Source: Takakia lepidozioides (Eukaryota > Plantae > Bryophyta). Taken from it: a stretch of 64,000 nt of DNA. The notes below the pieces were generated by a model. It was not told the DNA's origin and did no database searches. It was given only the letters and a program-made list of their open reading frames with translations. The position numbers and the translations under genes are program-made. The stretch covers positions 87,110,001 through 87,174,000 of the forward strand of contig CM060731.1 of the NCBI GenBank assembly GCA_030704615.1. The letters are read 5' to 3'. Positions 1 to 64,000 of this stretch are shown one piece after another; position 1 is the first letter of the stretch, and each line of letters begins with the position of its first letter.

Positions 1-2845
1 CAACGTTGCCGTGTATCCACGAATTGCGGAACACCTTCCTCGAAACGACGGCTTTGTGCGAGCAATTCTCCACTGTGATGCAGACACAGTCGTCTCCACA
101 ATGGCTTGGCCATACTGCATAACAGCGGGCGGAATGTGGGGCAAGGGAGCGGTGGGAATTTTTTGCACGAAATCCCCGGTTGAAGGCGACGGCGATCTGG
201 AATTTCTTGGGCTTCCACTGCTGGAAGACACATTGTGCGGCAACATGACGGGACCTCGAGGTGCTGTCCGAATGTTCCTGTCGGATCTCCAGGAATCCTC
301 TTCGCACCCGGGTTCCTCTTCAATCCTCCGCCTGACAGGGCGAGTCCGGACGTCCCCCTCTAGGTGTTCACCTCTGCGGTGCAGAGGCGTCCCTTTGATC
401 TTCTCTCGCAATGCTGTCGCCCATTTCACTGGATTCTTGGACCTCGAAGCTGTTCGTACCAACAATTCCTCCCTGTCCGGCCCAAAGCCCCATTGTTTGC
501 CGCTCAGGAACTTGTAGTACGTGGCTTGCTGCATGATTGCTCTGTCGATGTCCTCCGTTGTGGCCGTCACTACGTCCACCAGATGTGCGGCAGAAGACGC
601 TCGCCAGGAGGAGTGGACCGATTCTGCCATATTCGTGTTCGGCATGTCCGTGTCGGAATCCAAGCACCGCTCCTAGAAGGACACAAACAATGGTGAGGGA
701 CCAATCGAAATGTCCGTAACAGAAAGACAAATGAACGAAATTGACAGCAGCCTACCTCCCGCATGTACTGTCCGAACTGTCGATACCGAAAATGCCACCA
801 CCCCAACCAGCTGTGCAATGCTCCCAGATTGGTTGTCTCCACTGCACCTGACGTGTTCCACCAAGCCTCGATGATAGCAAACTTAACCTCCGCGTCATCA
901 AATGTGGGTGCATCCTTCCACGCCGTACAAAGGACACGGTGTTCAGCCTGGAATGAGCTAGCAACAAATTTGGTAGTGTAGTGGGATAGACTCTGCATCC
1001 AATGGAATCCACAGGATCTCTCTTTCCCCTCCATTGGAACATTGGGGTCCTCACCGTACACACGCCGCACCGCTGCCCAGTTGGCCTGAGCGTTGTCTGC
1101 CATGAATCCCCTGAAATTGGGCTCTGGCAATCCCGCCCTTGCCATCTGCTCGTTTATGCCCTCCCACAGATGCATCTCGGACTGTGTGTCCTCCCCTTTC
1201 ATCTCGCAGATTGCAATCGTCATGAGCCTCTTGGAGTGATAGTCATAAACATGCGCACCCATAGTCACCCACTGATGGTTTGTAATTCGCTTGATGTGAT
1301 CAAACATCACCCAAGCATTCGACAAGTTTCCAGTTGTCATGCGAGTGACCAAGTCGACTCCACTCCCAGGCCCACACGTCGACATTTTGAAAATGTAACA
1401 ACGATCGGATTCGCTGCCTTGCCCTGGAAACCTGCTACTTGGATGTAGTCATATCCAGTCATTCGTTTCACCTCCAGGATTGAGTACATGTCCGACCCCT
1501 GCCGAACTCCTGCTTGCAAGATACGATGTGATTCCGCACATTCGGACTACAAACGTGCGAGACGGACTCCAAGAGGTCACGCATCTCGTCTTCGGTCAAG
1601 GGCTCTCGGTCGGAACCATCTTCAGACATGATTTTGCCAAGAGCAATCTTGTGGGCTGCCTTCAGCTGAATCTGCTTTGGTCTGGCTCCGGGGCTCAATT
1701 TCACCTCCTCTTTTATGATGTCGTGTGCTTCCTGCACAGCCTCACGCATGTTGCCTCTCGCCAAGGGGTGGCAGTGGACCCCAACGTGTATGCAAGCTCT
1801 AGTCAAGTCCGGGAGCAAATGGATTACGTAATATTGCTTGGCTCTGCACATGGACATGCACGTCGGTGGTTCTTTGCAATGTGCACACTTGAAAGAACCC
1901 GCAGGAGCTTGGCTGGAGACAATGAATGGATGATGCGTTGTGCCAGTCCAATCCGTCTCGTTTCTCCGCCCTCCTTTGGAGAGAAAGTGGAAGCAGGTGG
2001 GATTGAGGCACCTCAGCTTCCCCGCACAGAGGACATATCGTACACGAACACCATCAGCAATTTTCGTGCTACTGGTCTTCGTCACACACCAGGGGTGTCC
2101 GTCATGCTTTCGATCCATGTCTGTTAACATCCCGGAGGCTTTCTTTGACGAAGAAACAGGTGGAAACTCGAAGATGACATTGCCATCGACTTCGGGAGGC
2201 AGAAAAGTTACCTTTCTGACTGGGAATTTGGCATAGTCGAGAGCAGCCAGCTCGGAGCGAGAACCATCGAGGTGATGTTGTCGTAGGAGCTGCACAATGG
2301 ACCGGGTTGGAGTTTGCTCGAGGGCACATGCGTAGCACCTACAGAGACGTCCATGCCGGATTTGAACGACCGTGTGGAGGACATGGGTACCTCAATGCAA
2401 TCATCTTCCTCGTCGGAAATGTCGAATACGTCCACACGAGAAGCTATGGAGGGTCTTGACGGTCCAGGTCGGGAATGATTATCGTTGCATACCTCTCTGT
2501 TGGCAGTGGCCGCCTTCGGTTTCCGGACTCCTTTGTGGATGGTGTGGGCAGCGACTGATTCGGAAAGGGAATGGGCATTCCCACAGCTCGGTACAGGATG
2601 GTGTCTGACGGGGGAACGTGCCATTCGATTCCGCAACCTCCGTCGTTACCTAGCACGACAATGGTCTCGTCAACCTGTCCAGGAACATCCTTCCTTTCTT
2701 CTTCCAAATAAACTGTGCCCGGTTTGAGCTTGAATTTGGAACAAAGGTAAGTTTCAGTCACTCTGCAAAGTCCTCCCTCGTTTGGGATCCAGGCTCTCCC
2801 AAGTTGCGGAGGACAGCAAACTATAGCGTAGGAATTCGGAGCCAT
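1..2845 (-). pseudogene. MULE transposase (GCM-like domain + DDE), frameshifted, 3' end off-window
   Basis: ORFs 1468-2295 and 570-1385 carry DRKHDGHPWC, VMFDHIKR, FMADNAQ and CGFH; after a GT-AG intron (673-755) the frame gives TNMAES. Colinear with the intact B transposase; frameshifts near 1440 and 2300-2650. Confidence 0.88.
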
Positions 2846-3271
2846 CGAACACCGCACGGAGTTGGCAAGTGCGAGGTTCAGTATAGCGACAGACCAAGGC
2901 TCACAGGCACCATCTAAGTGGATCTGCGGAGTCCATCGACGATTGGAAGTCGCACATTGAAGTGGAAAGTATTGTTTCAAGCTACATGCATGAAGGTGGG
3001 AGGTTTGATTCCATAGCCAGTAAGTATGACAATGATGGCCGATTCGGCGACGAAATAACATCTCCTGACAGTTTCTCCTGAGGGTGGATCCAGCAGTATT
3101 CTCGGTGCAGACAGGAACGTTCGCACTGACAAGTGCCAGGACTGTTAGTTAAAACGGTCAGACAACCAGTTGTGCTCATCAAGACTGGCCGCAATTGTGT
3201 TGTTTCGGAACAATGCAACCCATTGAGGTTCCAGATTTCCCGTCCCGAGTGATTCTTTCGATTGCTGTGGT

Positions 3272-4145
3272 GGAAATGCCAACGCATTTCCATCCGAGTC
3301 GCACCTCCCAACATTCCAGAACGAATGTATTAGATTCGGAAATGCGGCACCGCATTTCCGTTCTGATGAAATATCCTGAAACCTCGGAACTGAAAATGCG
3401 GTACCGATTTCCGTCGGAGTCGCACCTTCCGACATTCCAAACGGAAATGCGGCGCCGCATTTCCGTTTTGTATGTGAGGGAGCGGTGGAACGAAATGCGG
3501 CACGCATTTCCGCCAGCGTCAGACGTTAATACTCTACAGAACGGAAATGCGGTACCGCATTTCCATTCTGACTGAAAATGTGCGCAACGGGAACAGAAAT
3601 GCGGCACCGCATTTCCGTCGAGTCGCACCTTCCGACATTCTAGAACGGAAATGCGGCGCCGCATTTCCGTTTTCTATATGGGGCCTGGAGCTGCTACGGA
3701 AATGTGTTGCCGCATTTCCATCCATGTGAGACCTTCAAACTTTCGGACCGGAAATGCGGCACCGCATTTCTGTCCAGGTGAGACCCTATACTTTCCCGAA
3801 CGGAAATGTGGCACGACATTTCCATTCATCAACTAACGTATGTGAAGGGGAACGAAATGCGGTACCGCATTTCCGTTCACATTGAAAATCATGAACCACG
3901 GGAACTGAAATGTTGTGCCTCATCCCGTCCGAATCGCACCTTTCGACATTCCAGAACGAAATGCGGCGCCGCATTTCCCTTTTGAATCTCATACATGGAG
4001 CTGTGGGACGAAATGCGGCACCGTATTTCCGTTCAACAACTAAGGTATGTGAAGGTGGAACGGAAATGCGGTGCCGCATTTTCTTCCAACAAGTACGGAT
4101 GTGTAGCTTCGTGATGGTACTTAACGGATGCGCCGCCGCATTCGC
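3272..4145. repeat. Phased array of the family A 22-bp palindrome GGAAATGCGG(C/T)(A/G)CCGCATTTCC
   Basis: 15 copies starting at 3338, 3392, 3443, 3491, 3543, 3595, 3647, 3698, 3750, 3802, 3853, 3906, 3957, 4009 and 4062, plus degenerate flanking copies. Spacers are about 30 bp and mostly different. Confidence 0.95.
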
Positions 4146-4760
4146 ATTTTCGCTCCAACTCATCAGACGCTGGGATGGAAATGCCTTGAAATGTGAACAC
4201 GTGGAGCAACGAATTGCTGCACACATGTCGGCACTCTATCTGACTGAAGGGGCATGAGGCGGCGCGGCTGACCGTTGGATAATGATGTTTGTTTTTCGGA
4301 CGGCAGGCGTACCCTGAACGATTCGAATTTCGTAATGACGCAAACTCCACGAGGAGACACTTTCGTCCAACCTTTCGAACCAAGTGGTGCATCACCGCCG
4401 TTTCATCTACTTTTGTCGTGTCTCCTCAGTCACCCCTCTCGCGCCCTTTCCATCTGCACTCTTTTGCCCCTTTTCCCTCTCTTGTTCTTCTTATGCTCGA
4501 ACCTGAGAGGGGGGAGTTCGTGCACCAGACAGGAGACCTCGTCGCAAGCTCCGGAAATTATACTTCGGACGTAGGCCAATGCCAAAGGGGAGGAAGCAGA
4601 TGCGTCTACAGAGGAGATTGCCATCTCCGAGCAGCAGGCCACTCAGGCAACCCAGCCACCAGTGAGAGCTCCAATGCGATCAGGCTGCGCGCAGCTGATC
4701 ATAGCACCGAACCCCCCATTTTGCTTCTGTAATTCTTAGACTGAATGCTAGGAGACTTGA

Positions 4761-7700
4761 ATGCAGAACATGTTTGCATGCCTAACAGGAAAGGTGGACG
4801 TGCTGGAGGGATCGCAGGAATCCGAAGAGCCGCAGGAAGAGTCCGAGGAGCTAGCTGCAGCACGTACACCCACCCGATCCCCGAGCGCGGGTATTCCTGC
4901 CGGGCCTAGCCCTGTGCGATTCAAAGACGCGTCTTCGAAGGGCAAGTTCAAAGCCCCAGAGATCGACTCGCGTTCTTCGGTCATGGAGAATCGCCAGCAG
5001 GGGTCGGGCCCTTCTCCAGCAAAGTCGAAGAAGAAGCAGCCCGTCCCTCTACTGGCTTCTGAACCGGCTCAGGCCGATTCACCCCCCCCAACGCGAATGA
5101 AGCAGCAGGGTAGAAGACAGATTCAATTGCAGCAGACACCTTCACCTGCAAGGATGAGGAAGCAGAAGGCAATCAGGGCGACGGGCGAACAATCTCCCGC
5201 AAAACCGCTTCCACGAGCTGAAGCTCAGTTCCTGGAGGATTTCCCGCCTGCAGATGTTGGGGCCGACTCTGCTGCAGCGAAGGCAATGGGATCGACCGTT
5301 GATCTCGATTTGGTACCGGAGGAGGGTGCTGCCGCTCAACGTTCGCAGCAAGACCTCACCACCGATGAGCAAGCAGGCCCGGAGGAGGCCTCTGCAATGG
5401 CAGAATTGCCCGCAGACAGGCCCCAGAGTGCAGCTCCAGTTGAGGATGCTCCAGCTGCTCAGCCACTACCGGCACCTACAGACATGTCTCCGGAGGATTT
5501 CAAAAGTGCAGCGGATAAAATGTTGGAGGAGACACACAGTAGCATTGGCAGAGTTTCTGGGCAGCAGGGTATTCCAGCGGACTCTTCGAATCCCACTCTG
5601 TCGCATGGTCTCCCTTCCCATCGTCAGGCAGGCCCTTCCCGGAGATGTGGATAAGCTCAAGTTCGCATTTCGAGAAGGGTACCGTCTGGGATCGGCAGCG
5701 TTTTACGTTTCCATTGAGAATGAGGACGGCGAAACTCGTGGACCCACTGCCGATGAATTGTCAACGTGGGATACCCACTGGCACACTCGCAACCACGAAT
5801 TCGAGGCGACGCTGAAGGGTGATCCAGACTTCGGCCATATGTCGGGTAAAATGTTCTTTGTGTGGGACGGGAATCACCGACTTCTCGCCTGGTGGGAGTA
5901 CATCAAGCAGAACCATGCCAAGCACATTGGCTGGCATTACATGGTGGAGTGTGTCATCCTCAAGGTGAAGGCGGCAGACTCCTCCCTGCTCAAGAATGCC
6001 ATGGCGGACCTCAACTCGTAAGATACTCATACCCTCCTAGCACGTTCGAAATGCGGTGCCGCATTTCGGTTTCCATTCTGGTTTGTTTCCGTGCTTCCGT
6101 GTACTGAACTGGAGAGTGTGCCTTGCAGGGTCACTGAGAATGCGTACGTGCATACCCACATGGCACATATGCTGTACAGGGTGAGGAAAACTGGTCTCAC
6201 TGATCCGCAGATGTTTGCGGAAATGCTGGAGCCCGAGCTCATTCAGAAAGCCGTTGCAAAAACAGACCGGACATGGTATCGTCTCACTATGGATGGAATG
6301 GTGGAGGTGATATACGAAGTAAGTCGTCCCAATTTCCCTCTGCTCATCCTTCCCCAATTTTCAGTAATGTTTCCACATGAATCGAATGTAACGCTTCTGC
6401 ATGTTTTTGTTGGCAGTCAAACATCAAGCTGGATTTGGCCCATGCCAAACGCTTCTTCATGGAAAGTGAGGGGCAGGTCAAAACGTTGCAGTCATTGACT
6501 GAGCACTTGAAGGAAGCCGGTGTCAAGTCCAGAACCAAATACGTCAAAGCTTGTGAAGCTGGTGGCAATTGCAGATCCGGCACTTGGAAAGGACTTCATC
6601 CCCGAGATTGCAAAACACTATTCTCGGGCCATGCAGCCGACCATGCAATTGGAGAAACTGCATCACCTCTCAACGGCATGTGTGGAGGCGAAAGAGAAGG
6701 TGAGGTTTCAATGCACTGAAGTTCCTTCCTAGCAATAGCCACTCTCTTCCAGCTCCTGACATTGGATCGGAAATGGCAGACACGGTGGCTGTCGATCTGG
6801 AATGCATCCGAGAGCATAAGGACAATGTGGTCTTTTCCACTCGAAGTTTCCGACCCTGCAGTGGATGTGTGGCTCAACCGTATGACTTGGTGGTTCCAGG
6901 TAATTCAAGGTACTTCCCCAGATTTGCTTTTCTGAAATGAATTCCCTGAACTGCTACGTGACAATGCATTTGGGAATCGCAGGTAATGTCGAATGCGAAG
7001 GAGCAAGTCGTAATGCACACAAATTCGTTCGGCTTGTACGTCAAATGGGATGGAACACAGACATTGGAAGACTACGTGACACGTTTCAGATGTGCGTACA
7101 AGGACAACCTTTTCGCCAGAGAGCTAGACAGCAAGAAGGAGCGTGGAGTTTACACATCAGGAGGGAGCGGGGAAAGCTGCAATGCGAATTGTTTACAGGT
7201 GAAGCACAGCTGCCCTTGTATGCGAAGCCTGGTTACGAGGTTTGTCTCGGAAATGCGGCACCGCATTCGCATTTTATGTTTTCGGTGCACTCTGCGAGTA
7301 GGTTGGTCTCAACTTTTGCTCACGCATGCTGACTGCCTTGCAGGTATATGAAATACGTGCTCCTTCAGACAGGGGCCCCTGGCTCAAGAGCCCCGTTCTT
7401 CATGGCTTGGACCGTGGCGGGCCCAAGCTGTGTCTACACACCCGAGATGCAGAAACAATGGCATCCCGCGCATCTCGTTGGATGCCCGTGGTACCTGGAC
7501 ATGTCTGGCGGTATTGTTGACGAGTCTGAGAAAGATCTGCACGCCTTGGCAGAAGAGAAGAGAAAGGAAAGACGTGTCCCTGCTGGGCCAAAGTCGGCAA
7601 GGAATCTGCTGCTCTGGAAGAATCCAGAAAGGCAGCTGAGATGGCACAAAAGACGGTGGATGCAGCTGTGCAGGCCCAACAGAAGGGGTCGAAGAAGAGG

Positions 7701-9700
7701 ACTCGCCAGCAAGGAGCAGCTGTTGTGACACCCGCCAAAACGAAGAAGCAGAAACAGCCTGTTCAGGAAGAGGGTGAGGAAGAGGACTCCGATGGAGACT
7801 TTGCAACCAGCCCACCCCCCCAAACGCAGGCTGCCTCCCCTGTGCCCACCGTTGTCACGAGAGGCACGAGAACTGGCTCGGCAAAGAAGGCACTCTTCAA
7901 CCCCCCAGGGGGGCACCCTTTCGAGCCGGTGGAAAATGAAGAGGCCGAAAGTGGCTCCCGAAACAGTAGTCCAGTGTGTAAATGAGAGTTTCTTGGCGGC
8001 TTTGGATGGACGGGCAGCCAAGTTGGCATACATGAAGACCATGGAGGGTCTGAAGGGCAGAGCACTGAAGAAGGCGACTGCCGAAGAGCCTTCCGACACC
8101 CCAGGATTTCAGAATATGGTCTCGTTCTTTGAGAGGGTGTGTGCAGACAAGGATTGTAGGAGGGGCGGAAATGCCACGAGTGGTCTTGCGATATGATCAT
8201 CTTGGATATTCCGGACGGGAGCCTGTGGAAGGACTGCAAGCTTTGCCATCTTGGAACAGGTACTCGGAGGACTTTGGAAGAAAGGATTCGGGCTTGCCCG
8301 CATGGTGTTGGACGACAGAGGCTGTGTGGTTGTCCTGGCGAGCAGAGGAAAAAACACTCAGACAGGAATTGCGAAGTGGACCCGCAAGAGCGCCGTCCCG
8401 ATTCTGAAAAAGAAGTGGACGTGCATCAACACACTGGGCCTTCGGTCGGAAGGGAAGAAGGTGATTACGACACTGGCACTCGTCCATTCATTTGCTTGGG
8501 TGTTTTCAAATGCGGTGCCGCATTCGGTTTCTAATCGTTTTCCCCCTGTGTATGCAGACGAAGCAGTTCGATGCATACTGCTTTGTGAAGGAGAACTCCA
8601 CCTTTGCTTTCCGGAAGGAGGGAGGAAAGGTTGACCCGAACTGCGACCCACTCGATTACGACGTTCTGTTCAACAACGTTCCCAAGGAACTTCTCCCTCA
8701 TAGCCTCACTTCAACGGAACCCCTGCGGTACTCACGGACTCGGAGCCCTGCCTTCATTCAGACAATTTGGAGACATGCACAGACGTGGAGGGCACAGTGC
8801 TCGACCTCATCTGTGGGACAGGTATGCAGAATCTTGATCTATGCTGTTCTGCAAATTCTCGTTAGGATGTAGTTCGCAACATCTGAAGCGCCATGTGGTA
8901 ATGTGTGGATGGCATTGTAACGGTGCCTCAATGTGGGCTGGGCGGTTTTCCGACCGGCACCTCTTTGCCTACGAGGAGGATTCATCCGTGTGGGGATCCC
9001 ATCTGGAAGGGCTGCAACGGAATGTTAAGGCTCCGACAGAGCGGAAGTCTCCTCGGATTCGTCGGAGTCCGAGGAAGACACAGTGGACATTGATGCGGAG
9101 GAGAACCCGGAATACGAGTGAGTGCAAACATTGTAAGTTTGCAAGCCTTCTGGGTCATTTATGTCAAACGAATTTCCCGACTGTGGTTCTCATTAGTCTC
9201 GTTGATGATTGTCATGTGCAGGATTGCAGGGTCCGGGTCGAAACATGTAGGGCCTACACTTCCTGCCAGGAAGAATGTCCCGTTCTTTGCGAGGGCCGAC
9301 TTCATGACGAGCCGGTGAGGGACTACTCCCTTCCTAGTTATGCAGCTAAACTCGCAAATACAGCGATTAGAAGAAGTGAGAATCCCAGTAAAGTAGAGCA
9401 GATTTTGGAGAGGGCTAGGGAGGACAGAAGGATAAGGAAAGAGTTGGCAGCAGCTCAGACAGGTAGACGGGTACGAAAGTACATATGTGATTCAGCGGAT
9501 GAGAGCGACGCAGACAGGGAGGAAGACGACCCAACGGAGGTGAGATGGACAGTTCCGCAAGGGAAGATGGGATTTTCGAAAGCCTGGCCAACGAGCAGTC
9601 CGCTGGAGATGAGAAAGGCACTGAGGGGGTGGAGGCGGAGCAGGACAGTCTAGAACAGGATGAGGATTCGGATGATTTTCAGATTATAGAATTTAATGAA
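4761..9700 (+). CDS. Family A accessory gene: low-complexity N-terminus + ParB-like domain + beta-class N6A/N4C methyltransferase-like domain (multi-exon, frameshifted in this assembly)
   Basis: FFVWDGNHRLLAW (~5850-5895), MIILDIPDG (8193), YSRTRSPAFIQT...VLDLICGTG|ASMWAG..DRHLFAYEED (8730-8980). GT-AG introns e.g. 6018-6128, 6319-6416, 7199-7343, 8461-8557. Start and end approximate. Confidence 0.8.
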
Positions 9701-9821
9701 GTCTCTGTAAATGTAAATTCTCTTCCAGAAGTATATAAAGGAAATTCTGCCAGACATTCGTGACCCCTCTCCAGTGTGCATTCCAGCCACACAATCGCTC
9801 AACCACGACTCTCCCAAAATC

Positions 9822-10582
9822 AGAAATGGGGCACCGCATTTCCAAAATTTTGGCAACTCTAAGAACCTCTTTTGGACATGCGACACCCGCATTTCCAAAC
9901 AGGGGAGGGACTAAATTTCCATTTCAATGTTGGCATAGTAAAAAGTAATCGGCCGATTGGAAATGCGGTGCCGCATTTCCAAAATTTCCTTTGTCCACAC
10001 GCCAGTTTTGGCCTCTCCCGCTCATTGCATGGATGCCACCACGCTTACAGAGGTCGAACAAGGAGGTCGAACAAGGGGTCGAGATGGCGGAATTGAAAAT
10101 GCGTTGCCAGCATTTCATATTGGGGATGGTCGTTGTTCTAACTGCAGGCCCATCACCAAAAATTGGCACCGCATTCCATTGTAAAAAAAAAGTCGATGAC
10201 GGACATGGAAATGCGGCGCCGCATTTCCAGAACGGACATCGCAATTTGTCCATTTGCAGACCCTCTCCGGAAATGCGGTAACGCATTCCATCGCGCTGGT
10301 CGGAAATTCACACTTTTCGAAGTGTTGGACGGAAATGCGGCACCGCATTCCCTTGTCCAAAAAGAAGTTTCCATTGCCAAGCTGGAAATGCGTCGCCGCA
10401 TTTGCAATGCCAACCTCGTTGTCTGTCCATTTATAGACCCGTGTTGGTATTTTGTGTACCTGGACGGAAATGATGCACCGCATTTCCTTGTCCCACATGG
10501 AATGCGGTGGCGCATTTCATTGTCCCACATGGAAATGCGGTGGCGCATTCATTGTCCACAGGAAATGCGGTGCCGCATTTCA
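9822..10582. repeat. Distal array of the family A palindrome
   Basis: About 11 copies of GGAAATGCGGNNCCGCATTTC variants, e.g. at 9959, 10207, 10331 and 10561. Confidence 0.9.
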
Positions 10583-10837
10583 ATGTCCGACATGGCGTTA
10601 CTCTTGTATATTCTTGACACATGACTCACATACCGGTTACTCTGCTATATTCATCCGGACAGACACATTGTAGAAATGAGACATCAAATTGTAAACAGTG
10701 GGCCAATTCCGACAGTTATTCAACAGATTGAAACACAATCATACAGAAGTGAGGTACGATGGGTTTATTGATCGGACACGATGTCTCACATTTACCAACT
10801 GCAGACAAACTAAGCCCTTCCTCCTTCTACATGGGCT

Positions 10838-11445
10838 TCACCAAGTCGACGGAACTTCGATACCCCTCAAAACAAGCTCATCACTGCTGCGGCACCTCGA
10901 GGTAAACTGCAATTGGTCGTTCTGCTGCCCTTGCTGGAGCCGACGACAATGTCATGTCCATCAATGATACCACCATCATAGATTGACAAGGTCACTGTGG
11001 GCCTCATGTGCCCGGTGATTCGTCTTTGCAACTCAGCCGAATGTCTCCATACACTGGAAAGCGGAGTGATCTGCACGTATATAGTTTTCCCCGTGCCGTC
11101 CTCCCTGTCCACTGGCAGCAGTTCCAGCGCCAAAGCGAGGCCGTGCGTGATCTGTCCGGCATCCCTTTCCAGCTTGGTATATCGAGGTCAACAATTGTCA
11201 GGACCCACGGACCGCATTGACCCTCGCCCTCACCTCGCTCAAAGCGGTAATAGCCCTCCAGATACTCCATTGCGCGCAAAGACTCTTGCTTGATTCCAGC
11301 AGCGTCTGTGAAAACAAAGAGCCAGACAATGATGTCTCCTGATTCTAGTTTGAACATAGCATATCGTGGCCATGATAAGGGCAGTCGGCTGGATTTCGGC
11401 GGCACGGCATCCTTGAAAAAGAGTAGCGGAGTACGCTCAATGATA
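10838..11445 (-). pseudogene. Family A small cargo gene 1 (unknown domain), frameshifted copy
   Basis: Pieces in ORFs 11004-11405 and 10867-11133 match the intact 204-aa ORF at 25492-26106. Confidence 0.7.
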
Positions 11446-11667
11446 GCAGCTCCCGGATGGAGGAGGAGCAGCGCGGTGGCTGGAAAAAGTTCAAGCTAAC
11501 GCTGCAATTCGTCACAAACACTCCAGGGCACATTTAAATTCCCCCCCTATAGGATCCTGGACCGATGAAGATTGGCTACTTCATGAATGTAGCCGTTTCA
11601 GTTTCCTACCCTGCCATGCAAACTATGGGCACTCACTGCCAGGTGGGCCGATAGCCACTGGACACGA

Positions 11668-11731
11668 CGAAGTCCATCCCCTCTTCGATGTAAATGCGGC
11701 GCCGAATTTCCATCCGGGGGGATGGACTTCG
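11668..11731. promoter_or_regulatory. 64-bp imperfect palindrome between the divergent cargo genes
   Basis: CGAAGTCCATCCCC...GGGGATGGACTTCG arms enclosing AAATGCGGCGCCGAATTT; conserved in copy A2 at ~26328-26391. Regulatory role is inferred. Confidence 0.55.
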
Positions 11732-11794
11732 GTGGCAGATCTCAAACTATAACTTCTTGATGAGAAAGATGTATGGGTTCATCCACCTCCGTCG

Positions 11795-12505
11795 GTGGGT
11801 ACGTGGGACCCAGATGCTCCATTATTGGAGGCCGGACTGCTCTTCCGCTTCGCATCATTTCCAAAATCTAAGGGCTTCGTAGCTGTCTGCAAGGTCATTG
11901 TCATCTGCATCCAAGTCGTCCTCAGGTCCTCCTTTGCAAGGATGCCGTGCTTCCGGAACCGGGACGACTGCCCATTTGGAGGCATCGATTATGCAATGTA
12001 TTCGGCCACATCGGGAGACATTGTTATCTGGTACACATATTACACAGAAGATACTGGTTCGATTGTGGAAACATTGGTGGCTTTTGAGTATATCGTAGGC
12101 CACTATGCCTTTGAGCGGGGTGACGATCTTGGTCTGAGGAGTCCGTGGCTCCTGCGCATCCTCGATTCCGATTTTCCTAGCTACGACGGTCACCCATGCA
12201 GAAGAAGGCGCACTGCTATGTTGTTGCGGTGGAACTGCTGCCACTGGACGTGGGTGGACTCCATCGGAGAGACCTATTCTCCTCAAGGAGTGCGCTCCTC
12301 TTCTCCATTGTATGGGGACATTCGCATTGGTGTGGACGACGAAAACGTGAAGATTTCCATATTCGATGGTGGTATGATTGAAGGGCAGGACATTGTGGTG
12401 AACATCACTAGGGGCGGTACAACGGCTGCAATCGACTTTACATGGAGGAGCCCCATGACTCATGAGCTAGTTCTGAGAGCAGTCGAAGTCCCATTGACAA
12501 CGTGA
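11795..12505 (+). CDS. Family A small cargo gene 2 (unknown domain; paralog of cargo gene 1)
   Basis: Open 236-aa frame (likely ATG at 11942). Shares SGDIxxW, FERG, PW, RTAxLxRWNCCxWT, YGDIR, DGGMIxGxDIVV and ELVLRAxEVP with the opposite-strand ORF. Confidence 0.7.
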   Translation: MGTWDPDAPLLEAGLLFRFASFPKSKGFVAVCKVIVICIQVVLRSSFARMPCFRNRDDCPFGGIDYAMYSATSGDIVIWYTYYTEDTGSIVETLVAFEYIVGHYAFERGDDLGLRSPWLLRILDSDFPSYDGHPCRRRRTAMLLRWNCCHWTWVDSIGETYSPQGVRSSSPLYGDIRIGVDDENVKISIFDGGMIEGQDIVVNITRGGTTAAIDFTWRSPMTHELVLRAVEVPLTT

Positions 12506-12834
12506 CTTGTATTCAGTAGGCACAGGGCTAAAGATTTGATTGCACAATCAGCACAGTAGACGTGCTTCAAATGCAATTCATGTGGATCAATAAAAACCTC
12601 ATTGTGCCCTCTTTTTATTCTATTCTGTGTCCATCGTTCCTAGAATGCGTCATTGCTCATTTCGTTTGGGATTGGGAGTGTGGGTGGATTTTGCAAGTGG
12701 CTGGTAGGCTGAAATGGGCCCCCATTGTACAGAGCAGTACCACCCTACCATTCGCGAAACATTGCCTTTCAATATATAATTCTAAATAACATTGCCGAAC
12801 CTCCTTCATCGGGAGGTCCTTCTCCCCCTATGAC

Positions 12835-12961
12835 CGTGGCACCCTAAACCCTATTCCCGCGGACACTCATTTCCGGAAAATAGTGCTGCTCATGTTTTTT
12901 TCCACACTTACGACTCTGCTCATGGCTCATGCCGCTCATGGCTCATGAAATAGCAGCCCCC
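12835..12961. repeat. Family A terminal inverted repeat with subterminal GCTCATG repeats
   Basis: GCTCATGGCTCATGCCGCTCATGGCTCATGAAATAGCAGCCCCC; near-identical copy at ~47645-47773. Confidence 0.85.
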
Positions 12962-14366
12962 GTCTCACCATGCCACCGAGCTCCAGTGTCATCCTGCTGG
13001 CTCGTGCATGGATTGCGACTCAACCCATCTGCATTGCGATTGACCAAACCCGGTCGATGCACCACCTGGAAGTCATACTCTTGAAGGATGAGTGCCCACC
13101 GTGCAAGCTTCCCCATAAGCTTGTCTGACTCCATCAACCACTTGAGTGGTTGGTGATCCGTGACAAGGGTGAAGAGATTGCCATATAGATAGCACCTGAA
13201 GTGTGCCACGGCCCACACTGCAGCTAAGCATTCTCCCTCATATGAGCTATAGTTAGACTCTGCAGCATTGTTCGAGCGGCTAGCATAAGCCACTACGAAC
13301 TCTCTTCCCTCATCATCCACCTGTGTGAGCACCGCTCCAAGCCCCAACATGCTCCAATCTGTATGCAGCTGAAAGGACGCCCCCTGATAGGTCGTCTCAA
13401 GATGGGCGCCGAGGTCAACCTCGCCTTGAGCTCTTGAAAAGCTTGTTCTTGCTCATCTTCCCACTGCCACTCCTGGTCCACCTTGGTCAGCTTGGTTAGA
13501 GCCTTTGCAATGGCACTGAATCCCTTAACAAACCGTCTGTAATAGTTTGCTAACCCCATGAAAGCTCGAACTCGGCTCACATCCGTGGGGCGTGGAACCT
13601 GTGCAATGGACTCTACCTTAGTCTGCTGTACCCCCAATCCTCCAGGATATATCATGTGACCCAGATACTCAATCTGGTTGTGGAAAAACTTGCACTTGCC
13701 CGGATGTAACTTCAATCCGTGCGTCGTTAAGCGCTCAAATACCCCCTGAAGGTGTCTCTCATGCTCCTCCACCGTAGCACTAAAGATGATGATGTCATCT
13801 ATGTAGCACCGAGCAAACTCCACCCCTGCTAGAATCCTGTCCATGACTCTTTGAAACTCAGCGGGAGCGTTTTTAAGCCCAAATGGTAAGAACCGCCACT
13901 GGTATAGGCAATCCTTCCCGTGCTCATTGATCCCCCAGAATGCCGTCTTTTGCTTATCCGCCTCCTTGATCGGCAACTGGTGATATCCGGATCGTAAATC
14001 CAACGTGCTAAAGACCTTGGAATGCCCAATGGCATCAAAGATCTCCTCTGGTGTTGGCATGGCATACCTATCGGACTTGGTCTGACGATTTACAGGCCGG
14101 TAATCACCGCACATACGTCTCTCCGTCCAATTGCCATAGACATCCTTCTTAGCTGGCATCACTGTGGCTGAAGCATACTCTCCACCAGAGAGCTCCACCA
14201 AACCTGCCTCCCAGAGATCTTGAGTCCTCATCTGAATCAAAGACCTCTCCATGTCACTGTATCTATAGGGTCTCCGAAAGATTGGCGTGTCAGTGGCCAA
14301 CTCAATACGGATCTCTTGACCCTTCAGTGCTCCCAAGTCCTTCAAACTGAAGGCAAAGCAATTCAT
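12962..14366 (-). CDS. Ty3/gypsy reverse transcriptase + RNase H (frameshift ~13370)
   Basis: [31 protein letters not shown]; RNase H VVAYASR, YEGECLA, TDHQPL, NADGLSR. Confidence 0.93.
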
Positions 14367-14504
14367 GTAAGCCCTCAGGAACCGCCGTATACATCGTCTC
14401 TCTCCTCCGGTGACAATGGGTCTAATGTCAGGCTCCCAATTGTCCTCCGTAACTGCAACCTTAAGTCCAGTGGGCTTAGGGGTAGAGGACGCGTCCCGTG
14501 GTTG

Positions 14505-16205
14505 CTATGCTGCAACCTCTTGAGCAGTACTTCCTTCCTGCTCAGTCAATGACAAGGCCTCATCCTGCCCCATCATCTCATCATTGAGAACCTCCTCATC
14601 CCGAGAAGAATCCCCAACCTCATCCATCACAGCTGCCTTGGCTGCCATCTCCCTTTGGACCTCGAGCACCTCCCACGTGTGCCATGGATGTCTACACCCC
14701 GTGGTCCTCACCGGCTCGCCCCCACTCGCTGCCTGTACCGTCTCGGTAGGCAGAGAGTCCATGAAGGGGAGTGCACTCCGCACTCTACGTTGCTCAGCCA
14801 TAGCCAAGCTGATAATCCAAGTCAAGCAATTGAGATCCATTGCTTGCCCCAACACTTGACGCCGTGATGTCTCAGAAAGAGAAGGCACCCCCGTGGTCCC
14901 AGTGGAAAACCCCGTAGCCCGCTCTCGCTCGTCGGCATTAGGCTCCACTAACTGCTGCAACTGGCTATCCCACAAGAGGCCAGGTCCACCATCCCGAAAA
15001 GCATGTGATCCTGGGAAGCTGAGCAGTGTAGGTAATGCTGCTCGTGGTTGATCCACCCTGTTGACCACTGCCAAAGGTGAACGGTCATCGTGTCTCACAC
15101 GTTGAGACTGCCTCCCTGTGTCCAAAATGTCATCCACGGTGAGGTGTGCTGGCCGCGGCACCCCATCATATGCACGCTTGAGCAGTGCGTGTGGCATCAA
15201 GTTAGTCCACCAAAGCCGTGGACGATGAGCCCGTGATCCCACTGCAGCTGCATCCAGCAGCACTGCTGACCCAAGCCACGACCGGACTTGATGCACACTG
15301 GCCATCACCCTGGCCCGAGAATCACCCATCAGTGGCACATTCTCCAAGATGTATGCTGGAGATACAGCTTGATGAAGCTGCAAGTGGCGCAAAACCCGCA
15401 CCATCTCCCAAAACAGACCCGTCCTCGAGTCTCGCAATCCATTGCCATGCCCGGCTGATGAATGCCCTTGGCAGGGCCAACCTGCCACTATCAGATCAAT
15501 GGAGCCAACCTGCTCCAAATCTTGCGCCCCCAACAAGGAAATGTCTGCTGGCAAGGCTTGTTGGTATCCACGAACTACAGACACAGGCAACAAGTCAGGG
15601 TATTGCTGTACCAACTGAGCAACATGGCGCAGTGAGACGCGTCGTGCAGTCTCATCCCTCTCCACATACAGGTAACGTCGAACTCGTACACTTGCCTGTA
15701 GCACAGCAGCCAATCCGGTGCTGATCCCGCCAAACAAGTCCAGAAGGCAAATGCCTTCATCCGGATACTGCCACACAATAGGTGTGGTATCCAATGGTGA
15801 CAACTGAGGTGGTCCTGGTGCAATACCCGCACTCTCCTCCTCTCCTGACGGAACAAAAGCCTCTACCCAGGCTTGTTGCACCCGTCGATCAGCAACCTGC
15901 TGCAAATCCTTGCTCGTACCCCACAATGGAGTGTGAGTAACCATGGCAGGCAACTCCGCCATACCATGCATGTCATCCTGCTCTGCTGGAGGTGGCACAT
16001 CCTCTGCATGGGCATTGCCTTCTAGCAACTCTCCAGGCCAACTAACTGCAGCTGTAAAGGCGGCTAGTGTTGGCATCTTGCCCCGCTGGGCAGCCGCTAT
16101 ACCCCCAATGAATGTCATAGGGAGCTGTGCACGGCGACCATCGCCTGACTGCCATCCAGGCCTGTAGGATGTTGACTCCTCCCAAAAGTCCAGGGTGAAG
16201 CCCAT
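14505..16205 (-). CDS. DNMT3-like C5 cytosine methyltransferase domain inside pol
   Basis: Motif I LDLFGGISTG, IV GWPCQGHS, VI YILENV, VIII AHRPRLWWTN, IX ERERATGF and X RRQVLGQAM, in canonical order. Confidence 0.92.
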   Translation of the reverse strand: MGFTLDFWEESTSYRPGWQSGDGRRAQLPMTFIGGIAAAQRGKMPTLAAFTAAVSWPGELLEGNAHAEDVPPPAEQDDMHGMAELPAMVTHTPLWGTSKDLQQVADRRVQQAWVEAFVPSGEEESAGIAPGPPQLSPLDTTPIVWQYPDEGICLLDLFGGISTGLAAVLQASVRVRRYLYVERDETARRVSLRHVAQLVQQYPDLLPVSVVRGYQQALPADISLLGAQDLEQVGSIDLIVAGWPCQGHSSAGHGNGLRDSRTGLFWEMVRVLRHLQLHQAVSPAYILENVPLMGDSRARVMASVHQVRSWLGSAVLLDAAAVGSRAHRPRLWWTNLMPHALLKRAYDGVPRPAHLTVDDILDTGRQSQRVRHDDRSPLAVVNRVDQPRAALPTLLSFPGSHAFRDGGPGLLWDSQLQQLVEPNADERERATGFSTGTTGVPSLSETSRRQVLGQAMDLNCLTWIISLAMAEQRRVRSALPFMDSLPTETVQAASGGEPVRTTGCRHPWHTWEVLEVQREMAAKAAVMDEVGDSSRDEEVLNDEMMGQDEALSLTEQEGSTAQEVAA

Positions 16206-18709
16206 GGGGGGTATAACACTGCCCCACCAACGAGGACATCGTAAGAGACTGCGTCTGTCACAATGGCCTTGGCTCGCATTACTGAGCCATCGATAGGATG
16301 ATTCGGCTGCAGTCTAATGGCCAACTGATGCCGTGTCATGCCCTGAGCCTGCTCTGATCCTCCCAGAGATGTCTGTATCTGGAAAGGACAAGGCTCCATA
16401 TCCGCCTCCATGAGGCCCAAACCTGCAATAGCAGCTCTGCCCAACATCAGTGGCTGAGCTCCTGAGTCCAACAAGACCCGCAGTGGCTGGTACTTCTTGC
16501 CTGCCGGTCCACTCAAAGTGAAAATGCCTCCCTGGTTGTCTAACAAGACAACTCCAGGTGTCACCGTGGCGCGCTCAAAGGCTGGCCTAGCTAGCAGCTC
16601 CGTCAATCTGGCAGCTGCAGCTTGCCAGGGCGCTGCCGTGGCAGTCTTGACCCTCAAATCCGAGGATCCCTTTGCCACTACACCTTCCACTAACTCTGCA
16701 GAAGATGAAGTGACCTCTCCACTCTCGCAGAGTGTTGCTGCTAGTCTGAACACTGCAGCTGGTCTCACTCCCGGCGTCGCAATCATGGTTGCCGAGAACA
16801 GTGGGGCTTGACACACAGAGGTGGCTGCCCCCAACAACACACCGGCTGCACTAGCCTTGGCAGCAGGTGTCAGTGCTGCACGTGTAGCTCTCCCCAATGG
16901 CATAGAAACCTTCGCCTCGGTAACAGTCGGGCGAGAACTAGGTGCCATGGATGGCGTTGACATTGTCTCCACCAAGGTGAATGACTGAGGCAGCCTCGCT
17001 TGACGGCTTGCCTCCCCACGTTGTGGATCCAACTCCACCTCTGCACCTCGTGGCTCAGGAACTCGTGCTGCTCCTCGAGTCACGGCTGCAGCAGACTCCA
17101 CCTGCTCTAGTGGTAGTGCTGCTCCGCACATGAATCCCATGCCTCCCATATCTCCTTCCTCAGGAGCAGGAGGTGGACCATCCCGCCTGGGAGCCGGTAC
17201 CGCCTGAGCTATAGCCATGGCAGCGAGCCTCTGCTCTAGCTGCTGAAGCCGATTGGCCATGCCTTGGTCAACACCCTGACCTCCGCGTCCTTGGCCATAT
17301 GGAGCTTGCCCTTGGCCTGCACCTCGTGCCCGACCACCTCGTCCTCTTCGGGATGGTCCACCTCGCCCCCGGCCACCATTGTTCCCTTGGAACTGGCCTG
17401 GGCGCAACTCAGGATGCAAGTCATAACACTGGGCATCTCCATGCCCATACTTGCCACAATGCCCACACTGCAACTGTGCAGGCTGTGCTTGTGCCGGCCT
17501 TTTGCCACTCTCTGGGCAATCTCTCTTGACATGGGGTCCTCCACATGTCCAACATATCACCCCTGGTTGCTGTTGGCCTGCAAAAGATGCCACGGGCCTC
17601 TGCACCTGAGGTCCCCTGTAAGCTCCATGGAACTTGGGTTGGGAAACCTTGCCCCCCTGACCACGCTGTTGGGCAGTCCCTTGAGCCTGTGGGCTGACAG
17701 CTGTGCCCCGTGCAGGCATGTCCTTGCCAAATCCAATTGTAACAACTCGCTCCTCCACCATGTTGAGCTCAATCCGCTCAGCCAGCAGAAACACATCTGC
17801 TAATGTGGGTTGGGCTGCTTGTAATAGGGTTGCATCTCGCACCCTTCTCTTGAGCTCCTTGTCCAGAATTCCATACCAAAACTGGATTGCCTGAGCTTTA
17901 GTAACCCCTTGGGTCACACTTATCAAGCGCCTCATACGAGTGTACGCCTCTCGCAGGCTCTCACTGGGTTTGCGCTGGAAGTCTTGCAAACTTCGTAGCT
18001 TCTCTGTCCGTACACCTTGGTAGTTCCTCCGCAACTCCTGGAAGAACTCCACCACCGGGTTGAATCTAGGCACATGTGTTGTAGTTGTGGCAGGAGGAGT
18101 AGTAGCACCTTTTGAACTGGTACCACCTGCAGAAGTACCAGCACTACTTGCTCCACTACTAGTGCTGGCAGTGGGAGCTATTGGTACTGATGCAGCTACT
18201 GGTCGCGTCGTGCCTCGAGTAATGGAGACGTAGTCAGGTGACCAATACATCCTCCACTCCTCAATCTCTGCTTCATGTCCTCGCCTGAACTCGTGGTAAT
18301 CGTCTATAGGCGGGCCTTCCAAATGCTGGAACAGTCCCTTCCACGCCATGAATGGGGTGAATAGCTGTGGATTGCGCATCTGCTGCAAATCACACCAGCT
18401 GTCGAACTCCTGGATAAAGTCATCCAACTCAATTGTGCCCACAGCTCCAGAGTACCTACGAGGCCCCTTGGTAGCTCCATACATCTCCTCCATGTCGTCC
18501 CACAACAATGGCGAATGAAAGTGCACACCTGTTGATGAAGCCTCCGAGTTTGTGTCTGACTCTACAGTAATTGAGGGTGGCGGTGAAGGTGGTCTGAACC
18601 GAATACCTCGTCTTGTGAACCCACTCTCACTGTTACTGCCTGTAGCCGTACTCCCCTCAAAACCCTTGGGTAACTCCGTAATGACACTCACAATGTGCAC
18701 CTCCTCCAC
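16115..18709 (-). CDS. Gag (two zinc knuckles) + aspartic protease
   Basis: 864-aa ORF: gag-like FQRKPSESLREAYTRM, CWTCGGPHVKRDC, CGHCGKYGHGDAQC, and protease LLDSGAQP. Confidence 0.88.
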   Translation of the reverse strand: MEEVHIVSVITELPKGFEGSTATGSNSESGFTRRGIRFRPPSPPPSITVESDTNSEASSTGVHFHSPLLWDDMEEMYGATKGPRRYSGAVGTIELDDFIQEFDSWCDLQQMRNPQLFTPFMAWKGLFQHLEGPPIDDYHEFRRGHEAEIEEWRMYWSPDYVSITRGTTRPVAASVPIAPTASTSSGASSAGTSAGGTSSKGATTPPATTTTHVPRFNPVVEFFQELRRNYQGVRTEKLRSLQDFQRKPSESLREAYTRMRRLISVTQGVTKAQAIQFWYGILDKELKRRVRDATLLQAAQPTLADVFLLAERIELNMVEERVVTIGFGKDMPARGTAVSPQAQGTAQQRGQGGKVSQPKFHGAYRGPQVQRPVASFAGQQQPGVICWTCGGPHVKRDCPESGKRPAQAQPAQLQCGHCGKYGHGDAQCYDLHPELRPGQFQGNNGGRGRGGPSRRGRGGRARGAGQGQAPYGQGRGGQGVDQGMANRLQQLEQRLAAMAIAQAVPAPRRDGPPPAPEEGDMGGMGFMCGAALPLEQVESAAAVTRGAARVPEPRGAEVELDPQRGEASRQARLPQSFTLVETMSTPSMAPSSRPTVTEAKVSMPLGRATRAALTPAAKASAAGVLLGAATSVCQAPLFSATMIATPGVRPAAVFRLAATLCESGEVTSSSAELVEGVVAKGSSDLRVKTATAAPWQAAAARLTELLARPAFERATVTPGVVLLDNQGGIFTLSGPAGKKYQPLRVLLDSGAQPLMLGRAAIAGLGLMEADMEPCPFQIQTSLGGSEQAQGMTRHQLAIRLQPNHPIDGSVMRAKAIVTDAVSYDVLVGGAVLYPPWASPWTFGRSQHPTGLDGSQAMVAVHSSL

Positions 18710-19228
18710 GTGACACTATAAGGCTCTAGTACTAATCTAATAGTGACACGGGTGGGCACTTGTTGCAGTTTAAGGGTCATATCCCAATGGCTCAGGGCAC
18801 CTGCACCTGCATCCACCGCAAAAACTCTTATGGTTGGCTGGTCCTCAACCCAGCCTCACCATAGAAGAAACACTGGTGGTCTTGCTGGTCATCACTCCAG
18901 CCTCACCACCGACAGCATACTCTAGGATTGACCGGTGATCAAATCCGGCCTAATCCCTATGAAAGCAAGCGCCCACACAAAACCAACATGGCGCACAGTC
19001 AAGCATGCAGGTGTTGGGGGGGATCCAAACACAAGAAATCAAAACATCAACACCGCCACACCAAAATCCAGCTGCAATGTTGATCCTGCAGAATAGCCCA
19101 GCCCAAAACCCCGGACTGACTGGCCTCCACCAAGAGAGGCTTTGGCAACTACAAGTACATGGTAATGAAAATAGTACAGAGATGGAGGGGAAGAATATAA
19201 GCCCAACCAAGCAAGATCTAATCCTGAT

Positions 19229-19978
19229 CTATGCTATCAACTGCCAGACTTCTCTCAAAGTGCCTCGCTCTGCATGATGGTAAGGTGTAGGAGGTATATC
19301 TATGTCCAGAAACCTGCCACTAACCTTGTCCCAAGCTACAGTAGCTCGCTCTAACCAACCCTCCTCCTCTTTCTGCCAGGTAGAGACAAAGCAATACTCC
19401 CCTATCTCCCGCTCACTGAATACTAAAGAAAACAAAGGTAGGGTCTGATAGTCTCTCAACTCGAAAGCTTTGAGACGGTTGCGGGTGTCCTCATTGCGAA
19501 TGACTGCATCTCCTTCACGCACAACAAACATGTCATTGCTGATGAACCCCCGCTCGTGGTTGCCCTGTGCAGAGCGTATCCGGCTGCAACCATGTCTGAT
19601 TGCACAAACTTGTGTAGCTCCTGCTCCTCTGCTCCAGTACACCACGGCCTTGTGGCTGAACACCTTGGTCCCCGGGGCTGTCTTTGGCTGTGTTCCAAGC
19701 CTAGCTTTCACCCACTTTGGTGTTTCACCTACAGCTGCAGAACTGCTGGCTCCAATAGAGTTCTGACTGTCCAAGGCGATATTGAGGCCCTCAACGCCAA
19801 CTACAGCAGTTTGTTGTCCACTACTAATGCCTGACTCCCAGTATGCAATCAACTCGTCCAACTGTTCTCCACTCAAATCAGTTTGAGTTCCTTGGGAAAC
19901 ATAAATCTTGTCCCCTTTGGTGCACAGGCTAAGAGAAGAGACCTGCCCTTCAATCACGTCCTCATTTCCCCCAGCCAT
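19229..19978 (-). CDS. Uncharacterised 249-aa ORF upstream of gag
   Basis: Open ATG-started frame on the same strand as gag-pol; no recognised motif. Confidence 0.4.
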   Translation of the reverse strand: MAGGNEDVIEGQVSSLSLCTKGDKIYVSQGTQTDLSGEQLDELIAYWESGISSGQQTAVVGVEGLNIALDSQNSIGASSSAAVGETPKWVKARLGTQPKTAPGTKVFSHKAVVYWSRGAGATQVCAIRHGCSRIRSAQGNHERGFISNDMFVVREGDAVIRNEDTRNRLKAFELRDYQTLPLFSLVFSEREIGEYCFVSTWQKEEEGWLERATVAWDKVSGRFLDIDIPPTPYHHAERGTLREVWQLIA

Positions 19979-21149
19979 ACAAGGAGTACATCCCCAGATT
20001 TATCTCTCATGTAGACCAGAACAGGTTCTAGAAACATGATTGTGGATCTTTCATGGCACACTCACACTCTAAAAATTCCATAGATTTTTAGCAGAGTCCA
20101 AAAAACAGAAACCAGGTCTAGATAGGTAGATTTCCCCTTTCTGCAGCTATCCCTTCAAAAACTGAGTCAAACGGAGCCCATTTGACAAAGATATGACCAA
20201 CCAGGCTATTTAAACATAACATTTTTTTATTTTATTTTTTTAATAAGACAAAACAAATACAAAGAAAACTCTATTGTCTTGGTTCCCTGTTCCCTGGTTC
20301 CCTGGTTCCCTGTTCCTGTATATGTGCCCAAAGTTCTAAATTGGTATCAGCGGCTCTTAGGTATTGTTCATATTCGCCTGGCAGCCGTCGTCTCCGTGGC
20401 GAACGCAGCCCGCCAGTCTCCCGCAATCCTGTCAGCTCAACTTGAGCAACACAGATCGTTCTCGTGCAGGCACCATGATAGCTCCAAAACTATGGGCGGC
20501 CCAGGAAGACGACGTCTCCTCACTTAATGAGAACGCTGAGTGCAAAAGGACAATGGTATAACGGACAGCTGAAAGCGGCTCACAGTAAGGCCGGGGAGGC
20601 TATCTTTTGGCAAAGCAATTCAAACGTTCATGCACAAACTAGTACCAACCCTGGACGAGTTCCCTGGACGCGTCTAGACTCCCCACCAAGCATGCTTTGC
20701 CCTGCTGGAAAGGGCTGACCCGACCCATTCACTTCTTCAAGCACAGAAAGAGAAGGAAAATCCCTTGGTGACGAAGGACTTGGTGCTTGAGGTGCCTGAA
20801 ACTGCTTCGATGGGCCTCCCTCAACATTGGTCTGAGCCTCTTCCTTCTCAGCTGCTGCCTGAGTCTGCAAATGCTGCACGCAGCATGCTCCTAACTCCCA
20901 CCTTCAATTCTTAGCTTGCATGTCTTACTTTGTCAGTCTCTTGCTTGTTGCTCCCACTGCTGCTAGGCTGGTGATGCATATCTGCAGAGGACCAGCAGCT
21001 CCCTCCCATGTGTGGAGCACCCCTTCTTGAGTCCATCCCTCATCCATTGTACAGTTATGATGTCTATATAAGAGGTGGGAAGAGATATGGCTGGTTGTTC
21101 AGGGATAAACAATGTTGCAATGAGGCAGCTGCAAGCTGCCAAATCAAAG

Positions 21150-21780
21150 ACTTAGATGGCCATCAGCTCCTTTGGTTGTGCCCTGTTTCTTTCACGCTCA
21201 AGCTCTCTCTGAATGGTCTCTTCCTGAGCTGACAGTGCCCAACCTGTCGACTTCTCCACATTCTCTTTCACATCTCTACCGTCAGGTTGCTCTACCGAGA
21301 CATCGCCGCTCCCGCTTCTTCCTGTTCTTAACAACGTCCTCTGCCTCTTCAACCTTCAGCTTCTCTTCTTCTCTCATGAGAGGTTTGCAATCCAGTGGGT
21401 TCTCCTAAATATTTTGCAACTTCCCATTGTCATTTCCGCTGGGAACTGCACCATTCTCAGAGATCCATTTGTCTCGAATGCTTTCAAGTAGAGCTCGGCT
21501 GGACGGTTCTCATTCTGCACCTTCACATACCGGCATTGTAGCGGCTTGCGTACAAAGCGTAGCCTCATACTCTGATAATCCTGTCTTGAGACACCAACGT
21601 AATATAGAATCTTTTCCTCATAAAAAATGGCATACACACTTGCCTTCGAGTCAGGTTTGCTGCAATCTGCAATCGTACCCTCCTCAGTCAAGAATGCTAC
21701 GAACTCGAGATCACTCAAAGATAAAGCGTTTCCACCCACTTGTGCCTGTCGCCTTCGCAGTGCATCTTGCTTCCGCCTAT
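21150..21780 (-). pseudogene. Decayed intronless copy of a plant/cyanobacterial-type GIY-YIG domain gene
   Basis: ASVYAIFYEEKILYYVGVSR..MRLRFVRKPLQCRYVKVQ. After a frameshift: ENGAVPSGN..(stop)ENPLDCKPLMREEEK. Confidence 0.6.
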
Positions 21781-22059
21781 ATTCTTCTTGTGCCTGGAAT
21801 GTGAGCTGCCGTGTTTGTCTTGGTGTTCATCGGTTGCTGCCAGTTTTTTACTTCCACGTCCTCCATTATCCGAATTTTGTTGTCTGCTTTCCCATCTAGA
21901 TCCATGTACTCCGCAGCTTTCATCTTCTCCTTGATTTGCCTTGTGTACTCCAAAGCCTCTGGTGACTTGGTAGCTTCAGCGACTGCAACAACAGTGACGG
22001 CTCTAGCATCATCATCCGCCAGGCGTTTCAAGGCACGCTGAATCTTGTGGTCACATTCA

Positions 22060-22521
22060 ATGATATGCTTCTCAAACTAAGCACTACTTACACACAAGTA
22101 ATCTTGCAAGTGCTAACCCTCAACTCCTACCTTGCACTCACAGGTAAGAGAGTCATCTTTCTCGAGTGATAAGAAAACTAGAAAACACACTGCTCACACC
22201 AGAAACAACATGAATCCATCGCTATCACTCTTTAAAACAGAAGTCGAGCCAGTGGCACCCCAAGCTATGGGGACTCCACCCCACAAAAACCTACACTCCC
22301 ATCATAAGCACACTCAAATCTAAACGCATGAAGGAGCTCGGTCGCGCAGGCTCAACTCGAGAAAGATGAGCCGCGCGACTGCCGCTCTCGTGAAGATAAG
22401 ACGGACCAGGTGTCAAACTAAACTTGACACCTGATTTAACACTTGACCTAAATCCAAGTGTTAAATACAAATAACTAGTTTTATTCTAGCTGTTTTCACA
22501 CTGTGCTTATTTAACTTGACA
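22060..22521. mobile_element. Possible LTR remnant abutting A2
   Basis: AT/AC-rich non-coding tract ending TTGACA exactly where homology to the family A accessory gene begins (22522); left end not found. Confidence 0.3.
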
Positions 22522-24223
22522 CATGCCGCGCATCTCATTGGATGCCCGTGGTACCTGGACATGTCTGGCGGAATTTTTGACGAGTCTGAGAAAGATCTGC
22601 ACGCGAAAGCAGAAGAGAAGAGAAAGGAAAGACGTGTCCCTGCTGGGCCAGAGTCGGCAAAGGAAGCTGCTGCTCTGGAACAATCCAGAAAGGCAGCTGA
22701 GATGGCACAAAAGACGGTGGATGCAGCTGTGCAGGCTCAACAGAAGGGGTCGAAGAAGAGGACTCGCCAGTTAGGAGCAGCAGTCGTGACACCCAAGAAA
22801 ACGAAGAAGCAGAAACAGATAGAGCAGGAAGGGGGTGACGAAGAGGACTTCGATGGAGACTTTACAACCAGCCCACCCCCCGAAACGCAGCCGAAATCCC
22901 CTGTGCCCACCGTTGTCACGAGAGGGACGAGAACAGGCTCGGCAAAGAAGGCACTCTTCAACTATTACGACATTGGCACTTGTCCTTTCATTTTCTTAGG
23001 TGTTTTGAAATGCGGTGCCGCATTCAATTTCTAATCGTTCCCCACTGTGTATGCAGATGAAGCAGTTCCATGCATACTGCTTTGTGAAGGAGAACTCCAC
23101 CTTTGCTTTCCGGAAGGAGGGATTGTTGGTTGACCTGAACTGCGACCCCATCAATTACGACGTCCTGTTCAACAATGTTCCCACGGAACTTCTCCCTCAT
23201 AGCCTCACTTCAACGGAACCCCTGCGGTATTCACGGACTCGGAGCCCTGCCTTCATTCAGACAATTATGGAGACATGCACTGACGTGGAGGGCACAGTGC
23301 TCGACCTCATCTGTGGGACAGGTATGCAGAATCTTGCTCTATGCTATTCTGCAAATTCTCCTTATGCTTTAATTCGCAACATCTGAAGGGCCATGCTATA
23401 ATGTGTGGATGGCATTGTAACAGGTGCCTCAATGTGGGCTGGGCGGTTTTCCGACCGGCACCTCTTTGCCTACGAGGAGGACACATCCGTCTGGGGATCC
23501 CATCTGAAAGGGCTGCAACGGAATGTGAAGGCTCCCATCAAAGCCAAAGACTCCTCGGATTCGTCGGAGTCGGAGGAAGAGATAGTGGACATTGATGCCG
23601 AGGAGAACCCGGAATACGAGTGAGTGCAAACATTGTAAGTTTGCAAAGCCTTCAGGGTGATTTTTTGTCAAATGCATTTCCGGACTGTGGTTCTCATTGG
23701 TCTCGTTGGTGATTGTTATGTGCAGGATTCCAGGATCCGGGTCAAAACATGTAGGGCCTACACTTCCTACCAGGAAGAATGTCCCGTTCTTTGCGAGGGC
23801 CGACTTCATGACGAGCCCGGTGAAGGACTACTCCTTCCTAGTTATGCAGCTAAACTCGCAAATACAGCGATTAGACGATGTGAGAATCCCAGTAAAGTAG
23901 AGCAGATTTTGGAGAGGGCTAGGGAGGACAGAAGGATAAGGAAAGAGTTGGCAACAGCTGAGACAGGTAGACGGGTGCGAAAGTTCATATGTGATTCAGC
24001 GGATGAGAGCGATGCAGACAGGGAGGACAACGACCCAACGGAGGTGAGATGGTCAGTTCCGCAAGGGGAAGATGGGATTTTCGAAAGCCTGGCCAACGAG
24101 CAGTCCGCTGGACATGGTGCCGCATATCCATTTTTGACACGGCAGTTTTGCCGATTGCCAGCTCCTTCCATGGAGGTAAATGGAAATGCCACCCCGCATG
24201 CGGAGGTCGACCATGGCGGACAT

Positions 24224-25203
24224 GGAAATGCGGTGCCGCATTTCCATTTTGGAGATGGACGTTTTTCCAACTGCAGACCCATCGACGGAAATGCGGCTCC
24301 GCATTTCATGATGCTAGACGGGAATGCGGCACCGCATTCCATTGTCCAATAAGAAATTTTGATGACGTACATGGAAATGCGGCGCCGCATTTCCAGAACG
24401 GACATCGTTGTTTGTCCAATTCCAGACCCTTTGACGGAAATGCGGCACCGCATTCCATCGTGCTGGATGGAAAGGCGGCACCGCATTACATTGTCCAATA
24501 AGAACTTTCGATTGCCAAACATGGAAATGCGGCGCCGCATTTCCAAAACAGACATCGTTGTTTGTCCAATTCCAGACCCGTGTGGGCATTCCGTCTTGTT
24601 GGACGGAAATGCGGCACCGCATTCCATTGTCCAATACGAAATTTTGATGACGGACATGGAAATGCGGTGCCGCATTTCCAGAATGGACATCGTTGTTTGT
24701 CCAATTCCAGACCCTTGGACGGAAATGCGGCACCGCATTCCATCGTGCTAGACGGAAATGTGGCACCGCATTCAATGGTGCTGGTCGGAAATGCGGCACC
24801 GCATTCCATTGTCCAATAAGAACTTTCGATTGCCAAACATGGAAATGCGTCGCCGCATTTCCAAGGCCCACATTTGTCCAATTCCAGACCCGTGTGGGTA
24901 TTCCGTCTAGCTGGACGGAAATGCGGCACCGCATTCCATTGTCCAATACAAAATTTTGATGACAGACATGGAAATGCGGTGCCACATTTTCAGAATGGAC
25001 ATCGTTGTTTGTCCAATTCCAGACCCTTCGACGGAAATGCGGCACCGCATTCCATTGTCCAATACGAAATTTTGATGACAGACATGGAAATGCGGTGCCA
25101 CATTTTCAGAATGGACATCGTTGTTTGTCCAATTCCAGACCCTTCGACGGAAATGCGGCACCGCATTCCATTGTGCTCTCCGGAAATGCGGTGCCGCATT
25201 CCA
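24224..25203. repeat. Expanded family A palindrome array with higher-order tandem units
   Basis: About 19 palindrome copies; recurring spacers AGAA(C/T)GGACATCGTTGTTTGTCCAATTCCAGACCC and ATTGTCCAATA. Confidence 0.93.
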
Positions 25204-25491
25204 TTGTCCATTTCCGAGCTTCGGCATGTACATGTTTCATTTTACTCATACATGGATTTCCTTCACCTCAGGACTCTGATATCGCTGACTCTGGTATATT
25301 CATATGGACAGACACATTGTAGAAATGAGACCACAAATTGTAAACAGTGGGCCAATTACGACAGTTCTTGAACACAATGAAACACAAGCACACAGAAGTG
25401 AGGTACGATGGGTTGTTTTATTGATCGAACACGGTGTCTCACATTTAGCAACTCCAGACAAATCTAAGCCCTTCCTCCTTCTACATGGGCG

Positions 25492-26106
25492 TCACCAAGT
25501 CGACGGAACTTCGATAGCCCTCAAAACAAGCTCATTACTGATGCAGCACCTCGAGGTAAACTGCAATGCGGTCGTTCTGGTGCCCTTGGTGGAGCTGACG
25601 ACAATGTCATGCCCATTAATCATACCACCATCATACATTGACAAGGTCACTGTGGGCCTCATGTGCCCGTGCGATTCGTCTTCGCAACTCAGCCGAATGT
25701 CTCCATACACTGGAAGAGCGGAGTGAACTCCACGAATATAGTTTTCCCCGGTGCCGTCCTCCCTGGTCCACTGGCAGCAGTTCCAGCGCCAAAGCGAGGC
25801 CGTGCGTGATCTATCCGGCATCCCATTCCACCTTGGTATATCGAGGTCAACAATTTTCAGGACCCACGGACCGCATTGACCCTCGCCCTCACCTCGCTCA
25901 AAGCGGTAATAGCCCTCCAAATACTCCATTGCGCGCAAAGACTCCCGCTTGATTCCAGAAGCGTCTGTGAAAATAGAGAGCCAGACAATGATGTCTCCTG
26001 ATTCTGGTTTGAACATAACATAATCGTGGCCATGATAAGGGCAGTCAGCAGGATTTTGGCGGCACGGCATCCTTGAAAAAGAGTAGCGGAGTACGCTCAA
26101 TGACAA
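25492..26106 (-). CDS. Family A small cargo gene 1, intact frame
   Basis: 204-aa open frame paralogous to 11795-12505. Confidence 0.7.
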   Translation of the reverse strand: MSLSVLRYSFSRMPCRQNPADCPYHGHDYVMFKPESGDIIVWLSIFTDASGIKRESLRAMEYLEGYYRFERGEGEGQCGPWVLKIVDLDIPRWNGMPDRSRTASLWRWNCCQWTREDGTGENYIRGVHSALPVYGDIRLSCEDESHGHMRPTVTLSMYDGGMINGHDIVVSSTKGTRTTALQFTSRCCISNELVLRAIEVPSTW

Positions 26107-26912
26107 CAGCTCCCGGATGGAGGAGGCAGCAGCACGGTGGCTGGAAGAAGTTCAAGCAAACGCTGCAATTCCTCACAAACACTCCAGGGCACATTTAAAT
26201 TTCCCCCCTACAGGAACCTGCACGGATGAAGATTGGCTGCTCTATGAATGTAGCCGTTTCAATTTCCTTCCCTGCCATGCAAACTATGGGCAGTAAGTGC
26301 CAGGTGGGCCTATAGCCACTCGAGCCGACGAAGTCCATCCCCCCTTCGATGTAAATGCGGCGCCAAATTTCCATCCGGGAGATGGACTTCGGTGGTAGAT
26401 TTCAAACTATACCCCGTGGATGAGAAAGAGGTATCGGTTCATCCACCGCTAGTGTGATGAACACGTTACACGATGATTGGTGGGTACGTGGGACCAAGAT
26501 GCTCCATTATTGGAGCCCGCACTGCTCTTCCCCTTCTCATCATTTCAAAAAATCTAAGGGCTTCGTTGCTGTCCGCAAGGTCATTGGGCATCAAAGACGT
26601 CCTCAGGTCCTCCTTTGCAAGGATGTCGTGCTTCCGGAACCGGGACGACTGCCCTTATGGAGGCTTCGATTATGCAATGTATTCGGCCACATCGGGAGAC
26701 ATCGTTATCTGGTACACAGTTTACACAGAAGATACTGGTTCGAATGTGGAAACATTGTCCGCTTTTGAGTATATCCCAGGCCACTACGCCTTCAAGCGGG
26801 GTGACGATCTTGGTCTGAGGAGTCCGTGGCTCCTGCGCATCCTTGATTTCGATTTTCCCAGCTACGATGGGCACCCATGCAGAAGAATGCGCACTGCTAT
26901 GCTGTTGCGGTG

Positions 26913-27132
26913 AGCTCAAATCTGCCATATATTCATATTCCTCTTTTTGTGCAGGCATTGCAGACATGGTGCATGGTGGCCCCCTTTGTTTTGTCCACGG
27001 TAATAGGCCCTCTTCATGCAATCCTCACCTATAGGACCTGCTTCTCCAGCAGATTTGTGCCGCTCACGCTTCCCTGGAGTGTGAGCTCAGCTCCCAGGCT
27101 CACGGGGCTGGGCTCACGCCGTAGCTACGCTG
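26913..27132 (-). mobile_element. Terminal fragment (TIR) of MULE family C, inverted relative to its partner end
   Basis: Minus strand reads CAGCGTA-GCTA-CGG-CGTGAGCCC with CGTGAGC repeats like the 58036 end. The flanking 10 bp match the flank at 58037-58046. Confidence 0.7.
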
Positions 27133-27584
27133 CTCCAGCCATAACCCAATTGGTGACCTGAGGGAGATTGATAACCTTTTCACGGATGAGGTCTCATAAT
27201 TCTACCCGTTCTGAGGAAGAATTCGGAGCATAGATATTCAGAAACACCGTGAGACCAAAGCTGGACTCAAGAATAGTGAATGCGCATTGAACACGGCCCT
27301 GCACCCAAATCTGAACTTCATGGATGGACGGAGCCAGGGCATGTGAAGCTAGAATCGCCGTACCTCCTCGAGAAGAAGTGACAGCTGGATTCCACCAGCA
27401 TTGGTTTGGAGGCCAGAAGGAGCTGCCAATAGAGTTGATTTTGAGGATGTCCAGTTTGGTTTTTTGAAGGAAGATGATGACCGGGGAGAAAGTTCAAGGG
27501 AGGAGGCCCAATGCTTCTGCGTTTTGGTACTGAGGCATCAGAGCCTATACCCCGCACATTCCAGGAGTGAAGCGACCAAGTCAT
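27133..27584 (-). pseudogene. LINE APE endonuclease, 5' half
   Basis: SWNVRG, FLNIYAPN, ending at NWVMAG exactly at the C terminus; the rest (MAGDSN) resumes at 58037 on the plus strand. Confidence 0.8.
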
Positions 27585-28329
27585 GTAGGAAACAATGAGC
27601 AGCCCATGTTAAGTCCATGATTTGATGGCTGAAAGGTAGATCTGCACCAATGTTGCATATAGAAAGAAAGCCACAAGGAGAAGAAGCTTGGATGAGGTGG
27701 CCTGATCCATGTAACAGATGGAGACTGAACCAATTCATAATCAAGATCAACATTGATCCAGGATTTCCAGATTTCCTCTAGAAATCAAGTGTGACAAAGT
27801 TTGCCATCCCATGGACACATTGACACAGGGTTTGCTGCATGGTGTTGGGTGATGACAGTCAGTTAGGCTTAGGACTACTTCATTGTCAGGCTATAATTAT
27901 CAGCAGGTTGGAATCCAAATACCATTTCAGAAAAGGAAGTAAGGAAGAGATGGGGAACCAGGAGCAGAAGAGATACCTGGATATGCAAATCAGTGTTGAG
28001 GTTTGAAAGGCAACCCCACCTTTCAAAGTGCAAGGGATATTTAATGTGACTTGAGTATGCCTGATCATACTCACACGTTGATGTCTGTTGTCTACTCTCC
28101 TGGGTGGCCATTTGCCTCATCAAGTTCAGGTGTGATAATTCAAGAACTATTCATTCATTTTAAGTGTAGTACCTGATGCATGATCATCATAGGGAGGCTT
28201 CGGAGTTCTCTTCTGCTTCCAACAATTCTTGATATTTAATGCTTACTCTCAGAGTTGTTTGTGAAGTCATTGCATTTTTCAGCGCATCCCTAAAATAAGG
28301 CACGTGCTCATTTGCAATATCGCCATGTG

Positions 28330-28764
28330 TTCAGATGATGGTCAACATAACCGTGTAATTGGATTCGTCCACGTGTCCATATGAATATGGACACGTGTCC
28401 GTCCATTGCTAAGTATGATCGACGGAGTTGCTGCGTCCACGTCGCATACAGTGGAAGTGGTTGGAATCACTATGTTCTGAAGTGGTTAGTTTACCACTAT
28501 GACACGTCAGACGTGGTTTGGTTTACCACTGTGACACGTCATAAGTGGTTAGTTTACCACTGTGACACGTAAGCGAACAGCTGGACTCGGAGGCAAGTGA
28601 TCATAACCACTGTCTTTAACCACTTCGGACACGTCATGTCTTTTACCACTGCTGAGTCAAGACCCACTGGTTCTTCATCACTCTGGGGCCAGAGTGGTTG
28701 GGTGTCTTTTCCCACTCAAAATGAGTGGTTACGAGAGTGGTTATTCCGTGTTTTCCTTCTAGTG
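28330..28764. mobile_element. CACTA (EnSpm) transposon end
   Basis: Terminus TTTTCCTTCTAGTG (reverse complement CACTAGAAGGAAAA) at 28764, preceded by many AGTGGT/ACCACT subterminal repeats in both orientations. Confidence 0.7.
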
Positions 28765-29672
28765 TAACGGGGTGAGTACATTGACTGAGAAGGTGGGGCC
28801 ATGTGTCGCTTACTTGGTGTGTATGTGAGCATAACGGGCAGTTGGGGGATGGGAATAGGCGTGGCCAGAAGATATGTTAATGCTGGTGACCCATGTATTG
28901 AACGTAGCGGAATTTGAGAGTTTGTCGGATCTGTGCGTCAGAAGCAGCCTTGGTGTGCCAGAAGTAGTTAGAATGCTTATGGTGAAGTACGGTAGAGTGG
29001 GTCCATTTCTGGATATGGACCTTGGTGTGGCTGACAGATGTTGAGGCTTGTTTGTTAGATTCACGGGTGAGAGTGGATTGCAGGTTCCGTATTGGTTTGG
29101 TTATTGGGGGTTCAGGTATAGGATCTATAAGCCAAAATGGATGAGTATGGGCAATGTCCATCGTCCGTGGGGTCCAGTGGGGGTTTGGCAGCCCCGTCCT
29201 GGGCGAGTAGGTCGGCCCTATCATTGCCGCTAATACCAGTATGGGATTGGACTTTGATAAAGTGGATGGTGTGATAGTGGAAACGGCGAGGTTGACAATA
29301 GCAGTAATGAGGTTACGATCCGGGTGGTGGAGGTGGCAAGATGGGCTGGAGAGGTGGTTACGAATCAGGAATAGTGAGGTGAGGCTATCTGTAAAAATAT
29401 AGTGGGGGGGGGGGGGGGGGGATGAGGAAAGCTGAGAGAGAGCTTCGAAAATAGCCATGAGCTCAGCACGTAAAATGTTGGCAAGGCCTGGGAGCCCAAG
29501 AGCCACGCCCTGATTAATACCAGCATGGTAGACGCCATAGCTGGCATCGGAGCCGGATAGGGAGCCGTCCGTGTAATGAGAGTGATAGGGAGAGAATTTG
29601 AGCGGTTTGCTTGATGGGATACCGGTGGATCAGTGAGCGGTACGGGAGGGGGAGGGAGAGGGCGCGGCAGCG
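28765..29672 (-). pseudogene. Non-LTR retrotransposon RNase H region, frameshifted
   Basis: YTDGS, ILRAELMAI, YIFTDSLTSL and KVQSHTGISGNDRAD motifs across frames. Confidence 0.75.
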
Positions 29673-29901
29673 CCCTGACCGGGGGCTGCTATTTCATGAG
29701 CGGCATGAGCATGAGCGGAAAAAAAAAAAGCATGAGCAGACCATTGTGAGTCCACGGAAATAGGGTTAGGAGGCACGGAAATAGGGTCATGTGAAGTTGG
29801 AATGTGGCACCAGTGGACTTGAAATGCAACATTTTATTGCAAATTTTGTGGCAAGCCACGTCTATACAAGTGTGTTCTAACTGTCATAGCCGGAATGGGC
29901 A

Positions 29902-32900
29902 CTACTCTCCTACACCCTCCGAGGAACTTGCCCCACCTTCTTCCTCATCCCCCTCATCCCCCTCATCCTCCGAGCTCTGTGATGCATCAGTTCCACTATG
30001 CCTCTCAAAAATCCCGTCCTCTCCTTGGGGGACTGTCCACCTCACCTCCTGGGAATCTTTTGCGTCTTCTCCCCCACTTTCCTCAGCAGAATCCAACACA
30101 AATCTACGAGCTCGACGGGCTCTAATAGCTGCTGCCTCCTCCCTCATCTTCATTTTCTTGAGGCTTGCCTCGTCTAAAATCTGCTGTACACGACTACGTT
30201 CGGAACACCTCCTAATGGACACCGAAGCAAGCCGGGCAGCATAAGTAGGAAGGATGTACTCCCTTTCTGGACTAGGCATGAAATCCCCCCTGGCAAAAAA
30301 AAGGCACGTTCCTCCTGCCCATGAACTCCGGTGTAGACGTCCCTCCGGCAGTACTTGGCATCCTACAGTAAGAACAAATCCACTTGAAGAATGTCAATAC
30401 CAGCACAACCAGAAAGGGTTTTCAATGAAATAAGAGAGCGGAGGGAGGTGCCTCACAAAATCTGGAGGCAACTTACAATGCCACCACTCACTCGTAAACC
30501 GGGGGCTCCTCGGCCTCGATCCCAACTTCCTCCCCCTGCTCCTTCTCGGATTTTTCCTCATCCTCCGAGGATGCCTCTTCCTCTTCGGCAGACGTTCAGC
30601 CGCTGCAAGTTCCGAGTTGTGGAGGGCAGTATCTGGCTCGAAGGCGAACACATGCCTGTCGGACAACGTCCCTGCCCACATTGAAGCACCTGAGGAACAA
30701 AGCGGGCGGTTAATAGCTTGCGGCATGCAATTGCAATGGGGCCAGGGGACAAACTGAGCACGTGAAGGCTTACCCGTGCCGCATGTGAGGTCCAGAATCC
30801 GCCCTTGGACATCCGAGCACGTCTCCATGAGGGTTTGGATGAAAGCAGGGCTCCGGGTCCGGCTGTACCGCCACGGTTTGCCTGTCTTTGTGTCCTTCGG
30901 CATACTAGAGTGGGGCACATAGTTGTAGAGGACATCGTAGGTTACAGGGTCCACAGCGGCATCAACAAGACGACCGTCGTTGCGGAATTTGAACGTAGAC
31001 CCTCTCTTCACAAAGCAATATGCCTCAAACACCAATGTCTGCACATCCAACAAAGAAGGGATCAATTCCAGGGTCTACTTAACATACACCACAATATGAA
31101 GTGAATGCAATAGATTGATAACTTACACTTTGGCCCTCTGTTCGCAACCCCTGCGTACTGATGCAGAACCATTTTCTGAGGAGGACCGGGGTGACACTTT
31201 TCGGTGTCCACCTTGCCACCGCATTCTCTGTGGTCTTCCCTCTCGTGGCAAGGACAACCACACATCCACCATCATCCAGAAGCATCCCCGCCAGCCCAAA
31301 CCCGGCTTTCCAGTAGTCCTCAGTAAACCTGTTCCAGGTGGGCACACCATCCAGGCCCTCCAGCAGCTCCCCATCTGGAATGTCGAGGAGAATCATGTCG
31401 CAAGCTCTCTCCACCTCAACCCCCCCCGAGTGCTCTTGCAATTCGTGCTCACAGCCGTGAAGAATTCCATCATGGCTTCAAAACCAGGGGTGTCTTTAGG
31501 CTCTGTACCGGCAGCCCTCTTCTTGGCTTTCCCCTTCTGCTCCGCCAGAGACTTGTTGTGTGCCACCTTCTTCGCCCTGGCAGCGAGAGCGTCAAGGAAG
31601 CTCTCATTGACGCATTGGATGATGGTTGGAGGTTCTAGCTTTGGCCTGTGCGTAAACGTCACCGCCGAATACCGCCGTGTAGGCTCGCCCTCAAATGCCA
31701 ACTTCTTGGCAGAGCCAGTCCCACTCCGAACTGACTTGGGAACCCGGCGACCGGTGACTGGGTAGGAGCAACAGCAGTCGCAGGACCTTGAACAAAATCG
31801 GCGTCGGAGTCACTCTCTTGGGTCCCCTCCTGCGCCTCCTCCGATGCCCCGATGGTTTTCTTCTTTTTGGGTGTTACTGAAGTCACCTGTTTCCTTGTCC
31901 TTTTCCTTTGACCTTTACTCTTCTCATGCAATTTCTCCTGAATTCCTGCCTGAGCAAGCTCTGCCGCTTTCCTGGAGTTCGCAAGCGCTTTTGCCTCTTT
32001 TGCACCCAACGGAGGCAGCGGAGCCCGGTTTCGTCGGAATTCAGCATCCAGCTTCAATTGAAACTCGGATGGGTCGAGTGAGCCGGGCGGAAGGTCCACA
32101 TACCAAGGGCAATCACGCAAATGTTCCAGATGCCACTCCTTCACAATATCGTCAGTGTACATGGAGTCAGCCCCAGGGTTCCTCCATGCCAGGAAGAATG
32201 GTGGCTCGAAAGACAGATGACCTTTCTCCAAAAGCGAGAACTTACAGTACCTGCATTCATGAAAAACACAATGAGGTCCGAAAATGGCTAAGTCTCTGAA
32301 CGGCAATAGGGCCTACAACTGGAATATGGCGCCGAATTTCCACTTCAGGGCCACCCAGTCTAGGGACTTAGCCCGAAAATGGCTAAGTCCCTCGACGGCA
32401 ATAGGGCCTAGAACTGGAAAACGGCGCCGAATTTCCAGTTCCGGGCCAGCCAGTCTAGGGACTTAGCCCGAAAATGGCTAAGTCCCTGGACGGCAATAGG
32501 GCCTAGAACTGGAAAACGGCGCCGAATTTCCAGTTCCGGGCCAGCCACACTAGGGACTTAGGCCGAAAATGGCTAACTCCCTGAACGGCAATAGGGCCTA
32601 AAACTGGAATATGGCGCCGAATTTCCACTTCAGGGCCAGCCAGTCTAGGGACTTGGGCCGAAAATGGGTAAGTCCCTGAACGGCAATAGGGCCTGGAACT
32701 GGAAAATGGCGCCGAATTTCCAGTTCCGGGCCAGCCAGTCTAGGGACTTAGCCATTTTCGGAGCCCTGACTGGAAATTCGGCGCCATTTTCCCTAACACC
32801 ACTTGAGGCCTCTAACATCCTGCAATGCCAGGACTTGAAAGAAAGGCAGCGCGTATGTACCTGTACAGAAGGCGCATTGCTGATTTGTCCGCGTTCGGCT

Positions 32901-35900
32901 GGTCGGTGAACTCGTGGCTCCGGCGAGCATCTGCTATCTCCCGAAAGAATAGGTTGGTTTTGTAGAGCAGAAAGTACCTCGTCACATAGTCACGTAGGCT
33001 CTCTGCTGCAGGAGATATCTCCATCTTGAACTGATGTGCTTGTGTGTCCAGCTGCTCTTGCGCATTCGTCGTCACCTGTGGAGATTGTCCATCAGATCGC
33101 TTTCCTCAAAAAATACAATGAATCCACCCCCTACTAGAGTACAAGCCCCAAACGAAGCGTGGGGAAGTACCTGAAACCACCATGTCATGCGGTTCATCCA
33201 CATGTCGAATGTGGGGTCAGAGAGTTTGTCCGGTTTGGGGAAGCTCCACATGTCCCTGGTACTTTGGGAACCATTCCAGATTGGAGCCACCGGGTCTGTC
33301 CAACCACCCAGCATATTCGTAAGCGCCAAACACCACAAAAAGGAGTTGTTGCCACCACAATTTGGTTAAGAATGTATCACCTTTTCTGTTGCATCCACAC
33401 AGGATGTGGCTAGACGATGGAGCTTCTCCAATGTCATCGTGGGCTTCAGAGCGCGAGAGTAGTGCTTCCCCACCTCCACCAGAAAGTCGGCACCAAGGGC
33501 GGGATCAGCTATGGCCACGTACTTTACCATCCGCGACTTGTACTTTATGCGGGCCCTCACCTCCGCAGCTTTGACATACGATTCGAGTTCCGGGAGGGTT
33601 GGATTCTTCTCCTCTGACTCCATGTAGAACCTCCGCGCATGTGCCAAATCCTGCTGTATTTTCGTCTGTCGAAAAGGCGCACATAAGATTAGAGATCCTG
33701 CTCAACACAATTTCTTCTATTGGGGGAGGAGAGACAAATTAGCTCAACAAAACTGTGAGGAGCTTTACCCGAAATATGTAGTCCACCATGGCGTCGACGC
33801 TCAGCCTATACCAGGTTCTGTCTGCCTTTGCCTCCGACTTGCGCAGGAGGTCGGCACTGAGGGAATTGGCAAACTCTTGCACCCCCTGCTTCCCGACATC
33901 CTTCACTCGGAAGAGCATATGGGACAAGTTCGTGGCAATGAAGGCATTCTCAGTCACCCTGCAGTGCCACATTTCCATCAAACAATACTGAAATGGGAAT
34001 TTTCATCATATATGAGGATTCGCAATGAAATGACTTCCAAATTCAAAGTCCAAAAGCGAGAGGGGTTGTAGCTTACGAGTTGATGTCGGCCATTGCAGCT
34101 TTGAGAAGACTGCGATCTTTGGGCCCCGCAACCTTCAGCACAACACAATCGACGGCGAAATGCCAATCGAGATCGTTGGGGTGGGCTTGGGCAATGTGCT
34201 CCATCCATGCCAGGAGGCGATGATTGCCGTCCCACACGTAGAACATCTTACCGGACATGTGCTGGAAAAGAGGATCACTAGCAATCGATCTCTCGAACTC
34301 CTCATTTCGCGTTTGCCAATGGGGACCCCATTTGTCCACCTCATCGGAAGTGTGGGCACGGGAAGCTCCGTGGTCGTTCTCAATGGAAACGTAAAAGGCG
34401 GCAGACCCCATTCGATATCCATCCCGGAAAGAGAATTTCAGCTTGTCGATATCGCCTGGCAGGGCAGGTCTCACCACCTGCAATGACACCAAGCGGCAAA
34501 GGGGAATTCGAAGCTTGGCCGGGTACACCATGCCCCCCAGCACCCTGCCAATGTTGCTGTGGGTTGCCTCCAACATCTTGGCAGCGGCCAACTTCATATC
34601 CGCCTCAGACATGACGTCTGCTGCAGAGGGGTTTTCCGGCAGCCCACCAGGACCGCCAAATCCAGCCTGTATGCTCCGGGTTTGGGGCCTGGGGATGTCC
34701 GGGAGGATGTCATCCTGGTCAGAAACCTCCATGTCGTCCTCCTCAACAGGGTCAGCCACCTGCGAAACAACCTCCAGCACTCTTGTCGTCTCTACTGCCC
34801 TCTCCCTGGCTTCACCTCGAACTTGCACAATCCGTGCTCTTTCAGGTGTTCTTTCCTCTCCTCCACTCTCCACCGTATGGGTAATTGCGGGGGCTGCTCT
34901 TGCCCGCGATGGTCTAACCGGTGTGCTACTGCCTCTCTGTGGTGTCTTGTAGGGATCCACCGTCTCTGTGGGTCCCTCGCTTACATTGGCATCTGTCATT
35001 TGGGCACCCCTGGCCTCTTCAGCTGCCTTTTGTCTTTCCTCCTGGCTAGCATTCTGTCTCGTTTGTTCTTTTGCCCTCTCTTTTGCCCTCTCACGGGCTT
35101 TCTGTTTCTTACTAGGGCTAGCAGCAGGGGAGCCCTCCAGGACGACCACCTTTGATTGAGGCGAACTGAAACCCTCGCGCGCACTGCTCACTCCCCCCTC
35201 CGCAGCCCGTGACTGCTCTCTCGCCGGGGATTGCATGTGCTTAGCTTTCTTCTTTTTCTTTGCGTGGGCGGGCCCTACTGCATGTGCATGAACAACCTCC
35301 ATTGCCGGATCTGCTGTCCTCATGTCCTCACGCCCTTCACCTGCCATGCCGCCTGCACCAACCTCCCCAATGCCTACTCTGTCGTAATCTCGTTGCAAGT
35401 CCTCCCGTCCACCAACAAAAGGTTTAAGTTTGCCCTCTCGCCCCAAGTTGGGCGATTCAAACATGCGATGAGTTGGAGCTGTCGATGATACCACCAGCGT
35501 GCCGGGCTCGTCGTCACTCTGTCATTGACAAAAATCGTGAAAACCAACATCGGTGCAAAAAGCAGCATCGCAACGAGCAGCGCAACCACCATAGCAACAA
35601 TCATGTAGCAAAAATGAAAACATAACAAGTTTAGGAAGTATGGAGAGCCATGCAACAACAATGAAAACAAATGCAACCATTGCCTAAGAATGACATGCAC
35701 AAGCAGCCTTCTCCAGAGCTGCCGGATTTGCACACGCATTGCAAACAATCTAAGGTTCACTCAACTATCTAAAGTTCACTCATACAGCAAAGCCAGGATG
35801 AAGATGCAAAAACAAAGCGAAAGCAAAAAATAAATCGAACAAACCGAAAGCAGAAGTGGCTTGCCTGAGAGTACTCGGCTTCAGTTGGCGCAGGTTGTGA

Positions 35901-35942
35901 GCAAGACACTGGAATCTCCTGCTGGAGCTTCAGTTTGGCCAT
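29902..35942 (-). CDS. Family B accessory gene: ParB-like + beta-class amino-methyltransferase-like, multi-exon
   Basis: FYVWDGNHRLLAW (ORF 34073-35494), CDMILLDIPDG...PTWN...LLDDGGCVVV (31079-31441), RSPAFIQTLMETCSDVQGRILDLTCGTG|ASMWAG..DRHVFAFE (30640-30870). Apparent frameshifts near 31425 and 31750; start approximate. Confidence 0.82.
32277..32790. repeat. 95-bp tandem repeat inside intron 32251-32860, carrying the family B palindrome
   Basis: GGGACTT recurs at 32363, 32458, 32553, 32648 and 32743. Each unit has GGCGCCGAATTTCC and a GGGACTTAGCC/GGCTAAGTCCC hairpin. Confidence 0.93.
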
Positions 35943-36254
35943 GCGAGAGATTGGCCGTCGTCCGTAGTACAGAGCTTTCAACTTCCGCCGCGGTCTGGAT
36001 GTGAGGTCTCTCTCAGGAGAGCCACGCCCTTCAGGCGGCATAAGTCCCAGCCAAAAAGATCTCTTTTTTTGGGGTACATGCCTGGAATACCATGTTAAGC
36101 CAAGTTTAGAATGAGATTTAGGGTACGTGTCCAGGAAGCCATGCGTCGCCAGCCCAAATAATAACCGACGGCCGTCGACATTTATTGCCCAACTGCGCAA
36201 TTAAATGTCGGATGAAGCCCTCCATGTCGGATGAAAATCGACGTAAACAGTCCC

Positions 36255-37920
36255 GGAATTTCCAACGTAGAGGTAATTCGGAGCGCTGCACGATGGAATT
36301 CCGGCGCCGGATTTCCATCCTGCAGGTAATTCGGAGCGCAGCAGGATGGAAATCCGGCGCCGAATTTCCATCCGCGGAGGAAGGGCGGCGGTGGAAATTT
36401 CCCTCATGCAGGTAATTCGGAAGCGCGCGGATGGAAATCCGGCGCCGAATTTCCATCCGCGGAGGTAGGGCGGCGGTGGAAATTTCCCTCATGCAGGTAA
36501 TTCGGAAGCGCGCGGATGGAAATCCGGCGCCGAATTTCCATCCGCGGAGGTAGGGCGGCGGTGGAAATTTCCCTCATGCAGGTAATTCGGAAGCGCGCGG
36601 ATGGAAATCCGGCGCCGAATTTCCATCCGCGGAGGTAGGGCGGCGGTGGAAATTTCCCTCATGCAGGTAATTCGGAAGCGCGCGGATGGAAATCCGGCAC
36701 CGAATTTCCATTCGCGCAGGTAGGGCGGTGCGCCGAATTTCCCTCCTGCAGGTAATTCGGATCCCGGATGAATGGAAATTCGGCGCCGAATTTCCATCCA
36801 GCAGGTAAGTCGAATCCCGGATGAATGGAAATTCGGCGCCGAATTTCCATCCAGCAGGTAAGTCGAATCCCGCATAAATGGAAATTCGGCGCCGAATTTC
36901 CATCCTGCAGGTAATTCGAATCGGTGCCAAATGGATATTCGGCGCCGAATTTGCATTCGCCATGTATTTCTGAGCGTGGAATTACCTTCGTGCAGGTAAT
37001 TCCCAGATGAGAATTACCTTTGTGCAGGTAATTTCCAGATGAGAATTACCTTCGTGCAGGTAATTGTGGACGAAGAATTCACATCGATTGGAATTACCTG
37101 GAGGAAGGTAATTCTCATCTGGAAATTACCTGCACAAAGGTAATTCTCATCTGGGAATTACCTGCACGAAGGTAATTCCACGCTCAGAAATACATGTCGA
37201 ATGGAAATTCGGCGCCGAATATCCATACGGCACCCATCCGACTTACCTGCTAGATGGAAATTCGGCGCCGAATCTCCATCCACCCGAGATTCCACTTACC
37301 TGCTGGACGGAAATTCGGCGCCGAATCTCCATCCATCCGGGATTCCACTTACCTGCTGGATGGAAATTCGGCGCCGAATTTCCATCCATCCGGGATTCCA
37401 CTTACCTGGAGGATGCAAATTCGGCGCCGTTTTCCATCTGTGGAAGTTTTTATGTCGGCCAGTTTTCGGTCTGACCCCCCGACAAGACTTCCTTTGGGGG
37501 GGCCCGGATGGAAATTCGGCGCCGAATCTCCGTCCATGGGATGTTCTCTGTCGCACACTCGCCGGCCTCTGCGCCCGAGGCGACTTCATCCGGGCGTCCC
37601 CTGTTCGATATTCGGTGCCGAATTTCCGTCCGGGGGTTGAAATGTGACGGCCAACTGCAGGCCACTCCCCCCTCCCCGACTGCATCCGAACCGCCCCGGA
37701 TGGAAATTCGGCGCCGTTTTTCCATCTGGGGATGTTTTTATGCCGTCCAGTTTTCGGCCTGACCCCCCGACACGACTCCCTTTGGGGGGCCCGGATGGAA
37801 ATTCGGCGCCGAATCTCCATCCAGGGGATGTTCTCTGTCGCACACACTCCGGCCTCTGCGCCCGAGGCGACTTCATCCGGGCTTCCTCTGTTGGATATTG
37901 GGTGCCGAATTTCCATTCGG
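36255..37920. repeat. Family B central array of GGAAATTCGGCGCCGAATTTCC with 85-bp tandem units and a long inverted repeat
   Basis: Units start at 36429, 36514, 36599 and 36684; perfect 93-bp arms at 36961-37053 and 37104-37196. Confidence 0.95.
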
Positions 37921-38219
37921 GGGTAGTAATGTGAGGGCACGGTGCCGGCTTCTCCCCTTCAGCCGTCATCATCCGGACGGCCCCCCACTTTCTGACTGCA
38001 TACCGTTGGCAGTTATTGCGCAAAGACCAGGGGCCGCATTCCGGAGACAAGGTTCATTAACACTCTGACTGTGGATTTTTGAGATAGTTGGCTCCCTGGA
38101 TTTGGATCAGGCTTCGTCGCTCGGACAAATCGGCATCGCATTCATTCCCATCGCTGCACCCCCTTCTACCAGGGAGCTTCCCCGCACGCCATCCTGGCAG
38201 TCTTGTGTGCACATCTCCC

Positions 38220-41200
38220 ATGGCGGAAAACCCGAGCGCTACAGTGTACTGCCCTCCTCACGAGCATAGAGCTTCATTTCCGTGCAGAGGGGACACCTGC
38301 CGGGTGATGGAGAAATATCTGTGCGTTCGATACCACCTGAAACCGGGGTCGGTTTTTTTGGAGGAGGAAAGGAAGGACTCAAACGGCCTTGTTGTCGAGA
38401 GTATTGTTGTGCTCCACGATGATTTCGGCGATGGCAGGGAATGGCGAGTTCCACCATCGGACAGCGTCATATACAGGGCTGTTGGGGACTTCATTTGCCC
38501 GCCAAATGCACCGTCTATCCTGGCGCCTTCCACGAAACAATCCGCGAATCAGAGAGTGGGTACCTCAAAGAGAGAAGTCCGCAACGAAGTAAATCCAGAG
38601 CCGAACCCATCCATGAAGACGACCGAGAACCGGGTTGTTCACAACCTGTCCGACTCAGACGAGGTCATGGAAGTTCCGAGGTCGTCCTGGAGATCAGGCA
38701 AGTCCTCAATGGACGTCAGTGGAGGAGGGAGTCATATTCCCAGCACGAGCACCGCAGTTCGATCTATTCTAGAAATTCTGCGAGGGCTTCACCTGGAGGG
38801 ACACCGGTCGGAGCTGGCCGGGCTGGACTACAGCAAGTTCGCAATTAAATCGGTTACATGCCTTCCCGCCGACGTCGACGGTAATATCTTCTTTGAGTTC
38901 CCTCCTCGGGCGGACTACTCGAGGGCGTCCGGAATGTTGACAGATATGGATAGAAAACATGACGGTCATCCTTGGTGCGTTACCAAAACCACCAGCATGA
39001 AGATGCTTGATGGTGTGCGGGTGCGCTACGTTGTTTGTGCGGGCGCGTTGCGGTGTTTCTCCCCAACTTGCTTCCACTTTAAATCCAGAGGTCACAGGAA
39101 CGAGACCGATTGGACAGGCACAGCTCACCAACCATTTCGAGCTCAGGAGAAGGTTCCGAACTCCACATTTAAGTGTGCGCATTGCAAAGAACCACCACAC
39201 TGCATGTCTGTTTGTAATGCCAAGCAGTTCTATGTGTTGCACCGTTTCCCTGACCTCACCCGAGCTTGCATACACGTTGGTTCCCATTGTCACAAATTGG
39301 CGAGGGGGAACTCGCGGGAGGCTGCCCACGAAGCAGAGCAGCTCGTTCAGGAGGAGGTTAAGTTGAGACCGGGTGCCAAACCCAAACAGATACAGCTCCA
39401 AGCCGCCCATAAGATGGCATTGGCCAGAATTATGTCGGAAGACGGCTCCGATAGAGTTCCTCTCGACGAGAAGGAAATGGAGGCATTGCTGGAGTCGGTG
39501 TCCCACGTATGTTCACCGAATGTCCGAAACCACATTGTCTCATGCAAACAGAAAATTGGGCGTGGCTCGGATATGCACTCCATTCTGGAGGTGAAGCGAC
39601 GATGTGGATATGACTACATTCATGGAAGTAGGTTTCCAGGACAAGGGACTGAGGCAGATCGTTGTTTCGTATTCAAAATGTCCACGTGTGGACCTGGCAG
39701 TGGCGTCGAACTGGTCGACAGGATGACGAGTGGGAACTTGTCAAACAGTTGGGTCATGTTCGACCATATCAAGCGAATTACAAATCACCAGTGGGTGACA
39801 ATGGGTGCACATGTCTACGACACCCACTGCAGGATGCTAATGACAATTGCTATTTGTGAGATGAAAGGAGAGGACACACAATCGGAGATGCTTCTTTGGC
39901 AGGGAATAAACGAACAGATGGCCAAGGCGGGATTGCCCCCTCCCAATTTCCGTGGTTTCATGGCGGACAACGCACAAGCAAATTGGGCTGCCATCCGAAG
40001 GGTGTACGGGCAAGACCCCAATGTTCCCATGGAAGGCAAGGAGAGATCTTGTGGGTTCCATTTTCTGCAGAGCCTTTCGCAGTACACAACCAGGCTCGTG
40101 GCGCCAGATTTCAGAGAGGAGCACCGTTCCATGTGCCTTGCGTGGAAGCGCGCTCCCACCTTGGATGATGCAGAGACACAGTTTGCATGCATACGGGCTT
40201 GGTGGACATCGTCAGGTGCTGTAAGGAAATCAGACGAAGGAGCAATGGTCAGTTGGCTAGCATGGTGGCATTATCGTTTCCTCCAGTTCGGCGACTATAT
40301 GCGGGAGGTGAGTTGCACGAATTCGCGTCCCGTTGGATATTATTCTTGGCCATATTTGTAACTTGCTTGTAACCTCAACATGTGCTTGTGCAGGAAATGT
40401 GTCTCGACTCCGACACCGACATGCCCACGACAAACATGGCCGAATCAGTGCACTCTTCCTGGCGTGCCTCCTCTGCGGCGCATCTGGTGGACATCCTCAC
40501 TGCCACAACGGAGGACATTGTGAGGTCAATTATGCAGCAATGCAGGTACAACGAGTTCTTGAAAGGGAAACAGTGGGGCTTGGGGCCGGACAGGCAGGAA
40601 ATGCTGATGCGGACTGCCTCCAGATCGAAGAATCCTCGGAAGTGGGCGGCGGCCTTGCGAGAGGGCCTTCGGGACACGCCATTGCTGCGAAGAGGCCAAC
40701 ATTTGGAAGGAGATGTTCATACCCGTCCAGTGAGACGAAGACTTGACGAGGCACCTGGCGGAGAAGAGGATTCATGGCGAGCTGACAAGAATATTCGCAC
40801 GCTCCCTCGTGGTCCGGTGATGTTGTCCGAGGAGGTCTCGTCGAGCACCGGAAGTCCTGCACGTTCAAGATCGCCATCTCCTTTGAGCACAGGGCGCGTG
40901 CCCCGGCAACATAACGAGCCATCTGTAGTAAAGCAATACAACATTCCCATTGTGGAGACAAGAGTGTCGGAGTCACAGTGGAGAATTGCGAGGACATTGC
41001 CGGCATTTCGAGGGAAGTGTTGCGCCATCCGGGTGGATACGAGAGCACGCTGTGGTGAGATGATTCGGAGGAACCCACACGGTGCTGTACCTGCACCTTG
41101 TTTCAGCGGCAGATTTTTGACTCCCACATTTGCTCACGCCACAACGCAGACATTTTGGTTCTGTAGGCACGACATAATGACCTGTGTATTTGGCAAGCCC

Positions 41201-41812
41201 AAGTACGGGATTCAGGGAATGCCGGAGCCTCCGGGCGTCTGGCCTGTTGCACCGGGTTGCAGCCTCTCTCAGAATGAGGCGGATGCTCTATCTGCAGCAG
41301 GATTTCGAATGGTGCAACGCACAGACATCCCGGCCCACGCATTTCCGGTTCCTCAGACCCAGCCATTGCAGACTGCTCGGTCCAGTAGAGACGGATTGGA
41401 CAATTCTGCACATCCCACAATGCGATTCGGAAGAGTGAAGAGACGACACCCTCCCAACAAGTTGAATGAGACTCGGATTGCCAATGCTCTTGGGATGGCT
41501 TGCACTATTCAGAGCTCCGTGGACGTACCCCCACCCGGCCTTGGGCGTGTGTATCGGATGGCAACGGCCGGCTCGGCTGTACGCGACGATGTATACACAA
41601 TTACGATTGGAGTGGAGCCGACTTGCAACTGTACGGACTTCTCGTTGATGGAAGCAAAGAAGGGTTCGAAGTATTATCCGTGCAAGCATCTGTATTACAT
41701 TTACCTGAAGAGGTTGAGGATGAACGTGACTATTGATGACTTTATTCATGCACCGGCGTTGAGCGTGAACGAGCTGCACAAACTCCTCCTTAGGGATTCC
41801 AGAAATCATTGA
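38220..41812 (+). CDS. Intact MULE transposase, family B (GCM-like domain, DDE, SWIM), ~1168 aa, 2 exons
   Basis: Exons 38220-40307 and 40394-41812 joined in frame by a GT-AG intron. Motifs VMFDH, FMADN, CGFH, TNMAES and SWIM CNCTDF...CKH. Confidence 0.92.
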
Positions 41813-41969
41813 TGGGGCAAACGGAATCCTCCATATGGATATTTTCAAATGCATTTTGCTGTATCAGACTTTTTTTTTGCAGTGTAATGAAATGCACCCA
41901 AAACTCCTGGAATGAGGCAATATTCCATTCAAACTGAGATCCAACAGAAGCAGTTGTGGGGCCATTTCT

Positions 41970-42330
41970 GGAAAAATGGCGCCGAATTTCTCTTTTTGGG
42001 GCCGAAAACTCGCTAAGTCCCAACATGCACTGGTACCTGTGTTTGGGAAAATGGCGCCGAATTTCTCTTTTTGGGGCCGAAAACTGGCTAAGTCCCAACA
42101 TGCACTGGTACCGTGTCTGGAAAAATGGCGCCGAATTTCTCTTTTTTGGGCCGAAAACTGGCTAAGTCCGAACATGCACTGGAAAAATGGCGCCGAATTA
42201 CCTGTCATGAGGGGACCTATAGCCGTGGAATTCGGCACCATTTTTCGCCAGAGAGACCTATTGCCGCGAAATACGTCGCCGTTTTTTCAGGTTACGGACC
42301 CTATTACCGCGAAATTCGGCGCCATATTTG
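41970..42330. repeat. Family B subterminal palindrome array
   Basis: GGAAAAATGGCGCCGAATTTC variants at ~41970, 42046, 42119, 42181 and 42311. Confidence 0.85.
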
Positions 42331-43334
42331 CACATGTCGCTGGGAATTGGCATGAGCGGAAGACGAAATTTCATGAGCACAACTGTCAAAAGTGCAATTT
42401 TTCCTTCAAGGGGCCGAATAATATATTTGTTTTTCCTGACACATTGCATTAAATTATTGTTTTTTATTGTTTTTTATTTTCGAAATTTGTACTTCTGCTC
42501 ATGAAAACCGATTGTGTTACTACTCTGCTCATGCCGCTCATGCCGCTCATGCCGCTCATGCTCATGAAATAGCAAACCTCCCCTGACCCAGGCCTTGCAG
42601 GGTGTGGCCTTATGAGACGTACTTCGCCGGCTGCCAGTACACGGCAGGCTTTATGCCTTCTTTGAAATTCGGAAGTGCCGTAAAAATCTATCTCGAGTCC
42701 AATTTCCAACAGTACTTGCAAATTGGCAATAATTGTGATGCTTCACACATTCATCCACGTATGTTGTACTGCCTATCCTGTGATTTGCAGTTCGCCGTCG
42801 CTGGCGCAATGCAGTCATTTCGGCATAAAGCTTGATGTCGGCAATCATAATGTGTTGCGTACCTTCGTGCTAAGTGTCCCCTTGAGTGTCAGTGTTTGTG
42901 CTATGCTCTTCTGGCACAGCACAAACAAATTTGACTCGGGGTATCCTATTTATTGGACTCGTGGGGCCATTGTCGTCTTTCCATAATGGATGTCTTCATA
43001 TCCTTTGCAAGGTTTGCTTTTCATCCAAACACAATACGGCTTCTTGTAGCTTCTTGTCTTTGAAGACAGTTTTTCTAGTTGGTGTCTCTCAGTGTGGCTG
43101 ACTACGGAGTTCGGTGCAAACTTTCGCCGTGCATGTCATTCTTACATCCATTGCATGCATTGCCCGCAGTCTTTGGGTCAGTGCTACCCTTATTCACCTC
43201 AGTTCGTTTGGGGTGGATCCCATTTTGAGAATTACGGGCTATCAGTTCGGGGGACCCTTTGTGGATCGCAACTTTGGGTCAGTGTAGGAAACATGTAGGA
43301 GAGAGACAGACTTGCTCAATTTCATTCCAATGCA

Positions 43335-46300
43335 GGTAGTCTTCCACTGACTGCCACTGCAGATGATGATGGGTTTGCAGTTGTTCATGAGGATGAGCTG
43401 GTTATAGTGTTCCCTCCGGAATTGGGTTCTCTACTTGTTCAAAAAGAGGTGTATGACGAGGATGGGAATTTGGATTCTGGGCACTTGGAGAAACCATTGG
43501 TTGGCGAGTGTGGAAGGAAGTGGAGAGTCCTTCCAGGCACATACTGAGTCCTTGGAAAAGAGAGAAGACAATCAGCAGGATCAGTGGTTACCCCTGGCAC
43601 TGCAACATCGGTCGTGCAGCAGAAGGGCACAGTTCATATGAAACAAGAGGTGAGCAATCCACTACATTCGTGACTCTTTCAGACTCGTCCTCGGAGGATG
43701 TTTCTGAGATTCCTCCGCCAGTGCAGACTCCATTCTTGGATGATGACGAATTGCAGGAGATAACGAGTATCATTCCGAAATTGAAAGCCCTCGCAGGGGT
43801 GCCTGGGTGCAAGAGCGAGCTGCGTTTTGTTGATTGGGAGTCCCTTCGGGTGCAGCGGGTTCAATATGTGCCAGCAGAGTTTGATGGGGACATCCTGTTT
43901 GAGCTCAACCCTCCCACGTCTTCCAGTGGACTAGTTGGGCTTCTGCAGGGCATGGACAAAAAACATGACGGGCACCCTTGGTGCAGGACAAAAACATCGA
44001 ACATCCACAACAACATTGGATTGAAATTTCGAAGGTCGGATTGCGTTGGGCATTGCAAGTGCGTGAATATTTCTTGCCCTCGCCTGAGAAACAGCGCTAA
44101 ACCAAACGAAAGTGAGTGGGAAGGTGTGCCCCTGAATCCTTTCACCCTAGGGCTTTGCCCCTCCCAAGACCAATACTTTTGTGTGCAGGTTCTGCAAACT
44201 TGCCCCGTCTAGTGTTTCTGTGTGCCACACTCGTATGTACCAAGTGGCACACCGATGCAAGACAATGACTCGTGCCTGCATTTATATGGGTACACACGAG
44301 CATCTTGTGTCGAAGGGAAGTTGCAAGGATAGCGTGGACATCGCTAGAAATCTGCTGAAGCAGGAGTTCCACAATGCCCCTTGTGCATCACCTTCTGCTA
44401 TAGCGCTTGCAGCTAGCAAGGCATTCCTGGAAAAACACATACTAGGTGAAGGGGATGCGACACAACCAATGCTAGATGCAGATTCGCTTGATGTAGTGAT
44501 GGACCATTTCTCCGTGTTGAGCTCTCCCAATATTCGAAACTAGGTGAATGCACTCAGAATGGGCACAGACAGTGCTGGATTCATGGACAACATTATGGAC
44601 CTCAAACGGAGGAGTTGCTATGAATTCATTCAAAACAGTATCTTCCCTGGCCAGGGTTCCTCCAAGGTGTATTTGTTCAAGATGTCCACAGTGGGCGAAG
44701 GCAGTGGTGTGAGCATAGTCCGCCGAATGCAACTTGGAGGAGATTTGGCAAAATGTTGGTTAATGTTTGATCACTGCAAATGGGTGAAGGGTTGGACAAC
44801 CATGGCGTGCCATGTATACAATCCAGCGTACCAGCGTGTGCTTTCCATAGCAATTTGTGATATGCAGTCGGAGGACATTGAATCCCAGATGCTCATGTGG
44901 AATTCTTTCCTGGCCGTCATGCAGCGCAATGGAATGCAGAACACAAATTTTGCGGGCTTCATGGCTGATAGTGCACAGACAAATTTCAATGCAGTGCGGC
45001 GCGTCGTTGGTTCGGGGGATCCTAAGGTCCCAATAGGAAATAGGGAGCACACATGCCTCTTCCATTGGAGTCAATCTCTGGCATGTCATACGAAGCGCTG
45101 CATTTGCCCTGACCTTCAGTTGGAGCACAGAAGGCTCTGCCTCAAGTACAAAAATGCCACCTCAATGGGAGAAGCTGAGAGCACTTACCAAGCAATCCGG
45201 GCTTGGTGGTTCTCCTCTGGTGCTGCTACTGGTATCCACCTGAAGGAGTTGGAGGACTGGTTGGTTTTCTGGCACTTCAGGTACAGACAATGGGGAGCTT
45301 TCATGACGACGGTAAGCCTCTTCAATCCCAGAAACACAAATTTCACTTTGCATCGTGCCTGTTCCTTTGTGGTTGTTGGATTGTCACTTGCAGAATCTCT
45401 TCCATTTCCTTTCATTCCTCACATTTGCATGCAATGCCTCCTGCAGGACATGTCCTTGGAGGACTTGGCTGACATGCCTTCCTGTAATTTGGCGGAGTCT
45501 ATTCACAACGCCTGGATGCAGCAGTCAACCAAAGTAGGACGTGACTTGTATGTGGCCACTGCAGATGACATGGTGCGGGCACTTACACAACAAACCAGGT
45601 ACCGCAATTTTCTGATGGGACGGGGCGGAGGTAAGGGCCCTGATACAACTTTGTTGATGCTAAGGGCTGCGAGCAGATCCGGAGATCCATGAAGATGGCC
45701 AGAGCTCTGAACAGGTGCACTGAAGGCTCCCCTTTGCAATCCAGGGTCCCCCATTTGGAAGGCGAGGAAACATTTGGATCATGCAAAAGGAAATTGAACA
45801 CTCATCCAGGGTCGGATGGAGATTCCCATCGGCCGGACAGGGTCAATTTCTCTCCACCAAAGGTGTCTCCGGTGCAAACTAAGTCATGTGTTGCTTAGTC
45901 AGTCCCCCCCTTCCCAGGTGGGTCCTCTTCCAGTGGAGCAGGTGCAAATCATGTTAGCACAGCAGCAGGAATCCCATTGGAGGAGGTGGTGTCATTGGTG
46001 CATGAATCTGATTGCATTGACAGTGAGTGGCATATAGAACGCACCCCACCAGGATCTAGAGTGGCTTGCATGGCAATTCGGACCCCCTCTTTCAAGAATT
46101 GCAAATCAAAAATATGCAAAGGCTTCAGGGGGACTCCAGCTCCAACATTCACAAGGTTGTTCCGACCTTATCATAGTGGGGAGTCAAAGGACCACAAGTT
46201 CTGGTTCTGCCTAGACGATATGGCACGATGCGTCAACGGAACAGTTCGTCCTTCGGTGATAATGAAGCCCCCTCTCCCCGCAATTTGGCCTGTGAATCTT

Positions 46301-46870
46301 GGGACATCGCTGTCATCAACCGAGATAAGCATGCTGGTGGAGGGAGGGTTCCGTCTTGCACGGTCTCGGGTAGTGCCCTCATGCACTCTGGGCACAAATG
46401 TGCCACATGCTCCGGCAATGCCTCCACCCAGTGCCGACTCCCACCCAACAAATAGAGATGGAAAAATAGTGCGCCGTGTCGCTTCGGGTGCAGATCACGA
46501 CTGCAAGATGGAATCGGCTGGAATTTTGCATGCTCGGGTGACTCGTATCACCGTAGTCCCTGCCCCGGGGTATGGACGGATTTACACAGTGTTGTCTACT
46601 GGCTCAGTTCTTCATGGCAAAGAATATCAGGTTACCGTGGGGAATTTTCCTACGTGCACTTGTCCGGATTTTGTAACGATGCGTGAGGGCGCTCTCGGCA
46701 TGAGAGGGAAGTGGGTCCCCTACAAGCATCAATATTACATATACCTTGTAATTATGTGCTGCGATGGTAAGAGAGACCAATTCATTCACCAAGCCACACT
46801 AGGCTACGGAGAAGTCATCACTCTTCTGCAGCGGGACACCTCGCGTAGGGCTCCGCCAGATTCTCTTTGA
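43335..46870 (+). pseudogene. Divergent MULE transposase (probably family C) with stops and frameshifts
   Basis: DKKHDGHPWC, LMFDHCK, FMADSAQ, CLFH, CNLAES and degenerate SWIM CTCPDF...PYKH. Intron at the same position as in A/B (~45312-45447); in-frame stops at ~44541 and ~45690. Confidence 0.88.
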
Positions 46871-47037
46871 ACACATACGAGCCATGCCCACTTCCCATGC
46901 TGGTTTCTAGGTTATCGTGTGAAGACTTTGCATTTAGGACAAACACATACATTTCGTTCACGGAACCAGGGCAATTGCACATGCCATTCATTGTAAGCAT
47001 CTATCTGTGAATTGAAATAAAGTGTGTCAATCATTCT

Positions 47038-47773
47038 GAACTGCTGCTAGTGGACGTGGGTGGACTCCATCGGAGAGACGTATACTCCTGAAGGAGTGCG
47101 CTCCTCTTCTCCATTGTATGGGGACATTCGCATTGGTGTGGACGACGAAACGTGAAGCTTTCCATATTCGATGGTGGTATGATTGAAGGGCACGACATTG
47201 TGGTGAACATCAACAGGGGCGGTACAACGGCTGCAATCCAGTTTACCTGGAGGAGCCCGATGACTCATGAGCTAGTTTTCAGAGCAGTCGAAGTCCCATT
47301 GACAACGTGACTTGTATTCAGAAGGCACAGGGCTAAAGATTTGTTTGCACAATCAGCACAGTAGACGTGCTTCAAATGCAATTCATGTGGATCAATAAAA
47401 ACCCCATTGTGCCCTCTTTTTGTTCTATTTTGTATCCATCGTTCCCAGAATGCATCATTCATCATTTCGTTTGGGATTGGGAGTGTGGGTGGATTTTGCA
47501 AGTGGCTGGTAGGCTGAAATGGGCCCCCATTGTATAGAGCAGTACCACCCTACCATTCGCGAAACACTGTCTTTCAATATGTAATTCTAAAAAACATTGC
47601 CGAACCTCCTTCATCGGGAGGTCCTTCTCCCCCTATGACCGTGACACCCTAAACCCTATTCCCGCGGACACTCATTTCCGGAAAATAGTCTTGCTCATGT
47701 TTTTTTCGACACTTACGACTCTGCTCATGGCTCATGCCGCTCATGGCTCGTGGCTCATGAAATAGCAGCCCCC
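47038..47773 (+). mobile_element. Family A copy 2, right fragment with TIR
   Basis: Colinear with A1 12232-12961; resumes at the base after the 26912 breakpoint. Confidence 0.92.
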
Positions 47774-50700
47774 CAAATTTGTACTTTGAAGCTTTGGCAT
47801 ACAGCTTCCCTTCCTGCAATTTTTGGAACACCCTTTTGAGGTGTTCCATGTGCTCTTCCTTTGTTTTCGAGTACACCAAGATGTCGTCGATGTACACGAT
47901 CACAAAGTCATCCAACCACTCCTGGAAAAGACTGTTCATTAGCGTGCTAAAGGTTGCGGGTGCGTTGGTGAGCACAAAAGGCATCACCAAGAACTCATAT
48001 GAACCATATCTTGTCCTGCACGCGGTATTCTCCTCATCTCCTTCTGCCACTCGGATTTGATGGTAGCCCGAGCGCAAATCGATCCGGCTGAAATACTTCA
48101 CTCTTGCCGACCGATCGAAGAGGTCGATGATCCTTGGCAAAGGGTACCGGTTCTTGATAGTCACCTTATTTAGAGCCCTGTAATCAATACACATCCGCAG
48201 CGTCCCATCCTTCTTGTCTGCGAATAACACCGGGGCTCCGTAAGGTGACTTACTCGGCCGAATGTACCCCTTTGACATTAGATCCTTGAGCCGAGTCTTC
48301 AGCTTGACCAACTCTCTGTGGCTCAACCGGTAGGGCACCTTGGCAGGCGGCTCCGATCCTGGTATCACCTCAATCTTGTGGTCAACTCCTCTTCGCGGTG
48401 GCAAGCCGCTTGGTAAATCCTCCGGCATCACATCCTGATATTTCTCCAAAATCCCCTTGATCCAATCTGGGCTTGGCTCCCTATCGCCTTCTCCCTTCAC
48501 TTGTCTTACGTAAAGCAAAAACTAGGGCTCGTGTGGCTCATCCACGGCCCACTCCTTTGCTGATAGTAGGTTTATTCGCCCTCCCACTGGGTTGGGCGTT
48601 TCCGAAACTCGTAACACTTCGCTACCATTCCCACATGGTAGCGTGACTACTCTTTTGCGGCCATCTATGACCGCTCCGGATTTGCTCAAAAAGGTCATCC
48701 CCAAAATGAGATCTACTCCATCGATCTCACAAATGGTGAAGTTCTCACGTCCCTCCCCAACTCCCCAGCCGAAGGGGAACATCGAACGCCAACATCGGTT
48801 TATGCAAAGCACCAGTTTCCTGATACAACTCACAAGAGTAGTTGCCTACCTTGCAAGTCTTGGCGACCACCGCCTCCACCAAGCGGCTAATAGAATCTTC
48901 GGACAGCTCCGTGGCCGCCCGAGTCATGTTCAATTGTCGGGGTTTCGTGCACTTCTTGGCCATGTGCCCGGGCTCCCCGCAATTAAAGCACACTCCATCG
49001 AAGGTCGCCTTCTGTCTGCCATAAGCCGCCACACCTGATTTTCTTTTCGGAGCACCGGGTGCCGCCTTGACGTGTGAAGGCCCTCCCTTCGATTTCCACG
49101 TGCCATTGTCGCCGCGTGGCCTATCCAACTTCTTTTCCGGTCGGAAGGAGTCACCCTCCCGCCGGGTCTTCTTGTGGTTCAGCTCCGTACACCTTGTCTT
49201 TCGCCCCTACGGACATCCGAGAAACATTCAACCCTCTCAATTGCCTCGTTCAAAGTCTTAGGTGACTTCTACTCCAACTTCCACCTGGCCCACGGGGCCA
49301 ATCCCGCCACAAAGTTGAAGACCATTTCTGGTTCTGCCATGTCCGCGACTTTGAGCAACAACACATTGAAAGCTTGAACATATCCCCAAATGTCATCCAT
49401 TTGCTTCAAATTCCTCATCTTGTCCCGAGCGAGCCAGGACGCGTTGAGGGGCACAAACTGTCTCTTCATAAGTTCCTTGAACCCACTCCAGTTCAAGGTT
49501 TCCGGGTTTGGACCTCGGTCATGAAGACGTTTCTGCCACCATTGTTGAGCATAGCCCCTCAAATAGGTGGGAGCCACTTCCACCCGATCCTCGTCACTCA
49601 ACTTAGCCGCTCGGAAGTACTGCTCCAGCTACAAGAGCCAGGTGTTTAGTGCCTTCCGATTTCGGATGCTCTTGAAGGTGCCGGGTTCCTTAGGCTTCAC
49701 CTTAAACTTTGCCTTTGTGGAAGTGGCATTAGCCGCCTTCAACACGTCTTTCAACGTCCCACCAAACTGCGCCAATAACCCTTCCCAAAAGACTGCCGGT
49801 ATGGGAGGCATCTCTCGGTCTGTCGGAGCCTCTGGGGAGTCCTTAGGCTCCAACTCCTCAGATTCCTCCCATTCTTGAGCGGTCTTGCTTTCAAAAGCAT
49901 TAATCGCCTCCTCAAATTGCCGCTTTGGTGACACGTCGCCTCCACCAGGCTCACCAGGATCATCATCTTTCGGGCCGTTCCGCTTTCGCTTTGGCTTGCC
50001 CGACCCCATGATGAGGCCAATCTCAAGGACGATCGCGTACTAAACTCTAAGCTCTAATACTAAGTGTTGCGCACCTCACTTCGGTAAACTCCCCTTCAAG
50101 TCATAGTTACTCGCTTTGATGCGCGCTCCTAACTCCCAAACTGGCCGCCGGGCCAACTCGGAGCTTCGGCTGCTCACCGGGACATAACGGTCCCCCTTTA
50201 CTCCCCCACTTGACCCTCTCTCAATTTGGGCCAAGTGGAAATTCCCCTTGGTCGATGGCAGTCCGGAACAGCTCCCCACACCTTGGTCACTTTCCGGCTC
50301 GCACGCTTACTCACTAGTTTTTGGTCACCAACGGGCTTGCACCGTTCTCGGGTTACTCCTCCCTATATATACTTCTGTGACTGTCCGCGGGGGTTTCACA
50401 AACAACCATGCCATTTTATGGCGAACCACCACGAAAACCCTCGATTCTCGGTGATGAGTCGCGGTGAGTCTTGGCCCACTCACCACGGCCCCATTGGACC
50501 GTGAGGAGTCCCAAGACTCCCCACGACTCCCACCACAAGGTCTCCGCCCCCATGGTGAGTCCTATGCCACCCCCACTAAGTCCCACTAAGCTACCACCAC
50601 CCCTCGTGGAACCACCCCCACCGCAACTCGGTGTGCGGGGCTCCACCTAGTGAGCGCCTCCGCCTCCTTGAGTGCCTTTGGGCACTCAAGGGTGCTTCAG

Positions 50701-50790
50701 CCCCCGTATCTATTGTTGCCATTGCCCCCACCACAGGGGCAGCCCCTCTTGTGTCCCGACCCCCTGCCCTCAAGGCGAAGGGACGCAACA
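47774..50790 (-). mobile_element. Second Ty3/gypsy element, 5' half (LTR, PBS, gag, protease remnant, RT), decayed
   Basis: [13 protein letters not shown]...YIDDIL (47774-48518), knuckle CFNCGEPGHMAKKC, gag 49269-50009, and a degenerate tRNA-iMet PBS at 50051-50062. Confidence 0.88.
50065..50790 (-). repeat. 5' LTR of gypsy 2
   Basis: Bounded by the inverted termini TGTTGCG...CGCAACA next to the PBS; partner LTR not in window. Confidence 0.65.
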
Positions 50791-50885
50791 GTAGGCAAGA
50801 GTGGTTGTACTCCTCCAGATGCAGCCCTAACCACTTACATATCACTATGGCAGTAATAATTCCAATACACGTCTGGATGACCCAG

Positions 50886-51075
50886 TGAGTGGTTTTAGCA
50901 CACAACCTAACCACTACATCAATACTGGTACAACCACTCAGTCCGTGGTTTTAGCACACAAACTAACCATTACTGCAATACAACCTAACCACTACTTCAA
51001 TACTGTTATGCCATTCAGAAAGTGGTTTTAGCACACAACCTAACCACTACTGCAATACTGGTAGAACCACTCAAT
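50886..51075. repeat. Short tandem repeats GTGGTTTTAGCACACAACCTAACCACTAC, CACTA-subterminal-like
   Basis: Three near copies; the AGTGGTT/AACCACT motif resembles 28480-28745. Confidence 0.5.
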
Positions 51076-51845
51076 AAGTGATAATATACATTGTTTATTC
51101 TCGTTTCAGAAAGCATAGGATGCCAATATTTGCAACCAAAGCTGCAACAACAGCCGCAACAACACCCAAAATCTTCGCATGAACTATGATGATGGGAATC
51201 TTTCCTTCTTGCCTTTGTCACATACACTCACCCCTCTCTAACATCAGTGGTATCATGATTCAGTCCATTCGCATCTACAAAGCAAAGCCAAAGAGCTCAA
51301 CCAGTATAAGAGTTTCACTCGAGTCTTTGAAGTCGCCGTCTCTGCGAAATTCTGTTACAACCAATTCACAGAAATGATGACGATGACGTGGCTGACGACG
51401 ACAACGTGGTGTGTTGACGATGACGTGTCTACGATGATATGGCGACAATGACATGGAACTATGGCACCCTATTCCTGATCTACGCTAAACTAGTCTCCGA
51501 CCTTCAGTCGTCGCTAGAACTAGGGCTTTGCGTTGCTCCGCACATATATCACAAGTACAGGGAACGGCATTGGAAGTGCCACCACTTTTTTTCTTGGATA
51601 ATTCAAAGACGGAGAAATGGATGAATTCCGTTCGCACATAATGATGATACCCGCATCCAAATACGGTTAACAATGTCCAATTTGTATTTTTGATACATTC
51701 CAAAGCAACCCTTGTCGCAAACGTCAAACTGGAGAGCTGTAGAGGCAGCGTGGGGAGCCCTTGTTTCCACCGGAGGAAGAAGAGAAGGAAGTCGTTATAC
51801 TTTACGAGCACTAGGGACAGGAAGAGAGCCAGAGATAGAGTGAGG

Positions 51846-54800
51846 ATGAAAAGAGTAGACGAAGAGGGAAACGAGGAAAGCTTGGCGATGCAAGAGTGGG
51901 ATTTTGAAGTGGAACAACAGCCCCCCATACATCCGAGAACAGGTGAGGAGGAGACTGCATCTGAGGGAGAGACGGACGCCGAAGATATTGATGCTGGCCT
52001 CATGAAGAAGCAAACAGTGGAAAAAAGGATGGGGGAGATGCTCCAAAACATGCTCAACATAGACAACAGTCCGAAGCGCAAACGGTCTCCGGCGATTGGT
52101 GAGACTTTGAGAGCAGCACAAAGAAAGGTACAAGTGTTGTTCACTGCTACATATTGATTTTGCTTCATGTTATGCTGGCCCAGTTATGCAATCTGAGGTA
52201 AGTGCAAGAAGAAACCATTATGGGGTGCCGCACAATGTTGGTGCTGGTTCGGTCATGTTGTTTCCGGTTTGCAGGTTCAATCCACCCCTAATTGTTTGAG
52301 CCCCCCGTTGTGCTTGATTTTTGATGAGAAAATCGGCAACCATCGGCCACTCTGGCAGGTTGTAAACACCCCTTATTGGAAGCTCAGACAGTGTGCGGCA
52401 ACGCACACTGTTAGAGCCCACATTTCTGCTTGTTTATTGTTGTGAAAATCGACCACCTTGGGCCCACTCTGGCAGGTTGTAAACACCCCTTATTGGAAGC
52501 TCAAACTGTGTGCAGCAACGCACACTGTTTGAGCCCCCCTTTGTGCTTGTTTTTTGATGTGAAAATCGGCCACCTTCGGCCACTCTGGCAGGTTGTAAAC
52601 ACCCCTAATTGGAAACTCAAACAGTGTGCGACAACGCACACTGTTTCAGCCCCCCTTTGTGCTTGTTTTTTGATGTGAAAATCGGCCACCTTCGGCCACT
52701 CTGGCAGGTTGTAAACACAATTGGAAGCTCAAACAGAATGCGGTAAAACACACTGTTTGAGCCCCCCGTTGTGCTTGTTTTTTTATGTGAAAATCGGCTA
52801 CCATGGGGCACTCTGGCAGGTTGTAAACACCCCTAATTGGAAGCTCAAACAGTGTGCGGCAACGCACACTGTTTCAGCCCCCCTTTGTGCTTGTTTTTTG
52901 ATGTGAAAATCGGCCACCGTGGGGATTTCGGGCAGGTTGTAAACACACCTAATTGGAAGCTCAAACAGTGTGCGTCAACGCTCACTGTTTTAGCCCTCAT
53001 TTGTGCTTGATTTTTTATGAGAAAATGGCCACCTTCAGCCACTCTGGCAGGTTGTAAACACCCCTTATTGGAAGCTCAAACAGTGTGCGGCAACGCACAC
53101 TATTTGAGCCCCCCTTTGTGCTTGTTTTTTGATGTGAAAATCGGCCACCATGGGGCACTCTGGCAGGTTGTAAACACCCCTAATTGGAAGCTCAAACAGT
53201 GTGCGGCAACGCACACTGTTTGAGCCCCCCGTTGTGCTTGTTTTATGATGTGAAAATCGGCCAATCTCCTTGCTCCCAAGTTTTTTGGCTAGTTTGCAGT
53301 GCATGCAAAAGTGTATATAAGGGAGATGAACCTTAAATGGATAGTCTCTGGCAGGTTGTAAACACACCTAATTGGAAGCTCAAGCAGTGTGCGTCAACGC
53401 ACACTGTTTGAGCCCCCCTTTGTGCTTGTTTTTTGATGTGGAAAAAGGCCTATCAAGGCCAGTATGCCTTGTTCAAATCACCCATTATTGGAAGCTGAAA
53501 CAGTGTGCGTCAACGCACACTGTTTTTGGCCCCGTCTCTGCTTGTTTTTTGATGTGAAATTGGCCCACACAGGGGCAGTATGCCATGCTCAAAATACTCA
53601 TAGTTGGAAGCACAAACCGTGTGCGGCAACGCACACTGTTTGTGGCCCCTTCACTGCCTGTTTTTTTATTTGAAAATTGGCCACTCAGGGCCAATATGCC
53701 ATGTTCAAATCACCCCTATTTGAGAGCTCAAACAGTGTGCGGCAACGCACAATATTTTTGGCCTCCTCTCTGCCTGTTTGTTTTATGTGGAAATGTGCCT
53801 CATAGGGCCAAATTGTCATGTTCAAATCAACCCTATTTGGAAGCTCAAGCAGTGTGCGGCAATGCACACTGTCTGTGCCCCACTCTCTGCCTGTTTTTTG
53901 ATTTGATAATCGGCCACTCAGGGCCAGTGTTCCATGTTCAAATCACCCATTATTGGAAGCTCAAACAGTGTGCGGAAACGCACACTGTGTTTGGCCCCCT
54001 CTCTGCTTGTTTTTTGATGTGACATTGGGCCACACAGGGCAAGTAGGCCATGCTCAAAACACCTATAGTTGGAAGCAAAAACAGTGTGCGGCAACGCACA
54101 CTGTTTTTGGCCCCCTCTCTAGTTATTTTCTGATGTGAAATTGGACCACACAGGGCCTGTCTGCCATGCTCAAAACATCATCGTTTCTTGCCTCTCTCTT
54201 ATATCAATTTGAATGAACAACCCTGCAGGAGAAGATGCAAAGGGTGGCGGATGAGAACCCTTCGGGGCAGGAGAAGGAGATCATTGTTGATGTGGACGAT
54301 GAGTTCTATGAAAGCAAAGCTGCTGAGATGCTGGGGGGTCAGAAGGTAAACTCTCAGCTTGTGGTGCAAAGTATGCTTGCCCCGGGTGGGAGGTTGAAGA
54401 TTCCCCTGTGTAGGTTGGTTTCCATGCCGGTCGTTCGTCCACCCCTAATGAAGGACATCCAGAAGCTGGAAGCCGAGTTTGTTCATGGGTATTTGGATGG
54501 ATCCGTAGTCTTTTACGTTTCTACTAGGGATTCCAGAGGCAATGAGCTCCTTGTGGATGAGTCAATCGTGGACTCTTGGGATCCCATTTAGAGACAGGTG
54601 AACGAATCCTTCAAACTTCTTCTCTCCAGGAAACCTTTGACCCAGGCATTCTTAGGGCAGATGTTTCACGTATGGGATGGCAACCACCGGTTGCTTGCAT
54701 GGATGGCTGTCATTGGGAGGCTGCACTCACAGGAGGAAGAGTGGCATTACTGTGTTCGATCAATGGTGCTGGATTGTGACGGGAACATGATGGGTCTTTT

Positions 54801-57765
54801 GACGGCAATGAATGATATGAACAGGTTGGTTTCTCACTCCACATGTTCCAGTTGTGGTTCCGTGGTTCTTTGGTTCCAGTCCTCTATTGACGGTTCTTGA
54901 ATTTCATTATGACTTTCACACATCATTCTGCAGATGGACGGAGACATCGCATGTCAAAACGAGTCTGGTTCACACACTGTACAAGATACAAAGGATCGGG
55001 CAGATGCCCTTGACCAACTTCAAGACCATCCTTTCAACAGAGACGTACAAGAAGTGCGAAAGCTCCAAGACATCAGAAACATGGTACTCGTTGACCCGTG
55101 AGGCTTTCATGGAGTATATGTACGCGGTGAGATACATCTTCCATCATCTGGCCTTTCGATATTCCTGCTTCCAGATGTTTGTTTTTGTGTGTTTCCCTTG
55201 CCCTTGGGTTGATGCAACTCTCGTGCATTCCCTTGCAGCAAGACATTGCAGATGCAGGACAACGTGACAAACTAGAATACTACAGCTCTACCCCTGAGGA
55301 GAGAAGGACAACAAAGGGGGTTGAGAGTCACATCAAGCAAGAGATGACCGCCACAAGAAGAACTATTATGAGTGCTTTTGTTAAGTAGTTGAGAATTGCC
55401 GACCCATCATTCGGACCGCAGTTTCCTCAAGAGGTGAAAAACCATTACAACAAGCCAGGCAAGCCGGAGATGGCCCAGGAGAAGTTACACAGGTTGTCTA
55501 CCGCCGTTGTGTCTTCAGAACAGAAGGTGAAGTGGCTACAGATATGGAACTCCGATCCCACTGTTAGGGATACCCACATGTTCCCCAGGCCGGAGAAAGA
55601 GAAGAAGACCCAGCGTGTCATTCCTGTCAGTGACAATATGATGGACACATGGCTTCACAAGGCCACTTACTAGAGCTAGGTATGATGTCCTTTGATGTGT
55701 CACTGTCATTTCTCTTTTCTGTCGTTCTCTTTCCATGTTACATTGGCTGTGATTGATTTCTAGCTCATTCTTGCATTCGAATTGATTTACAGTTGGAGGA
55801 AAGAGCCCAGTTTGTTCTACATACGCAGCTGGCTGACTATGGCATCACCATGACAGCACCGAAGGTCTCCTTCCAAGCATACATGCGGAAATGGAGAGCC
55901 ATAGTGTGGCAATCTTGTTTCTTCAGGGAGTTCAACAAAGAGGGTGGCATCAGTCGAACAAATGAGCTTGACCAGCAAGAGAAAGGAGAGGAAGCCTGGA
56001 AACGATGCCTTTACAGGTGCGAAATAGACTATGCTTCTTTGATTTGCAAAGACACACTCTCCTCCATCCAACCTGTTTTGTGCTGGCTCATATGAGTGTG
56101 CGGTGCCGCACACACATTTGCTCTATCATTGTGTAGTAACACCAACGTGCACACCCTGGGCCCTTCAGGCTATTTTGTGTGTGGTGGTTGCAGTGTGCGG
56201 TGTCGCATACTCTTTTTAGGGGGTCTTCGTGATGTGGTAGAAAAGCTGGGAGACAATAGTTGCATTGCATAATGAGGCTGTCTCTGTGCCTGCAGGTACA
56301 TAAAGTATGTTCTCATGGCAGAGAACTGCTTGGACAAACATCCTGATTTCGTGGACCTGTGGCTAGTTCCTGCTGACAACCAGACCATGTTTACTACGGG
56401 GATCTTGCAGGACTGGGGCCTAGACCATCTTTCTGCCTGTGGTTGGTATTTGGATTGCCCTGTTTCTGAGACCCCAGCGCAGGAGGTGTCTTTGAGGAGA
56501 GAGTATGAGCATGTGGCAGCTACCGCCGCAGCTGCCGACCTCGAGATTCATGATAGAAATTTGAGGACACTTGCAGAGAAGGAGCCTCCCGCTCAGGATA
56601 CCCCGGGTAAAGGTAGAAAGGCGAAGGGAAAGGATGTTGCTGTTGGTGTGGGGAAAGGAAGGGGTAGGGGGAAGGGAGCGCAATGGCAGGTTGTTGGGCA
56701 GGGAAGTGTTGTAGAAACTGGCCCTGCGGCGGATGTCCAGCCGACCAAAGAGACTCCACCGCATGGTAGGGGATCCGGGAGAAAGAACAAGGGGGTGGTT
56801 GATCCTACGGACCCGTACCATGCGGTGGAGCATCCCACGAGGGTCATTCGCCCTACCAGGTTGGAGATGGCCAACGTCGGGTTCCTTGCCATGATGGAGT
56901 CCAGGAAATCTGATTACAAGGGCGATCCATCACTAGTGTGGGAGAGGATTGTGGAGTTCCTCAGCACGGTGCGTGTTGTCTTTTGCTTCTTGTGTTTTGT
57001 GGGCATGGCTCGTTTCAAGCGTCTTGAGCATTTCATTGCATGCTTGTTTGCAGGCTAAAATGACCAGATCCTGGGTTGACGGGAAGGAGAAGCCATATGC
57101 AGCCGAACTCATCATCTTAGACATCCCTGATGGGTTGCCAGTCCCGGATGTCCCTCTAGCTAGTGCTTGTCCAGGTTAGAATGCTTTTGATGAGCGCTAC
57201 TGGCAGTGGGTTTTCTCCTTTTGCAATTTCTTTCTATCCGATGCAGGTGTTTTGGTGCTCATCCAGTCCATCGACCTTCGCTATCGCCGTGCACTTGCCA
57301 GCTATTTGAAAGCCTTTGGTATGAGGGTCGTGAAGACATGGAATTGTGTGAACAACATGTACCTGACGAAGGGGGATCATCCGTGAGAGATGGTAAATCT
57401 GCCTTCTTATTCCTCTTCTTGGTGGTTCTTGGATGGAGTTCCATAAGTCGCTCAACTGAATATGTAGGGGCCTGGTTTTCAAGCTTCTTAGTTCCTTGTG
57501 GATGTCCTGTTCGCAGACTCGTCTGTTTGAAGCTGTTTGTCTCGTCCGGGTTCATCCACCTACGACTCCAGCCGTCATTAGGGAGTTCGCCATCACTCAT
57601 GGGGGCAAGTTCATAGACAAGAGGACAGATCCTCCCACGGATGACATGCACCACAACTACGTGGACAACAACGTGTGCTTGCGAAGGGGGAATGGGGTTC
57701 CTTGGAGAGGGGCCAGGGAGAGGAGCCCGGCTTTCATTCAAACGATTGTGGAGTGCTGCACCTAC
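51846..57765 (+). pseudogene. Family C accessory gene (ParB-like + MTase-like), with stops, truncated before motif I
   Basis: RLKIPLCRLVSMPVVRP, FHVWDGNHRLLAW (54598-54900), LIILDIPDG (~57110), RGARERSPAFIQTIVECCT. Intron positions match A/B; first exon tentative. Confidence 0.82.
52300..54175. repeat. ~116-bp tandem array carrying the family C palindrome AAACAGTGTGCG-N4-CGCACACTGTTT
   Basis: About 15 units; unit starts at 52351, 52468, 52584, 52700, 52812, 52928, 53043 and 53159. Ends just before the acceptor at 54228. Confidence 0.95.
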
Positions 57766-57904
57766 ACACACCTGCTCACGACGTAGCCACATTCCAATGC
57801 AGGGGCTTAATATGTTGATAACGTCTAAATGGATGCAATGGATAGAAAGGATGGATACAATGGATGTAACACATCAAGTCTGCATTCCCTGGAAAAGGCT
57901 GATC

Positions 57905-58036
57905 AACCCGCAGTAATAGGTGACACCCGCGGAAATAGGCCCTGTATGCATGCTGACGTGGCGTGAGCCTATGCTGGGCTCACGGTTTCCTGGGCTCACA
58001 GGCTCAGGCCTCCGGGCTCACGGAATAGCACCCCCC
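57905..58036. repeat. Family C right TIR with GCTCAC subterminal repeats
   Basis: ...GGGCTCACGGAATAGCACCCCCC, same layout as the A/B termini. Confidence 0.8.
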
Positions 58037-60600
58037 ATGGCTGGAGATTCTAATATGGTCGATAATTACAATGATCGCATGGCTCACTCTACTCAGTTCC
58101 TCTCGGACTCGGAGCAGATAGCATGGGACATGCTCTGCTTCTCAGTAGGGTTAGTTGATGCTTTCTTGATCTCTGAAGAAAGCCTAAAGTATACTTGGTC
58201 CAATTTACATCTCCCTCCTAATGTCAGCATGGCCAGGTTGGATAGAGTATACTACACTCATTCTCCCCTATCTTAGTCCAAATGTCTCCCCCAAGGTCCA
58301 ATCCTTCCGGACTTTGACCATGCAGAGGTTGCGATCTCTTTCACTCCACCAGGCACCCATTCCAGAGGAAGGGGATACTTTAAGCTCAACCCTGCGATCT
58401 TGAAGAACGCTGATTACCTCCAATCTTTGAAGCAGGTCTGGATGGAGACAGGGAATGACTTCCGATCTCCAACTACTTCCTTCCTGCACAAAGTAACGGC
58501 CACAAGGAAGAAGGCTCAAGTTCTTTCTAGGGCTATGGCAATGGAAAGGACTCGGCGACAAAAGGCTCTGACCAAATCCTGTCTCACTGCGAAAGGAGGC
58601 TGGAAAATGGAAGCAATGACTTCGTCACGATTGACTCATACCTCACTACGAAGCGCAATCCGGGGATATTGTCAGCTGAATTGGAGAACTTCATGAGAAT
58701 CCATGCGGGTGTAAATTAGTCTATGAAGGGCTTACTTTTTTCAGAAAACAAAGTAGTGGAGGGAGGCAACGCAAATAAGTTCTATATCAGATTCCAATGG
58801 AGTTGTGATATCCAAGCCTAAAAAGATGGTTGAAGAGGCGGCCAACTACTTCGCTGCTCTTTTTTCCTTGCCTCTGAGGATTCCAAGGCAGAGGTCCTTA
58901 TATCTTTTCCGTCTTTGTTAGCTGTTGTAGATCAGGCTGCCTTATCTCAGATATGGAGCTGCTGCAAGCAACTGAATCCTTAAGTTCTATGAAGACCCCT
59001 AGTCTTGACGGCCAATCACTTTGCTAAACTCTTCATACAAAATCTTGGCGAAATGTCTGGCTCTGCGGCTTCAACCTTTGCTGCCCAAGCTAATAAGACC
59101 GGAGCAAACTAGTTTCTTCAGAAACAGGATGATCCTTGACAACATTCTGCTCACTCACGAAGCCCTGAACACAGCGAATCATGCTCAGCAACCATTAGCC
59201 CTGCTCATGCTCGACTTTCAGAAGGCCTTTGACAATATAAATTGGAAGTACTTGTTGGGTGCCCTGAAAGCAACTGATATTGTCGGCAGCTTCTTATCTT
59301 GGATTGGTATCCTTCTCTCCTCTGCTTCTAGTAGAGCGATGATTAATGGTGCGATTTCTAGAGCTTTTCCCCTTTTTAAATCAGTCAGGCAAGGATGCCC
59401 CCTTACCCCTTTCCTCTTTCTCATCGCGGTGGAGTATAGCCTGGGTCACCTTATGGATAAAAGAAATGACTCTCTTGGCCTTGTTATCCCCCACTCCTTG
59501 TCTTTGAACCCCTCCTCTTCTATTGATCCTCCCTCTACGCTGATGACACTACCTTGTATTGACAATAGCTCAGTCAACAACACTCTCCGGTCCCTGAACT
59601 GTTTCTGTGAAGCTTCTGGAAGCTCTGCTCACGACCTTTATGATGAATGTCGTTTTGCTGTTGTGCTCTCGAAAATATAGAGGAAGCTCACCTATTGGAG
59701 TTCCTTGCACTTGTCTATATGGGGCAGGGCGTTGATTGCCAACCAGGTCATCCTTGCCTCTTCCTGGTTCTCAGCTGCGGTCTGGTCTCCTGGTGCCCCA
59801 TTCATCAAAAAGGTAAAGGCGATGGTATGCAACTTTATCTGGGGGGCTACATCAACATCTGCAAATAAGAGGGCATTGGTCAGTTGGGCGCAAATCTGTC
59901 TAAAGCATAAGCATGGAGGTCTTGGGGTCCTAGATCCTGAATCCCAAATGTTGCTTTATTGGCAAAGTGGGTGCCGAGGGTCTTCACCCACCTGCAGAGG
60001 CCCTGGAGCAGGCTCGTTAGACACCATATTGCAGCAGCAATTCCAAAAACCATTGCCCTGTGGCCTTCTTCACTCAGATGGATTGTTCAAGGTGGTTCCA
60101 CGAATGTTAACCTTAGCATTGTGCCCAAAGCTTGGTAGACTATCTGGTCTGCATGGTATAAGCTGCGGGGTTTCCTTGTTCAAACGATGCCCTCTTCCTT
60201 TGATGAAGTTATCAGACAACCGTTGTTTCGTAATTATAATCGTGATTCTGAAGACCTTGTGCTTTGCTCCAAAAGATGGTTTTACTGGGAGCAAGCAGGC
60301 CTGTCTCATCCTATGCACTTTTGGGATGTAAATGCAGGCGCACCAATCTTACCCGAGATGGCTGCTGTTGGCTTCTCCTCTAGAAGAGTAGCCTCTGGAT
60401 GACATATTGTTATGGGAAGCCTCCCCCAGAGGTGGTTGAACCTGCTCTCCAACAGTCAAGGCTTGGCCCTTCCCAGATGGATGGGGTTCCACTCTAATAC
60501 TGGGCCAAAAGTGATGTATATTACAGCCTCGGCTAGAGATCAATATCTGGGTGTCTCTTTTAATGTGCAGGGAAATGGTATCTTGACCAAGCCATTTGAA
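58037..60600 (+). mobile_element. Decayed L1/Tx1-like LINE (endonuclease 3' half, RT)
   Basis: MAGDSN, ARLDRVY, LLNSSYKILAK, LDFQKAFD, VRQGCPL and GGLGV, with frameshifts. Confidence 0.85.
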
Positions 60601-60839
60601 ACTCAATTCCCTGCCGGTACGATATCAGAATTGTGTGCTACATTCAGAGCCGAGTCTGATGACAGGCAAAACAGGCTGCAATAGGTCAAAGAAGAAGGCC
60701 CCCTCAGCACCACCCAACCACCTAACTTCAGAATTCAACATGCATTCAGGGCCGAGTCTGATGAGAGGGCAAAACAGGCTGCAATAGGTTGAAGAAGAAG
60801 GTGCCCTCACCACCACCCAACCAGCTAACCTACAAGCCT

Positions 60840-61145
60840 ATGCCGAACCAGTTCGGACCACTTTCGAACCTGTGGCACTGTTCGGCACCTATGTTTTCTA
60901 AGAAAAAGTTTTTTTTTTAATTTTTAATTTTTAAAAAGTGTATGAAATGGTGTTCGGTGCCGAACCTTCAATATTTGAGGGGTTATATGCAATATGAATT
61001 TAGTAAAAATCTCATTTGGAATCCAAAATGGAAATATTATATAAACTGAACCTATCCCGAACCTGGAAGTTGTTCGGCAAACAAGTCCGGGCGGGTCGGT
61101 GACGTTCGGCAAAACCTGCTCACTGCTCATGGATTTTCAGCCCCC
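60840..61145. mobile_element. Terminal fragment of a further related MULE (family E)
   Basis: Ends GCTCATGGATTTTCAGCCCCC, the same layout as the A/B TIR. Contains GTTCGGTGCCGAAC (60952-60965) and several GTTCGGCA half-sites. Confidence 0.6.
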
Positions 61146-61411
61146 TGTAAATGCAATGACAGGGTAGAGTAGTGTTCCCACACCATGTTCTATGCCCCAA
61201 GACCAAGTTCTATGTCTGGGGCAGGGATATCATTACCATAACAGGCTGTAATCAGAGCACGCGCCAGGTGCTCACTAGCACGTGAACTCCCAAAGAAGGC
61301 ACAAGTTTCTTTGCCCCTTGGATGGGAGTCACCCGATTTCGGCACTGCGTAAATACACGATTAATCCAATTTACCTCTCCCACTTTTGTAAGCTAGCATG
61401 CATTCTACACA

Positions 61412-63320
61412 GGGGAATGTTTGCGCGTGAGCCTGTGAGCGCGTGAGCCCAGCCAGGCTCACGCCACATCAGCAAGGTTTCCCATGTGCAGGACCTAATT
61501 CCGCGGATGCCACCTATTTCCGCGGAATTGTAGGCGACTACCACGCCCCAAATTTGTCAGGTTGCATTGACGCAAGGTTGATTGGAAACCGCAGTGCATT
61601 TTGCTTAGGCTTCGAATTCTGCTATAACGTGTCTTCTTTTCCAGACCCAAATCAACCTTGTGTCAACGCAAGGTTGATTTCGGTTTGCTTTCATCTGTTT
61701 CCTTCAGATCTACTTGTAAGCAATTTTCAACCTTGCGTCAACACAAGGTTGTTTCATGTACACAATATAACGTTTCTTGGTTTGAAAATTTGCTTTTGAA
61801 TGATACTTTTCCAGACTCATATCAACCTTGCGTTAACGCAAGGTTGATTGACGTTTCATTTCATCTGCACTGTTCAACCTTTCGTTGTTGACGCAAGGTT
61901 GATTCTTTATCAGAATAGACCAATTCTGTGTTTTCATTATTGGTTTGGGCTGCCAGTTTTGAAGGCTCAATCAACCTTGCGTCAACGCAAGGTTGGTTGA
62001 GGTTTTCCCTTCTGTGTACCTACTGTGTCAGTGCTGAATTTTAACCTTGAAGAAATTGGTATATTGGGTGTGATTGTCAGGTACATCTACCATGTCCTCA
62101 TTCCGGGGAAGTATCTCAGCGATGATCCGGTTTTCATTTACATTTGGGCGGACCCCTCTAAGGATAAGACAATGTACACGGCTGGGATTGCGAAGGACTG
62201 GAGCAGGGTGCACTTCAGAGACTGCGGGTGGTACCTCGACTTACCAAAACAAGACACACCATTCGAGGAGGTGGTCATGAGGAACATCAATGACAACCCA
62301 GCAGCACTGGCACCACTCAGTGACAAAGACATTCAAGAGAGAATTATTCAGTCCCCCGCCGCAAAGGAGCCGGAAAAAAGTAGCACTCCCAAGCGGAAGG
62401 GGAAGGGTGCAGGAGATGGGAAGGGGAAGGGGAAGACTGTAGCTGGGCAAGAACAGGCTGTGCAGGACACCACGGAACGTCAACCTTCTCCGACTCGGAA
62501 GGACAAGAGAACTCCGAAAACTAAAGAACAGCCTTACAAGGCCAGAGAGCACCCTTCTCGGGTTTTGGGTCAATATCAAAGTGAGGTGGTTAACGAGAGC
62601 TTCTTGGCAATGATGGAATCCAGAAAATCCACATTCAAAGGAGAGAAATTGAAGACTTGGGATGTCCTGGTTTCTTTCCTCACTAAGGTGCCCACACAAA
62701 ACTCTACTTTGAATGTTTTTTATTTCCTTATGGATTTTGATTTCTTGCTAACTGGTCTATTGTTTTGGTTTTGTGGAACAGGTCACCAAAAGGCCCGAGT
62801 GGGTGAATGGAAGCCAACAAGCGTACGCAACTGACCTGGTGGTACTGGACATTCCGGATGGTTTGTCTGTGCCGGATGTGCTCCCTTCCAATGCAACACC
62901 AACATGGAACAAGTCAGATGCCCTTTTTTGGCAGTGGGTTTTTTCTTTCAGCAACAAATTCTTGTCTGATGCAAGTGCTCTTCTTCTGTTACAGGCAAAA
63001 GACATGCTGGCAGCGGGTGAGTTTAGGGTCATCAACTAGCTCTTATGCTAGTTTCATTCGGTTGTGTTTGTGCATGTTGAAAAAACTGAATTTTTCGGGT
63101 GTGTATGCAGACTCGGGTATTCGAGGCTTTGTGCTTGGTGAGGTTGCGTAAGGACACCCTCCCTCCTAGTGTTGCGGAGTTCCAATTGAGGGACCTTGCA
63201 GCACACATCGACCCCACCTGTGAGCCTGTGGAGGACGATGTCCTGTTCAACTACGTGGACTCAGGGCGGACCTTGAAAATGACGAATGGTGTCCCGTGGA
63301 GAGGTGCTCGGGAGAAATCT
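61412..63320 (+). mobile_element. Family D deletion derivative: TIR + palindrome array + 3' exons of accessory gene
   Basis: Terminus GGGGAAT-GTTT-GCG-CGTGAGCC similar to C. Exons from 62081 encode CGWYLDLP, VNESFLAMMESRKS, LVVLDIPDG, PTWN and VPWRGAREKS; homology then stops. Confidence 0.78.
61555..62000. repeat. Family D palindrome cluster ATCAACCTTGCG-N4-CGCAAGGTTGAT
   Basis: Six copies; perfect 28-bp palindrome at 61821-61848. Confidence 0.88.
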
Positions 63321-64000
63321 CTTGCTGCCGACAAGCTATGGTTTCTACGAAGCCACCAGACCTGCTGCCATGCTCTCTTGCGCTCTCACGGCCCACCAGA
63401 GGCGCCCCCAACTCAACAAGCAAGCTATATGTTGCCCAACAAGCTCCATTTCTTCATGAAGTTCACAAAAACAAATATGAAAATACACACCTTTACAAAC
63501 TTGGTGCACATGCACTTCTCATGCATATCCCCTGGCTCTAGGACGCCTCGCTGCTGCCCTTCCAGCCCCGCTCTTGCCACTCCAAGAGCCCTTACACTGC
63601 TGAGTTTCAGATTGAAACTCCAACTCAGCACATGCTTCACAAGTGCACTGATTTGCACACAAGAGGGACCAGCCCCCTCTCTTCACTCATACCTCTTCAT
63701 GAGCTTGGCGTTGAAGCTCCCAATAGGCTGCGATGCATCCCCTTGCAGCTCCTCTATTGGGCTGCTCCTCATCTACCCACAACAACTGATTTCGGGCAGA
63801 AATACCTGGAGCTGATCATATCATCTCCAACCTGCAACACGCTAGCTTCCCATGCGCAGCCCACATTCCTTCAGCTCGTTAACTCGGCCTGCAACTGAAG
63901 AAGACGACCACCAGTTCGCCCACTCGTGGCCAGCATCTCCTCCGCTTCATACTAGAAGCCCAAACTTGGTTGCCATAGCGTTGAGCTATGCAATGCTGAC

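Follow-up and report, generated by a model that had tools for sequence, protein, structure and literature searches.

Palindromes with a CG-N4-CG core are candidate loading sites for a predicted ParB-methyltransferase accessory protein in Mutator-type transposons of Takakia

Which protein reads the palindromes that recur in this part of the Takakia lepidozioides genome? The window, meaning the whole 64,000-nucleotide stretch analysed, contains nested DNA transposons of the Mutator type. Palindromes occur in their promoters, introns and 3' regions. The original prediction described five families sharing a T(G/T)CG-N4-CG(C/A)A core, each with its own arms, and proposed that they are operator-like sites for an element-encoded protein.

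We counted strict sites, defined as CG-Nn-CG in which 5 or more of the 7 arm pairs are complementary. In the window, a spacer of n = 4 gave 73 sites and each other n from 0 to 12 gave 1–6. Any of the other 15 dinucleotides in place of CG, at n = 4, gave 1–8 sites. Even-centred palindromes with 11–13 of 13 pairs numbered 50, compared with 0–1 in three Markov controls. Families A, B, C and D have 44, 28, 16 and 4 sites, respectively, allowing up to 4 mismatches to the predicted patterns and counting only inside each family's own element; sites inside one array are not independent of each other. The shared geometry is thus borne out for these four families. It fails for E (60949..60968; palindrome at 60953), which we rejected as a family. 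This is a lone, unrelated site in a TTCGG/CCGAA-rich stretch, with neither an array nor an adjoining accessory gene.

The predicted repeat periods of 52, 85, 95 and 116 bp were all recovered, and periods of 53, 75, 96, 149 and 33 bp were also found. The spacer is not the free N4 first proposed: it reads GCAC, GTGC or GCGC in 35 of 44 A sites and GCGC in 25 of 28 B sites. Arm symmetry, said to be kept throughout, is kept in A (35/44 sites symmetric) and loose in B, where 11 of 28 sites are TTCG..CGAA and 17 are asymmetric. The repeat units were described as unrelated. Consistent with this, array-to-array flank scores (10.4–14.4) resemble those of shuffled DNA (11.9 ± 1.9). The exceptions are the 53- and 85-bp units of B, whose flanks are related to each other (24.4); in addition, the elements carrying the arrays are homologous.

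The transposase gene of element A is broken and runs past the window start (1..3148, −). It encodes a GCM-like domain and a Mutator-type core, and is about 70% identical in nucleotides to the B transposase gene. An array of about 52-bp units (3270..4140), with the site GGAAA-TGCG-N4-CGCA-TTTCC, separates it from a divergent accessory gene (4761..9653, +). The accessory gene has a ParB-like exon (5569–6018) and methyltransferase-like exons (about 8184–9005), their boundaries being deduced from homology and from GT-AG ends. Single sites lie in its introns at 6047, 7249 and about 8506, and a 3' array follows (9820..10590). Element A also contains two divergent paralogous ORFs with no assigned function (11004..12505) and, between them, a hybrid lone site, TGCG..CGAA, at 11690. 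The right end (12860..12961, −) consists of the terminal inverted repeat (TIR) GGGGGCTGCTATTTCATGAGC and short CATGAGC repeats. A second copy of A is interrupted by a 20-kb insertion. It comprises the 3' part of the accessory gene (22522..26912, +), with sites at 23006 and 26351 and an array at 24213–25205, and a continuation up to the right TIR (47038..47773, +).

Both ends of element B lie in the window. The left end (29673..29760, +) has the target duplication CCCTGACC at 29673–29680 and a TIR from 29681, identical to that of A over 21 nt. The right end (42490..42588, −) has the TIR to 42580 and CCCTGACC at 42581–42588. At this one junction pair the duplication is 8 bp exact, or 9 bp with one mismatch. 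A and B have a 21-nt TIR in common and unlike palindromes. The accessory gene (30240..35521, −) has its ParB-like exon at 34076–34531 and methyltransferase-like exons at 30600–31420. A 95-bp array of asymmetric sites (32278..32793) lies within an intron. Arrays between the divergent genes (36250..37940) contain GGAAA-TTCG-GCGC-CGAA-TTTCC and variants, in units of 85, 53, 32 and 96 bp, plus a 336-bp inverted repeat. The transposase (38088..41812, +) has a GCM-like domain (38748–39347), a Mutator-type core and a C-terminal SWIM region; a 3' array of 75-bp units with asymmetric sites follows (41960..42335). The densest arrays are those between the two divergent genes, and strict sites within the A and B transposase genes number 0–1.

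Family B is high-copy. At its right end, summed contig depth falls from about 18,000 to about 20. Contigs from runs X9 and X11 contain close copies of the B accessory gene that have been spliced at GT-AG joints; both runs are RNA by our guess, no run containing the copies being recorded as RNA. One joint (32246–32857) removes the intron holding the 95-bp array. Transposase coverage in these two runs is scant and carries no weight on expression.

A third transposase of the same kind, more distant in sequence, lies at 43457..46870 (+). No strict sites were found around it (42580–47040) or in the retroelement stretches of the window, and the motifs are therefore not equally frequent outside the elements, as the original prediction required. 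The C array (52293..54174) comprises 15 units of 116 bp with the site ACAGTG-TGCG-N4-CGCA-CACTGT. It is immediately upstream of a broken accessory gene (54235..57790, +) that has sites in its introns at about 56094 and 56190. The right end of C (57890..58036, −) has a related TIR and CGTGAGC repeats. The D sites, CAACCT-TGCG-N4-CGCA-AGGTTG (61560..62000), directly precede an exon that, in A, B and C, follows the palindrome-bearing intron; the accessory-gene exons of D (62082..63326, +) represent the 3' half.

The transposases contain MFDH, FMADN, CGFH and NMAES, which we take to be Mutator motifs, and a DDE core with CxxH. The SWIM match (E 0.0038) is below Pfam's cut-off. For the remaining domain, the GCM fold (1ODH) ranked first in Foldseek, as a weak match (E 6.6e-3, prob 0.90) with WRKY rows close by. 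It also ranked first, again weakly, in VIA (Z 4.9, rmsd 4.8, 129 aligned). The Cys/His pattern is conserved, with no Pfam GCM match. We describe the domain as predicted GCM-type.

The accessory protein is predicted to combine a ParB N-terminal fold, a helical DNA-binding fold and a beta-class N4/N6 methyltransferase fold. Structural matches come from a model of a liverwort (Riccia) relative, P0176, rather than the window's protein, and fold scores are middling (Z below 9; no Foldseek E below 0.001). The top VIA rows are ParB (Z 8.9, rmsd 6.9, 179 aligned; then Z 8.6, rmsd 3.9, 134 aligned), followed by Noc (Z 8.2) and KorB (Z 7.6), over residues 146–516; PadC also matched. The C-terminal part of the model matches CcrM, M.BceJIV and M.MboIIA. 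Among sequence matches, PF01555 was found in relative P0158 (E 5e-5, under the curated cut-off) and the window ParB exon matched a PHROG ParB-like family (E 0.011). Among named Atlas clusters, the closest (0.82–0.83) are of phage N6_N4_Mtase proteins, and most of them have ParB_N; we treat this as a lead only. Weak matches among ParB-domain members were to DndB (3/58) and DUF1015 (2/58). In the window exons, no Pfam match to GCM, ParB or methyltransferase exceeded the cut-off, and three alignments used to search the sequences of solved structures gave no match. A search of genome contigs, which reaches close relatives only, returned no prokaryotic relative of P0005. A homodimer prediction scored 0.00; its fold was uncertain and it did not use the alignment, so it is evidence neither way.

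Conserved residues were then compared among relatives, which include proteins from a liverwort and ferns. GxxR is retained in 78 of 93 proteins having the W[DE]GN anchor. The window's methyltransferase-like exons align to the relatives' motifs, though some window exons are misaligned in alignment A4. The catalytic motif is atypical, D-x-P-x-G, and reads DIPDG in the window. Of 19 relatives, 18 lack the aromatic residue at the fourth position of DPPY/SPPY, as does the window; catalysis is therefore doubtful. The SAM-binding motif I follows motif IV (DLTCGTG in B; DFAGGWG-like in 8 relatives) and is missing from the C-terminus of P0176. From liverwort to fern, the D, the P and the glycines of motif I are retained. 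We rejected descent from Marchantia DN4MT1, which has TSPPY according to the motif description in the part of its source drawn on.

Do the arrays follow the transposase or the accessory gene? A divergent second gene is present in A, B and 10 related metagenome loci. In 10 loci that carry the gene divergently, the upstream DNA (45.5 kb) contains 37 spacer-4 sites versus 2–9 for other spacers. Upstream of 23 transposase-only loci (105.5 kb) there are 10 versus 6–14. Of the 10 loci with the accessory gene, 7 have arrays of at least 5 sites, against 1 of the 11 with a transposase only (one-sided Fisher p about 0.007, calculated by hand; 0.012 with the near-identical L009 and L019 merged). Therefore, the likely reader is the ParB-like protein and not the transposase. 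Consistent with this, sites in L026, L061 and L064 adjoin accessory exons, away from the transposase. There are exceptions: L048 has an array with no accessory match, and L007, L018 and L045 carry the gene but just 1–2 sites. In the transposase tree, the transposase-only loci are scattered among the others; they may have lost gene and array together through deletion. L011 and L068 have the same arms and a similar candidate recognition helix, with transposases in different clades. The candidate helix precedes a conserved DPxLG. Support in the ParB tree is low, so tree discordance is not strong evidence.

Related loci in other genomes show the same geometry with new arms, extending it to additional families, as the original prediction required. 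The T(G/T)CG core describes the window families; elsewhere CTCG and GTCG cores occur and only CG-N4-CG is invariant. The 80 loci contain hardly any strict unmutated T(G/T)CG cores, and their CG-only counts have no spacer-4 peak (5 versus 1–6). The signal in these loci emerges only when CG-to-TG/CA decay is allowed.

Together, these data support the proposal of operator-like candidate sites with family-specific arms. On balance we favour the interpretation that the palindromes are parS-like loading sites for the accessory protein, by which a family would recognise, and probably keep active, its own copies. Perhaps this helper protein shields the copies from silencing. A dimer would contact both half-sites; CG-N4-CG would be the conserved contact, and the arms would encode the family. 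Like bacterial ParB, which does so with CTP, the protein may clamp and spread. Its methyltransferase module would mark or shield cytosines and so counter host silencing in the fashion of VANC. Tandem duplication could multiply sites and fix new arm variants via asymmetric intermediates, while the transposase would read separate short repeats at the element ends. More speculatively, and with appreciably less confidence, land-plant transposons may have taken over a phage-type ParB-methyltransferase and turned it into a CTP-driven sliding clamp. This would load at CG-N4-CG, spread, and write 4mC/6mA or shield CG, with recognition helix and arms forming a re-programmable code.

An unlikely alternative is that the protein binds these sites as a KorB-like repressor limiting expression of its own element, or as a structural loader aiding transposition, its methyltransferase module being a dead SAM- or base-binding relic. 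The same co-occurrence and fold evidence fits this, as do the position of the densest arrays, the lost aromatic residue and the spliced accessory-gene contigs in the two runs guessed to be RNA. However, sites also lie in introns and 3' regions, like VANC targets, the invariant bases are methylatable CG pairs, and the D, P and glycine residues have been retained.

It is improbable that the palindromes are read by the GCM domain of the transposase, serving synapsis or self-activation from subterminal or internal positions. The weak 1ODH matches would suit such a role, as would the A half-site ATGCGG, which resembles the GCM box. Transposases are also reported to activate cognate copies. We reject this domain as the main reader because spacer-4 sites are not enriched upstream of the 23 transposase-only loci, the third transposase has no strict sites around it, the element ends carry a different motif (short CATGAGC-type repeats) common to A and B, and ATGCGG is missing from most other families. 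Least probable is that the palindromes are by-products, their symmetry held by hairpin-templated correction and tandem homogenisation with no reader: most sites are in tandem arrays, B has its 336-bp inverted duplication and conservation within the C unit differs modestly (0.96 for the palindrome, 3rd of 94 windows, versus 0.85 for the rest), but the 4-bp spacer is fixed across families and genomes, the same site occurs in unrelated units and singly in homologous introns, and arrays depend on the accessory gene.

ParB-plus-modifier accessory genes with adjoining inverted-repeat arrays are already described in algal transposons. Ectocarpus Sola1-1_Ec32 encodes, opposite its transposase, a protein of about 1,100 aa with ParB-like and N4/N6 methyltransferase domains, proposed to bind and modify its own element (PMC12477816, in part). 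As in such genes, the Takakia accessory gene lies opposite the transposase, joins a predicted ParB-like N-terminal to a predicted PF01555-type domain and has inverted-repeat arrays alongside. The likeness is by description only. Sola1-1_Ec32 is a brown-algal Sola element for which the passages drawn on give no binding site; here the element is a GCM-type Mutator that has relatives in land plants, its sites are defined and specific to each family, and the catalytic motif of the accessory protein is atypical. In Bostrychia, Plavaka PAG3/PAG2 pairs a ParB-like accessory gene with inverted-repeat tandem arrays, and self-binding or self-modification was proposed (bioRxiv 10.1101/2025.02.11.637652, in part). 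Those red-algal EnSpm/Plavaka elements differ in having a 2OG oxygenase fused to ParB, while a separate gene, containing a SET domain, encodes the methylase; the portion drawn on reports neither spacer geometry nor a test of reader identity.

Within Mutator elements, VANC of VANDAL binds family-specific motifs, tandem-amplified in introns, intergenic and terminal non-coding DNA (PMC5735166, in part). Family-specific motifs are likewise amplified in the non-coding parts of our elements. The likeness is one of working, by description, and we do not file them as members. VANC motifs are 8–9 nt and the word 'palindrom' is absent from the paper, whereas our sites are 20–24-bp palindromes. Anti-silencing was shown for VANC; here it is proposed by analogy, for a candidate reader with predicted ParB and methyltransferase folds. 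MuDRF, a MuDR-branch transposase of fungi and Naegleria, has a GCM domain, one protein and 9-bp duplications (PMC3164196, in part). Our elements share its Mutator-type core with CxxH and SWIM, but have two genes; their duplication, at the one junction pair, is 8 bp exact or 9 bp with one mismatch. Bacterial ParB/parS, Noc and KorB have the same predicted fold over the N-terminal and DNA-binding parts, and the GxxR motif. Shigella VirB is a CTP-binding anti-silencer (PMC10653881, in part). Unlike bacterial ParB, the protein here is eukaryotic, transposon-borne, fused to a methyltransferase fold and has long helical insertions; no ParA partner was seen. New within the literature searched are the occurrence in land-plant GCM-Mutator elements, the explicit geometry of the sites and the test linking arrays to the gene.

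Few systems by which transposons escape plant DNA methylation are understood, VANC foremost among them. Algal ParB-modifier genes have been proposed to serve the same escape, with no defined target in the parts of those sources drawn on. Here the candidate target is explicit: family-specific arms around a fixed CG-N4-CG core. Family B is high-copy, close copies of its accessory gene appear spliced, and relatives exist in a liverwort and ferns; the self-marking proposal is therefore directly testable. The protein–site pairs are a potential source of orthogonal tools for the epigenome. They also raise the question of whether a ParB clamp would be workable on eukaryotic chromatin.

The T(G/T)CG-N4-CG(C/A)A core of the original prediction was recovered where it had been placed. 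With a minimum of five complementary arm pairs out of seven, we counted 73 CG-Nn-CG sites at n = 4 in the window, and each of the other spacer lengths in the range 0–12 gave 1–6. Replacing CG with any other dinucleotide gave 1–8 by the same count. An unbiased scan found 50 even-centred palindromes with 11–13 of 13 pairs, versus 0–1 in three Markov controls, and no comparable excess of odd-centred ones. The palindrome arrays are a real feature. Within their own elements, and with up to four mismatches, families A, B, C and D have 44, 28, 16 and 4 sites, respectively. The sequence of the 4-bp spacer is constrained, and the supposedly conserved symmetry of the core is found in just 11 of 28 B sites. 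Repeat units were also described as unrelated; flanks of different arrays are indeed as dissimilar as shuffled DNA, B's 53- and 85-bp units excepted. Palindrome E (60949–60968) is not a fifth family. It is a single site in a TTCGG/CCGAA-rich stretch (60840–61120; five TTCGG and three CCGAA words), probably the terminal region of a small element unrelated to these. Other palindromes were seen as well. In the middle of the 336-bp inverted repeat of B (36975–37180), 32-bp units contain a second type, GAATTACCT-N6-AGGTAATTC, which differs in form from CG-N4-CG. Two neighbouring odd-centred palindromes (22405–22465) lie immediately left of a truncated second A copy.

The window is eukaryotic DNA, rich in introns and repeats, and includes Gypsy and LINE pieces. 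A–D belong to a single kind of DNA transposon and are nested. Element B is complete (29681–42580), with 21-nt terminal inverted repeats (TIRs) and the duplication CCCTGACC at both sides. It encodes a plus-strand transposase and a minus-strand multi-exon accessory gene; A has the same layout, and only the accessory gene is visible in C and D. Sites occur in the stretch separating the two genes, in accessory-gene introns and 3' of the genes. The intronic sites of A, B and C occupy one and the same intron, and the sites of D precede the same exon. Strict sites number 0–1 within the A and B transposase genes, and none occurs in the window's retroelement stretches or around a third transposase. In one DNA run, covering part of B, summed contig depth was 17,000–35,000 from 37950 onward and about 20 past 42597; 25,304 of 45,134 aligned contig records were at least 99% alike. 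The drop fixes B's end, and depth and likeness imply a large, young family, without giving a copy number.

Other features adjoin these elements. A 20-kb insertion (26913–47037), with no TIR or duplication evident at its junctions, splits the second A copy; it contains a terminal-like CGTGAGC stretch (26990–27140), LINE pieces, element B and the third transposase. Inside element A is a divergent pair of paralogous ORFs, about 200 aa long (11004–12505 and 25492–26912/47038–47310), with one palindrome between; these have no Pfam family and no matches in the 80 metagenome loci described below. A minus-strand Gypsy-type LTR retrotransposon (12962–18715) carries a C5 cytosine methyltransferase (ORF 14505–16205; PF00145, E 3e-13) between gag/protease and reverse transcriptase. 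Tandem repeats of 31, 22 and 77 bp containing ACCACT (28479–28570 and 50902–51058) are probably another transposon's subterminal motifs.

Close copies of the B accessory gene have GT-AG joints in contigs of two runs presumed, though not recorded, to be RNA. One joint (32246–32857) removes B's 95-bp array. None was reported in two other runs compared alongside. Because single-base differences at 31419, 31747 and 33280 are common to several runs, we suggest that the window's frameshifts either are specific to this copy or reflect assembly errors.

For the ParB-like exon of the accessory gene, 505 relatives were found at E ≤0.001, with 150 of them listed. Relatives of the protein with a named source are from Riccia sorocarpa and Adiantum, which points to a non-seed land plant as host. 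A near full-length relative, P0158, matches PF01555, and its nearest named Atlas clusters, a lead only, consist of N6_N4_Mtase proteins from phages, the majority carrying ParB_N. The model of the Riccia relative, P0176, is confident over about 135–700. It aligns with ParB, Noc and KorB through the N-terminal and DNA-binding parts (Z 7.6–8.9, rmsd 3.8–7.7); the C-terminal part aligns with beta-class amino-methyltransferases. Of 199 proteins in the set, 93 have the W[DE]GN anchor, and 78 of these retain the GxxR arginine. The catalytic motif reads D-x-P-x-G, and its fourth residue is aromatic in 1 of 19 relatives. A candidate recognition helix lies before the conserved DPxLG. By alignment ranges rather than residue-level mapping, and in few, decayed sequences, this helix is alike in L011 and L068, metagenome loci that share arms and have transposases of different clades.

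The original prediction of operator-like sites for an element-encoded protein was broadly right, and the accessory protein can now be named as the likely reader. Taken alone, its binding to these putative sites seems quite likely. We lean, less firmly, towards a fuller reading in which it would bind, as a dimer in the manner of ParB, the palindrome of its own family and mark or shield cytosines, helping to keep the element active. Tandem duplication would multiply sites, and asymmetric variants may bridge one arm code to the next. VANC is the functional model, and VirB an anti-silencer with a ParB fold, in the portions available of PMC5735166 and PMC10653881, respectively. The alternative, in which the methyltransferase is dead and the protein acts as a KorB-like repressor or loader, is unlikely.

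That the transposase is the reader is less probable still. We take its core motifs to be Mutator-type. A SWIM match was below threshold, and for the Cys/His domain model (pLDDT 74) the GCM-DNA structure 1ODH was the top match, with weak scores, in each of the two fold searches. The transposase resembles MuDRF, as far as the available text of PMC3164196 goes. Since A and B have TIRs and terminal CATGAGC repeats in common and their palindromes differ, sequence comparison suggests that the transposase reads element ends.

We compared loci from a metagenome contig scan (best 80 of 440 transposase loci; 51 non-redundant), 19 of the 80 having accessory-gene matches. These loci are AT-rich with decayed sites. 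Hence, TG and CA were counted along with CG; the spacer-4 peak was absent when CG was required. Ten loci with a divergent accessory gene had 37 spacer-4 sites and 2–9 at other spacers in 45.5 kb, versus 10 and 6–14 in 105.5 kb for 23 loci that lack a match and have at least about 2 kb of upstream DNA. Redundant copies, short-upstream loci and three loci with non-divergent accessory exons were left out; those three have 6, 5 and 3 sites adjoining the exons. By a per-locus site finder (24 loci), arrays of at least five sites occurred in 7 of 10 loci with the gene versus 1 of 11 without. Transposase-only loci are scattered throughout the transposase tree. There are counter-examples: L048 has an array and no accessory-gene match, and three gene-bearing loci have just 1–2 sites. 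Joint loss of gene and array from deleted copies could also occur, which counts against the accessory protein as reader. L001–L006, on short contigs with no accessory-gene match, form a clade of intron-poor, GC-richer (0.39–0.48) transposases that branches close to the window's elements.

Half-sites in these loci, their CG restored from decay by inference, include ACCAT(A/G)TG-CG, CCATATG-CG, GCTTCTCT-CG, GCTACTNT-CG, CAACT(C/T)T-CG, ATTGT-CG and TGTTAGT-CG. The sole invariant is CG-N4-CG. That neutral hairpin and array dynamics account for the palindromes is very improbable. In the arrays of L009 (2900–3100), L019 (3400–3990) and L075 (6500–8000), the main site alternates with another palindrome, which has AGCT as its spacer and is also compatible with decayed CG-N4-CG.

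In the available part of PMC12477816, Ectocarpus has a gene that combines a ParB-like part with an N4/N6 methyltransferase and lies opposite a Sola transposase; the paper cites cases from green and red algae (its reference 50 is PMID 21507349). For Bostrychia, the accessible text of bioRxiv 10.1101/2025.02.11.637652 describes tandem inverted repeats adjoining a ParB-oxygenase gene and proposes self-binding. Other literature, drawn on in part, comprises PMC1702500, PMC4738411, PMC12973397, bioRxiv 10.1101/2021.02.12.428880 and bioRxiv 10.64898/2026.08.24.746577. Neither a ParB-methyltransferase gene in land-plant Mutator elements nor a CG-N4-CG code was described in the literature searched; most subscription journals and Repbase lie outside it, and absence from print is not established. 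Within that literature, the ParB-methyltransferase-like gene in land-plant Mutator elements, the CG-N4-CG site geometry and the comparison linking arrays to the gene are new here. As far as the available portions of these sources go, the system is one variety of a transposon accessory system that was recognised recently, is known from algae and is itself putative in function.

What the first reader, a model, noticed from the sequence alone, without database searches (positions are those of the whole stretch)
3338..4083. CRISPR-like, helically phased array: 22-bp palindromes every ~52 bp with variable spacers
Fifteen repeats span 724 bp start to start (mean 51.7 bp, about five helical turns; range 48-54) between the divergent genes. 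Spacer length is conserved while spacer sequence is largely not, although some spacers are related (GTCGCACCTTCCGACATTC recurs). Inference: selection for same-face protein binding, or alternatively processing of a hairpin-spacer transcript into small RNAs.
Basis: partly seen in the sequence, partly recalled or inferred. Interest (0 to 1): 0.8.

Follow-up and report, generated by a model that had tools for sequence, protein, structure and literature searches.

The report
Phased binding-site array in moss-type transposon
This repeat array is not a CRISPR: it lies between two genes of a large plant DNA transposon, related transposons carry their own version of the same palindrome at whole-helical-turn spacings, and it is likely a landing pad for the transposon's own predicted ParB-like/methyltransferase protein, which would keep the element switched on.

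Summary
Observation confirmed: 15 copies of a 22-bp palindrome, 724 bp start to start, about 52 bp apart. It is not CRISPR-like: spacers fall into five recurring classes in a higher-order tandem pattern, the host is a eukaryote, likely a moss, and no cas gene or protospacer was found. The array sits between the divergent genes of a MuDRF-like DNA transposon: a GCM-fold DDE/SWIM transposase and a gene for a ParB/Srx-fold protein with an N6/N4-methyltransferase-like domain. A sister element in the window is complete (12.9 kb, TIRs, 8-bp TSD). Seven arm variants share a CGGYRCCG-type core. Four window elements each carry their own variant in the same intron. 105 of 116 spacings lie within 0.2 turn of a multiple of 10.5 bp. 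Best reading (inferred): clustered sites for the ParB-like protein, working like the VANC anti-silencing motifs of Arabidopsis VANDALs; the transposase as binder is the main rival. No binding or expression data exist here.

The parts
3338..4083 (.). Array of 15 palindromes (family A arm GGAAATG + core CGGYRCCG), about 52-53 bp period, higher-order units of spacer classes b-a-c-d/e
19..2845 (-). Transposase gene of element A: GCM-like DNA-binding domain, DDE core; runs off the window's left end; frames broken at several places where public contigs show indels
   Evidence: fold from the sister copy
4761..9653 (+). Multi-exon accessory gene: ParB/Srx-like domain (about 5584-6018), helical middle, N6/N4-methyltransferase-like 3' exons (about 8190-9030). 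Exon limits approximate
6047..6068 (.). Single A-type palindrome just after the ParB-domain exon (likely intron)
7249..7270 (.). Single A-type palindrome in the intron that also holds the B, D and E variants in those elements
8506..8527 (.). Single A-type palindrome in a likely intron between methyltransferase exons
9822..10582 (.). Second A-type array downstream of the accessory gene (spacings 30-33, 53, 62, 82 bp)
11004..12505 (.). Two related, divergent ORFs of unknown family (11004-11405 minus, 11795-12505 plus) with one palindrome at 11690 between them
12888..12961 (.). Right terminal inverted repeat of element A with short subterminal repeats (GCTCATG)
22522..26912 (+). Partial second copy of family A with a 19-copy 3' array at 24224-25203
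29681..42580 (.). Complete sister element B, 12.9 kb: TIRs, 8-bp target duplication, ParB-methyltransferase gene (minus), palindrome array 36295-37914 (arm GGAAATT), transposase 38220-41812 (plus)
52290..58036 (+). Element D: 116-bp array with arm CAGTGTG (15 copies), ParB-methyltransferase gene from about 54319, intron copies at 56094 and 56191, TIR-like end at 58036; no transposase detected
61411..64000 (+). Element E fragment: TIR-like start, five palindromes with arm AACCTTG (61558-61994), then middle exons of the accessory gene

Best explanation
The array is the largest cluster of a 22-bp palindrome inside a MuDRF-like plant DNA transposon, and is likely a set of binding sites for the element's own predicted ParB-fold/methyltransferase-like protein, which would load there to keep the element's promoters and chromatin active, as VANC proteins do for VANDAL transposons. 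Shown: the array lies between the divergent transposase and accessory genes; the same palindrome recurs in introns, downstream of the accessory gene and between a second divergent gene pair; each related element family has its own 7-bp arm around a shared CGGYRCCG-type core; spacings are whole helical turns; the array grew by tandem and higher-order duplication. Predicted from folds and profiles: ParB/Srx fold and N6/N4-methyltransferase domain in the accessory protein, GCM fold in the transposase. Inferred, untested: that a protein binds the palindrome with two-fold symmetry; that it is the accessory protein; that in-phase spacing gives cooperative same-face occupancy; that the outcome is anti-silencing or activation.
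For: Position and gene pair conserved in window elements A and B and in loci L019/L020 and L080. Family-specific variant in the same intron in 4 of 4 window elements that cover it (A 7249, B 32320-32772, D 56094/56191, E 61558-61994): dispersed sites kilobases from the arrays change arms together with the arrays, which slippage alone does not explain. Phasing: 105 of 116 spacings up to 160 bp within 0.2 turn of a multiple of 10.5 bp (40% expected), best period 10.5; one modal spacing per family (6 values) p=0.002; E adds 96, 75, 95, 149. Co-occurrence: of 31 loci of 5 kb or more, 5 hold a ParB-like hit and all 5 have clustered palindromes (4, L080); of 26 without, 2 have clusters, both within 1 kb of a contig end, and the L059 cluster aligns to the 3' flank of the L045 ParB gene. 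Arm type follows ParB-domain identity: A-B 65% (arms 6 of 7 alike), L019-L045 73% and L039 50/44% (same arm), D and L080 30-46% (other arms). ParB/Srx fold: the top 8 of 50 listed VIA rows are ParB/Srx-type proteins (PadC Z 7.9, rmsd 5.3, 116 aligned; KorB Z 7.8, rmsd 2.3, 94 aligned). Homologue P0157 hits PF01555 at E 4.9e-7; window exons align to its methyltransferase half (E 7e-8 for B; weaker for A). Precedents: VANC21 binds motifs in introns, intergenic and terminal non-coding regions, amplified as tandem repeats (PMC5735166, passages); F sopC is 12 x 43 bp with a 16-bp inverted repeat bound by SopB (PMC3177203, abstract).
Against: No binding, expression or methylation data. The fold search did not establish a helix-turn-helix or other DNA-binding domain in the accessory protein; Foldseek gave no row at E<=0.001 and the tool warns that Z under 8 can be a common arrangement. 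The model is of homologue P0157 (45-48% identical in the ParB domain), not of the window protein, and its methyltransferase part was not folded (pLDDT<50). The catalytic motif reads DIPD in A, B and D and DTPF in P0157 against the canonical [DNSH]PP[YFW] (PMC4738411, passages), so methyl transfer may be lost. Arm type also tracks the GCM domain loosely (A-B 71%; L019-L036 56% with different arms), so the transposase is not excluded. B has a cluster beyond the transposase near its right end (41969-42331), as a transposase site might. Many loci are redundant assemblies, decayed, or lack enough flank, so co-occurrence rests on about four independent elements. Spacing classes are not independent (85=53+32, 116=53+63) and 4 spacings above 160 bp (188, 195, 229, 270) were dropped before counting.
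Confidence: 0.55

Rival explanations
1. The palindromes are internal binding sites for the transposase's GCM-like domain, used for autoregulation of the two promoters or to help build the transpososome.
For: The transposase has a sequence-specific DNA-binding fold (top hit GCM-DNA complex 1ODH: Foldseek E 7.9e-4; VIA Z 6.0, rmsd 4.7, 134 aligned). The A half-site contains ATGCGG, which resembles the GCM site as I recall it (from memory, no call). A 2026 preprint reports that a MULE transposase activates its cognate copies (10.64898/2026.08.24.746577, abstract and passages). Muta1 transposase binds a palindromic terminal motif and subterminal repeats (PMC5499845, passages).
Against: The ends already carry a different subterminal repeat (GCTCATG) shared by A and B. 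Arrays flank and interrupt the accessory gene, and in L019 lie 3 kb or more from the transposase. Transposase loci with 6.8-10 kb upstream and no ParB hit (L022, L048, L054, L055-L058) show no clusters. L036 and L019 transposases are 69% identical in the DDE core yet have different arms. The ATGCGG likeness is absent from the B, S, L080 and L036 arms.
Confidence: 0.2
2. The array is a parS-like centromere: the ParB-like protein condenses or tethers excised or replicating element DNA to improve its inheritance or end pairing, rather than to alter silencing.
For: Layout matches F sopC (PMC3177203, abstract); ParB-type fold; ESM features link the domain to DUF3723 (score 0.96, 187 of 256 features), a conserved Starship cargo gene of unknown function (PMC9156397, passages).
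Against: No ParA-like ATPase was seen among the ORFs scanned. Sites lie at promoters and in introns, the VANC pattern. The motif GNHR differs from the GERRxRA motif of CTP clamps (recalled), and sulfiredoxin and SerK score nearly as well as ParB.
Confidence: 0.1
3. The array is kept by a host factor or by DNA shape (nucleosome rotational positioning), or is a neutral satellite.
For: It clearly grew by tandem and higher-order duplication; 10.5-bp multiples are also what nucleosome positioning gives (general knowledge).
Against: Palindromes 83-84% against spacers at background; arms differ by family and change together at dispersed sites; the D and E arms lack A-tracts.
Confidence: 0.1
4. The array is transcribed and cut at hairpins into about 52-nt guide or small RNAs, CRISPR-like.
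For: The strand folds stably (z -14.3 against 20 shuffles), as any palindrome array would; three weak miRNA-family scores below gathering thresholds.
Against: Arm changes uncompensated versus compensated: A 50/4, B 19/1, D 9/0, S 33/1. Spacers are internal duplicates; blastn-short found no spacer match at E<0.03 outside the array in the window or 80 loci and none in 50,697 phage records. Spacing of 33 to 128 bp in relatives, and single intronic copies, do not fit a fixed-length product.
Confidence: 0.05

Closest known systems
VANDAL MULEs and VANC anti-silencing proteins of Arabidopsis (PMC5735166; passages seen)
   Same: Mutator-type element with an accessory gene; family-specific motifs in intergenic, intronic and terminal non-coding regions, amplified as tandem repeats.
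   Different: VANC motifs are 8-9 bp and not reported there as palindromes; here a 22-bp palindrome with helical phasing. The accessory protein here is ParB-fold plus methyltransferase-like; homology to VANC was not tested directly and no VANC-type Pfam hit was seen.
MuDRF branch of MuDR with a GCM domain (PMC3164196; passages and a supplementary legend seen)
   Same: GCM-like DNA-binding domain plus DDE transposase.
   Different: Reported from basidiomycetes and Naegleria with one protein and 9-bp TSD; here a land-plant host, two to four genes, an 8-bp TSD (one case) and internal arrays.
F plasmid sopC/SopB, a ParB-parS system (PMC3177203; abstract seen)
   Same: Tandem units of about a whole number of helical turns, each with a palindrome, beside a ParB-fold gene.
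   Different: Bacterial, with a ParA partner and near-identical units; here eukaryotic, no ParA seen, divergent spacers, methyltransferase-like fusion.
DUF3723 of fungal Starships (PMC9156397; passages seen)
   Same: ESM features of the ParB-like region match DUF3723-type clusters best; both are conserved accessory genes of large eukaryotic transposons.
   Different: No Pfam PF12520 hit among the 25 listed families for 103 members; Starships use a tyrosine recombinase. The link is a lead only.
CRISPR array
   Same: Palindromic repeats with spacers of near-constant length.
   Different: Spacers are recurring duplicates, no cas genes, eukaryotic transposon context, repeat also single and intronic.

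Membership tests
CRISPR array | Unique, acquired spacers | tested here: not met
   Five recurring classes, within-class identity 72%, higher-order order
CRISPR array | cas genes nearby | tested here: not met
   No Cas family among 30 ORFs against Pfam or 9 proteins against PADLOC; the flanking genes are a transposase and a ParB-like gene
CRISPR array | Protospacers in mobile elements | tested here: inconclusive
   No match in 50,697 phage records; the host genome was not available
CRISPR array | Processed repeat-spacer RNAs | not testable with these tools
   No RNA holder listed
MULE/MuDR superfamily (MuDRF branch) | DDE triad with (C/D)xxH 15-45 residues after the second D and W before the E | tested here: met
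   MFD, MAD, CGFH 28 residues after the second D, W-rich stretch, then NMAES; criteria from PMC5499845 passages; residue roles assigned by motif
MULE/MuDR superfamily (MuDRF branch) | N-terminal WRKY-GCM1 fold and C-terminal SWIM | tested here: met
   GCM top hit in both fold searches; SWIM E 0.0038, 17.2 bits, below the 19.6 cut-off
MULE/MuDR superfamily (MuDRF branch) | TIRs and 8-10 bp target duplication | tested here: met
   Element B 29681-42580 with an 8-bp duplication; the TIR is short (about 20 bp plus subterminal repeats), not >100 bp. One insertion only; A's left end is outside the window
MULE/MuDR superfamily (MuDRF branch) | Profile match to Mutator transposases | tested here: inconclusive
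   1 of 80 members hits PF00872 (E 8e-4); the window proteins hit none
ParB-parS partition system | ParB/Srx nucleotide-binding fold | tested here: met
   Model of homologue P0157; top 8 VIA rows are ParB/Srx-type, Z 5.7-7.9
ParB-parS partition system | HTH domain that reads the palindrome | tested here: inconclusive
   A helical region follows the domain but gave no clear match
ParB-parS partition system | ParA ATPase partner | tested here: not met
   None among the scanned ORFs of elements A and B; the 236-aa ORF is unassigned
ParB-parS partition system | CTP-dependent clamp loading and sliding | not testable with these tools
   Needs biochemistry
VANDAL/VANC anti-silencing system | Family-specific motif in tandem in non-coding regions (intergenic, intron, terminal) | tested here: met
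VANDAL/VANC anti-silencing system | VANC-family protein | tested here: inconclusive
   The accessory protein is ParB-like plus PF01555; no direct comparison with VANC was run
VANDAL/VANC anti-silencing system | [quoted passage not shown] | not testable with these tools
   No methylome. CpG obs/exp is 0.82-0.83 in A and B against 0.40-0.49 in three neighbouring repeats but 0.80 in a fourth; confounded by age
N6A/N4C DNA methyltransferase (PF01555) | Catalytic [DNSH]PP[YFW] motif | tested here: not met
   DIPD in A, B, D; DTPF in P0157
N6A/N4C DNA methyltransferase (PF01555) | SAM-binding motif and profile match | tested here: met
   P0157 30.4 bits against a cut-off of 26.7; DLxCGTG-type motif in A and B aligned to it

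The most novel reading that the evidence does not exclude
Bryophyte MuDRF-like transposons carry a eukaryotic ParB-parS-like device: a nucleotide-gated ParB clamp loads at phased, family-specific palindromes, spreads along the element and uses its amino-methyltransferase-like domain to write or read a mark that shields the element from host silencing; DUF3723 of fungal Starships is the same device.
Probability: 0.2. Interest if true: 0.9.

Novelty: new variant of a known kind. Interest (0 to 1): 0.66.

Why it matters
If right, a second, independently built anti-silencing or self-activation system exists in Mutator-type transposons, using a protein fold otherwise known from bacterial chromosome partition. 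At least seven natural arm variants with matched proteins make specificity and co-evolution directly testable, could give programmable sequence-specific chromatin tools, and suggest a function for DUF3723, a core Starship gene of unknown role. My searches found no paper holding both DUF3723 and ParB, and no listed title describing this moss element (listings only; Repbase was not searchable, so the family may be deposited there).

Tried and rejected
No whole genome is held, so copy number and further target duplications could not be counted. No RNA holder listed; contigs of one guessed-RNA run cover 16 of 30 bins and do not cover the array: no inference drawn. Rfam: 5 weak matches, none near its gathering score. 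Exact palindrome: 0 matches in viral contigs; 3 isolated single sites in prokaryotic genome contigs, taken as chance and not examined further. PDB sequence searches for the GCM-like, ParB-like and DDE parts gave nothing significant. Homodimer prediction of P0157 residues 200-690: no verdict. The Atlas could not read the window's ParB exon or P0002. My first phasing script missed most copies through a pattern error and was replaced. The idea that 26913-47037 is one clean nested insertion was dropped: no target duplication at the junctions. The idea that the half-site is simply a GCM site was weakened because other families lack it. Supplements of the cited papers were not opened; MuDRF alignments (PMC3164196 Fig. 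S2) and the supplement of PMC4738411 could bear on novelty.

Full report
Observation. The region 3338-4083 holds 15 copies of a 22-bp palindrome, 724 bp from first to last start, 47.5-53.5 bp centre to centre. Palindromes are 83-84% identical to each other. Spacers are 43% identical between classes (shuffled null 46%) and 72% within five classes that I assigned by eye; the order is b-a-c-d, b-a-c-d-d-e, b-a-c-e, and identity peaks at lags 4, 6 and 10. The array therefore grew by tandem and higher-order duplication while the palindrome alone was held. Contigs of public DNA runs show one or two extra bases at six places in the array, which would bring most spacings to about 53 bp; the window may carry small deletions or assembly errors.

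Host and context. The window is eukaryotic: spliced genes, Ty3/Gypsy and LINE pieces. The one full-length named homologue of the accessory protein is from the moss Ceratodon purpureus (48% identical over the domain), so a moss or other bryophyte is likely; I did not identify the record. Contigs of run X1 (94,243 laid) cover all 30 bins of 1-13200 with many variants, which shows a multi-copy family but gives no copy number.

The element. Left of the array, on the minus strand, is a transposase; right of it, on the plus strand, a multi-exon accessory gene. A sister element B lies complete at 29681-42580 with short TIRs, subterminal repeats and an 8-bp target duplication and has the same divergent pair with its own array between. 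Family A's right TIR ends at 12961 and occurs again at 47773 with another flank. The transposase has the D, D, CxxH, W and E pattern given for MULEs in PMC5499845 (passages) and a weak SWIM hit; 975 cluster representatives match it at E<=0.001. Its N-terminal domain (copy B, 69% identical to A) folds with pLDDT 93.5 and matches the GCM domain first in both searches (Foldseek E 7.9e-4; VIA Z 6.0, rmsd 4.7, 134 aligned, WRKY domains close behind). GCM-bearing MuDR elements are known as MuDRF from fungi and Naegleria (PMC3164196, passages); PMC1702500 (section 8 and passages) describes WRKY-GCM1, DDE, SWIM as the usual MULE layout.

The accessory protein. Homologue P0157 (1147 aa) hits PF01555 N6_N4_Mtase above cut-off and type II methyltransferase models. 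Window exons align to that half (B: 28% over 109 residues, E 7e-8; A copy 2: E 7e-4; A: E 0.046). The SAM-binding motif is kept; the catalytic motif is DIPD or DTPF rather than [DNSH]PP[YFW] (PMC4738411 passages), so activity is open. The N-terminal domain of P0157 folds well (blocks 221-380 at pLDDT 74-98; whole model 53). The top 8 of 50 VIA rows are ParB/Srx-type proteins (PadC, KorB, sulfiredoxin, SerK, a ParB-N domain, SbnI; Z 5.7-7.9); Foldseek ranks Noc and ParB first without reaching E 0.001. No HTH was established. ESM features place the region nearest DUF3723 clusters (0.96), a conserved Starship cargo gene of unknown function (PMC9156397, passages); Pfam did not list that family for 103 members, so this is a lead.

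The palindrome across families. Seven arm types surround a CGGYRCCG-type core: A GGAAATG, B GGAAATT, D CAGTGTG, E AACCTTG (window), S CAACTTT in L019/L020, L045, L059, L039, and two decayed types in L080 and L036; in the AT-rich loci the core is eroded by transitions, and reading it as the same core is my inference. In L080 the array lies, as here, between the divergent genes (8 copies, mostly 61-64 bp apart). In L019, L045 and L059 arrays at 50-51 bp lie downstream of the accessory gene, like 9822-10582 in A. In A, B, D and E the family's own variant stands in the intron before the same exon. Of 116 spacings up to 160 bp in six families, 105 are within 0.2 turn of a multiple of 10.5 bp; the best period is 10.5; with one modal value per family p=0.002. 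Four longer spacings were dropped, spacings within an array are copies of each other, and some classes are sums of others, so the six-value test is the fair one.

Which molecule reads it. RNA hairpins: arm changes are mostly uncompensated (A 50 against 4, B 19/1, D 9/0, S 33/1), spacing is variable between arrays, and single copies exist; symmetric change between families fits a two-fold protein as well as a hairpin. CRISPR features are not met. Accessory protein against transposase: of 80 loci fetched by transposase similarity, 31 are 5 kb or longer; the 5 with a ParB-like hit all have clusters, and 24 of the 26 without have none, the two exceptions lying at contig ends. Arm type follows ParB-domain identity. 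The ends have a separate subterminal repeat that suits the transposase. Against this, the loci are redundant and decayed, GCM-domain identity also tracks arm type loosely, and B has a cluster near its transposase end. I put the accessory protein as binder at about 0.65 (regulatory 0.55, partition-like 0.10) and the transposase at 0.2.

How it likely works. Inferred: a two-fold protein unit reads the two arms; whole-turn spacing puts successive units on one face for cooperative occupancy or looping; clusters at the shared promoter, in introns and between the second gene pair hold the element open against host methylation. This is the pattern shown for VANC21, which binds motifs in introns, intergenic and terminal non-coding regions that accumulate by tandem duplication and co-evolve with the protein (PMC5735166, passages). 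A 2026 preprint reports the same logic for Spm TnpA and a MULE transposase (10.64898/2026.08.24.746577, abstract and passages; no occurrence of ParB, moss or palindrome in its text). The geometry recalls F sopC (PMC3177203, abstract). The Marchantia 4mC preprint (10.1101/2021.02.12.428880, passages) concerns host enzymes and does not mention ParB. CpG depletion is weaker in A and B than in three of four neighbours, which age alone could explain.

Novelty and verdict. The parts have precedents (MuDRF transposase, VANC-type motif arrays, ParB-parS), but I found no description of a plant DNA transposon with a ParB-fold/methyltransferase-like gene and phased family-specific palindromes in ten library searches (listings and abstract starts), with Repbase and subscription journals unsearched. 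An unreviewed note of this scan on another piece of this genome (e1-10609243) reads such palindromes as ParB-like binding sites and names VANC; my ParB reading was written before that look-up and the VANC search was sent in the same turn as it, and it is not independent evidence. Verdict: real feature, not CRISPR, new variant of a known kind; interest 0.66.

Noticed in passing
window 36256-37958: Element B's intergenic array has large dyad symmetry (36772-37437 inverted, 68% identity) around a block of 32-bp repeats of a second motif.
   Followed up: partly
window 11004-12505 and 25492-26928: Two related divergent ORFs (about 236 aa) with no Pfam match lie between the 3' array and the TIR of family A; not detected in element B or in fetched loci of 4 kb or more.
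   Followed up: partly
window 14505-16313: Ty3/Gypsy element with a C5 cytosine methyltransferase domain (PF00145, E 3.6e-13), inserted right at element A's right end; other notes of this scan cover this family.
   Followed up: no
window 43457-46870: A more distant GCM-DDE-SWIM transposase (45-48% identical in the core) with no palindrome cluster or TIR found near it.
   Followed up: partly
window 1-13200: Frame breaks in element A's genes coincide with one-base indels carried by many public contigs, so the family probably has open copies.
   Followed up: partly
L045:4645-5554: ParB-like gene and a 5'-truncated transposase abut, with the intergenic region and its array missing, while the downstream 51-bp array of 9 copies remains.
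   Followed up: partly
window 26913-47037: A partial family A copy stops at 26912 and matching sequence resumes at 47038, but no target duplication was found at the junctions.
   Followed up: partly
window 61124-61145: A further TIR-like right end of an unassigned element just before element E.
   Followed up: no

What the first reader, a model, noticed from the sequence alone, without database searches (positions are those of the whole stretch)
7199..62080. The same homologous intron carries the cognate palindrome in every family
The intron at the YR|Y junction holds one A site (7249, in intron 7199-7343), a 95-bp B array (intron 32251-32860) and two C-type sites (56096 and 56191, in intron 56017-56295). 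The D cluster lies upstream of the equivalent acceptor at 62080, though D is a deletion derivative. Other A introns also have single sites (6047, 8508), and the large C array seems intronic. Placing sites in introns spreads them through the element without disturbing coding, as known for VANC target motifs.
Basis: partly seen in the sequence, partly recalled or inferred. Interest (0 to 1): 0.75.

Follow-up and report, generated by a model that had tools for sequence, protein, structure and literature searches.

The report
Transposon tiles self-recognition sites through introns
Four related plant jumping genes each keep their own 22-letter mirror-image DNA word in or just before the same predicted mid-gene splice point, likely as a landing site for a protein they encode that is predicted to resemble the bacterial DNA clamp ParB; relatives from other samples use a different intron or none, so that particular intron is likely an inherited, convenient slot rather than a rule.

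Summary
The sites are real and family-specific. The YR|Y intron is homologous (phase 2, GT-AG) in A, B and C and holds cognate sites. Other copies place D's deletion joint near 61557 and tie the last D site to the 62080 acceptor, so the D cluster is probably intronic too; its donor was not seen. RNA-like contigs support two neighbouring A introns but none shown spans YR|Y.

"Every family" fails outside the window. Six metagenome loci with a recognisable cognate motif (two further motif families) have a short, site-free YR|Y intron; one family keeps its array in the next intron. Within the window, co-occupancy is weak against chance (p 0.03-0.12) and confounded by descent.

All families share a CG-N4-CG core with private arms. 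The host gene is predicted to be ParB-like plus a beta-class amino-methyltransferase with an altered catalytic motif, inside a Mutator-like element. A's three occupied introns give the most even spacing of 84 possible triples.

ParB cargo genes beside inverted-repeat arrays are already proposed for algal transposons, and this scan noted the system in other genomes. Binding is untested.

The parts
1..3150 (-). Family A transposase gene (Mutator-like; cut by the window start); no cognate site
   Evidence: 70% DNA identity to the B transposase; site scan
3338..4083 (.). A upstream array, 12 sites, between the divergent transposase and accessory genes
4493..9700 (+). A accessory gene (ParB-like + helical region + amino-methyltransferase-like), 9 predicted introns (intron 1 boundaries uncertain); single-base frameshifts in this copy are absent from other runs' contigs, probably assembly errors
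6047..6068 (.). A site in intron 2 (6018-6128)
6700..6982 (+). A introns 4 (6700-6779) and 5 (6900-6982), skipped GT..AG in one contig of an RNA-like run; no sites
   Evidence: run X9 record 25
7199..7343 (+). A YR|Y intron with one site at 7249-7270
8506..8527 (.). A site in intron 7 (8461-8557); core conserved in copy A2 at 23006
9822..10582 (.). A downstream array, 10 sites; one further A/B-hybrid site at 11690
29681..42580 (.). Complete family B element: terminal inverted repeats and 8-bp target-site duplication CCCTGACC
29900..36041 (-). B accessory gene, 9 predicted introns
32251..32860 (-). B YR|Y intron (610 nt) with a 95-bp array of asymmetric B sites (32278-32762) plus site 32772; unit flanks related to B's distal array
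36295..37914 (.). B upstream array, 20 sites
38088..41810 (+). B transposase gene (weak SWIM match; a homologue's neighbours are MULE transposases); no site
41967..42331 (.). B distal 75-bp array
51846..57775 (+). C accessory gene, decayed and 3'-truncated
52293..54177 (.). C 116-bp array, 15 sites, in predicted intron 1 (52128-54228)
56017..56295 (+). C YR|Y intron with sites 56094 and 56191
61411..61556 (+). D terminal segment, joined to the cluster by a deletion near 61557
61558..62080 (+). 3' part of the probable D YR|Y intron with 5 D sites (first truncated); acceptor at 62080
62081..63340 (+). D accessory gene, 3' exons only

Best explanation
Each of these Mutator-like plant transposons carries a family-specific 22-bp hyphenated palindrome (core CG-N4-CG) only in non-coding DNA, and the element's own accessory protein, predicted to be a ParB-like fold fused to a likely non-canonical DNA amino-methyltransferase, likely binds it as a dimer, as ParB binds parS, to mark and probably de-repress its own family. 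Shown: the sites, their family specificity, their exclusion from exons, and the homology of the YR|Y junction. Inferred: big arrays flank the long (5-6 kb) accessory gene, and selection keeps extra sites in one or more internal introns so that no long stretch lacks a loading point. The YR|Y intron is a near-central slot that A, B, C and D probably inherited from a common ancestor. Its content has turned over by point change (A, C) or by re-seeding from another array of the same element (B), tracking each family's specificity. The slot is not obligatory: relatives use the next intron or none. Binding, spreading and anti-silencing are all untested.
For: Cognate, not foreign, words in each intron. 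All 10 core CpGs intact in the five single A and C intronic sites. Single A and C sites share no flank with their arrays (26-31 of 70 matches), so they are not fresh copies. The B intron unit's flanks match B's distal array (0 of 1000 shuffles reach the score). The last site lies 69-86 nt before the acceptor in all four (from coordinates). A's occupied introns give the most even spacing of 84 triples; 6 of 84 tie on the largest gap. Further families show the same CG-N4-CG design with other arms: CAACTTTCG (L005, L009, L010, L011), CTATGGTCG-like (L006, L008, L015-L017), and single palindromes in L003 and L007. A homologue's model matches ParB/Noc/KorB chains best (Z 7.7-8.7; rmsd 2.7-2.8 A over 92-96 residues for the N-domain; Atlas). 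The C-terminal domain matches CcrM, M1.HpyAVI and rotifer N4CMT (best Foldseek E 9e-9; Pfam N6_N4_Mtase E 5e-5, below cut-off). Precedent: PMC5735166, PMC12477816, bioRxiv 10.1101/2025.02.11.637652 (passages).
Against: No binding data. The spacing test is post hoc and holds in A only; in B the YR|Y intron ranks 3 of 9 for centrality and gaps reach 4.1 kb. No CpG excess in exons near intronic sites (A p 0.44-0.79, B 0.66-1.0; C shows fewer CpGs, p 0.03-0.05), and the site-free transposase genes have higher CpG o/e (0.82-0.85) than the accessory genes (0.67-0.73). The helix-turn-helix match is loose (rmsd 6-10 A when included; Foldseek E >= 0.11). Folds were made on Riccia homologues, not on the window's own spliced proteins. 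B's intronic sites have one imperfect half. One relative family has no intronic site at all.
Confidence: 0.55

Rival explanations
1. One reading: the YR|Y intron has a dedicated, conserved role (for example autoregulation of splicing or of transcription between the ParB half and the methyltransferase half) and must carry the site.
For: Occupied in A, B, C and probably D; it is B's only occupied intron of 9; similar distance to the acceptor; the intron lies between the two predicted domains.
Against: 6 of 6 scorable outside loci (two motif families) lack a site there, and L005/L010 keep a 51-bp array in the next intron. Chance co-occupancy is 0.12 over the five shared introns, 0.03 with D, and the families are related. 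Caveat: the outside copies are decayed.
Confidence: 0.12
2. The palindromes are transposase sites (subterminal or internal repeats for synapsis), and the intronic ones are spill-over tolerated in non-coding DNA.
For: B's distal array lies about 250-600 bp from a terminus and shares unit flanks with the intron array. Transposases can activate cognate copies (bioRxiv 10.64898/2026.08.24.746577, search listing and abstract start only).
Against: The termini have their own short repeats. A and B share terminal repeats but differ in palindrome. The largest arrays are central. Element E's transposase region and end carry no such site. The parS-like design fits the ParB-like cargo.
Confidence: 0.13
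3. Neutral history: arrays expand and seed copies anywhere in the element, exons purge them, and shared descent alone explains the common intron; the intronic sites do nothing.
For: Exon avoidance is expected from coding constraint; B's intron array looks re-seeded; site conservation between A and A2 is only marginal (18 of 18 core positions against 11 differences in the other 76, p about 0.06 by my estimate); no CpG halo.
Against: Single sites in A and C match their own family's arms although their flanks are unrelated to the arrays and the proteins are only about 40% identical; even spacing in A.
Confidence: 0.2

Closest known systems
VANDAL/VANC anti-silencing system of Arabidopsis (PMC5735166 and PMC10398659; passages read)
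   Same: Mutator-like element, accessory gene, family-specific short motifs in tandem arrays in introns, intergenic and terminal regions.
   Different: VANC motifs are 8-9-nt words (the term 'palindrom' has 0 hits in PMC5735166); here 22-bp hyphenated palindromes and a ParB/methyltransferase-like protein. VANC binding and hypomethylation are shown by experiment; here neither is.
Plavaka PAG3 with inverted-repeat arrays in the red alga Bostrychia (bioRxiv 10.1101/2025.02.11.637652; passages; supplements closed)
   Same: Transposon accessory protein with ParB-like N-terminus, tandem arrays of inverted repeats beside the gene, proposed self-binding and self-modification.
   Different: EnSpm/CACTA element; ParB fused to a 2OG oxygenase, with the methylase in a separate gene; arrays described as adjacent to the gene, not intronic, in the passages seen.
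Sola1-1_Ec32 accessory gene of Ectocarpus (PMC12477816; passages)
   Same: ParB-like plus N4C/N6A methyltransferase fusion transcribed opposite to the transposase.
   Different: Sola element of a brown alga; no target palindromes mentioned in the main text ('palindrom' 0 hits; supplements not read).
Bacterial ParB/parS, Noc/NBS, KorB (structures matched; mechanism recalled)
   Same: Predicted N-terminal fold with conserved GxxR-type motif (G-N-H-R nearly invariant); repeated palindromic sites.
   Different: 22-bp site with a 4-bp spacer, spliced eukaryotic gene, no ParA partner seen, helix-turn-helix match inconclusive.

Membership tests
VANDAL/VANC system | Mutator-like host element | tested here: inconclusive
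   Terminal inverted repeats and 8-bp duplication, weak SWIM, homologue's Atlas neighbours are MULE but under 0.9; no Pfam MULE hit
VANDAL/VANC system | Accessory protein homologous to VANC | tested here: inconclusive
   No direct comparison with VANC sequences; both modelled domains match ParB and amino-methyltransferases instead. Not filed as VANC.
VANDAL/VANC system | Family-specific motifs in tandem arrays in introns and other non-coding regions | tested here: met
VANDAL/VANC system | Sequence-specific binding and induced hypomethylation | not testable with these tools
   Only a CpG proxy: A and B o/e 0.67-0.85 against 0.28-0.47 for two LINEs and one LTR element, but 0.81 for a second LTR element, and no local effect
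ParB/parS | ParB/Sulfiredoxin N-terminal fold | tested here: met
   Homologue P0091 model, top 13 rows are ParB-family chains, Z 6.2-8.7; Atlas structure neighbours ParB_N
ParB/parS | Helix-turn-helix recognising the palindrome | tested here: inconclusive
   Alignments extend to residue 450 but at rmsd 6-10 A
ParB/parS | CTP-dependent loading and sliding | not testable with these tools
   Only the G-N-H-R motif is seen
Beta-class N6A/N4C DNA methyltransferase | Permuted fold, motif IV before motif I | tested here: met
   (model mean pLDDT 53.7)
Beta-class N6A/N4C DNA methyltransferase | Catalytic (D/N/S)PP(Y/F/W) motif (recalled) | tested here: not met
   DIPD in A, B, C, D; DLPS/DLPT/DMPS in Riccia homologues
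Transposon-borne ParB accessory genes with inverted-repeat arrays (algal precedent) | ParB-like domain fused to a DNA-modifying domain inside a DNA transposon, with inverted-repeat arrays | tested here: met
   definition

The most novel reading that the evidence does not exclude
A eukaryotic transposon uses a true bacterial-style load-and-slide clamp: its ParB-like protein loads at parS-like CG-N4-CG palindromes that are tiled through introns at about 1.2-kb steps so that sliding covers the whole element, carrying a methyltransferase-like domain along it, while the 7-bp outer arms and the protein co-diverge into an orthogonal recognition code across non-flowering plants.
Probability: 0.2. Interest if true: 0.82.

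Novelty: new variant of a known kind. Interest (0 to 1): 0.45.

Why it matters
If the protein binds these sites, land plants hold a second, independently built self-recognition system for transposons besides VANC, made from bacterial parts. At least six natural site variants with one shared core make the protein-DNA code directly testable and might give orthogonal targeting modules.

Tried and rejected
No whole genome is held, so copy-wide enrichment could not be counted. No RNA holder was listed on record; X9 and X10 are guessed to be RNA. Their contigs shown did not span 7199-7343, and 8 joints were not shown. The word-based protein search with the ParB exon found nothing; HMMER over representatives found 641 proteins at E <= 0.001. 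Sequence searches of the PDB gave no significant hit for any of three alignments. Pfam did not name the transposase. The viral-contig pattern scan found 0. Rejected: D cluster as a native subterminal array; intronic A and C sites as recent copies of array units; a local CpG halo; active canonical methyltransferase. PMC4738411 (passages and section 8) does not describe this fusion in the parts read. Literature searches; none listed a paper on these land-plant elements or on intronic ParB-type palindromes. The library lacks most subscription papers, and the bioRxiv supplements could not be seen.

Full report
Setting. The window is a cluster of plant transposons. It holds four families of a spliced accessory gene (A 4493-9700 +, B 36041-29900 -, C 51846-57775 +, D 62081-63340 +) and a deleted A derivative (A2), three related transposase genes, two LTR retrotransposon stretches and LINE pieces. 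B is complete, with terminal inverted repeats and an 8-bp target duplication. Named homologues of the accessory protein come from the liverwort Riccia sorocarpa and the ferns Adiantum. No genome is held.

Are the sites real? A scan for 9+4+9 palindromes finds each family's word only in its own element, apart from chance-level matches. Thirty Markov simulations give at most 0.07 matches per 64 kb at three mismatches or fewer. A and B differ by one base per half-site; C and D differ at most outer positions. All share CG-N4-CG. B's intronic sites have one perfect B half and one half that is a base short.

Is the intron real and homologous? Translated alignments break at the same codon in A, B and C, and D's first exon starts at that point. 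The three introns are GT-AG and phase 2, splice to IVYR|YMKY, LLYR|YCKF and CLYR|YIKY, and contain stops if retained. One contig of an RNA-like run skips A introns 4 and 5 at GT..AG, which supports the gene model, but it ends at 7148; no joint shown covers YR|Y (8 joints not shown). Contigs from several runs lack the single-base frameshifts of the window's A copy, so these are probably assembly errors.

D. The cluster starts about 150 bp after a terminal sequence, so it could have been subterminal. Contigs with that terminus leave the window at 61556 (two records), a cluster contig begins at 61562, and an 81%-identical contig runs without gaps from 61964 to 62174 across the last site and the acceptor. 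The cluster also has an intron-like T skew (0.23, against -0.05 to 0.03 for the four intergenic arrays of A and B). So the deletion joint lies at the first, truncated site, and the cluster belongs with the acceptor. The donor was not seen, and 61850-61964 is not bridged by a listed piece.

How special is this intron? All 31 in-gene sites are in predicted introns; occupied introns are 3 of 9 in A, 1 of 9 in B, 2 of 7 in C and 1 of 3 in D (three weak matches dropped, see observation check). Exon avoidance is expected from coding constraint. The chance that A, B and C share an occupied intron is 0.12 over the five shared introns, or 0.03 with D, and the families are kin.

Outside test. A metagenome scan gave 17 loci, mostly AT-rich and decayed; 8 reach the YR|Y junction. 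Two further motif families appear: CAACTTTCG-N4-CGAAAGTTG and a CTATGGTCG-like word. In the 6 loci with a definable donor and motif, the YR|Y intron is 83-118 nt and has no cognate site (best 7-9 mismatches even with CpG decay allowed). L015-L017 are near-identical, and L012 and L014 could not be scored. L005 and L010 carry a 51-bp array in the next intron (inferred 560 and 373 nt), which is site-free in C and D and absent from A and B. The second family has sites only upstream and downstream of the gene. An earlier scan note reports a row in the first intron elsewhere (e1-10598503, unchecked). 'Every family' is therefore false as a rule. Decay could have erased single sites in those loci, although arrays in the same loci survive.

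How did the intronic sites arise? Single A and C sites share no flank with their arrays and keep all ten core CpGs. They look maintained in place. The B unit's flanks match B's distal array (0 of 1000 shuffles), which points to re-seeding within the element. In A, the three occupied introns give the most even spacing of 84 triples, with gaps of 1985, 1202, 1257 and 1316 bp, then 1129 and 1271 bp to the end. This test was chosen after seeing the data. In B the intron ranks 3 of 9 for centrality, and both transposase genes are site-free. Exons near intronic sites show no CpG excess.

The protein. A model of a Riccia homologue (61-sequence alignment, pLDDT 69) matches ParB, Noc and KorB best (Z up to 8.7), though Foldseek alone was not significant. 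The Atlas agrees and adds fungal DUF3723 clusters (0.95-0.96, family on 17% and 51% of members). The C-terminal domain matches beta-class amino-methyltransferases, but motif IV reads DIPD in all four window families, so canonical catalysis is doubtful.

Mechanism. Most likely the accessory protein binds its family's palindrome as a dimer and acts on the element's chromatin or transcription, and internal introns supply mid-element loading points. Sites, specificity and intron homology are shown; fold is predicted; binding, spreading and effect are inferred from ParB/parS (recalled) and VANC (PMC5735166, PMC10398659; passages).

Known context. ParB-methyltransferase cargo is reported for an Ectocarpus Sola element (PMC12477816; this paper came to me through the scan's earlier notes), and ParB cargo with inverted-repeat arrays for red-algal Plavaka elements. 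The scan noted the same system in other plant genomes (none by place). Six literature searches listed no paper on these land-plant elements or on intronic placement.

Verdict. Observation partly confirmed; interpretation partly supported. New variant of a known, still untested kind. Interest 0.45.

Noticed in passing
window 10700-12500 and 25300-26900: A and A2 carry a further pair of related reading frames in inverted orientation with a single A/B-hybrid palindrome between them (11690; 26351). No Pfam match.
   Followed up: no
window 12232-12961 and 47038-47773: A's right end is 94% identical to the end that follows transposase E, whose own region has no palindromes and lower CpG o/e (0.53); a contig spans the 12232 boundary.
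   Followed up: partly
window 4610-9560: About ten single-base indels of the A copy are absent from contigs of other runs, so family A is probably young, multi-copy and intact.
   Followed up: partly
window 26912-27130, 57900-58036, 61411-61556: A second terminus type with GTGAGCC-like short repeats ends A2, C and D, distinct from the CATGAG-type termini of A, B and E.
   Followed up: no
window 35864 and 62995: Predicted GC-AG introns in B (intron 1) and D; not checked with RNA.
   Followed up: no
L003:217 and L007:388: Single CG-GATC-CG palindromes with further new arms upstream of the ParB exon.
   Followed up: partly
P0093 (homologue): Language-model features link the plant protein to fungal DUF3723 clusters; a paper search for DUF3723 with ParB listed none.
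   Followed up: partly
window 8509, run X10 record 4: An RNA-like contig matches from inside the intron-7 palindrome onward and is unlike the window for 528 letters before it, a break at the palindrome like D's joint at its first site.
   Followed up: no
window 61622-61680 and 61976-62034: Summed contig depth peaks at D sites, hundreds of times the neighbouring bins, suggesting many D-type arrays elsewhere in the genome.
   Followed up: no

Follow-up and report, generated by a model that had tools for sequence, protein, structure and literature searches.

A truncated Ty3/gypsy retrotransposon carrying a DNMT3-type methyltransferase in a land-plant genome, from a family whose conserved stop codon is likely leaky

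Results

The window, by which we mean the whole 64-kb stretch of DNA analysed here, holds on its minus strand a retrotransposon of a high-copy Gypsy-DNMT3 family, in a copy that is truncated and no longer functional. The recognizable parts of this copy are the following.

12961..20207, minus strand: internal part of a Ty3/gypsy DNMT3 element, truncated at both ends; edges set by a drop in contig depth and loose contig ends (20207) and by an abutting repeat (12961)
19229..19978, minus strand: extra ORF of 249 aa upstream of gag, linked towards gag by contigs of runs X6 (18806-19978) and X7 (18637-19242 and 19275-19981)
16206..18493, minus strand: Gag, whose two Cys/His knuckles lie at 17554 and 17467, and aspartic protease (PR; LLDSGA at 16474), within frame 18715-16115
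16200..16212, minus strand: frame break between protease and methyltransferase (DNMT), seen as a tblastn frame change against Marchantia protein P0003 and as an indel at 16206 in contigs of 4/4 runs
14790..15764, minus strand: DNMT3-type C5 cytosine methyltransferase domain by Pfam, PDB, structure model and motifs; non-permuted, intronless, all catalytic motifs present
14499..14507, minus strand: in-frame TAG (14507-14505) with CAA CCA directly after it, an exact fit to the type I motif UAG-CAR-YYA; also in related lineages
13375..14504, minus strand: reverse transcriptase (RT), in frame after the stop (PF00078, E 1.6e-32; YIDD at 13805; frame 14504-13293)
12961..13374, minus strand: RNase H (RH), cut off at 12961 (PF17917, E 1.1e-36; frame 13452-12943)

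The order Gag-PR-(DNMT)-RT-RH fits the Ty3/gypsy order Gag-PR-RT-RH-IN, the integrase (IN) having been lost by truncation: relatives carry it after RNase H, and none was found within the 64-kb window. Both terminal repeats and the PHD finger are likewise missing from this copy. The original prediction of a Ty3/gypsy element with a DNMT3-like enzyme between its protease and its RT is borne out by the matches to PF00145, PF00078 and PF17917 together with LLDSGA upstream. It had also described intact catalytic motifs in an open frame of 566 aa. The motifs are intact and the frame is open (16313..14505, minus strand; 602 codons between stops and 566 counted from the ATG at 16205), but it does not stand alone as a gene, being the tail of a Gag-PR-DNMT frame cut near 16206. 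The Gag-PR part is 50% identical to P0003 over 780 columns, and its Pfam match to Retrotrans_gag is weak (E 0.005). A second frame break lies near 13371, before RNase H, where contigs of four runs show indels at 13371/13374 in other copies.

At the 5' edge the summed contig depth of run X1 drops from about 1-4e5 to about 1e3 over 20171-20292, and contigs of runs X1, X5 and X6 have loose ends at 20207. At the 3' edge the element abuts another repeat at 12961, where contigs of X6 and X7 continue with different letters. Over the coding part the X1 summed depth is 6e5-1.2e6, whereas the flank has about 1e3. Such sums do not measure copy number and are used here only to set the element against its flank; the difference marks a very abundant family. 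The 249-aa ORF lies within the high-depth region and has roughly half the depth seen over the coding core. It had no match in Pfam, PDB, the relatives' proteins or the best 80 of at least 253 related loci, and its single-sequence structure model was unusable (pLDDT 34). It is possibly an accessory gene of one subfamily.

The methyltransferase matched Pfam PF00145 with E 3.6e-13 and 50.1 bits, against a cut-off of 22. Its motifs start in the order LFGGI (15737), YVERD (15668), GWPCQ (15482), ENV (15344), AHRPRLWWTN (15230) and LGQAMDLN (14852), which we take to be motifs I, II, IV (PCQ), VI (ENV), VIII (AHRPR) and X, unpermuted. AHRPRLWWTN, earlier likened to the DNMT3 motif VIII, occupies the motif VIII place in this order. 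In a search of solved structures with the single sequence DNMT3A came out best, followed by DNMT3B/C, DRM2 and HhaI, and a 10-row profile against PDB gave 7.6e-19 for DNMT3A, 7e-8 for DRM2 and 1e-6 for HhaI. A structure model built from 96 sequences had a mean pLDDT of 96.3; its top Foldseek match was DNMT3A (E 8.6e-19, TM 0.69/0.83), and all listed matches were DNMT3 structures. Judged by motif order and predicted fold, the domain is of DNMT3 type. Across the 96 aligned sequences C115, Q116, E158, R198, R200 and W203 are each conserved in at least 90%, and across the wider family motif IV varies (PCQ, ECQ, SCQ).

Of 56 proteins found in a search for longer relatives, the top match stood at 76%; Calypogeia fissa (73%), Marchantia polymorpha models (up to 74%) and Sphagnum fallax were among those named, and three were green-algal or algal-type entries. 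A further search added Sphagnum troendelagicum and Marchantia paleacea, and a DNMT profile gathered 441 clusters at 50% identity (E up to 1e-30). A metagenome scan yielded at least 600 stretches, of which at least 253 were confirmed, and the best 80 were analysed as loci (L numbers); several of these repeat one insertion from another assembly, and the number of independent events is therefore below 80. Among these best 80 of at least 253 loci, the DNMT domain lies beside PR or RT in 76, PR precedes it in 60, RT follows it in 64 and both hold in 48; the full PR-DNMT-RT-IN-PHD run is present in 17. Three of the 4/80 with neither neighbour are contigs under 1.7 kb. The DNMT domain is a family trait, and the one-off insertion that would have refuted the original prediction is excluded.

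Between lineages the dN/dS of the DNMT domain is 0.08-0.136 (seven pairs with estimable dS; three further pairs were saturated), and between two decayed copies of one family it is 0.90. The domain is under purifying selection between lineages.

For the phylogeny, 112 DNMT domains were placed in a FastTree tree rooted at the midpoint, with no outgroup and no host DNMT3 or Klebsormidium nitens rows. Left out were 14 rows that were near-duplicates or broken gene models, as well as rows with fewer than 245 domain residues or without a neighbouring domain. One branch (support 97) separates 37 rows with the domain before RT from 75 rows with it after RNase H, the latter including Scenedesmus and Chromochloris. 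The window row groups with Marchantia, Calypogeia and Sphagnum rows (support 99). One family member, P0217, is labelled Candidatus Obscuribacterales and sits on a 2.4-kb contig; it is probably plant DNA in a bacterial bin.

In the window DNMT and RT share a reading frame and are parted only by the single TAG at 14507-14505. The accessible text of PMC3542737 gives UAG-CAR-YYA as the type I stop-codon readthrough motif of tobamoviruses. The exact CAR-YYA context recurs in four diverged lineages (the window, L034, L025/L026 and L055), whose linkers measure 450-522 nt and whose synonymous sites are near saturation relative to the window. L025 has two open ORFs, 1369 aa of Gag-PR-DNMT and 1047 aa of RT-RH-IN-PHD, joined only by the TAG. 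The window belongs to a 23-row clade of the tree (support 93) in which all four rows with DNA have TAG and 18 database proteins end 29-168 residues past the DNMT domain. In a Sphagnum-like family 26/27 covering copies stop at that codon, the next most shared stop being found in 10/22; its context is mostly TAG CAA CCC (17/25 matched contexts), one base off the motif, and TAA occurs in 6/25.

No conserved stop was found in the sister family (most of L038-L080), where the best candidate reached 16/35 and fell at a Gln codon. P0082 and P0337 have no such stop and carry DNMT in one ORF with RT and RNase H, as do loci of the L044 type. The stop is therefore not required for carrying the DNMT domain. 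RNA folding 3' of the stop gave z scores of -0.3 to -1.4 in four of five lineages and -4.5 only in L055; since the strong fold is confined to L055, we claim no shared stimulator structure. From its sequence context the stop is likely leaky, and low-frequency readthrough would give an RT-RH-IN-PHD extension as a minor product. This stop and its context, like the two frame breaks and the missing ends, go beyond the original prediction.

The ends of the element have to be read from relatives, which carry the layout A-coding-PPT-B-NN-A-B (PPT, polypurine tract) and not two equal LTRs; the window copy has lost its ends. A CA-NN-TG junction lies 109-198 nt after the polypurine tract in 11 of the best 80 of at least 253 loci. 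Both ends could be located in five of these best 80, all with that layout; the located ends start with TG and finish with CA, and an exact 4-bp target duplication flanks 4/5. Such duplications point to integration by a DDE integrase, whose probable site of action is a junction restored from the internal B-NN-A copy. Inspection by eye revealed no evident tRNA primer site after A1 in the relatives.

CpG depletion was considered as proof of self-methylation and rejected. At codon boundaries the observed/expected CpG ratio is 0.31-0.39 in the window element and L025 and 0.03 in L034 (one CpG against 37 expected in L034:10763-12700). The other Gypsy RT in the window gives 0.77, and 3/12 other transposon ORFs in the window are equally low (0.23-0.37). 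The signal is thus not specific, and host methylation explains it equally well.

Other repeats flank the element. The remains of a decayed host gene, at 21826-21473, have their closest matches in proteins of Sphagnum (64%) and Ceratodon; the 118 residues fall on the moss side of a branch with support 97/94, on a long terminal branch. Judging from this one fragment the host is likely a moss, land plant being the safer statement. The land-plant host proposed earlier agrees with this placement and with the relatives in Marchantia, Calypogeia and Sphagnum. Beside the 5' break, at 20220-22100 (minus strand), a host gene of GIY-YIG type is present as a decayed copy that carries an A-rich tail and looks like a retrocopy. 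At the 3' edge, 12232-12961 and 47038-47773 are 94% alike; they represent a 730-bp repeat end that interrupts a different Gypsy element at each place, in RT/RNase H, the second Gypsy RT being cut at 47773. This end is likely the terminus of another transposon. At 7462-12231 and 22522-26912, on either side of the Gypsy fragment, lie two copies (85-93%) of a large element with GGAAATGCGGCACCGCATT-type subrepeats, both in the same orientation. This element contains an inverted pair of related ORFs of 160-250 aa (11004-11495 minus, 11753-12505 plus, 25492-26151 minus), for which no Pfam match was found. A large transposase-like gene is present in three diverged copies, at 570-2391 (minus), 38088-41812 (plus) and 43457-46870 (plus), with a C-terminal SWIM finger (weak Pfam match) and no Pfam match over 757 aa. 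Two related ORFs in transposon context, 5158-6021 (plus) and 34073-35521 (minus), share a WDGNHRL motif, presumably ParB-like, and had no Pfam match.

Discussion

Among Gypsy-DNMT3 elements the one described here is a land-plant variant, and its Gag-PR-DNMT ORF is likely gated by readthrough. The account that we consider reasonably probable is that this ORF ends at a leaky TAG-CAR-YYA, that the DNMT is packaged at about Gag level and that it methylates the cDNA before integration. ORF1, comprising Gag, protease and the DNMT3-type domain, would be made in bulk, and readthrough of the conserved TAG at low frequency would add RT, RNase H, integrase and PHD finger. The protease would then free the DNMT inside the particle, where the enzyme would methylate the new cDNA before it integrates, probably in CG context by analogy with the SymbioDIRS domains assayed in yeast. 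Self-methylation of the cDNA, which the original prediction had also suggested, keeps the rank of an inference, the Klebsormidium domain having given no methylation in yeast (PMC5890265, accessible text). Such a stop predicts far more methyltransferase than RT per particle.

It might instead be that the enzyme acts mainly in trans or after integration, free DNMT methylating integrated copies or host chromatin and so dampening its own family. Expression at Gag level would supply far more enzyme than one cDNA requires, models of host benefit and of slowing were raised by de Mendoza et al. (PMC5890265, accessible text), and de novo methylation of transgenes is ascribed to moss DNMT3b in the accessible part of PMC6453930. 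Purifying selection on each element lineage nevertheless favours a benefit in cis, and the Gag fusion would tie the enzyme to the particle; we give this explanation a small though real chance. Unlikely, in our view, is the idea that the domain has been retained for binding DNA or RNA, or for shielding, with methyl transfer incidental or absent. It would accommodate the inactivity of KnitGypsy-Dnmt3 in yeast (PMC5890265, accessible text) and the variation of motif IV, but not easily the at least 90% conservation of the six residues named above, nor the CG methylation achieved by the related SymbioDIRS DNMT3 domains in the same source.

Pol could also be reached by splicing that removes the stop, or by separate initiation, with DNMT at Gag level regardless. 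Gene models do join DNMT to RT in Marchantia (P0006, P0009, P0011 and P0015, all rows excluded from the tree) and in Sphagnum (P0029), and in P0009 and P0029 the bridge is made by skipping the stop-bearing linker. Models of this type, however, derive from decayed copies and skip different stretches; our scan found no frame-keeping GT-AG intron near the stop in the window or L001, the candidates in the other three sequences scanned are dissimilar, and what is conserved is a single stop with CAR-YYA. A spliced or separately initiated Pol seems improbable to us. That a host DNMT3 was captured here just once, or that the assembly is chimeric, is scarcely credible even though this copy is broken and flanked by other repeats: the same order is found in 48 of the best 80 of at least 253 loci and in named liverwort proteins, one X7 contig (12960-14879) runs from RNase H to the DNMT tail, and the C-terminal DUF3444 borne by host plant DNMT3s (PMC6453930, accessible text) was not found in the window by Pfam search.

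By its architecture this lineage is a variant of KnitGypsy-Dnmt3 of Klebsormidium nitens, in which the DNMT lies in the Pol ORF with RT and RNase H and whose domain gave no methylation in yeast, a result that the authors call inconclusive (de Mendoza et al., 2018; PMC5890265, accessible text). The accessible text also gives that element the Gypsy domain set and a DNMT3 that has no intron, is not rearranged and is under purifying selection, all shared here; its A-coding-B-A-B repeat plan is that of the relatives in which both ends were located. The window lineage differs in its conserved in-frame stop between DNMT and RT, its land-plant host and its high copy number, the K. nitens copies being said to be few. 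Since no Klebsormidium sequence is among the named matches, kinship to KnitGypsy-Dnmt3 rests on architecture.

SymbioDIRS-Dnmt3 of Symbiodinium, whose domains methylate CG de novo in yeast, likewise has a DNMT3 domain within a retrotransposon with split repeats, but it is a dinoflagellate tyrosine recombinase element (PMC5890265, accessible text), whereas the relatives found here have a DDE integrase, a PHD finger and 4-bp duplications. Green-algal Gypsy elements (Scenedesmus P0110, Chromochloris P0053, Monoraphidium P0055) share a homologous DNMT and a PHD-bearing integrase; their order is RT-RH-DNMT-IN-PHD, with the DNMT after RNase H, unlike the window lineage. The host plant genes PpDNMT3a/b have a DNMT3-type catalytic domain in non-flowering plants, as here, but are chromosomal genes with a C-terminal DUF3444 (PMC6453930, accessible text). 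With tobamoviruses the element shares an identical stop and six-base context ahead of the polymerase (PMC3542737, accessible text); in contrast to them, the predicted readthrough stop would gate RT-RH-IN behind Gag-PR-DNMT. A leaky gag/pol stop is called rare in LTR elements in the accessible part of PMC3441728.

We found no published report of bryophyte Gypsy-DNMT3 elements in a search that mostly excluded subscription literature; such elements are described there only for algae. In the part available, a preprint (bioRxiv 10.64898/2026.05.21.726589) speaks of 'streptophytes (Gypsy-DNMT3)' without Marchantia, moss or bryophytes, and its supplements or cited tree may include land plants. The accessible portions of PMC11982613, PMC9477723, PMC6317226 and PMC12885004 contain no relevant mention.

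Why a transposon should carry the class of enzyme that silences it has been a question since 2018, and the difficulty of working with the known hosts is part of the reason why it still stands. Marchantia and mosses, which carry such copies and for which DNMT mutants and reporters exist, make it testable. More tentatively, and with appreciable doubt, the family may form a bryophyte-wide and in places very abundant lineage in which a working DNMT3 loaded by readthrough at Gag level, premethylated cDNA and integration at a split-repeat junction by a PHD-bearing DDE integrase act together. If so, a self-methylating and probably primer-free Gypsy life cycle would be open to study in Marchantia, and such an element may feed into the host methylome. 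Annotation is affected as well: counts of bryophyte DNMTs include these element copies, and LTR finders that require two equal LTRs would miss such elements.

Follow-up and report, generated by a model that had tools for sequence, protein, structure and literature searches.

A DIPDG motif at the DPPY position of a probably inactive beta-class methylase domain carried by Mutator-like elements of Takakia lepidozioides

RESULTS

A Mutator-like element carries a large accessory gene opposite its transposase

The window, i.e. the whole stretch of DNA analysed here, comprises 64,000 nt of Takakia lepidozioides (GCA_030704615.1, CM060731.1, 87,110,001-87,174,000, forward strand). At 29681-42580 lies a 12.9-kb Mutator-like element (element 2) with an 8-bp target duplication. 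On the strand opposite its transposase is a spliced accessory gene of about 1,300 codons that ends in a methylase domain. The features of element 2 are:

29673..29680, unstranded: left target-site duplication CCCTGACC, 8 bp, identical to 42581-42588
29681..29740, unstranded: left end, with an imperfect 21-nt terminal inverted repeat and short subterminal repeats
30472..30689, minus: last coding exon, with the end of motif I, motif II FAFEPD (Glu 30639-30637) and an acidic tail
30690..30773, minus: 84-nt GT-AG intron within motif I, spliced in an X8 contig, ends checked
30774..31038, minus: exon with the motif VIII strand, the motif X equivalent WRYSRTRSP (30873-30847) and motif I DLTCGT (30792-30775)
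31039..31126, minus: 88-nt GT-AG intron, spliced in an X8 contig
31127..32253, minus: exon encoding a conserved linker, low-complexity sequence and then the methylase fold's N-terminal half
31331..31336, minus: WN, nearly invariant, at 16-20 residues past the Asp of motif IV
31370..31384, minus: motif IV equivalent, DIPDG
32278..32793, unstranded: within an intron, a 95-bp tandem array containing 6 copies of the palindrome
32863..33966, minus: four middle exons with a predicted helical region, from tblastx to L001 and other copies, open reading frames and splice sites (approximately 33751-33966, 33376-33680, 33165-33290 and 32863-33074, boundaries inferred)
34073..35521, minus: first long exon, with a disordered N-terminus and then a conserved, weakly ParB-like domain with VWDGNHRLLA (34076-34549)
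36256..37938, unstranded: intergenic; 20 palindromes of the GGAAATTCGGCGCCGAATTTCC type in an array, and a 336-nt inverted repeat
38088..41812, plus: Mutator-like transposase in two open reading frames, with a putative C-terminal SWIM finger
41967..42331, unstranded: array of 6 palindrome copies downstream of the transposase
42527..42580, unstranded: right end, with subterminal repeats and terminal inverted repeat
42581..42588, unstranded: right target-site duplication CCCTGACC, a perfect 8-bp repeat

The terminal inverted repeats match at 17 of 21 bases between the left and right ends, and the left-end sequence is found again at 12961 and 47773. An 8-bp target duplication is also compatible with hAT or Zisupton elements. 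The Pfam scan of the transposase returned no MULE match and a SWIM match under the cut-off (E 0.0038); its conserved FDH, FMAD, C.FH and AES agree with the MULE pattern, and on that consensus they would include the DDE and CxxH residues. In MULEs (PMC6446971), target duplications range from 8 to 11 bp, and a 21-nt terminal inverted repeat is short for a MULE while lying inside the listed range. Copies of the element were surveyed through sequencing-run contigs, and the element is high-copy, with 15,218 contigs of run X1 placed on 1.9 kb.

The methylase domain is interrupted by two GT-AG introns, and a single contig from run X8 (a run taken to be RNA from its spliced joints alone) shows both of them spliced out. 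An X8 contig also joins 32253 to about 32864 across the palindrome-array intron, compared by eye. Because introns are present the gene is not prokaryotic, and that candidate was ruled out. The element 2 copy has single-base losses near 30583, near 31747 and in a C-run at 31420, all three of which are filled in other copies. For the C-run, a 38-nt intron was rejected since the X8 contig reads into it, and a programmed frameshift was rejected since copies differ in the length of the run, from 8 to 13.

Four further copies of the gene lie in the window:

8205..8219, plus: DIPDG of element 1, a frameshifted relative with the same layout (transposase 13-2275, minus; accessory gene about 4761-9120, plus; end at 12961)
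22522..24116, plus: fifth copy, a 92% identical member of the element-1 family from which the motif IV exon is deleted
57120..57134, plus: DIPDG of a third family, in a gene at about 54319-57770 with stops present, truncated before motif I
62848..62862, plus: DIPDG of a fourth family, in a fragment at about 62080-63335

The accessory gene accompanies a transposase in elements 1 and 2, and each of the five copies in the window is damaged by frameshifts, stops or deletions. Between families the accessory gene is under purifying selection, with dN/dS of 0.13-0.30 in the five comparisons with measurable dS; in two further comparisons dS was saturated. Two relics with 92% identity gave a dN/dS of 0.62.

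The fourth position of motif IV is never aromatic

The sequence-only reading had drawn attention to DIPDG in four families, and the motif is indeed present at four loci in the window, at 8205(+), 31384(-), 57120(+) and 62848(+). The chance expectation is 0.025 per window, the maximum in 200 shuffles was 1, and the four copies share amino acids while differing at third codon positions. The later motifs fared less evenly than had been claimed: LLDDGG and ILDLTCGTG are exact in the element 2 copy only, the 8.2-kb copy has VLDDRG and VLDLICGTG instead, and the 57-kb and 63-kb copies have FLSDAG and FLSDAS, respectively, and both end before motif I.

We then consider homologues outside the window, many of which are fragments, possibly from decayed copies. 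With the window copies included, the fourth residue of motif IV is D, E or S in 24/24 sequences and aromatic in none (0/24); it is acidic in 22/24, spanning at least six groups under 50% identity. A motif IV search seeded with DIPDG/DAPEG sequences gave the same picture in all 16 of its matches (D 9, E 5, S 2, aromatic 0), and the Ceratodon pair and L001 were recovered independently of motif IV, from a search with the other exon. Three proteins of the moss Ceratodon have DAPEG, with open frames of 788-803 aa, and L001 has DIPEG. The invariance originally attributed to the fourth-position Asp thus holds within the window but not beyond it, where D, E and S are all found, while the replacement of the stacking aromatic extends to every sequence. 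Across the family the motif ranges over D[IAT]P[DES], with the Asp and the Pro each retained in 23/24 sequences and the second Pro of DPPY replaced at position 2. The proposed check on genomic copies returned no DIPY variant at a share of at least 1% among close copies in the sequencing-run contigs. To our eye P-D-G, P-E-G, P-E-N and P-S-G would resemble a turn rather than a catalytic acid.

DIPD occupies the DPPY position of a beta-class fold with an eroded active site

Profile comparison by hhalign aligned DIPDG to the D[PL]PYG of 44 phage beta-methylases (48 passed the filter, of which 44 were retained under 70% identity) with a probability of 70 and E 3.9e-5; 25 column shuffles as a control for this register reached at most 0.97. 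Against 33 ParB-fused phage methylases the probability was 84, over 213 columns end to end in beta order, and with the exon-A profile it was 7.8 with the register unchanged. Motif IV before X-I-II, the order of the beta-class amino-methyltransferases, was confirmed by hhalign. Alignment A10 holds 31 rows; the short matches P0019, P0025 and P0033 were excluded from alignment A3, and three of 35 homologue matches (P0004, P0009 and P0010) were removed as unrelated repeat proteins.

Structure comparison agreed, using a low-confidence model of the homologue P0057. The best 11 VIA rows were beta-class amino-methylases (Z 6.8-9.6, rmsd 3.9-4.8), with CcrM the best match (Z 9.6, rmsd 4.7, 175 aligned); Foldseek gave a best E of 5e-3, and the Atlas comparison gave 0.95, with PF01555 on 39% of the matched cluster. 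The structural overlaps begin at residue 475, past the motif IV Asp. The AlphaFold model places that Asp directly after a strand, but with low confidence (mean pLDDT 48, about 55 at the motif). Against PF01555, P0020 scored 26.5 bits for a cut-off of 26.7, P0057 14.5 and P0058 18.3. The hhalign and VIA comparisons support the assignment, made in the earlier reading, of a beta-class fold and motif order with DIPD at the predicted DPPY position.

Other searches returned little. Pfam gave no methylase match on the window exons; sequence searches of the PDB gave nothing significant, one of them listing beta-methylases at E 0.016-1.3; a single-exon homologue search among longer proteins gave 0/401 candidates; tblastn against phages and plasmids gave no match; a metagenome scan gave one locus only; and the viral pattern I-x-L-D-I-P-D-G-L had two matches, neither a methylase on inspection.

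The erosion extends beyond motif IV. The motif X His is lost in 32/32 rows, and the motif X Lys is retained in 27/32. The first motif I Gly is lost in 21/28 (kept in 7/28) and the motif I Asp is kept in 27/28; the phage methylases are unusable as a control for the Gly loss because the filter demanded motif I glycines. The motif II acid is conserved, and both motif I glycines are present in elements 1 and 2. With the Asp, Pro, Lys, motif II acid and these glycines kept, SAM binding and some activity are possible.

The ParB-like assignment of the upstream domain is weak: the PHROG ParB-like match had an E of 0.013 in one of two exons, hhalign against 113 phage ParB domains gave a probability of 0.6, inside the shuffle range, and fold comparison of the region gave no useful match (model pLDDT 51). 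WDGNHRLxA patterns on viral and bacterial contigs gave 25 loci, which we read as chance.

Palindrome arrays lie outside the exons

A 22-bp palindrome occurs 73 times in the window, 72 of them within three related elements, and was absent from 20 shuffles. All 32 palindromes of element 2 lie outside exons, which make up 59% of the element; since they fall in three arrays they are not 32 independent events. The ends of element 2 carry a short repeat unlike these internal palindromes. In the element-1 family the central CG is kept in only 5/24 and 4/21 palindromes, so that any shield there was not lasting. CpG content is higher in elements 1 and 2; it was dropped as evidence of shielding because age and composition confound it. 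The transposase could also be the palindrome binder.

DISCUSSION

We propose that DIPDG is the remnant of a catalytic DPPY in a probably inactive beta-class DNA-methylase domain. Methyl transfer would have been lost with the stacking aromatic, the second Pro, the motif X His and, often, the motif I Gly. The aromatic of the catalytic motif stacks the target base (PMC4738411), and His253 touches the cofactor in N4CMT (PMC10406627). The fold may have been retained as a dimerising DNA- or SAM-binding module, by analogy with METTL14, and the accessory protein would putatively bind the 22-bp palindrome arrays of its own element and so keep it active, possibly by holding off host CG methylation in the way that VANC acts on VANDAL elements. 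We give a pseudo-methylase that binds its own element in the manner of VANC an even chance of being right. The sequence-only reading had offered altered chemistry or a dead reader or shield; erosion of the motif X His and of the first motif I Gly, together with the exchange of D, E and S at the fourth position, favours the dead reader or shield, while altered chemistry has no positive evidence.

The same signs of inactivity would suit a dead fold acting in transposition rather than in anti-silencing, by pairing ends or by loading or stabilising the transposase (cf. MURB, TnpA). Beta-class methylases form dimers (PMC10406627), mudrB is said to be necessary for integration (PMC6446971), and elements 1 and 2 each pair the accessory gene with a transposase; on the other hand, the palindromes are found far from the ends, in the interior of the element and in accessory-gene introns, like VANC targets (PMC5735166), and we consider this role plausible but unlikely. 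An enzyme still active as an amino-methyltransferase would have the Asp and a backbone carbonyl activate the amine, with a Trp (from WN or WRG) in place of the Tyr, and would mark its own DNA with 6mA or 4mC. Such an enzyme would fit the strong selection and the survival of the motif IV Asp and Pro, the motif I Asp, the acid of motif II and the motif X Lys, as well as the near-invariant WN, set beside RlmJ, in which a Trp from another motif substitutes for the Tyr (PMC3814359), and the predicted methylation by the Ectocarpus accessory protein (PMC12477816). RlmJ itself, however, retains DPPY; Tyr-bearing phage enzymes likewise have a Trp beyond motif IV (offset 10-12, 25/44), so that such a residue need not be compensatory; and with the His lost in every row and the first Gly in most we regard continued methylation as doubtful.

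The acid at position 4 could instead have re-purposed the chemistry, selecting a charged or non-base acceptor (an alkylated base, a ring nitrogen, lysine or arginine) or another SAM reaction. The predominance of acidic residues across the divergent groups and the partly kept cofactor pocket would fit; the free interchange of D and E, the two Ser sequences, the turn-like appearance of the motifs and the want of positive evidence for any substrate make it improbable. In a related and likewise doubtful version, the domain would be re-tooled so that the central CpG cytosine of the palindrome is flipped into the pocket, with the acid replacing the aromatic, and is either capped against host methylases or put through an unfamiliar SAM reaction. 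The damage to all five window copies would fit neutral decay, or dead repeats that hold the motif by chance, but the motif is kept although synonymous sites are near saturation, the base losses of element 2 are filled elsewhere, the transcript is spliced and the Ceratodon frames are open; we therefore regard this reading as very improbable.

ParB-plus-methylase accessory genes have already been reported from algal transposons (PMC12477816). Ectocarpus Sola1-1_Ec32 likewise has a large gene (1104 aa, against about 1,295 codons in Takakia) opposite its transposase with the amino-methylase domain last, and this ParB-like and N4C/N6A methyltransferase protein is proposed to bind and modify its own element. 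The differences, compared by description only, are a Sola carrier in a brown alga with a domain predicted to be active versus a Mutator-like carrier in a land plant with a replaced motif. Reference 50 of the same article may already describe such proteins. Red algal Plavaka elements carry similar cargo domains in PAG2 (PF01555 and SET) and PAG3 (ParB-like and 2OG oxygenase), with tandem inverted-repeat arrays beside the ParB-like gene and homologues in Mutator elements (bioRxiv 10.1101/2025.02.11.637652); the red algal elements encode the PF01555 and ParB-like domains in separate genes, whereas Takakia has the methylase domain and the putative ParB-like domain in one gene, with no SET or oxygenase detected and an eroded motif. 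In the freely accessible literature we found no description of a DIPDG motif or of a land-plant Mutator version.

The VANC proteins of Arabidopsis VANDAL MULEs are also encoded by a Mutator accessory gene, and have family-specific motifs in tandem, placed both within introns and upstream of their transposase (PMC5735166). They differ in their DUF1985/DUF287 domains, 9-bp non-palindromic targets and demonstrated function, set against a 22-bp palindrome and a putative role in Takakia; Pfam gave no DUF1985/DUF287 match on the scanned exons or on P0057/P0058. With CcrM, M1.HpyAVI, M.MboIIA, M.PvuII, M.RsrI, rotifer N4CMT and Marchantia DN4MT1 the domain has in common the fold and the order IV, X, I, II; those enzymes carry DPPY or SPPY, while the Takakia domain has the altered motif, lacks the motif X His and is transposon cargo. 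Retention of the fold after loss of catalytic residues is likewise seen in METTL14 and in the DIRS1 retrotransposon methylase, the latter also transposon-borne (PMC4738411). The DIRS1 methylase derives from PCIF1 (group 2), and METTL14 belongs to the host as an MT-A70 subunit, whereas the Takakia domain is PF01555-like and in a DNA transposon.

The family is abundant and transcribed and has Ceratodon homologues, so that an experimental test is feasible. Were the domain a mere transposition scaffold, the gain in known accessory-gene diversity would be modest; were it re-tooled, it would be a transposon-encoded, base-flipping anti-silencing factor from a phage-type methylase, common to mosses and other plants. 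If the palindromes are bound and silencing is blocked, Mutator elements would have a second VANC-like system, independent of the first, which would also be a sequence-specific tool to demethylate DNA locally. Earlier authors have suggested that transposon ParB-methylase genes mark their own elements (PMC12477816 and bioRxiv 10.1101/2025.02.11.637652); our results suggest the opposite path for this lineage, with selection retaining the fold in Takakia and in mosses while the catalytic motif was lost.

An altered motif IV in a methylase-like domain

A six-frame scan of the whole window found exact DIPDG, the motif IV equivalent in the register of DPPY in beta-class amino-methyltransferases, at four places:

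8205 (+), in element 1, a transposon related to element 2
31384 (-), in the accessory gene of element 2, the copy in question here
57120 (+), in a third family
62848 (+), in a fourth family

The chance expectation is 0.025 and the maximum in 200 shuffles was 1, which confirms the motif in four copies as claimed by the sequence-only reading. Third codon positions vary among the four, which are therefore not recent duplicates. The sequences at 57 and 63 kb end short of motif I, which is present only in the copy in question and in the element-1 family. In a fifth copy, of the element-1 family, the DIPDG exon is missing (22522-24116). This copy occupies 22522-26912 and, 20 kb on, 47038-47773, and is split by nested insertions that include element 2 and another transposase (43508-46870).

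A search seeded with the motif gave 16 matches among 2,759 candidates (DIPDG, 7; DAPDG, 2; DIPEG, 2; DAPSD, DTPSG, DAPEN, YAPEN and DALEN, 1 each). When these are taken with the four window copies, three Ceratodon sequences (DAPEG) and a homologous locus from a metagenome scan (L001; DIPEG), position 4, the place of the Tyr, is acidic in 22 of 24 sequences, Ser in 2 and aromatic in 0; the aromatic is also missing in 3 sequences found via the other methylase exon with motif IV in view. The 20 rows of the motif IV alignment of homologues form 6 groups at 50% identity. The Asp had been described as invariant, which holds for the four window copies but not across the 24 sequences, where D, E or S is found. 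DIPY is not the majority among close copies: over 31370-31384, no letter change at a share of at least 1% was listed among the 1,179 and 880 contigs on a 161-nt stretch, all close copies from one sample.

A profile search with the exon that carries motifs X and I (exon B) returned 35 proteins from 1.84 billion representatives, 3 of them unrelated repeats; one intron-free fragment among the homologues matched PF01555 at E 7.6e-6, just short of the Pfam cut-off. PF01555 is also found on 39-65% of members of the Atlas clusters nearest to the Ceratodon domain. Using phage enzyme sets picked by motif IV or ParB patterns, hhalign placed DIPDG on the D[PL]PYG of 44 enzymes with a probability of 70 (shuffles, <1) and motifs X-I-II at 94.6-97.5; against 33 ParB-fused enzymes, 213 columns aligned in beta order (probability 84; motif IV exon alone, 7.8). 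The top 11 VIA matches of an AlphaFold model of one homologue (P0057; 31 rows) were beta-class amino-methylases, with Z up to 9.6. A beta-class amino-methylase fold is thus supported, with low confidence in the predicted local geometry at motif IV. DIPD may lie at the end of the catalytic strand: the modelled strand ends at 471, directly before Asp472, but the mean pLDDT is 48 and the VIA overlaps start only at 475.

The motif X His is present in 0 of 32 rows, versus at least 30 of the 44 phage enzymes; the motif X Lys is kept in 27/32, the motif I Asp in 27/28 and the first motif I Gly in 7/28. According to PMC10406627, N4CMT contacts its cofactor through the His, the Phe and Ser/Thr of motif I, the acid of motif II and the third residue of motif IV, and its Tyr is modelled as stacking on the base; PMC8885841 reports that changing SPPY to APPA abolished activity. 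Set against these contacts, the residue counts indicate that the base-stacking side is lost throughout and the cofactor side partly kept. The domain failed a catalytic-motif test for an active beta-class enzyme, and we therefore did not file it as one.

Introns at 31039-31126 and 30690-30773 (84 nt), both GT-AG, are both spliced in one contig of X8 (a run guessed to be RNA, from one study), and the same contig spans DIPDG. The spliced joints are missing from the two DNA runs compared alongside and from a further run, X11. Given the spliced introns, the DNA at this locus is eukaryotic. By eye, a second X8 contig connects 32253 to about 32864 of the window. The exon sum is ~1,295 codons, with middle boundaries inferred from tblastx. 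The host is probably a land plant: the sequence occurs in a plant metagenome run, and named full-length homologues came only from the moss Ceratodon purpureus. Past the stop, elements 1 and 2 share a conserved extra exon or small ORF (NVPFFAR-DF; 29902-30364(-) and ~9210-9650(+)), into which a related X8 contig is spliced. A C-run in a coding exon (31420-31427) varies from 8 to 13 across copies. It precedes the methylase fold, and only some of its lengths preserve the reading frame there; in element 1 the frame is broken at the matching place. The run is possibly a slippage switch, or an error.

A gene carried by a transposon

The carrier has these features:

29681-42580, element 2, 12,900 bp, with a perfect 8-bp duplication at its flanks
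Ends of element 2, imperfect inverted repeats of 21 nt, together with subterminal repeats

Its transposase gene is divergent to the accessory gene. We call element 2 Mutator-like from conserved transposase motifs, matched to the MULE consensus, from its duplication length and from the type of zinc finger (SWIM, sub-threshold at E 0.0038); Pfam gave no MULE match to the transposase. Duplication length and finger type were compared with those in PMC6446971. Element 1 shares this layout and this end. In sequencing run X1, 15,218 contigs match 1.9 kb of element 2, 8,490 of them at least 99% alike, which is not a copy number; the family is young and abundant. Three single-base losses in the copy in question are filled in other copies; decay or an error of assembly may account for them. 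A pair of Ceratodon proteins, 100% identical where aligned, have locus tags from different chromosomes, which fits mobility. A Cys/His-rich N-terminal region of the transposase (38900-39400(+)) had no Pfam match and resembles a DNA-binding fold of the GCM/WRKY type. The divergent genes are separated by DNA with a 336-nt inverted repeat (36730-37427, 91% complementary), which could fold into a cruciform or give rise to a hairpin RNA. CpG observed/expected is 0.82-0.84 in 1-10600 and 29682-42583 (elements 1 and 2) versus 0.49-0.64 in four other stretches.

About 900 codons upstream of the methylase domain, the same gene encodes a conserved domain containing VWDGNHRLLA, which L001 and two of the other window copies share. 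It resembles the ParB signature and matches a ParB-like PHROG at E 0.013; profile and fold tests gave no ParB support. Allowing up to 4 mismatches, there are 73 copies of a 22-bp palindrome, 72 of them within elements 1 and 2 and the fifth copy, and none in 20 shuffles. At up to 5 mismatches, element 2 has 32 palindromes, grouped in three arrays and none of them exonic. Of these, 29/32 keep the central CG, versus 5/24 and 4/21 for the element-1 family, in which TG or CA predominates; this reflects either methylation in the past or a family variant that tandem amplification has spread. A different repeat, 116-bp tandem arrays with internal hairpins (52293-54177), immediately precedes the gene of the third family.

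ParB-like/amino-methylase transposon cargo as such is already in print: two sources describe a 1104-aa gene of this kind opposite the transposase of Ectocarpus Sola1-1_Ec32 (PMC12477816), and PF01555 and ParB-like genes adjoining inverted-repeat arrays in red-algal Plavaka elements (bioRxiv 10.1101/2025.02.11.637652). A DIPDG-type motif or a land-plant Mutator version was not found in the literature searched, whose coverage excludes subscription papers. Elsewhere in the window, Ty3/gypsy-type ORFs (13293-18709(-)) include a C5 DNA methylase domain (PF00145, E 3e-13), with a gag-like ORF on one side of it and reverse transcriptase on the other. The nested repeats contain three further stretches (28877-29506(-), 47649-48518(-), 59021-59680(+)): one RNase H-like ORF, judged by eye, and two fragments of reverse transcriptase.

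Discussion

Between families, the dN/dS of the accessory gene was 0.13-0.30 in 5 comparisons (dS saturated in 2 more), and that of the transposase 0.09 in one comparison (the other saturated); two 92% identical relics gave 0.62. These rough counts near saturation attest to constraint on the protein, not to catalysis; we consider neutral decay barely credible. Residual amino-methylation via a substitute Trp would have a precedent in RlmJ, where Trp can replace Tyr (PMC3814359), and the WN of the family is near-invariant; a Trp after motif IV is, however, also frequent in phage enzymes that have the Tyr, and we regard this activity as quite unlikely. A new chemistry carried out by the domain seems more improbable still, while a structural role in transposition is unlikely but the least so of these alternatives.

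The reading that we prefer, and to which we give about an even chance, is that the domain is a pseudo-methylase within a DNA-binding protein. It draws on an analogy with VANC, whose targets, according to PMC5735166, are clustered as arrays both within introns and in front of the transposase. By that analogy, the accessory protein would bind the palindromes of its own element, and this binding would keep the element active.
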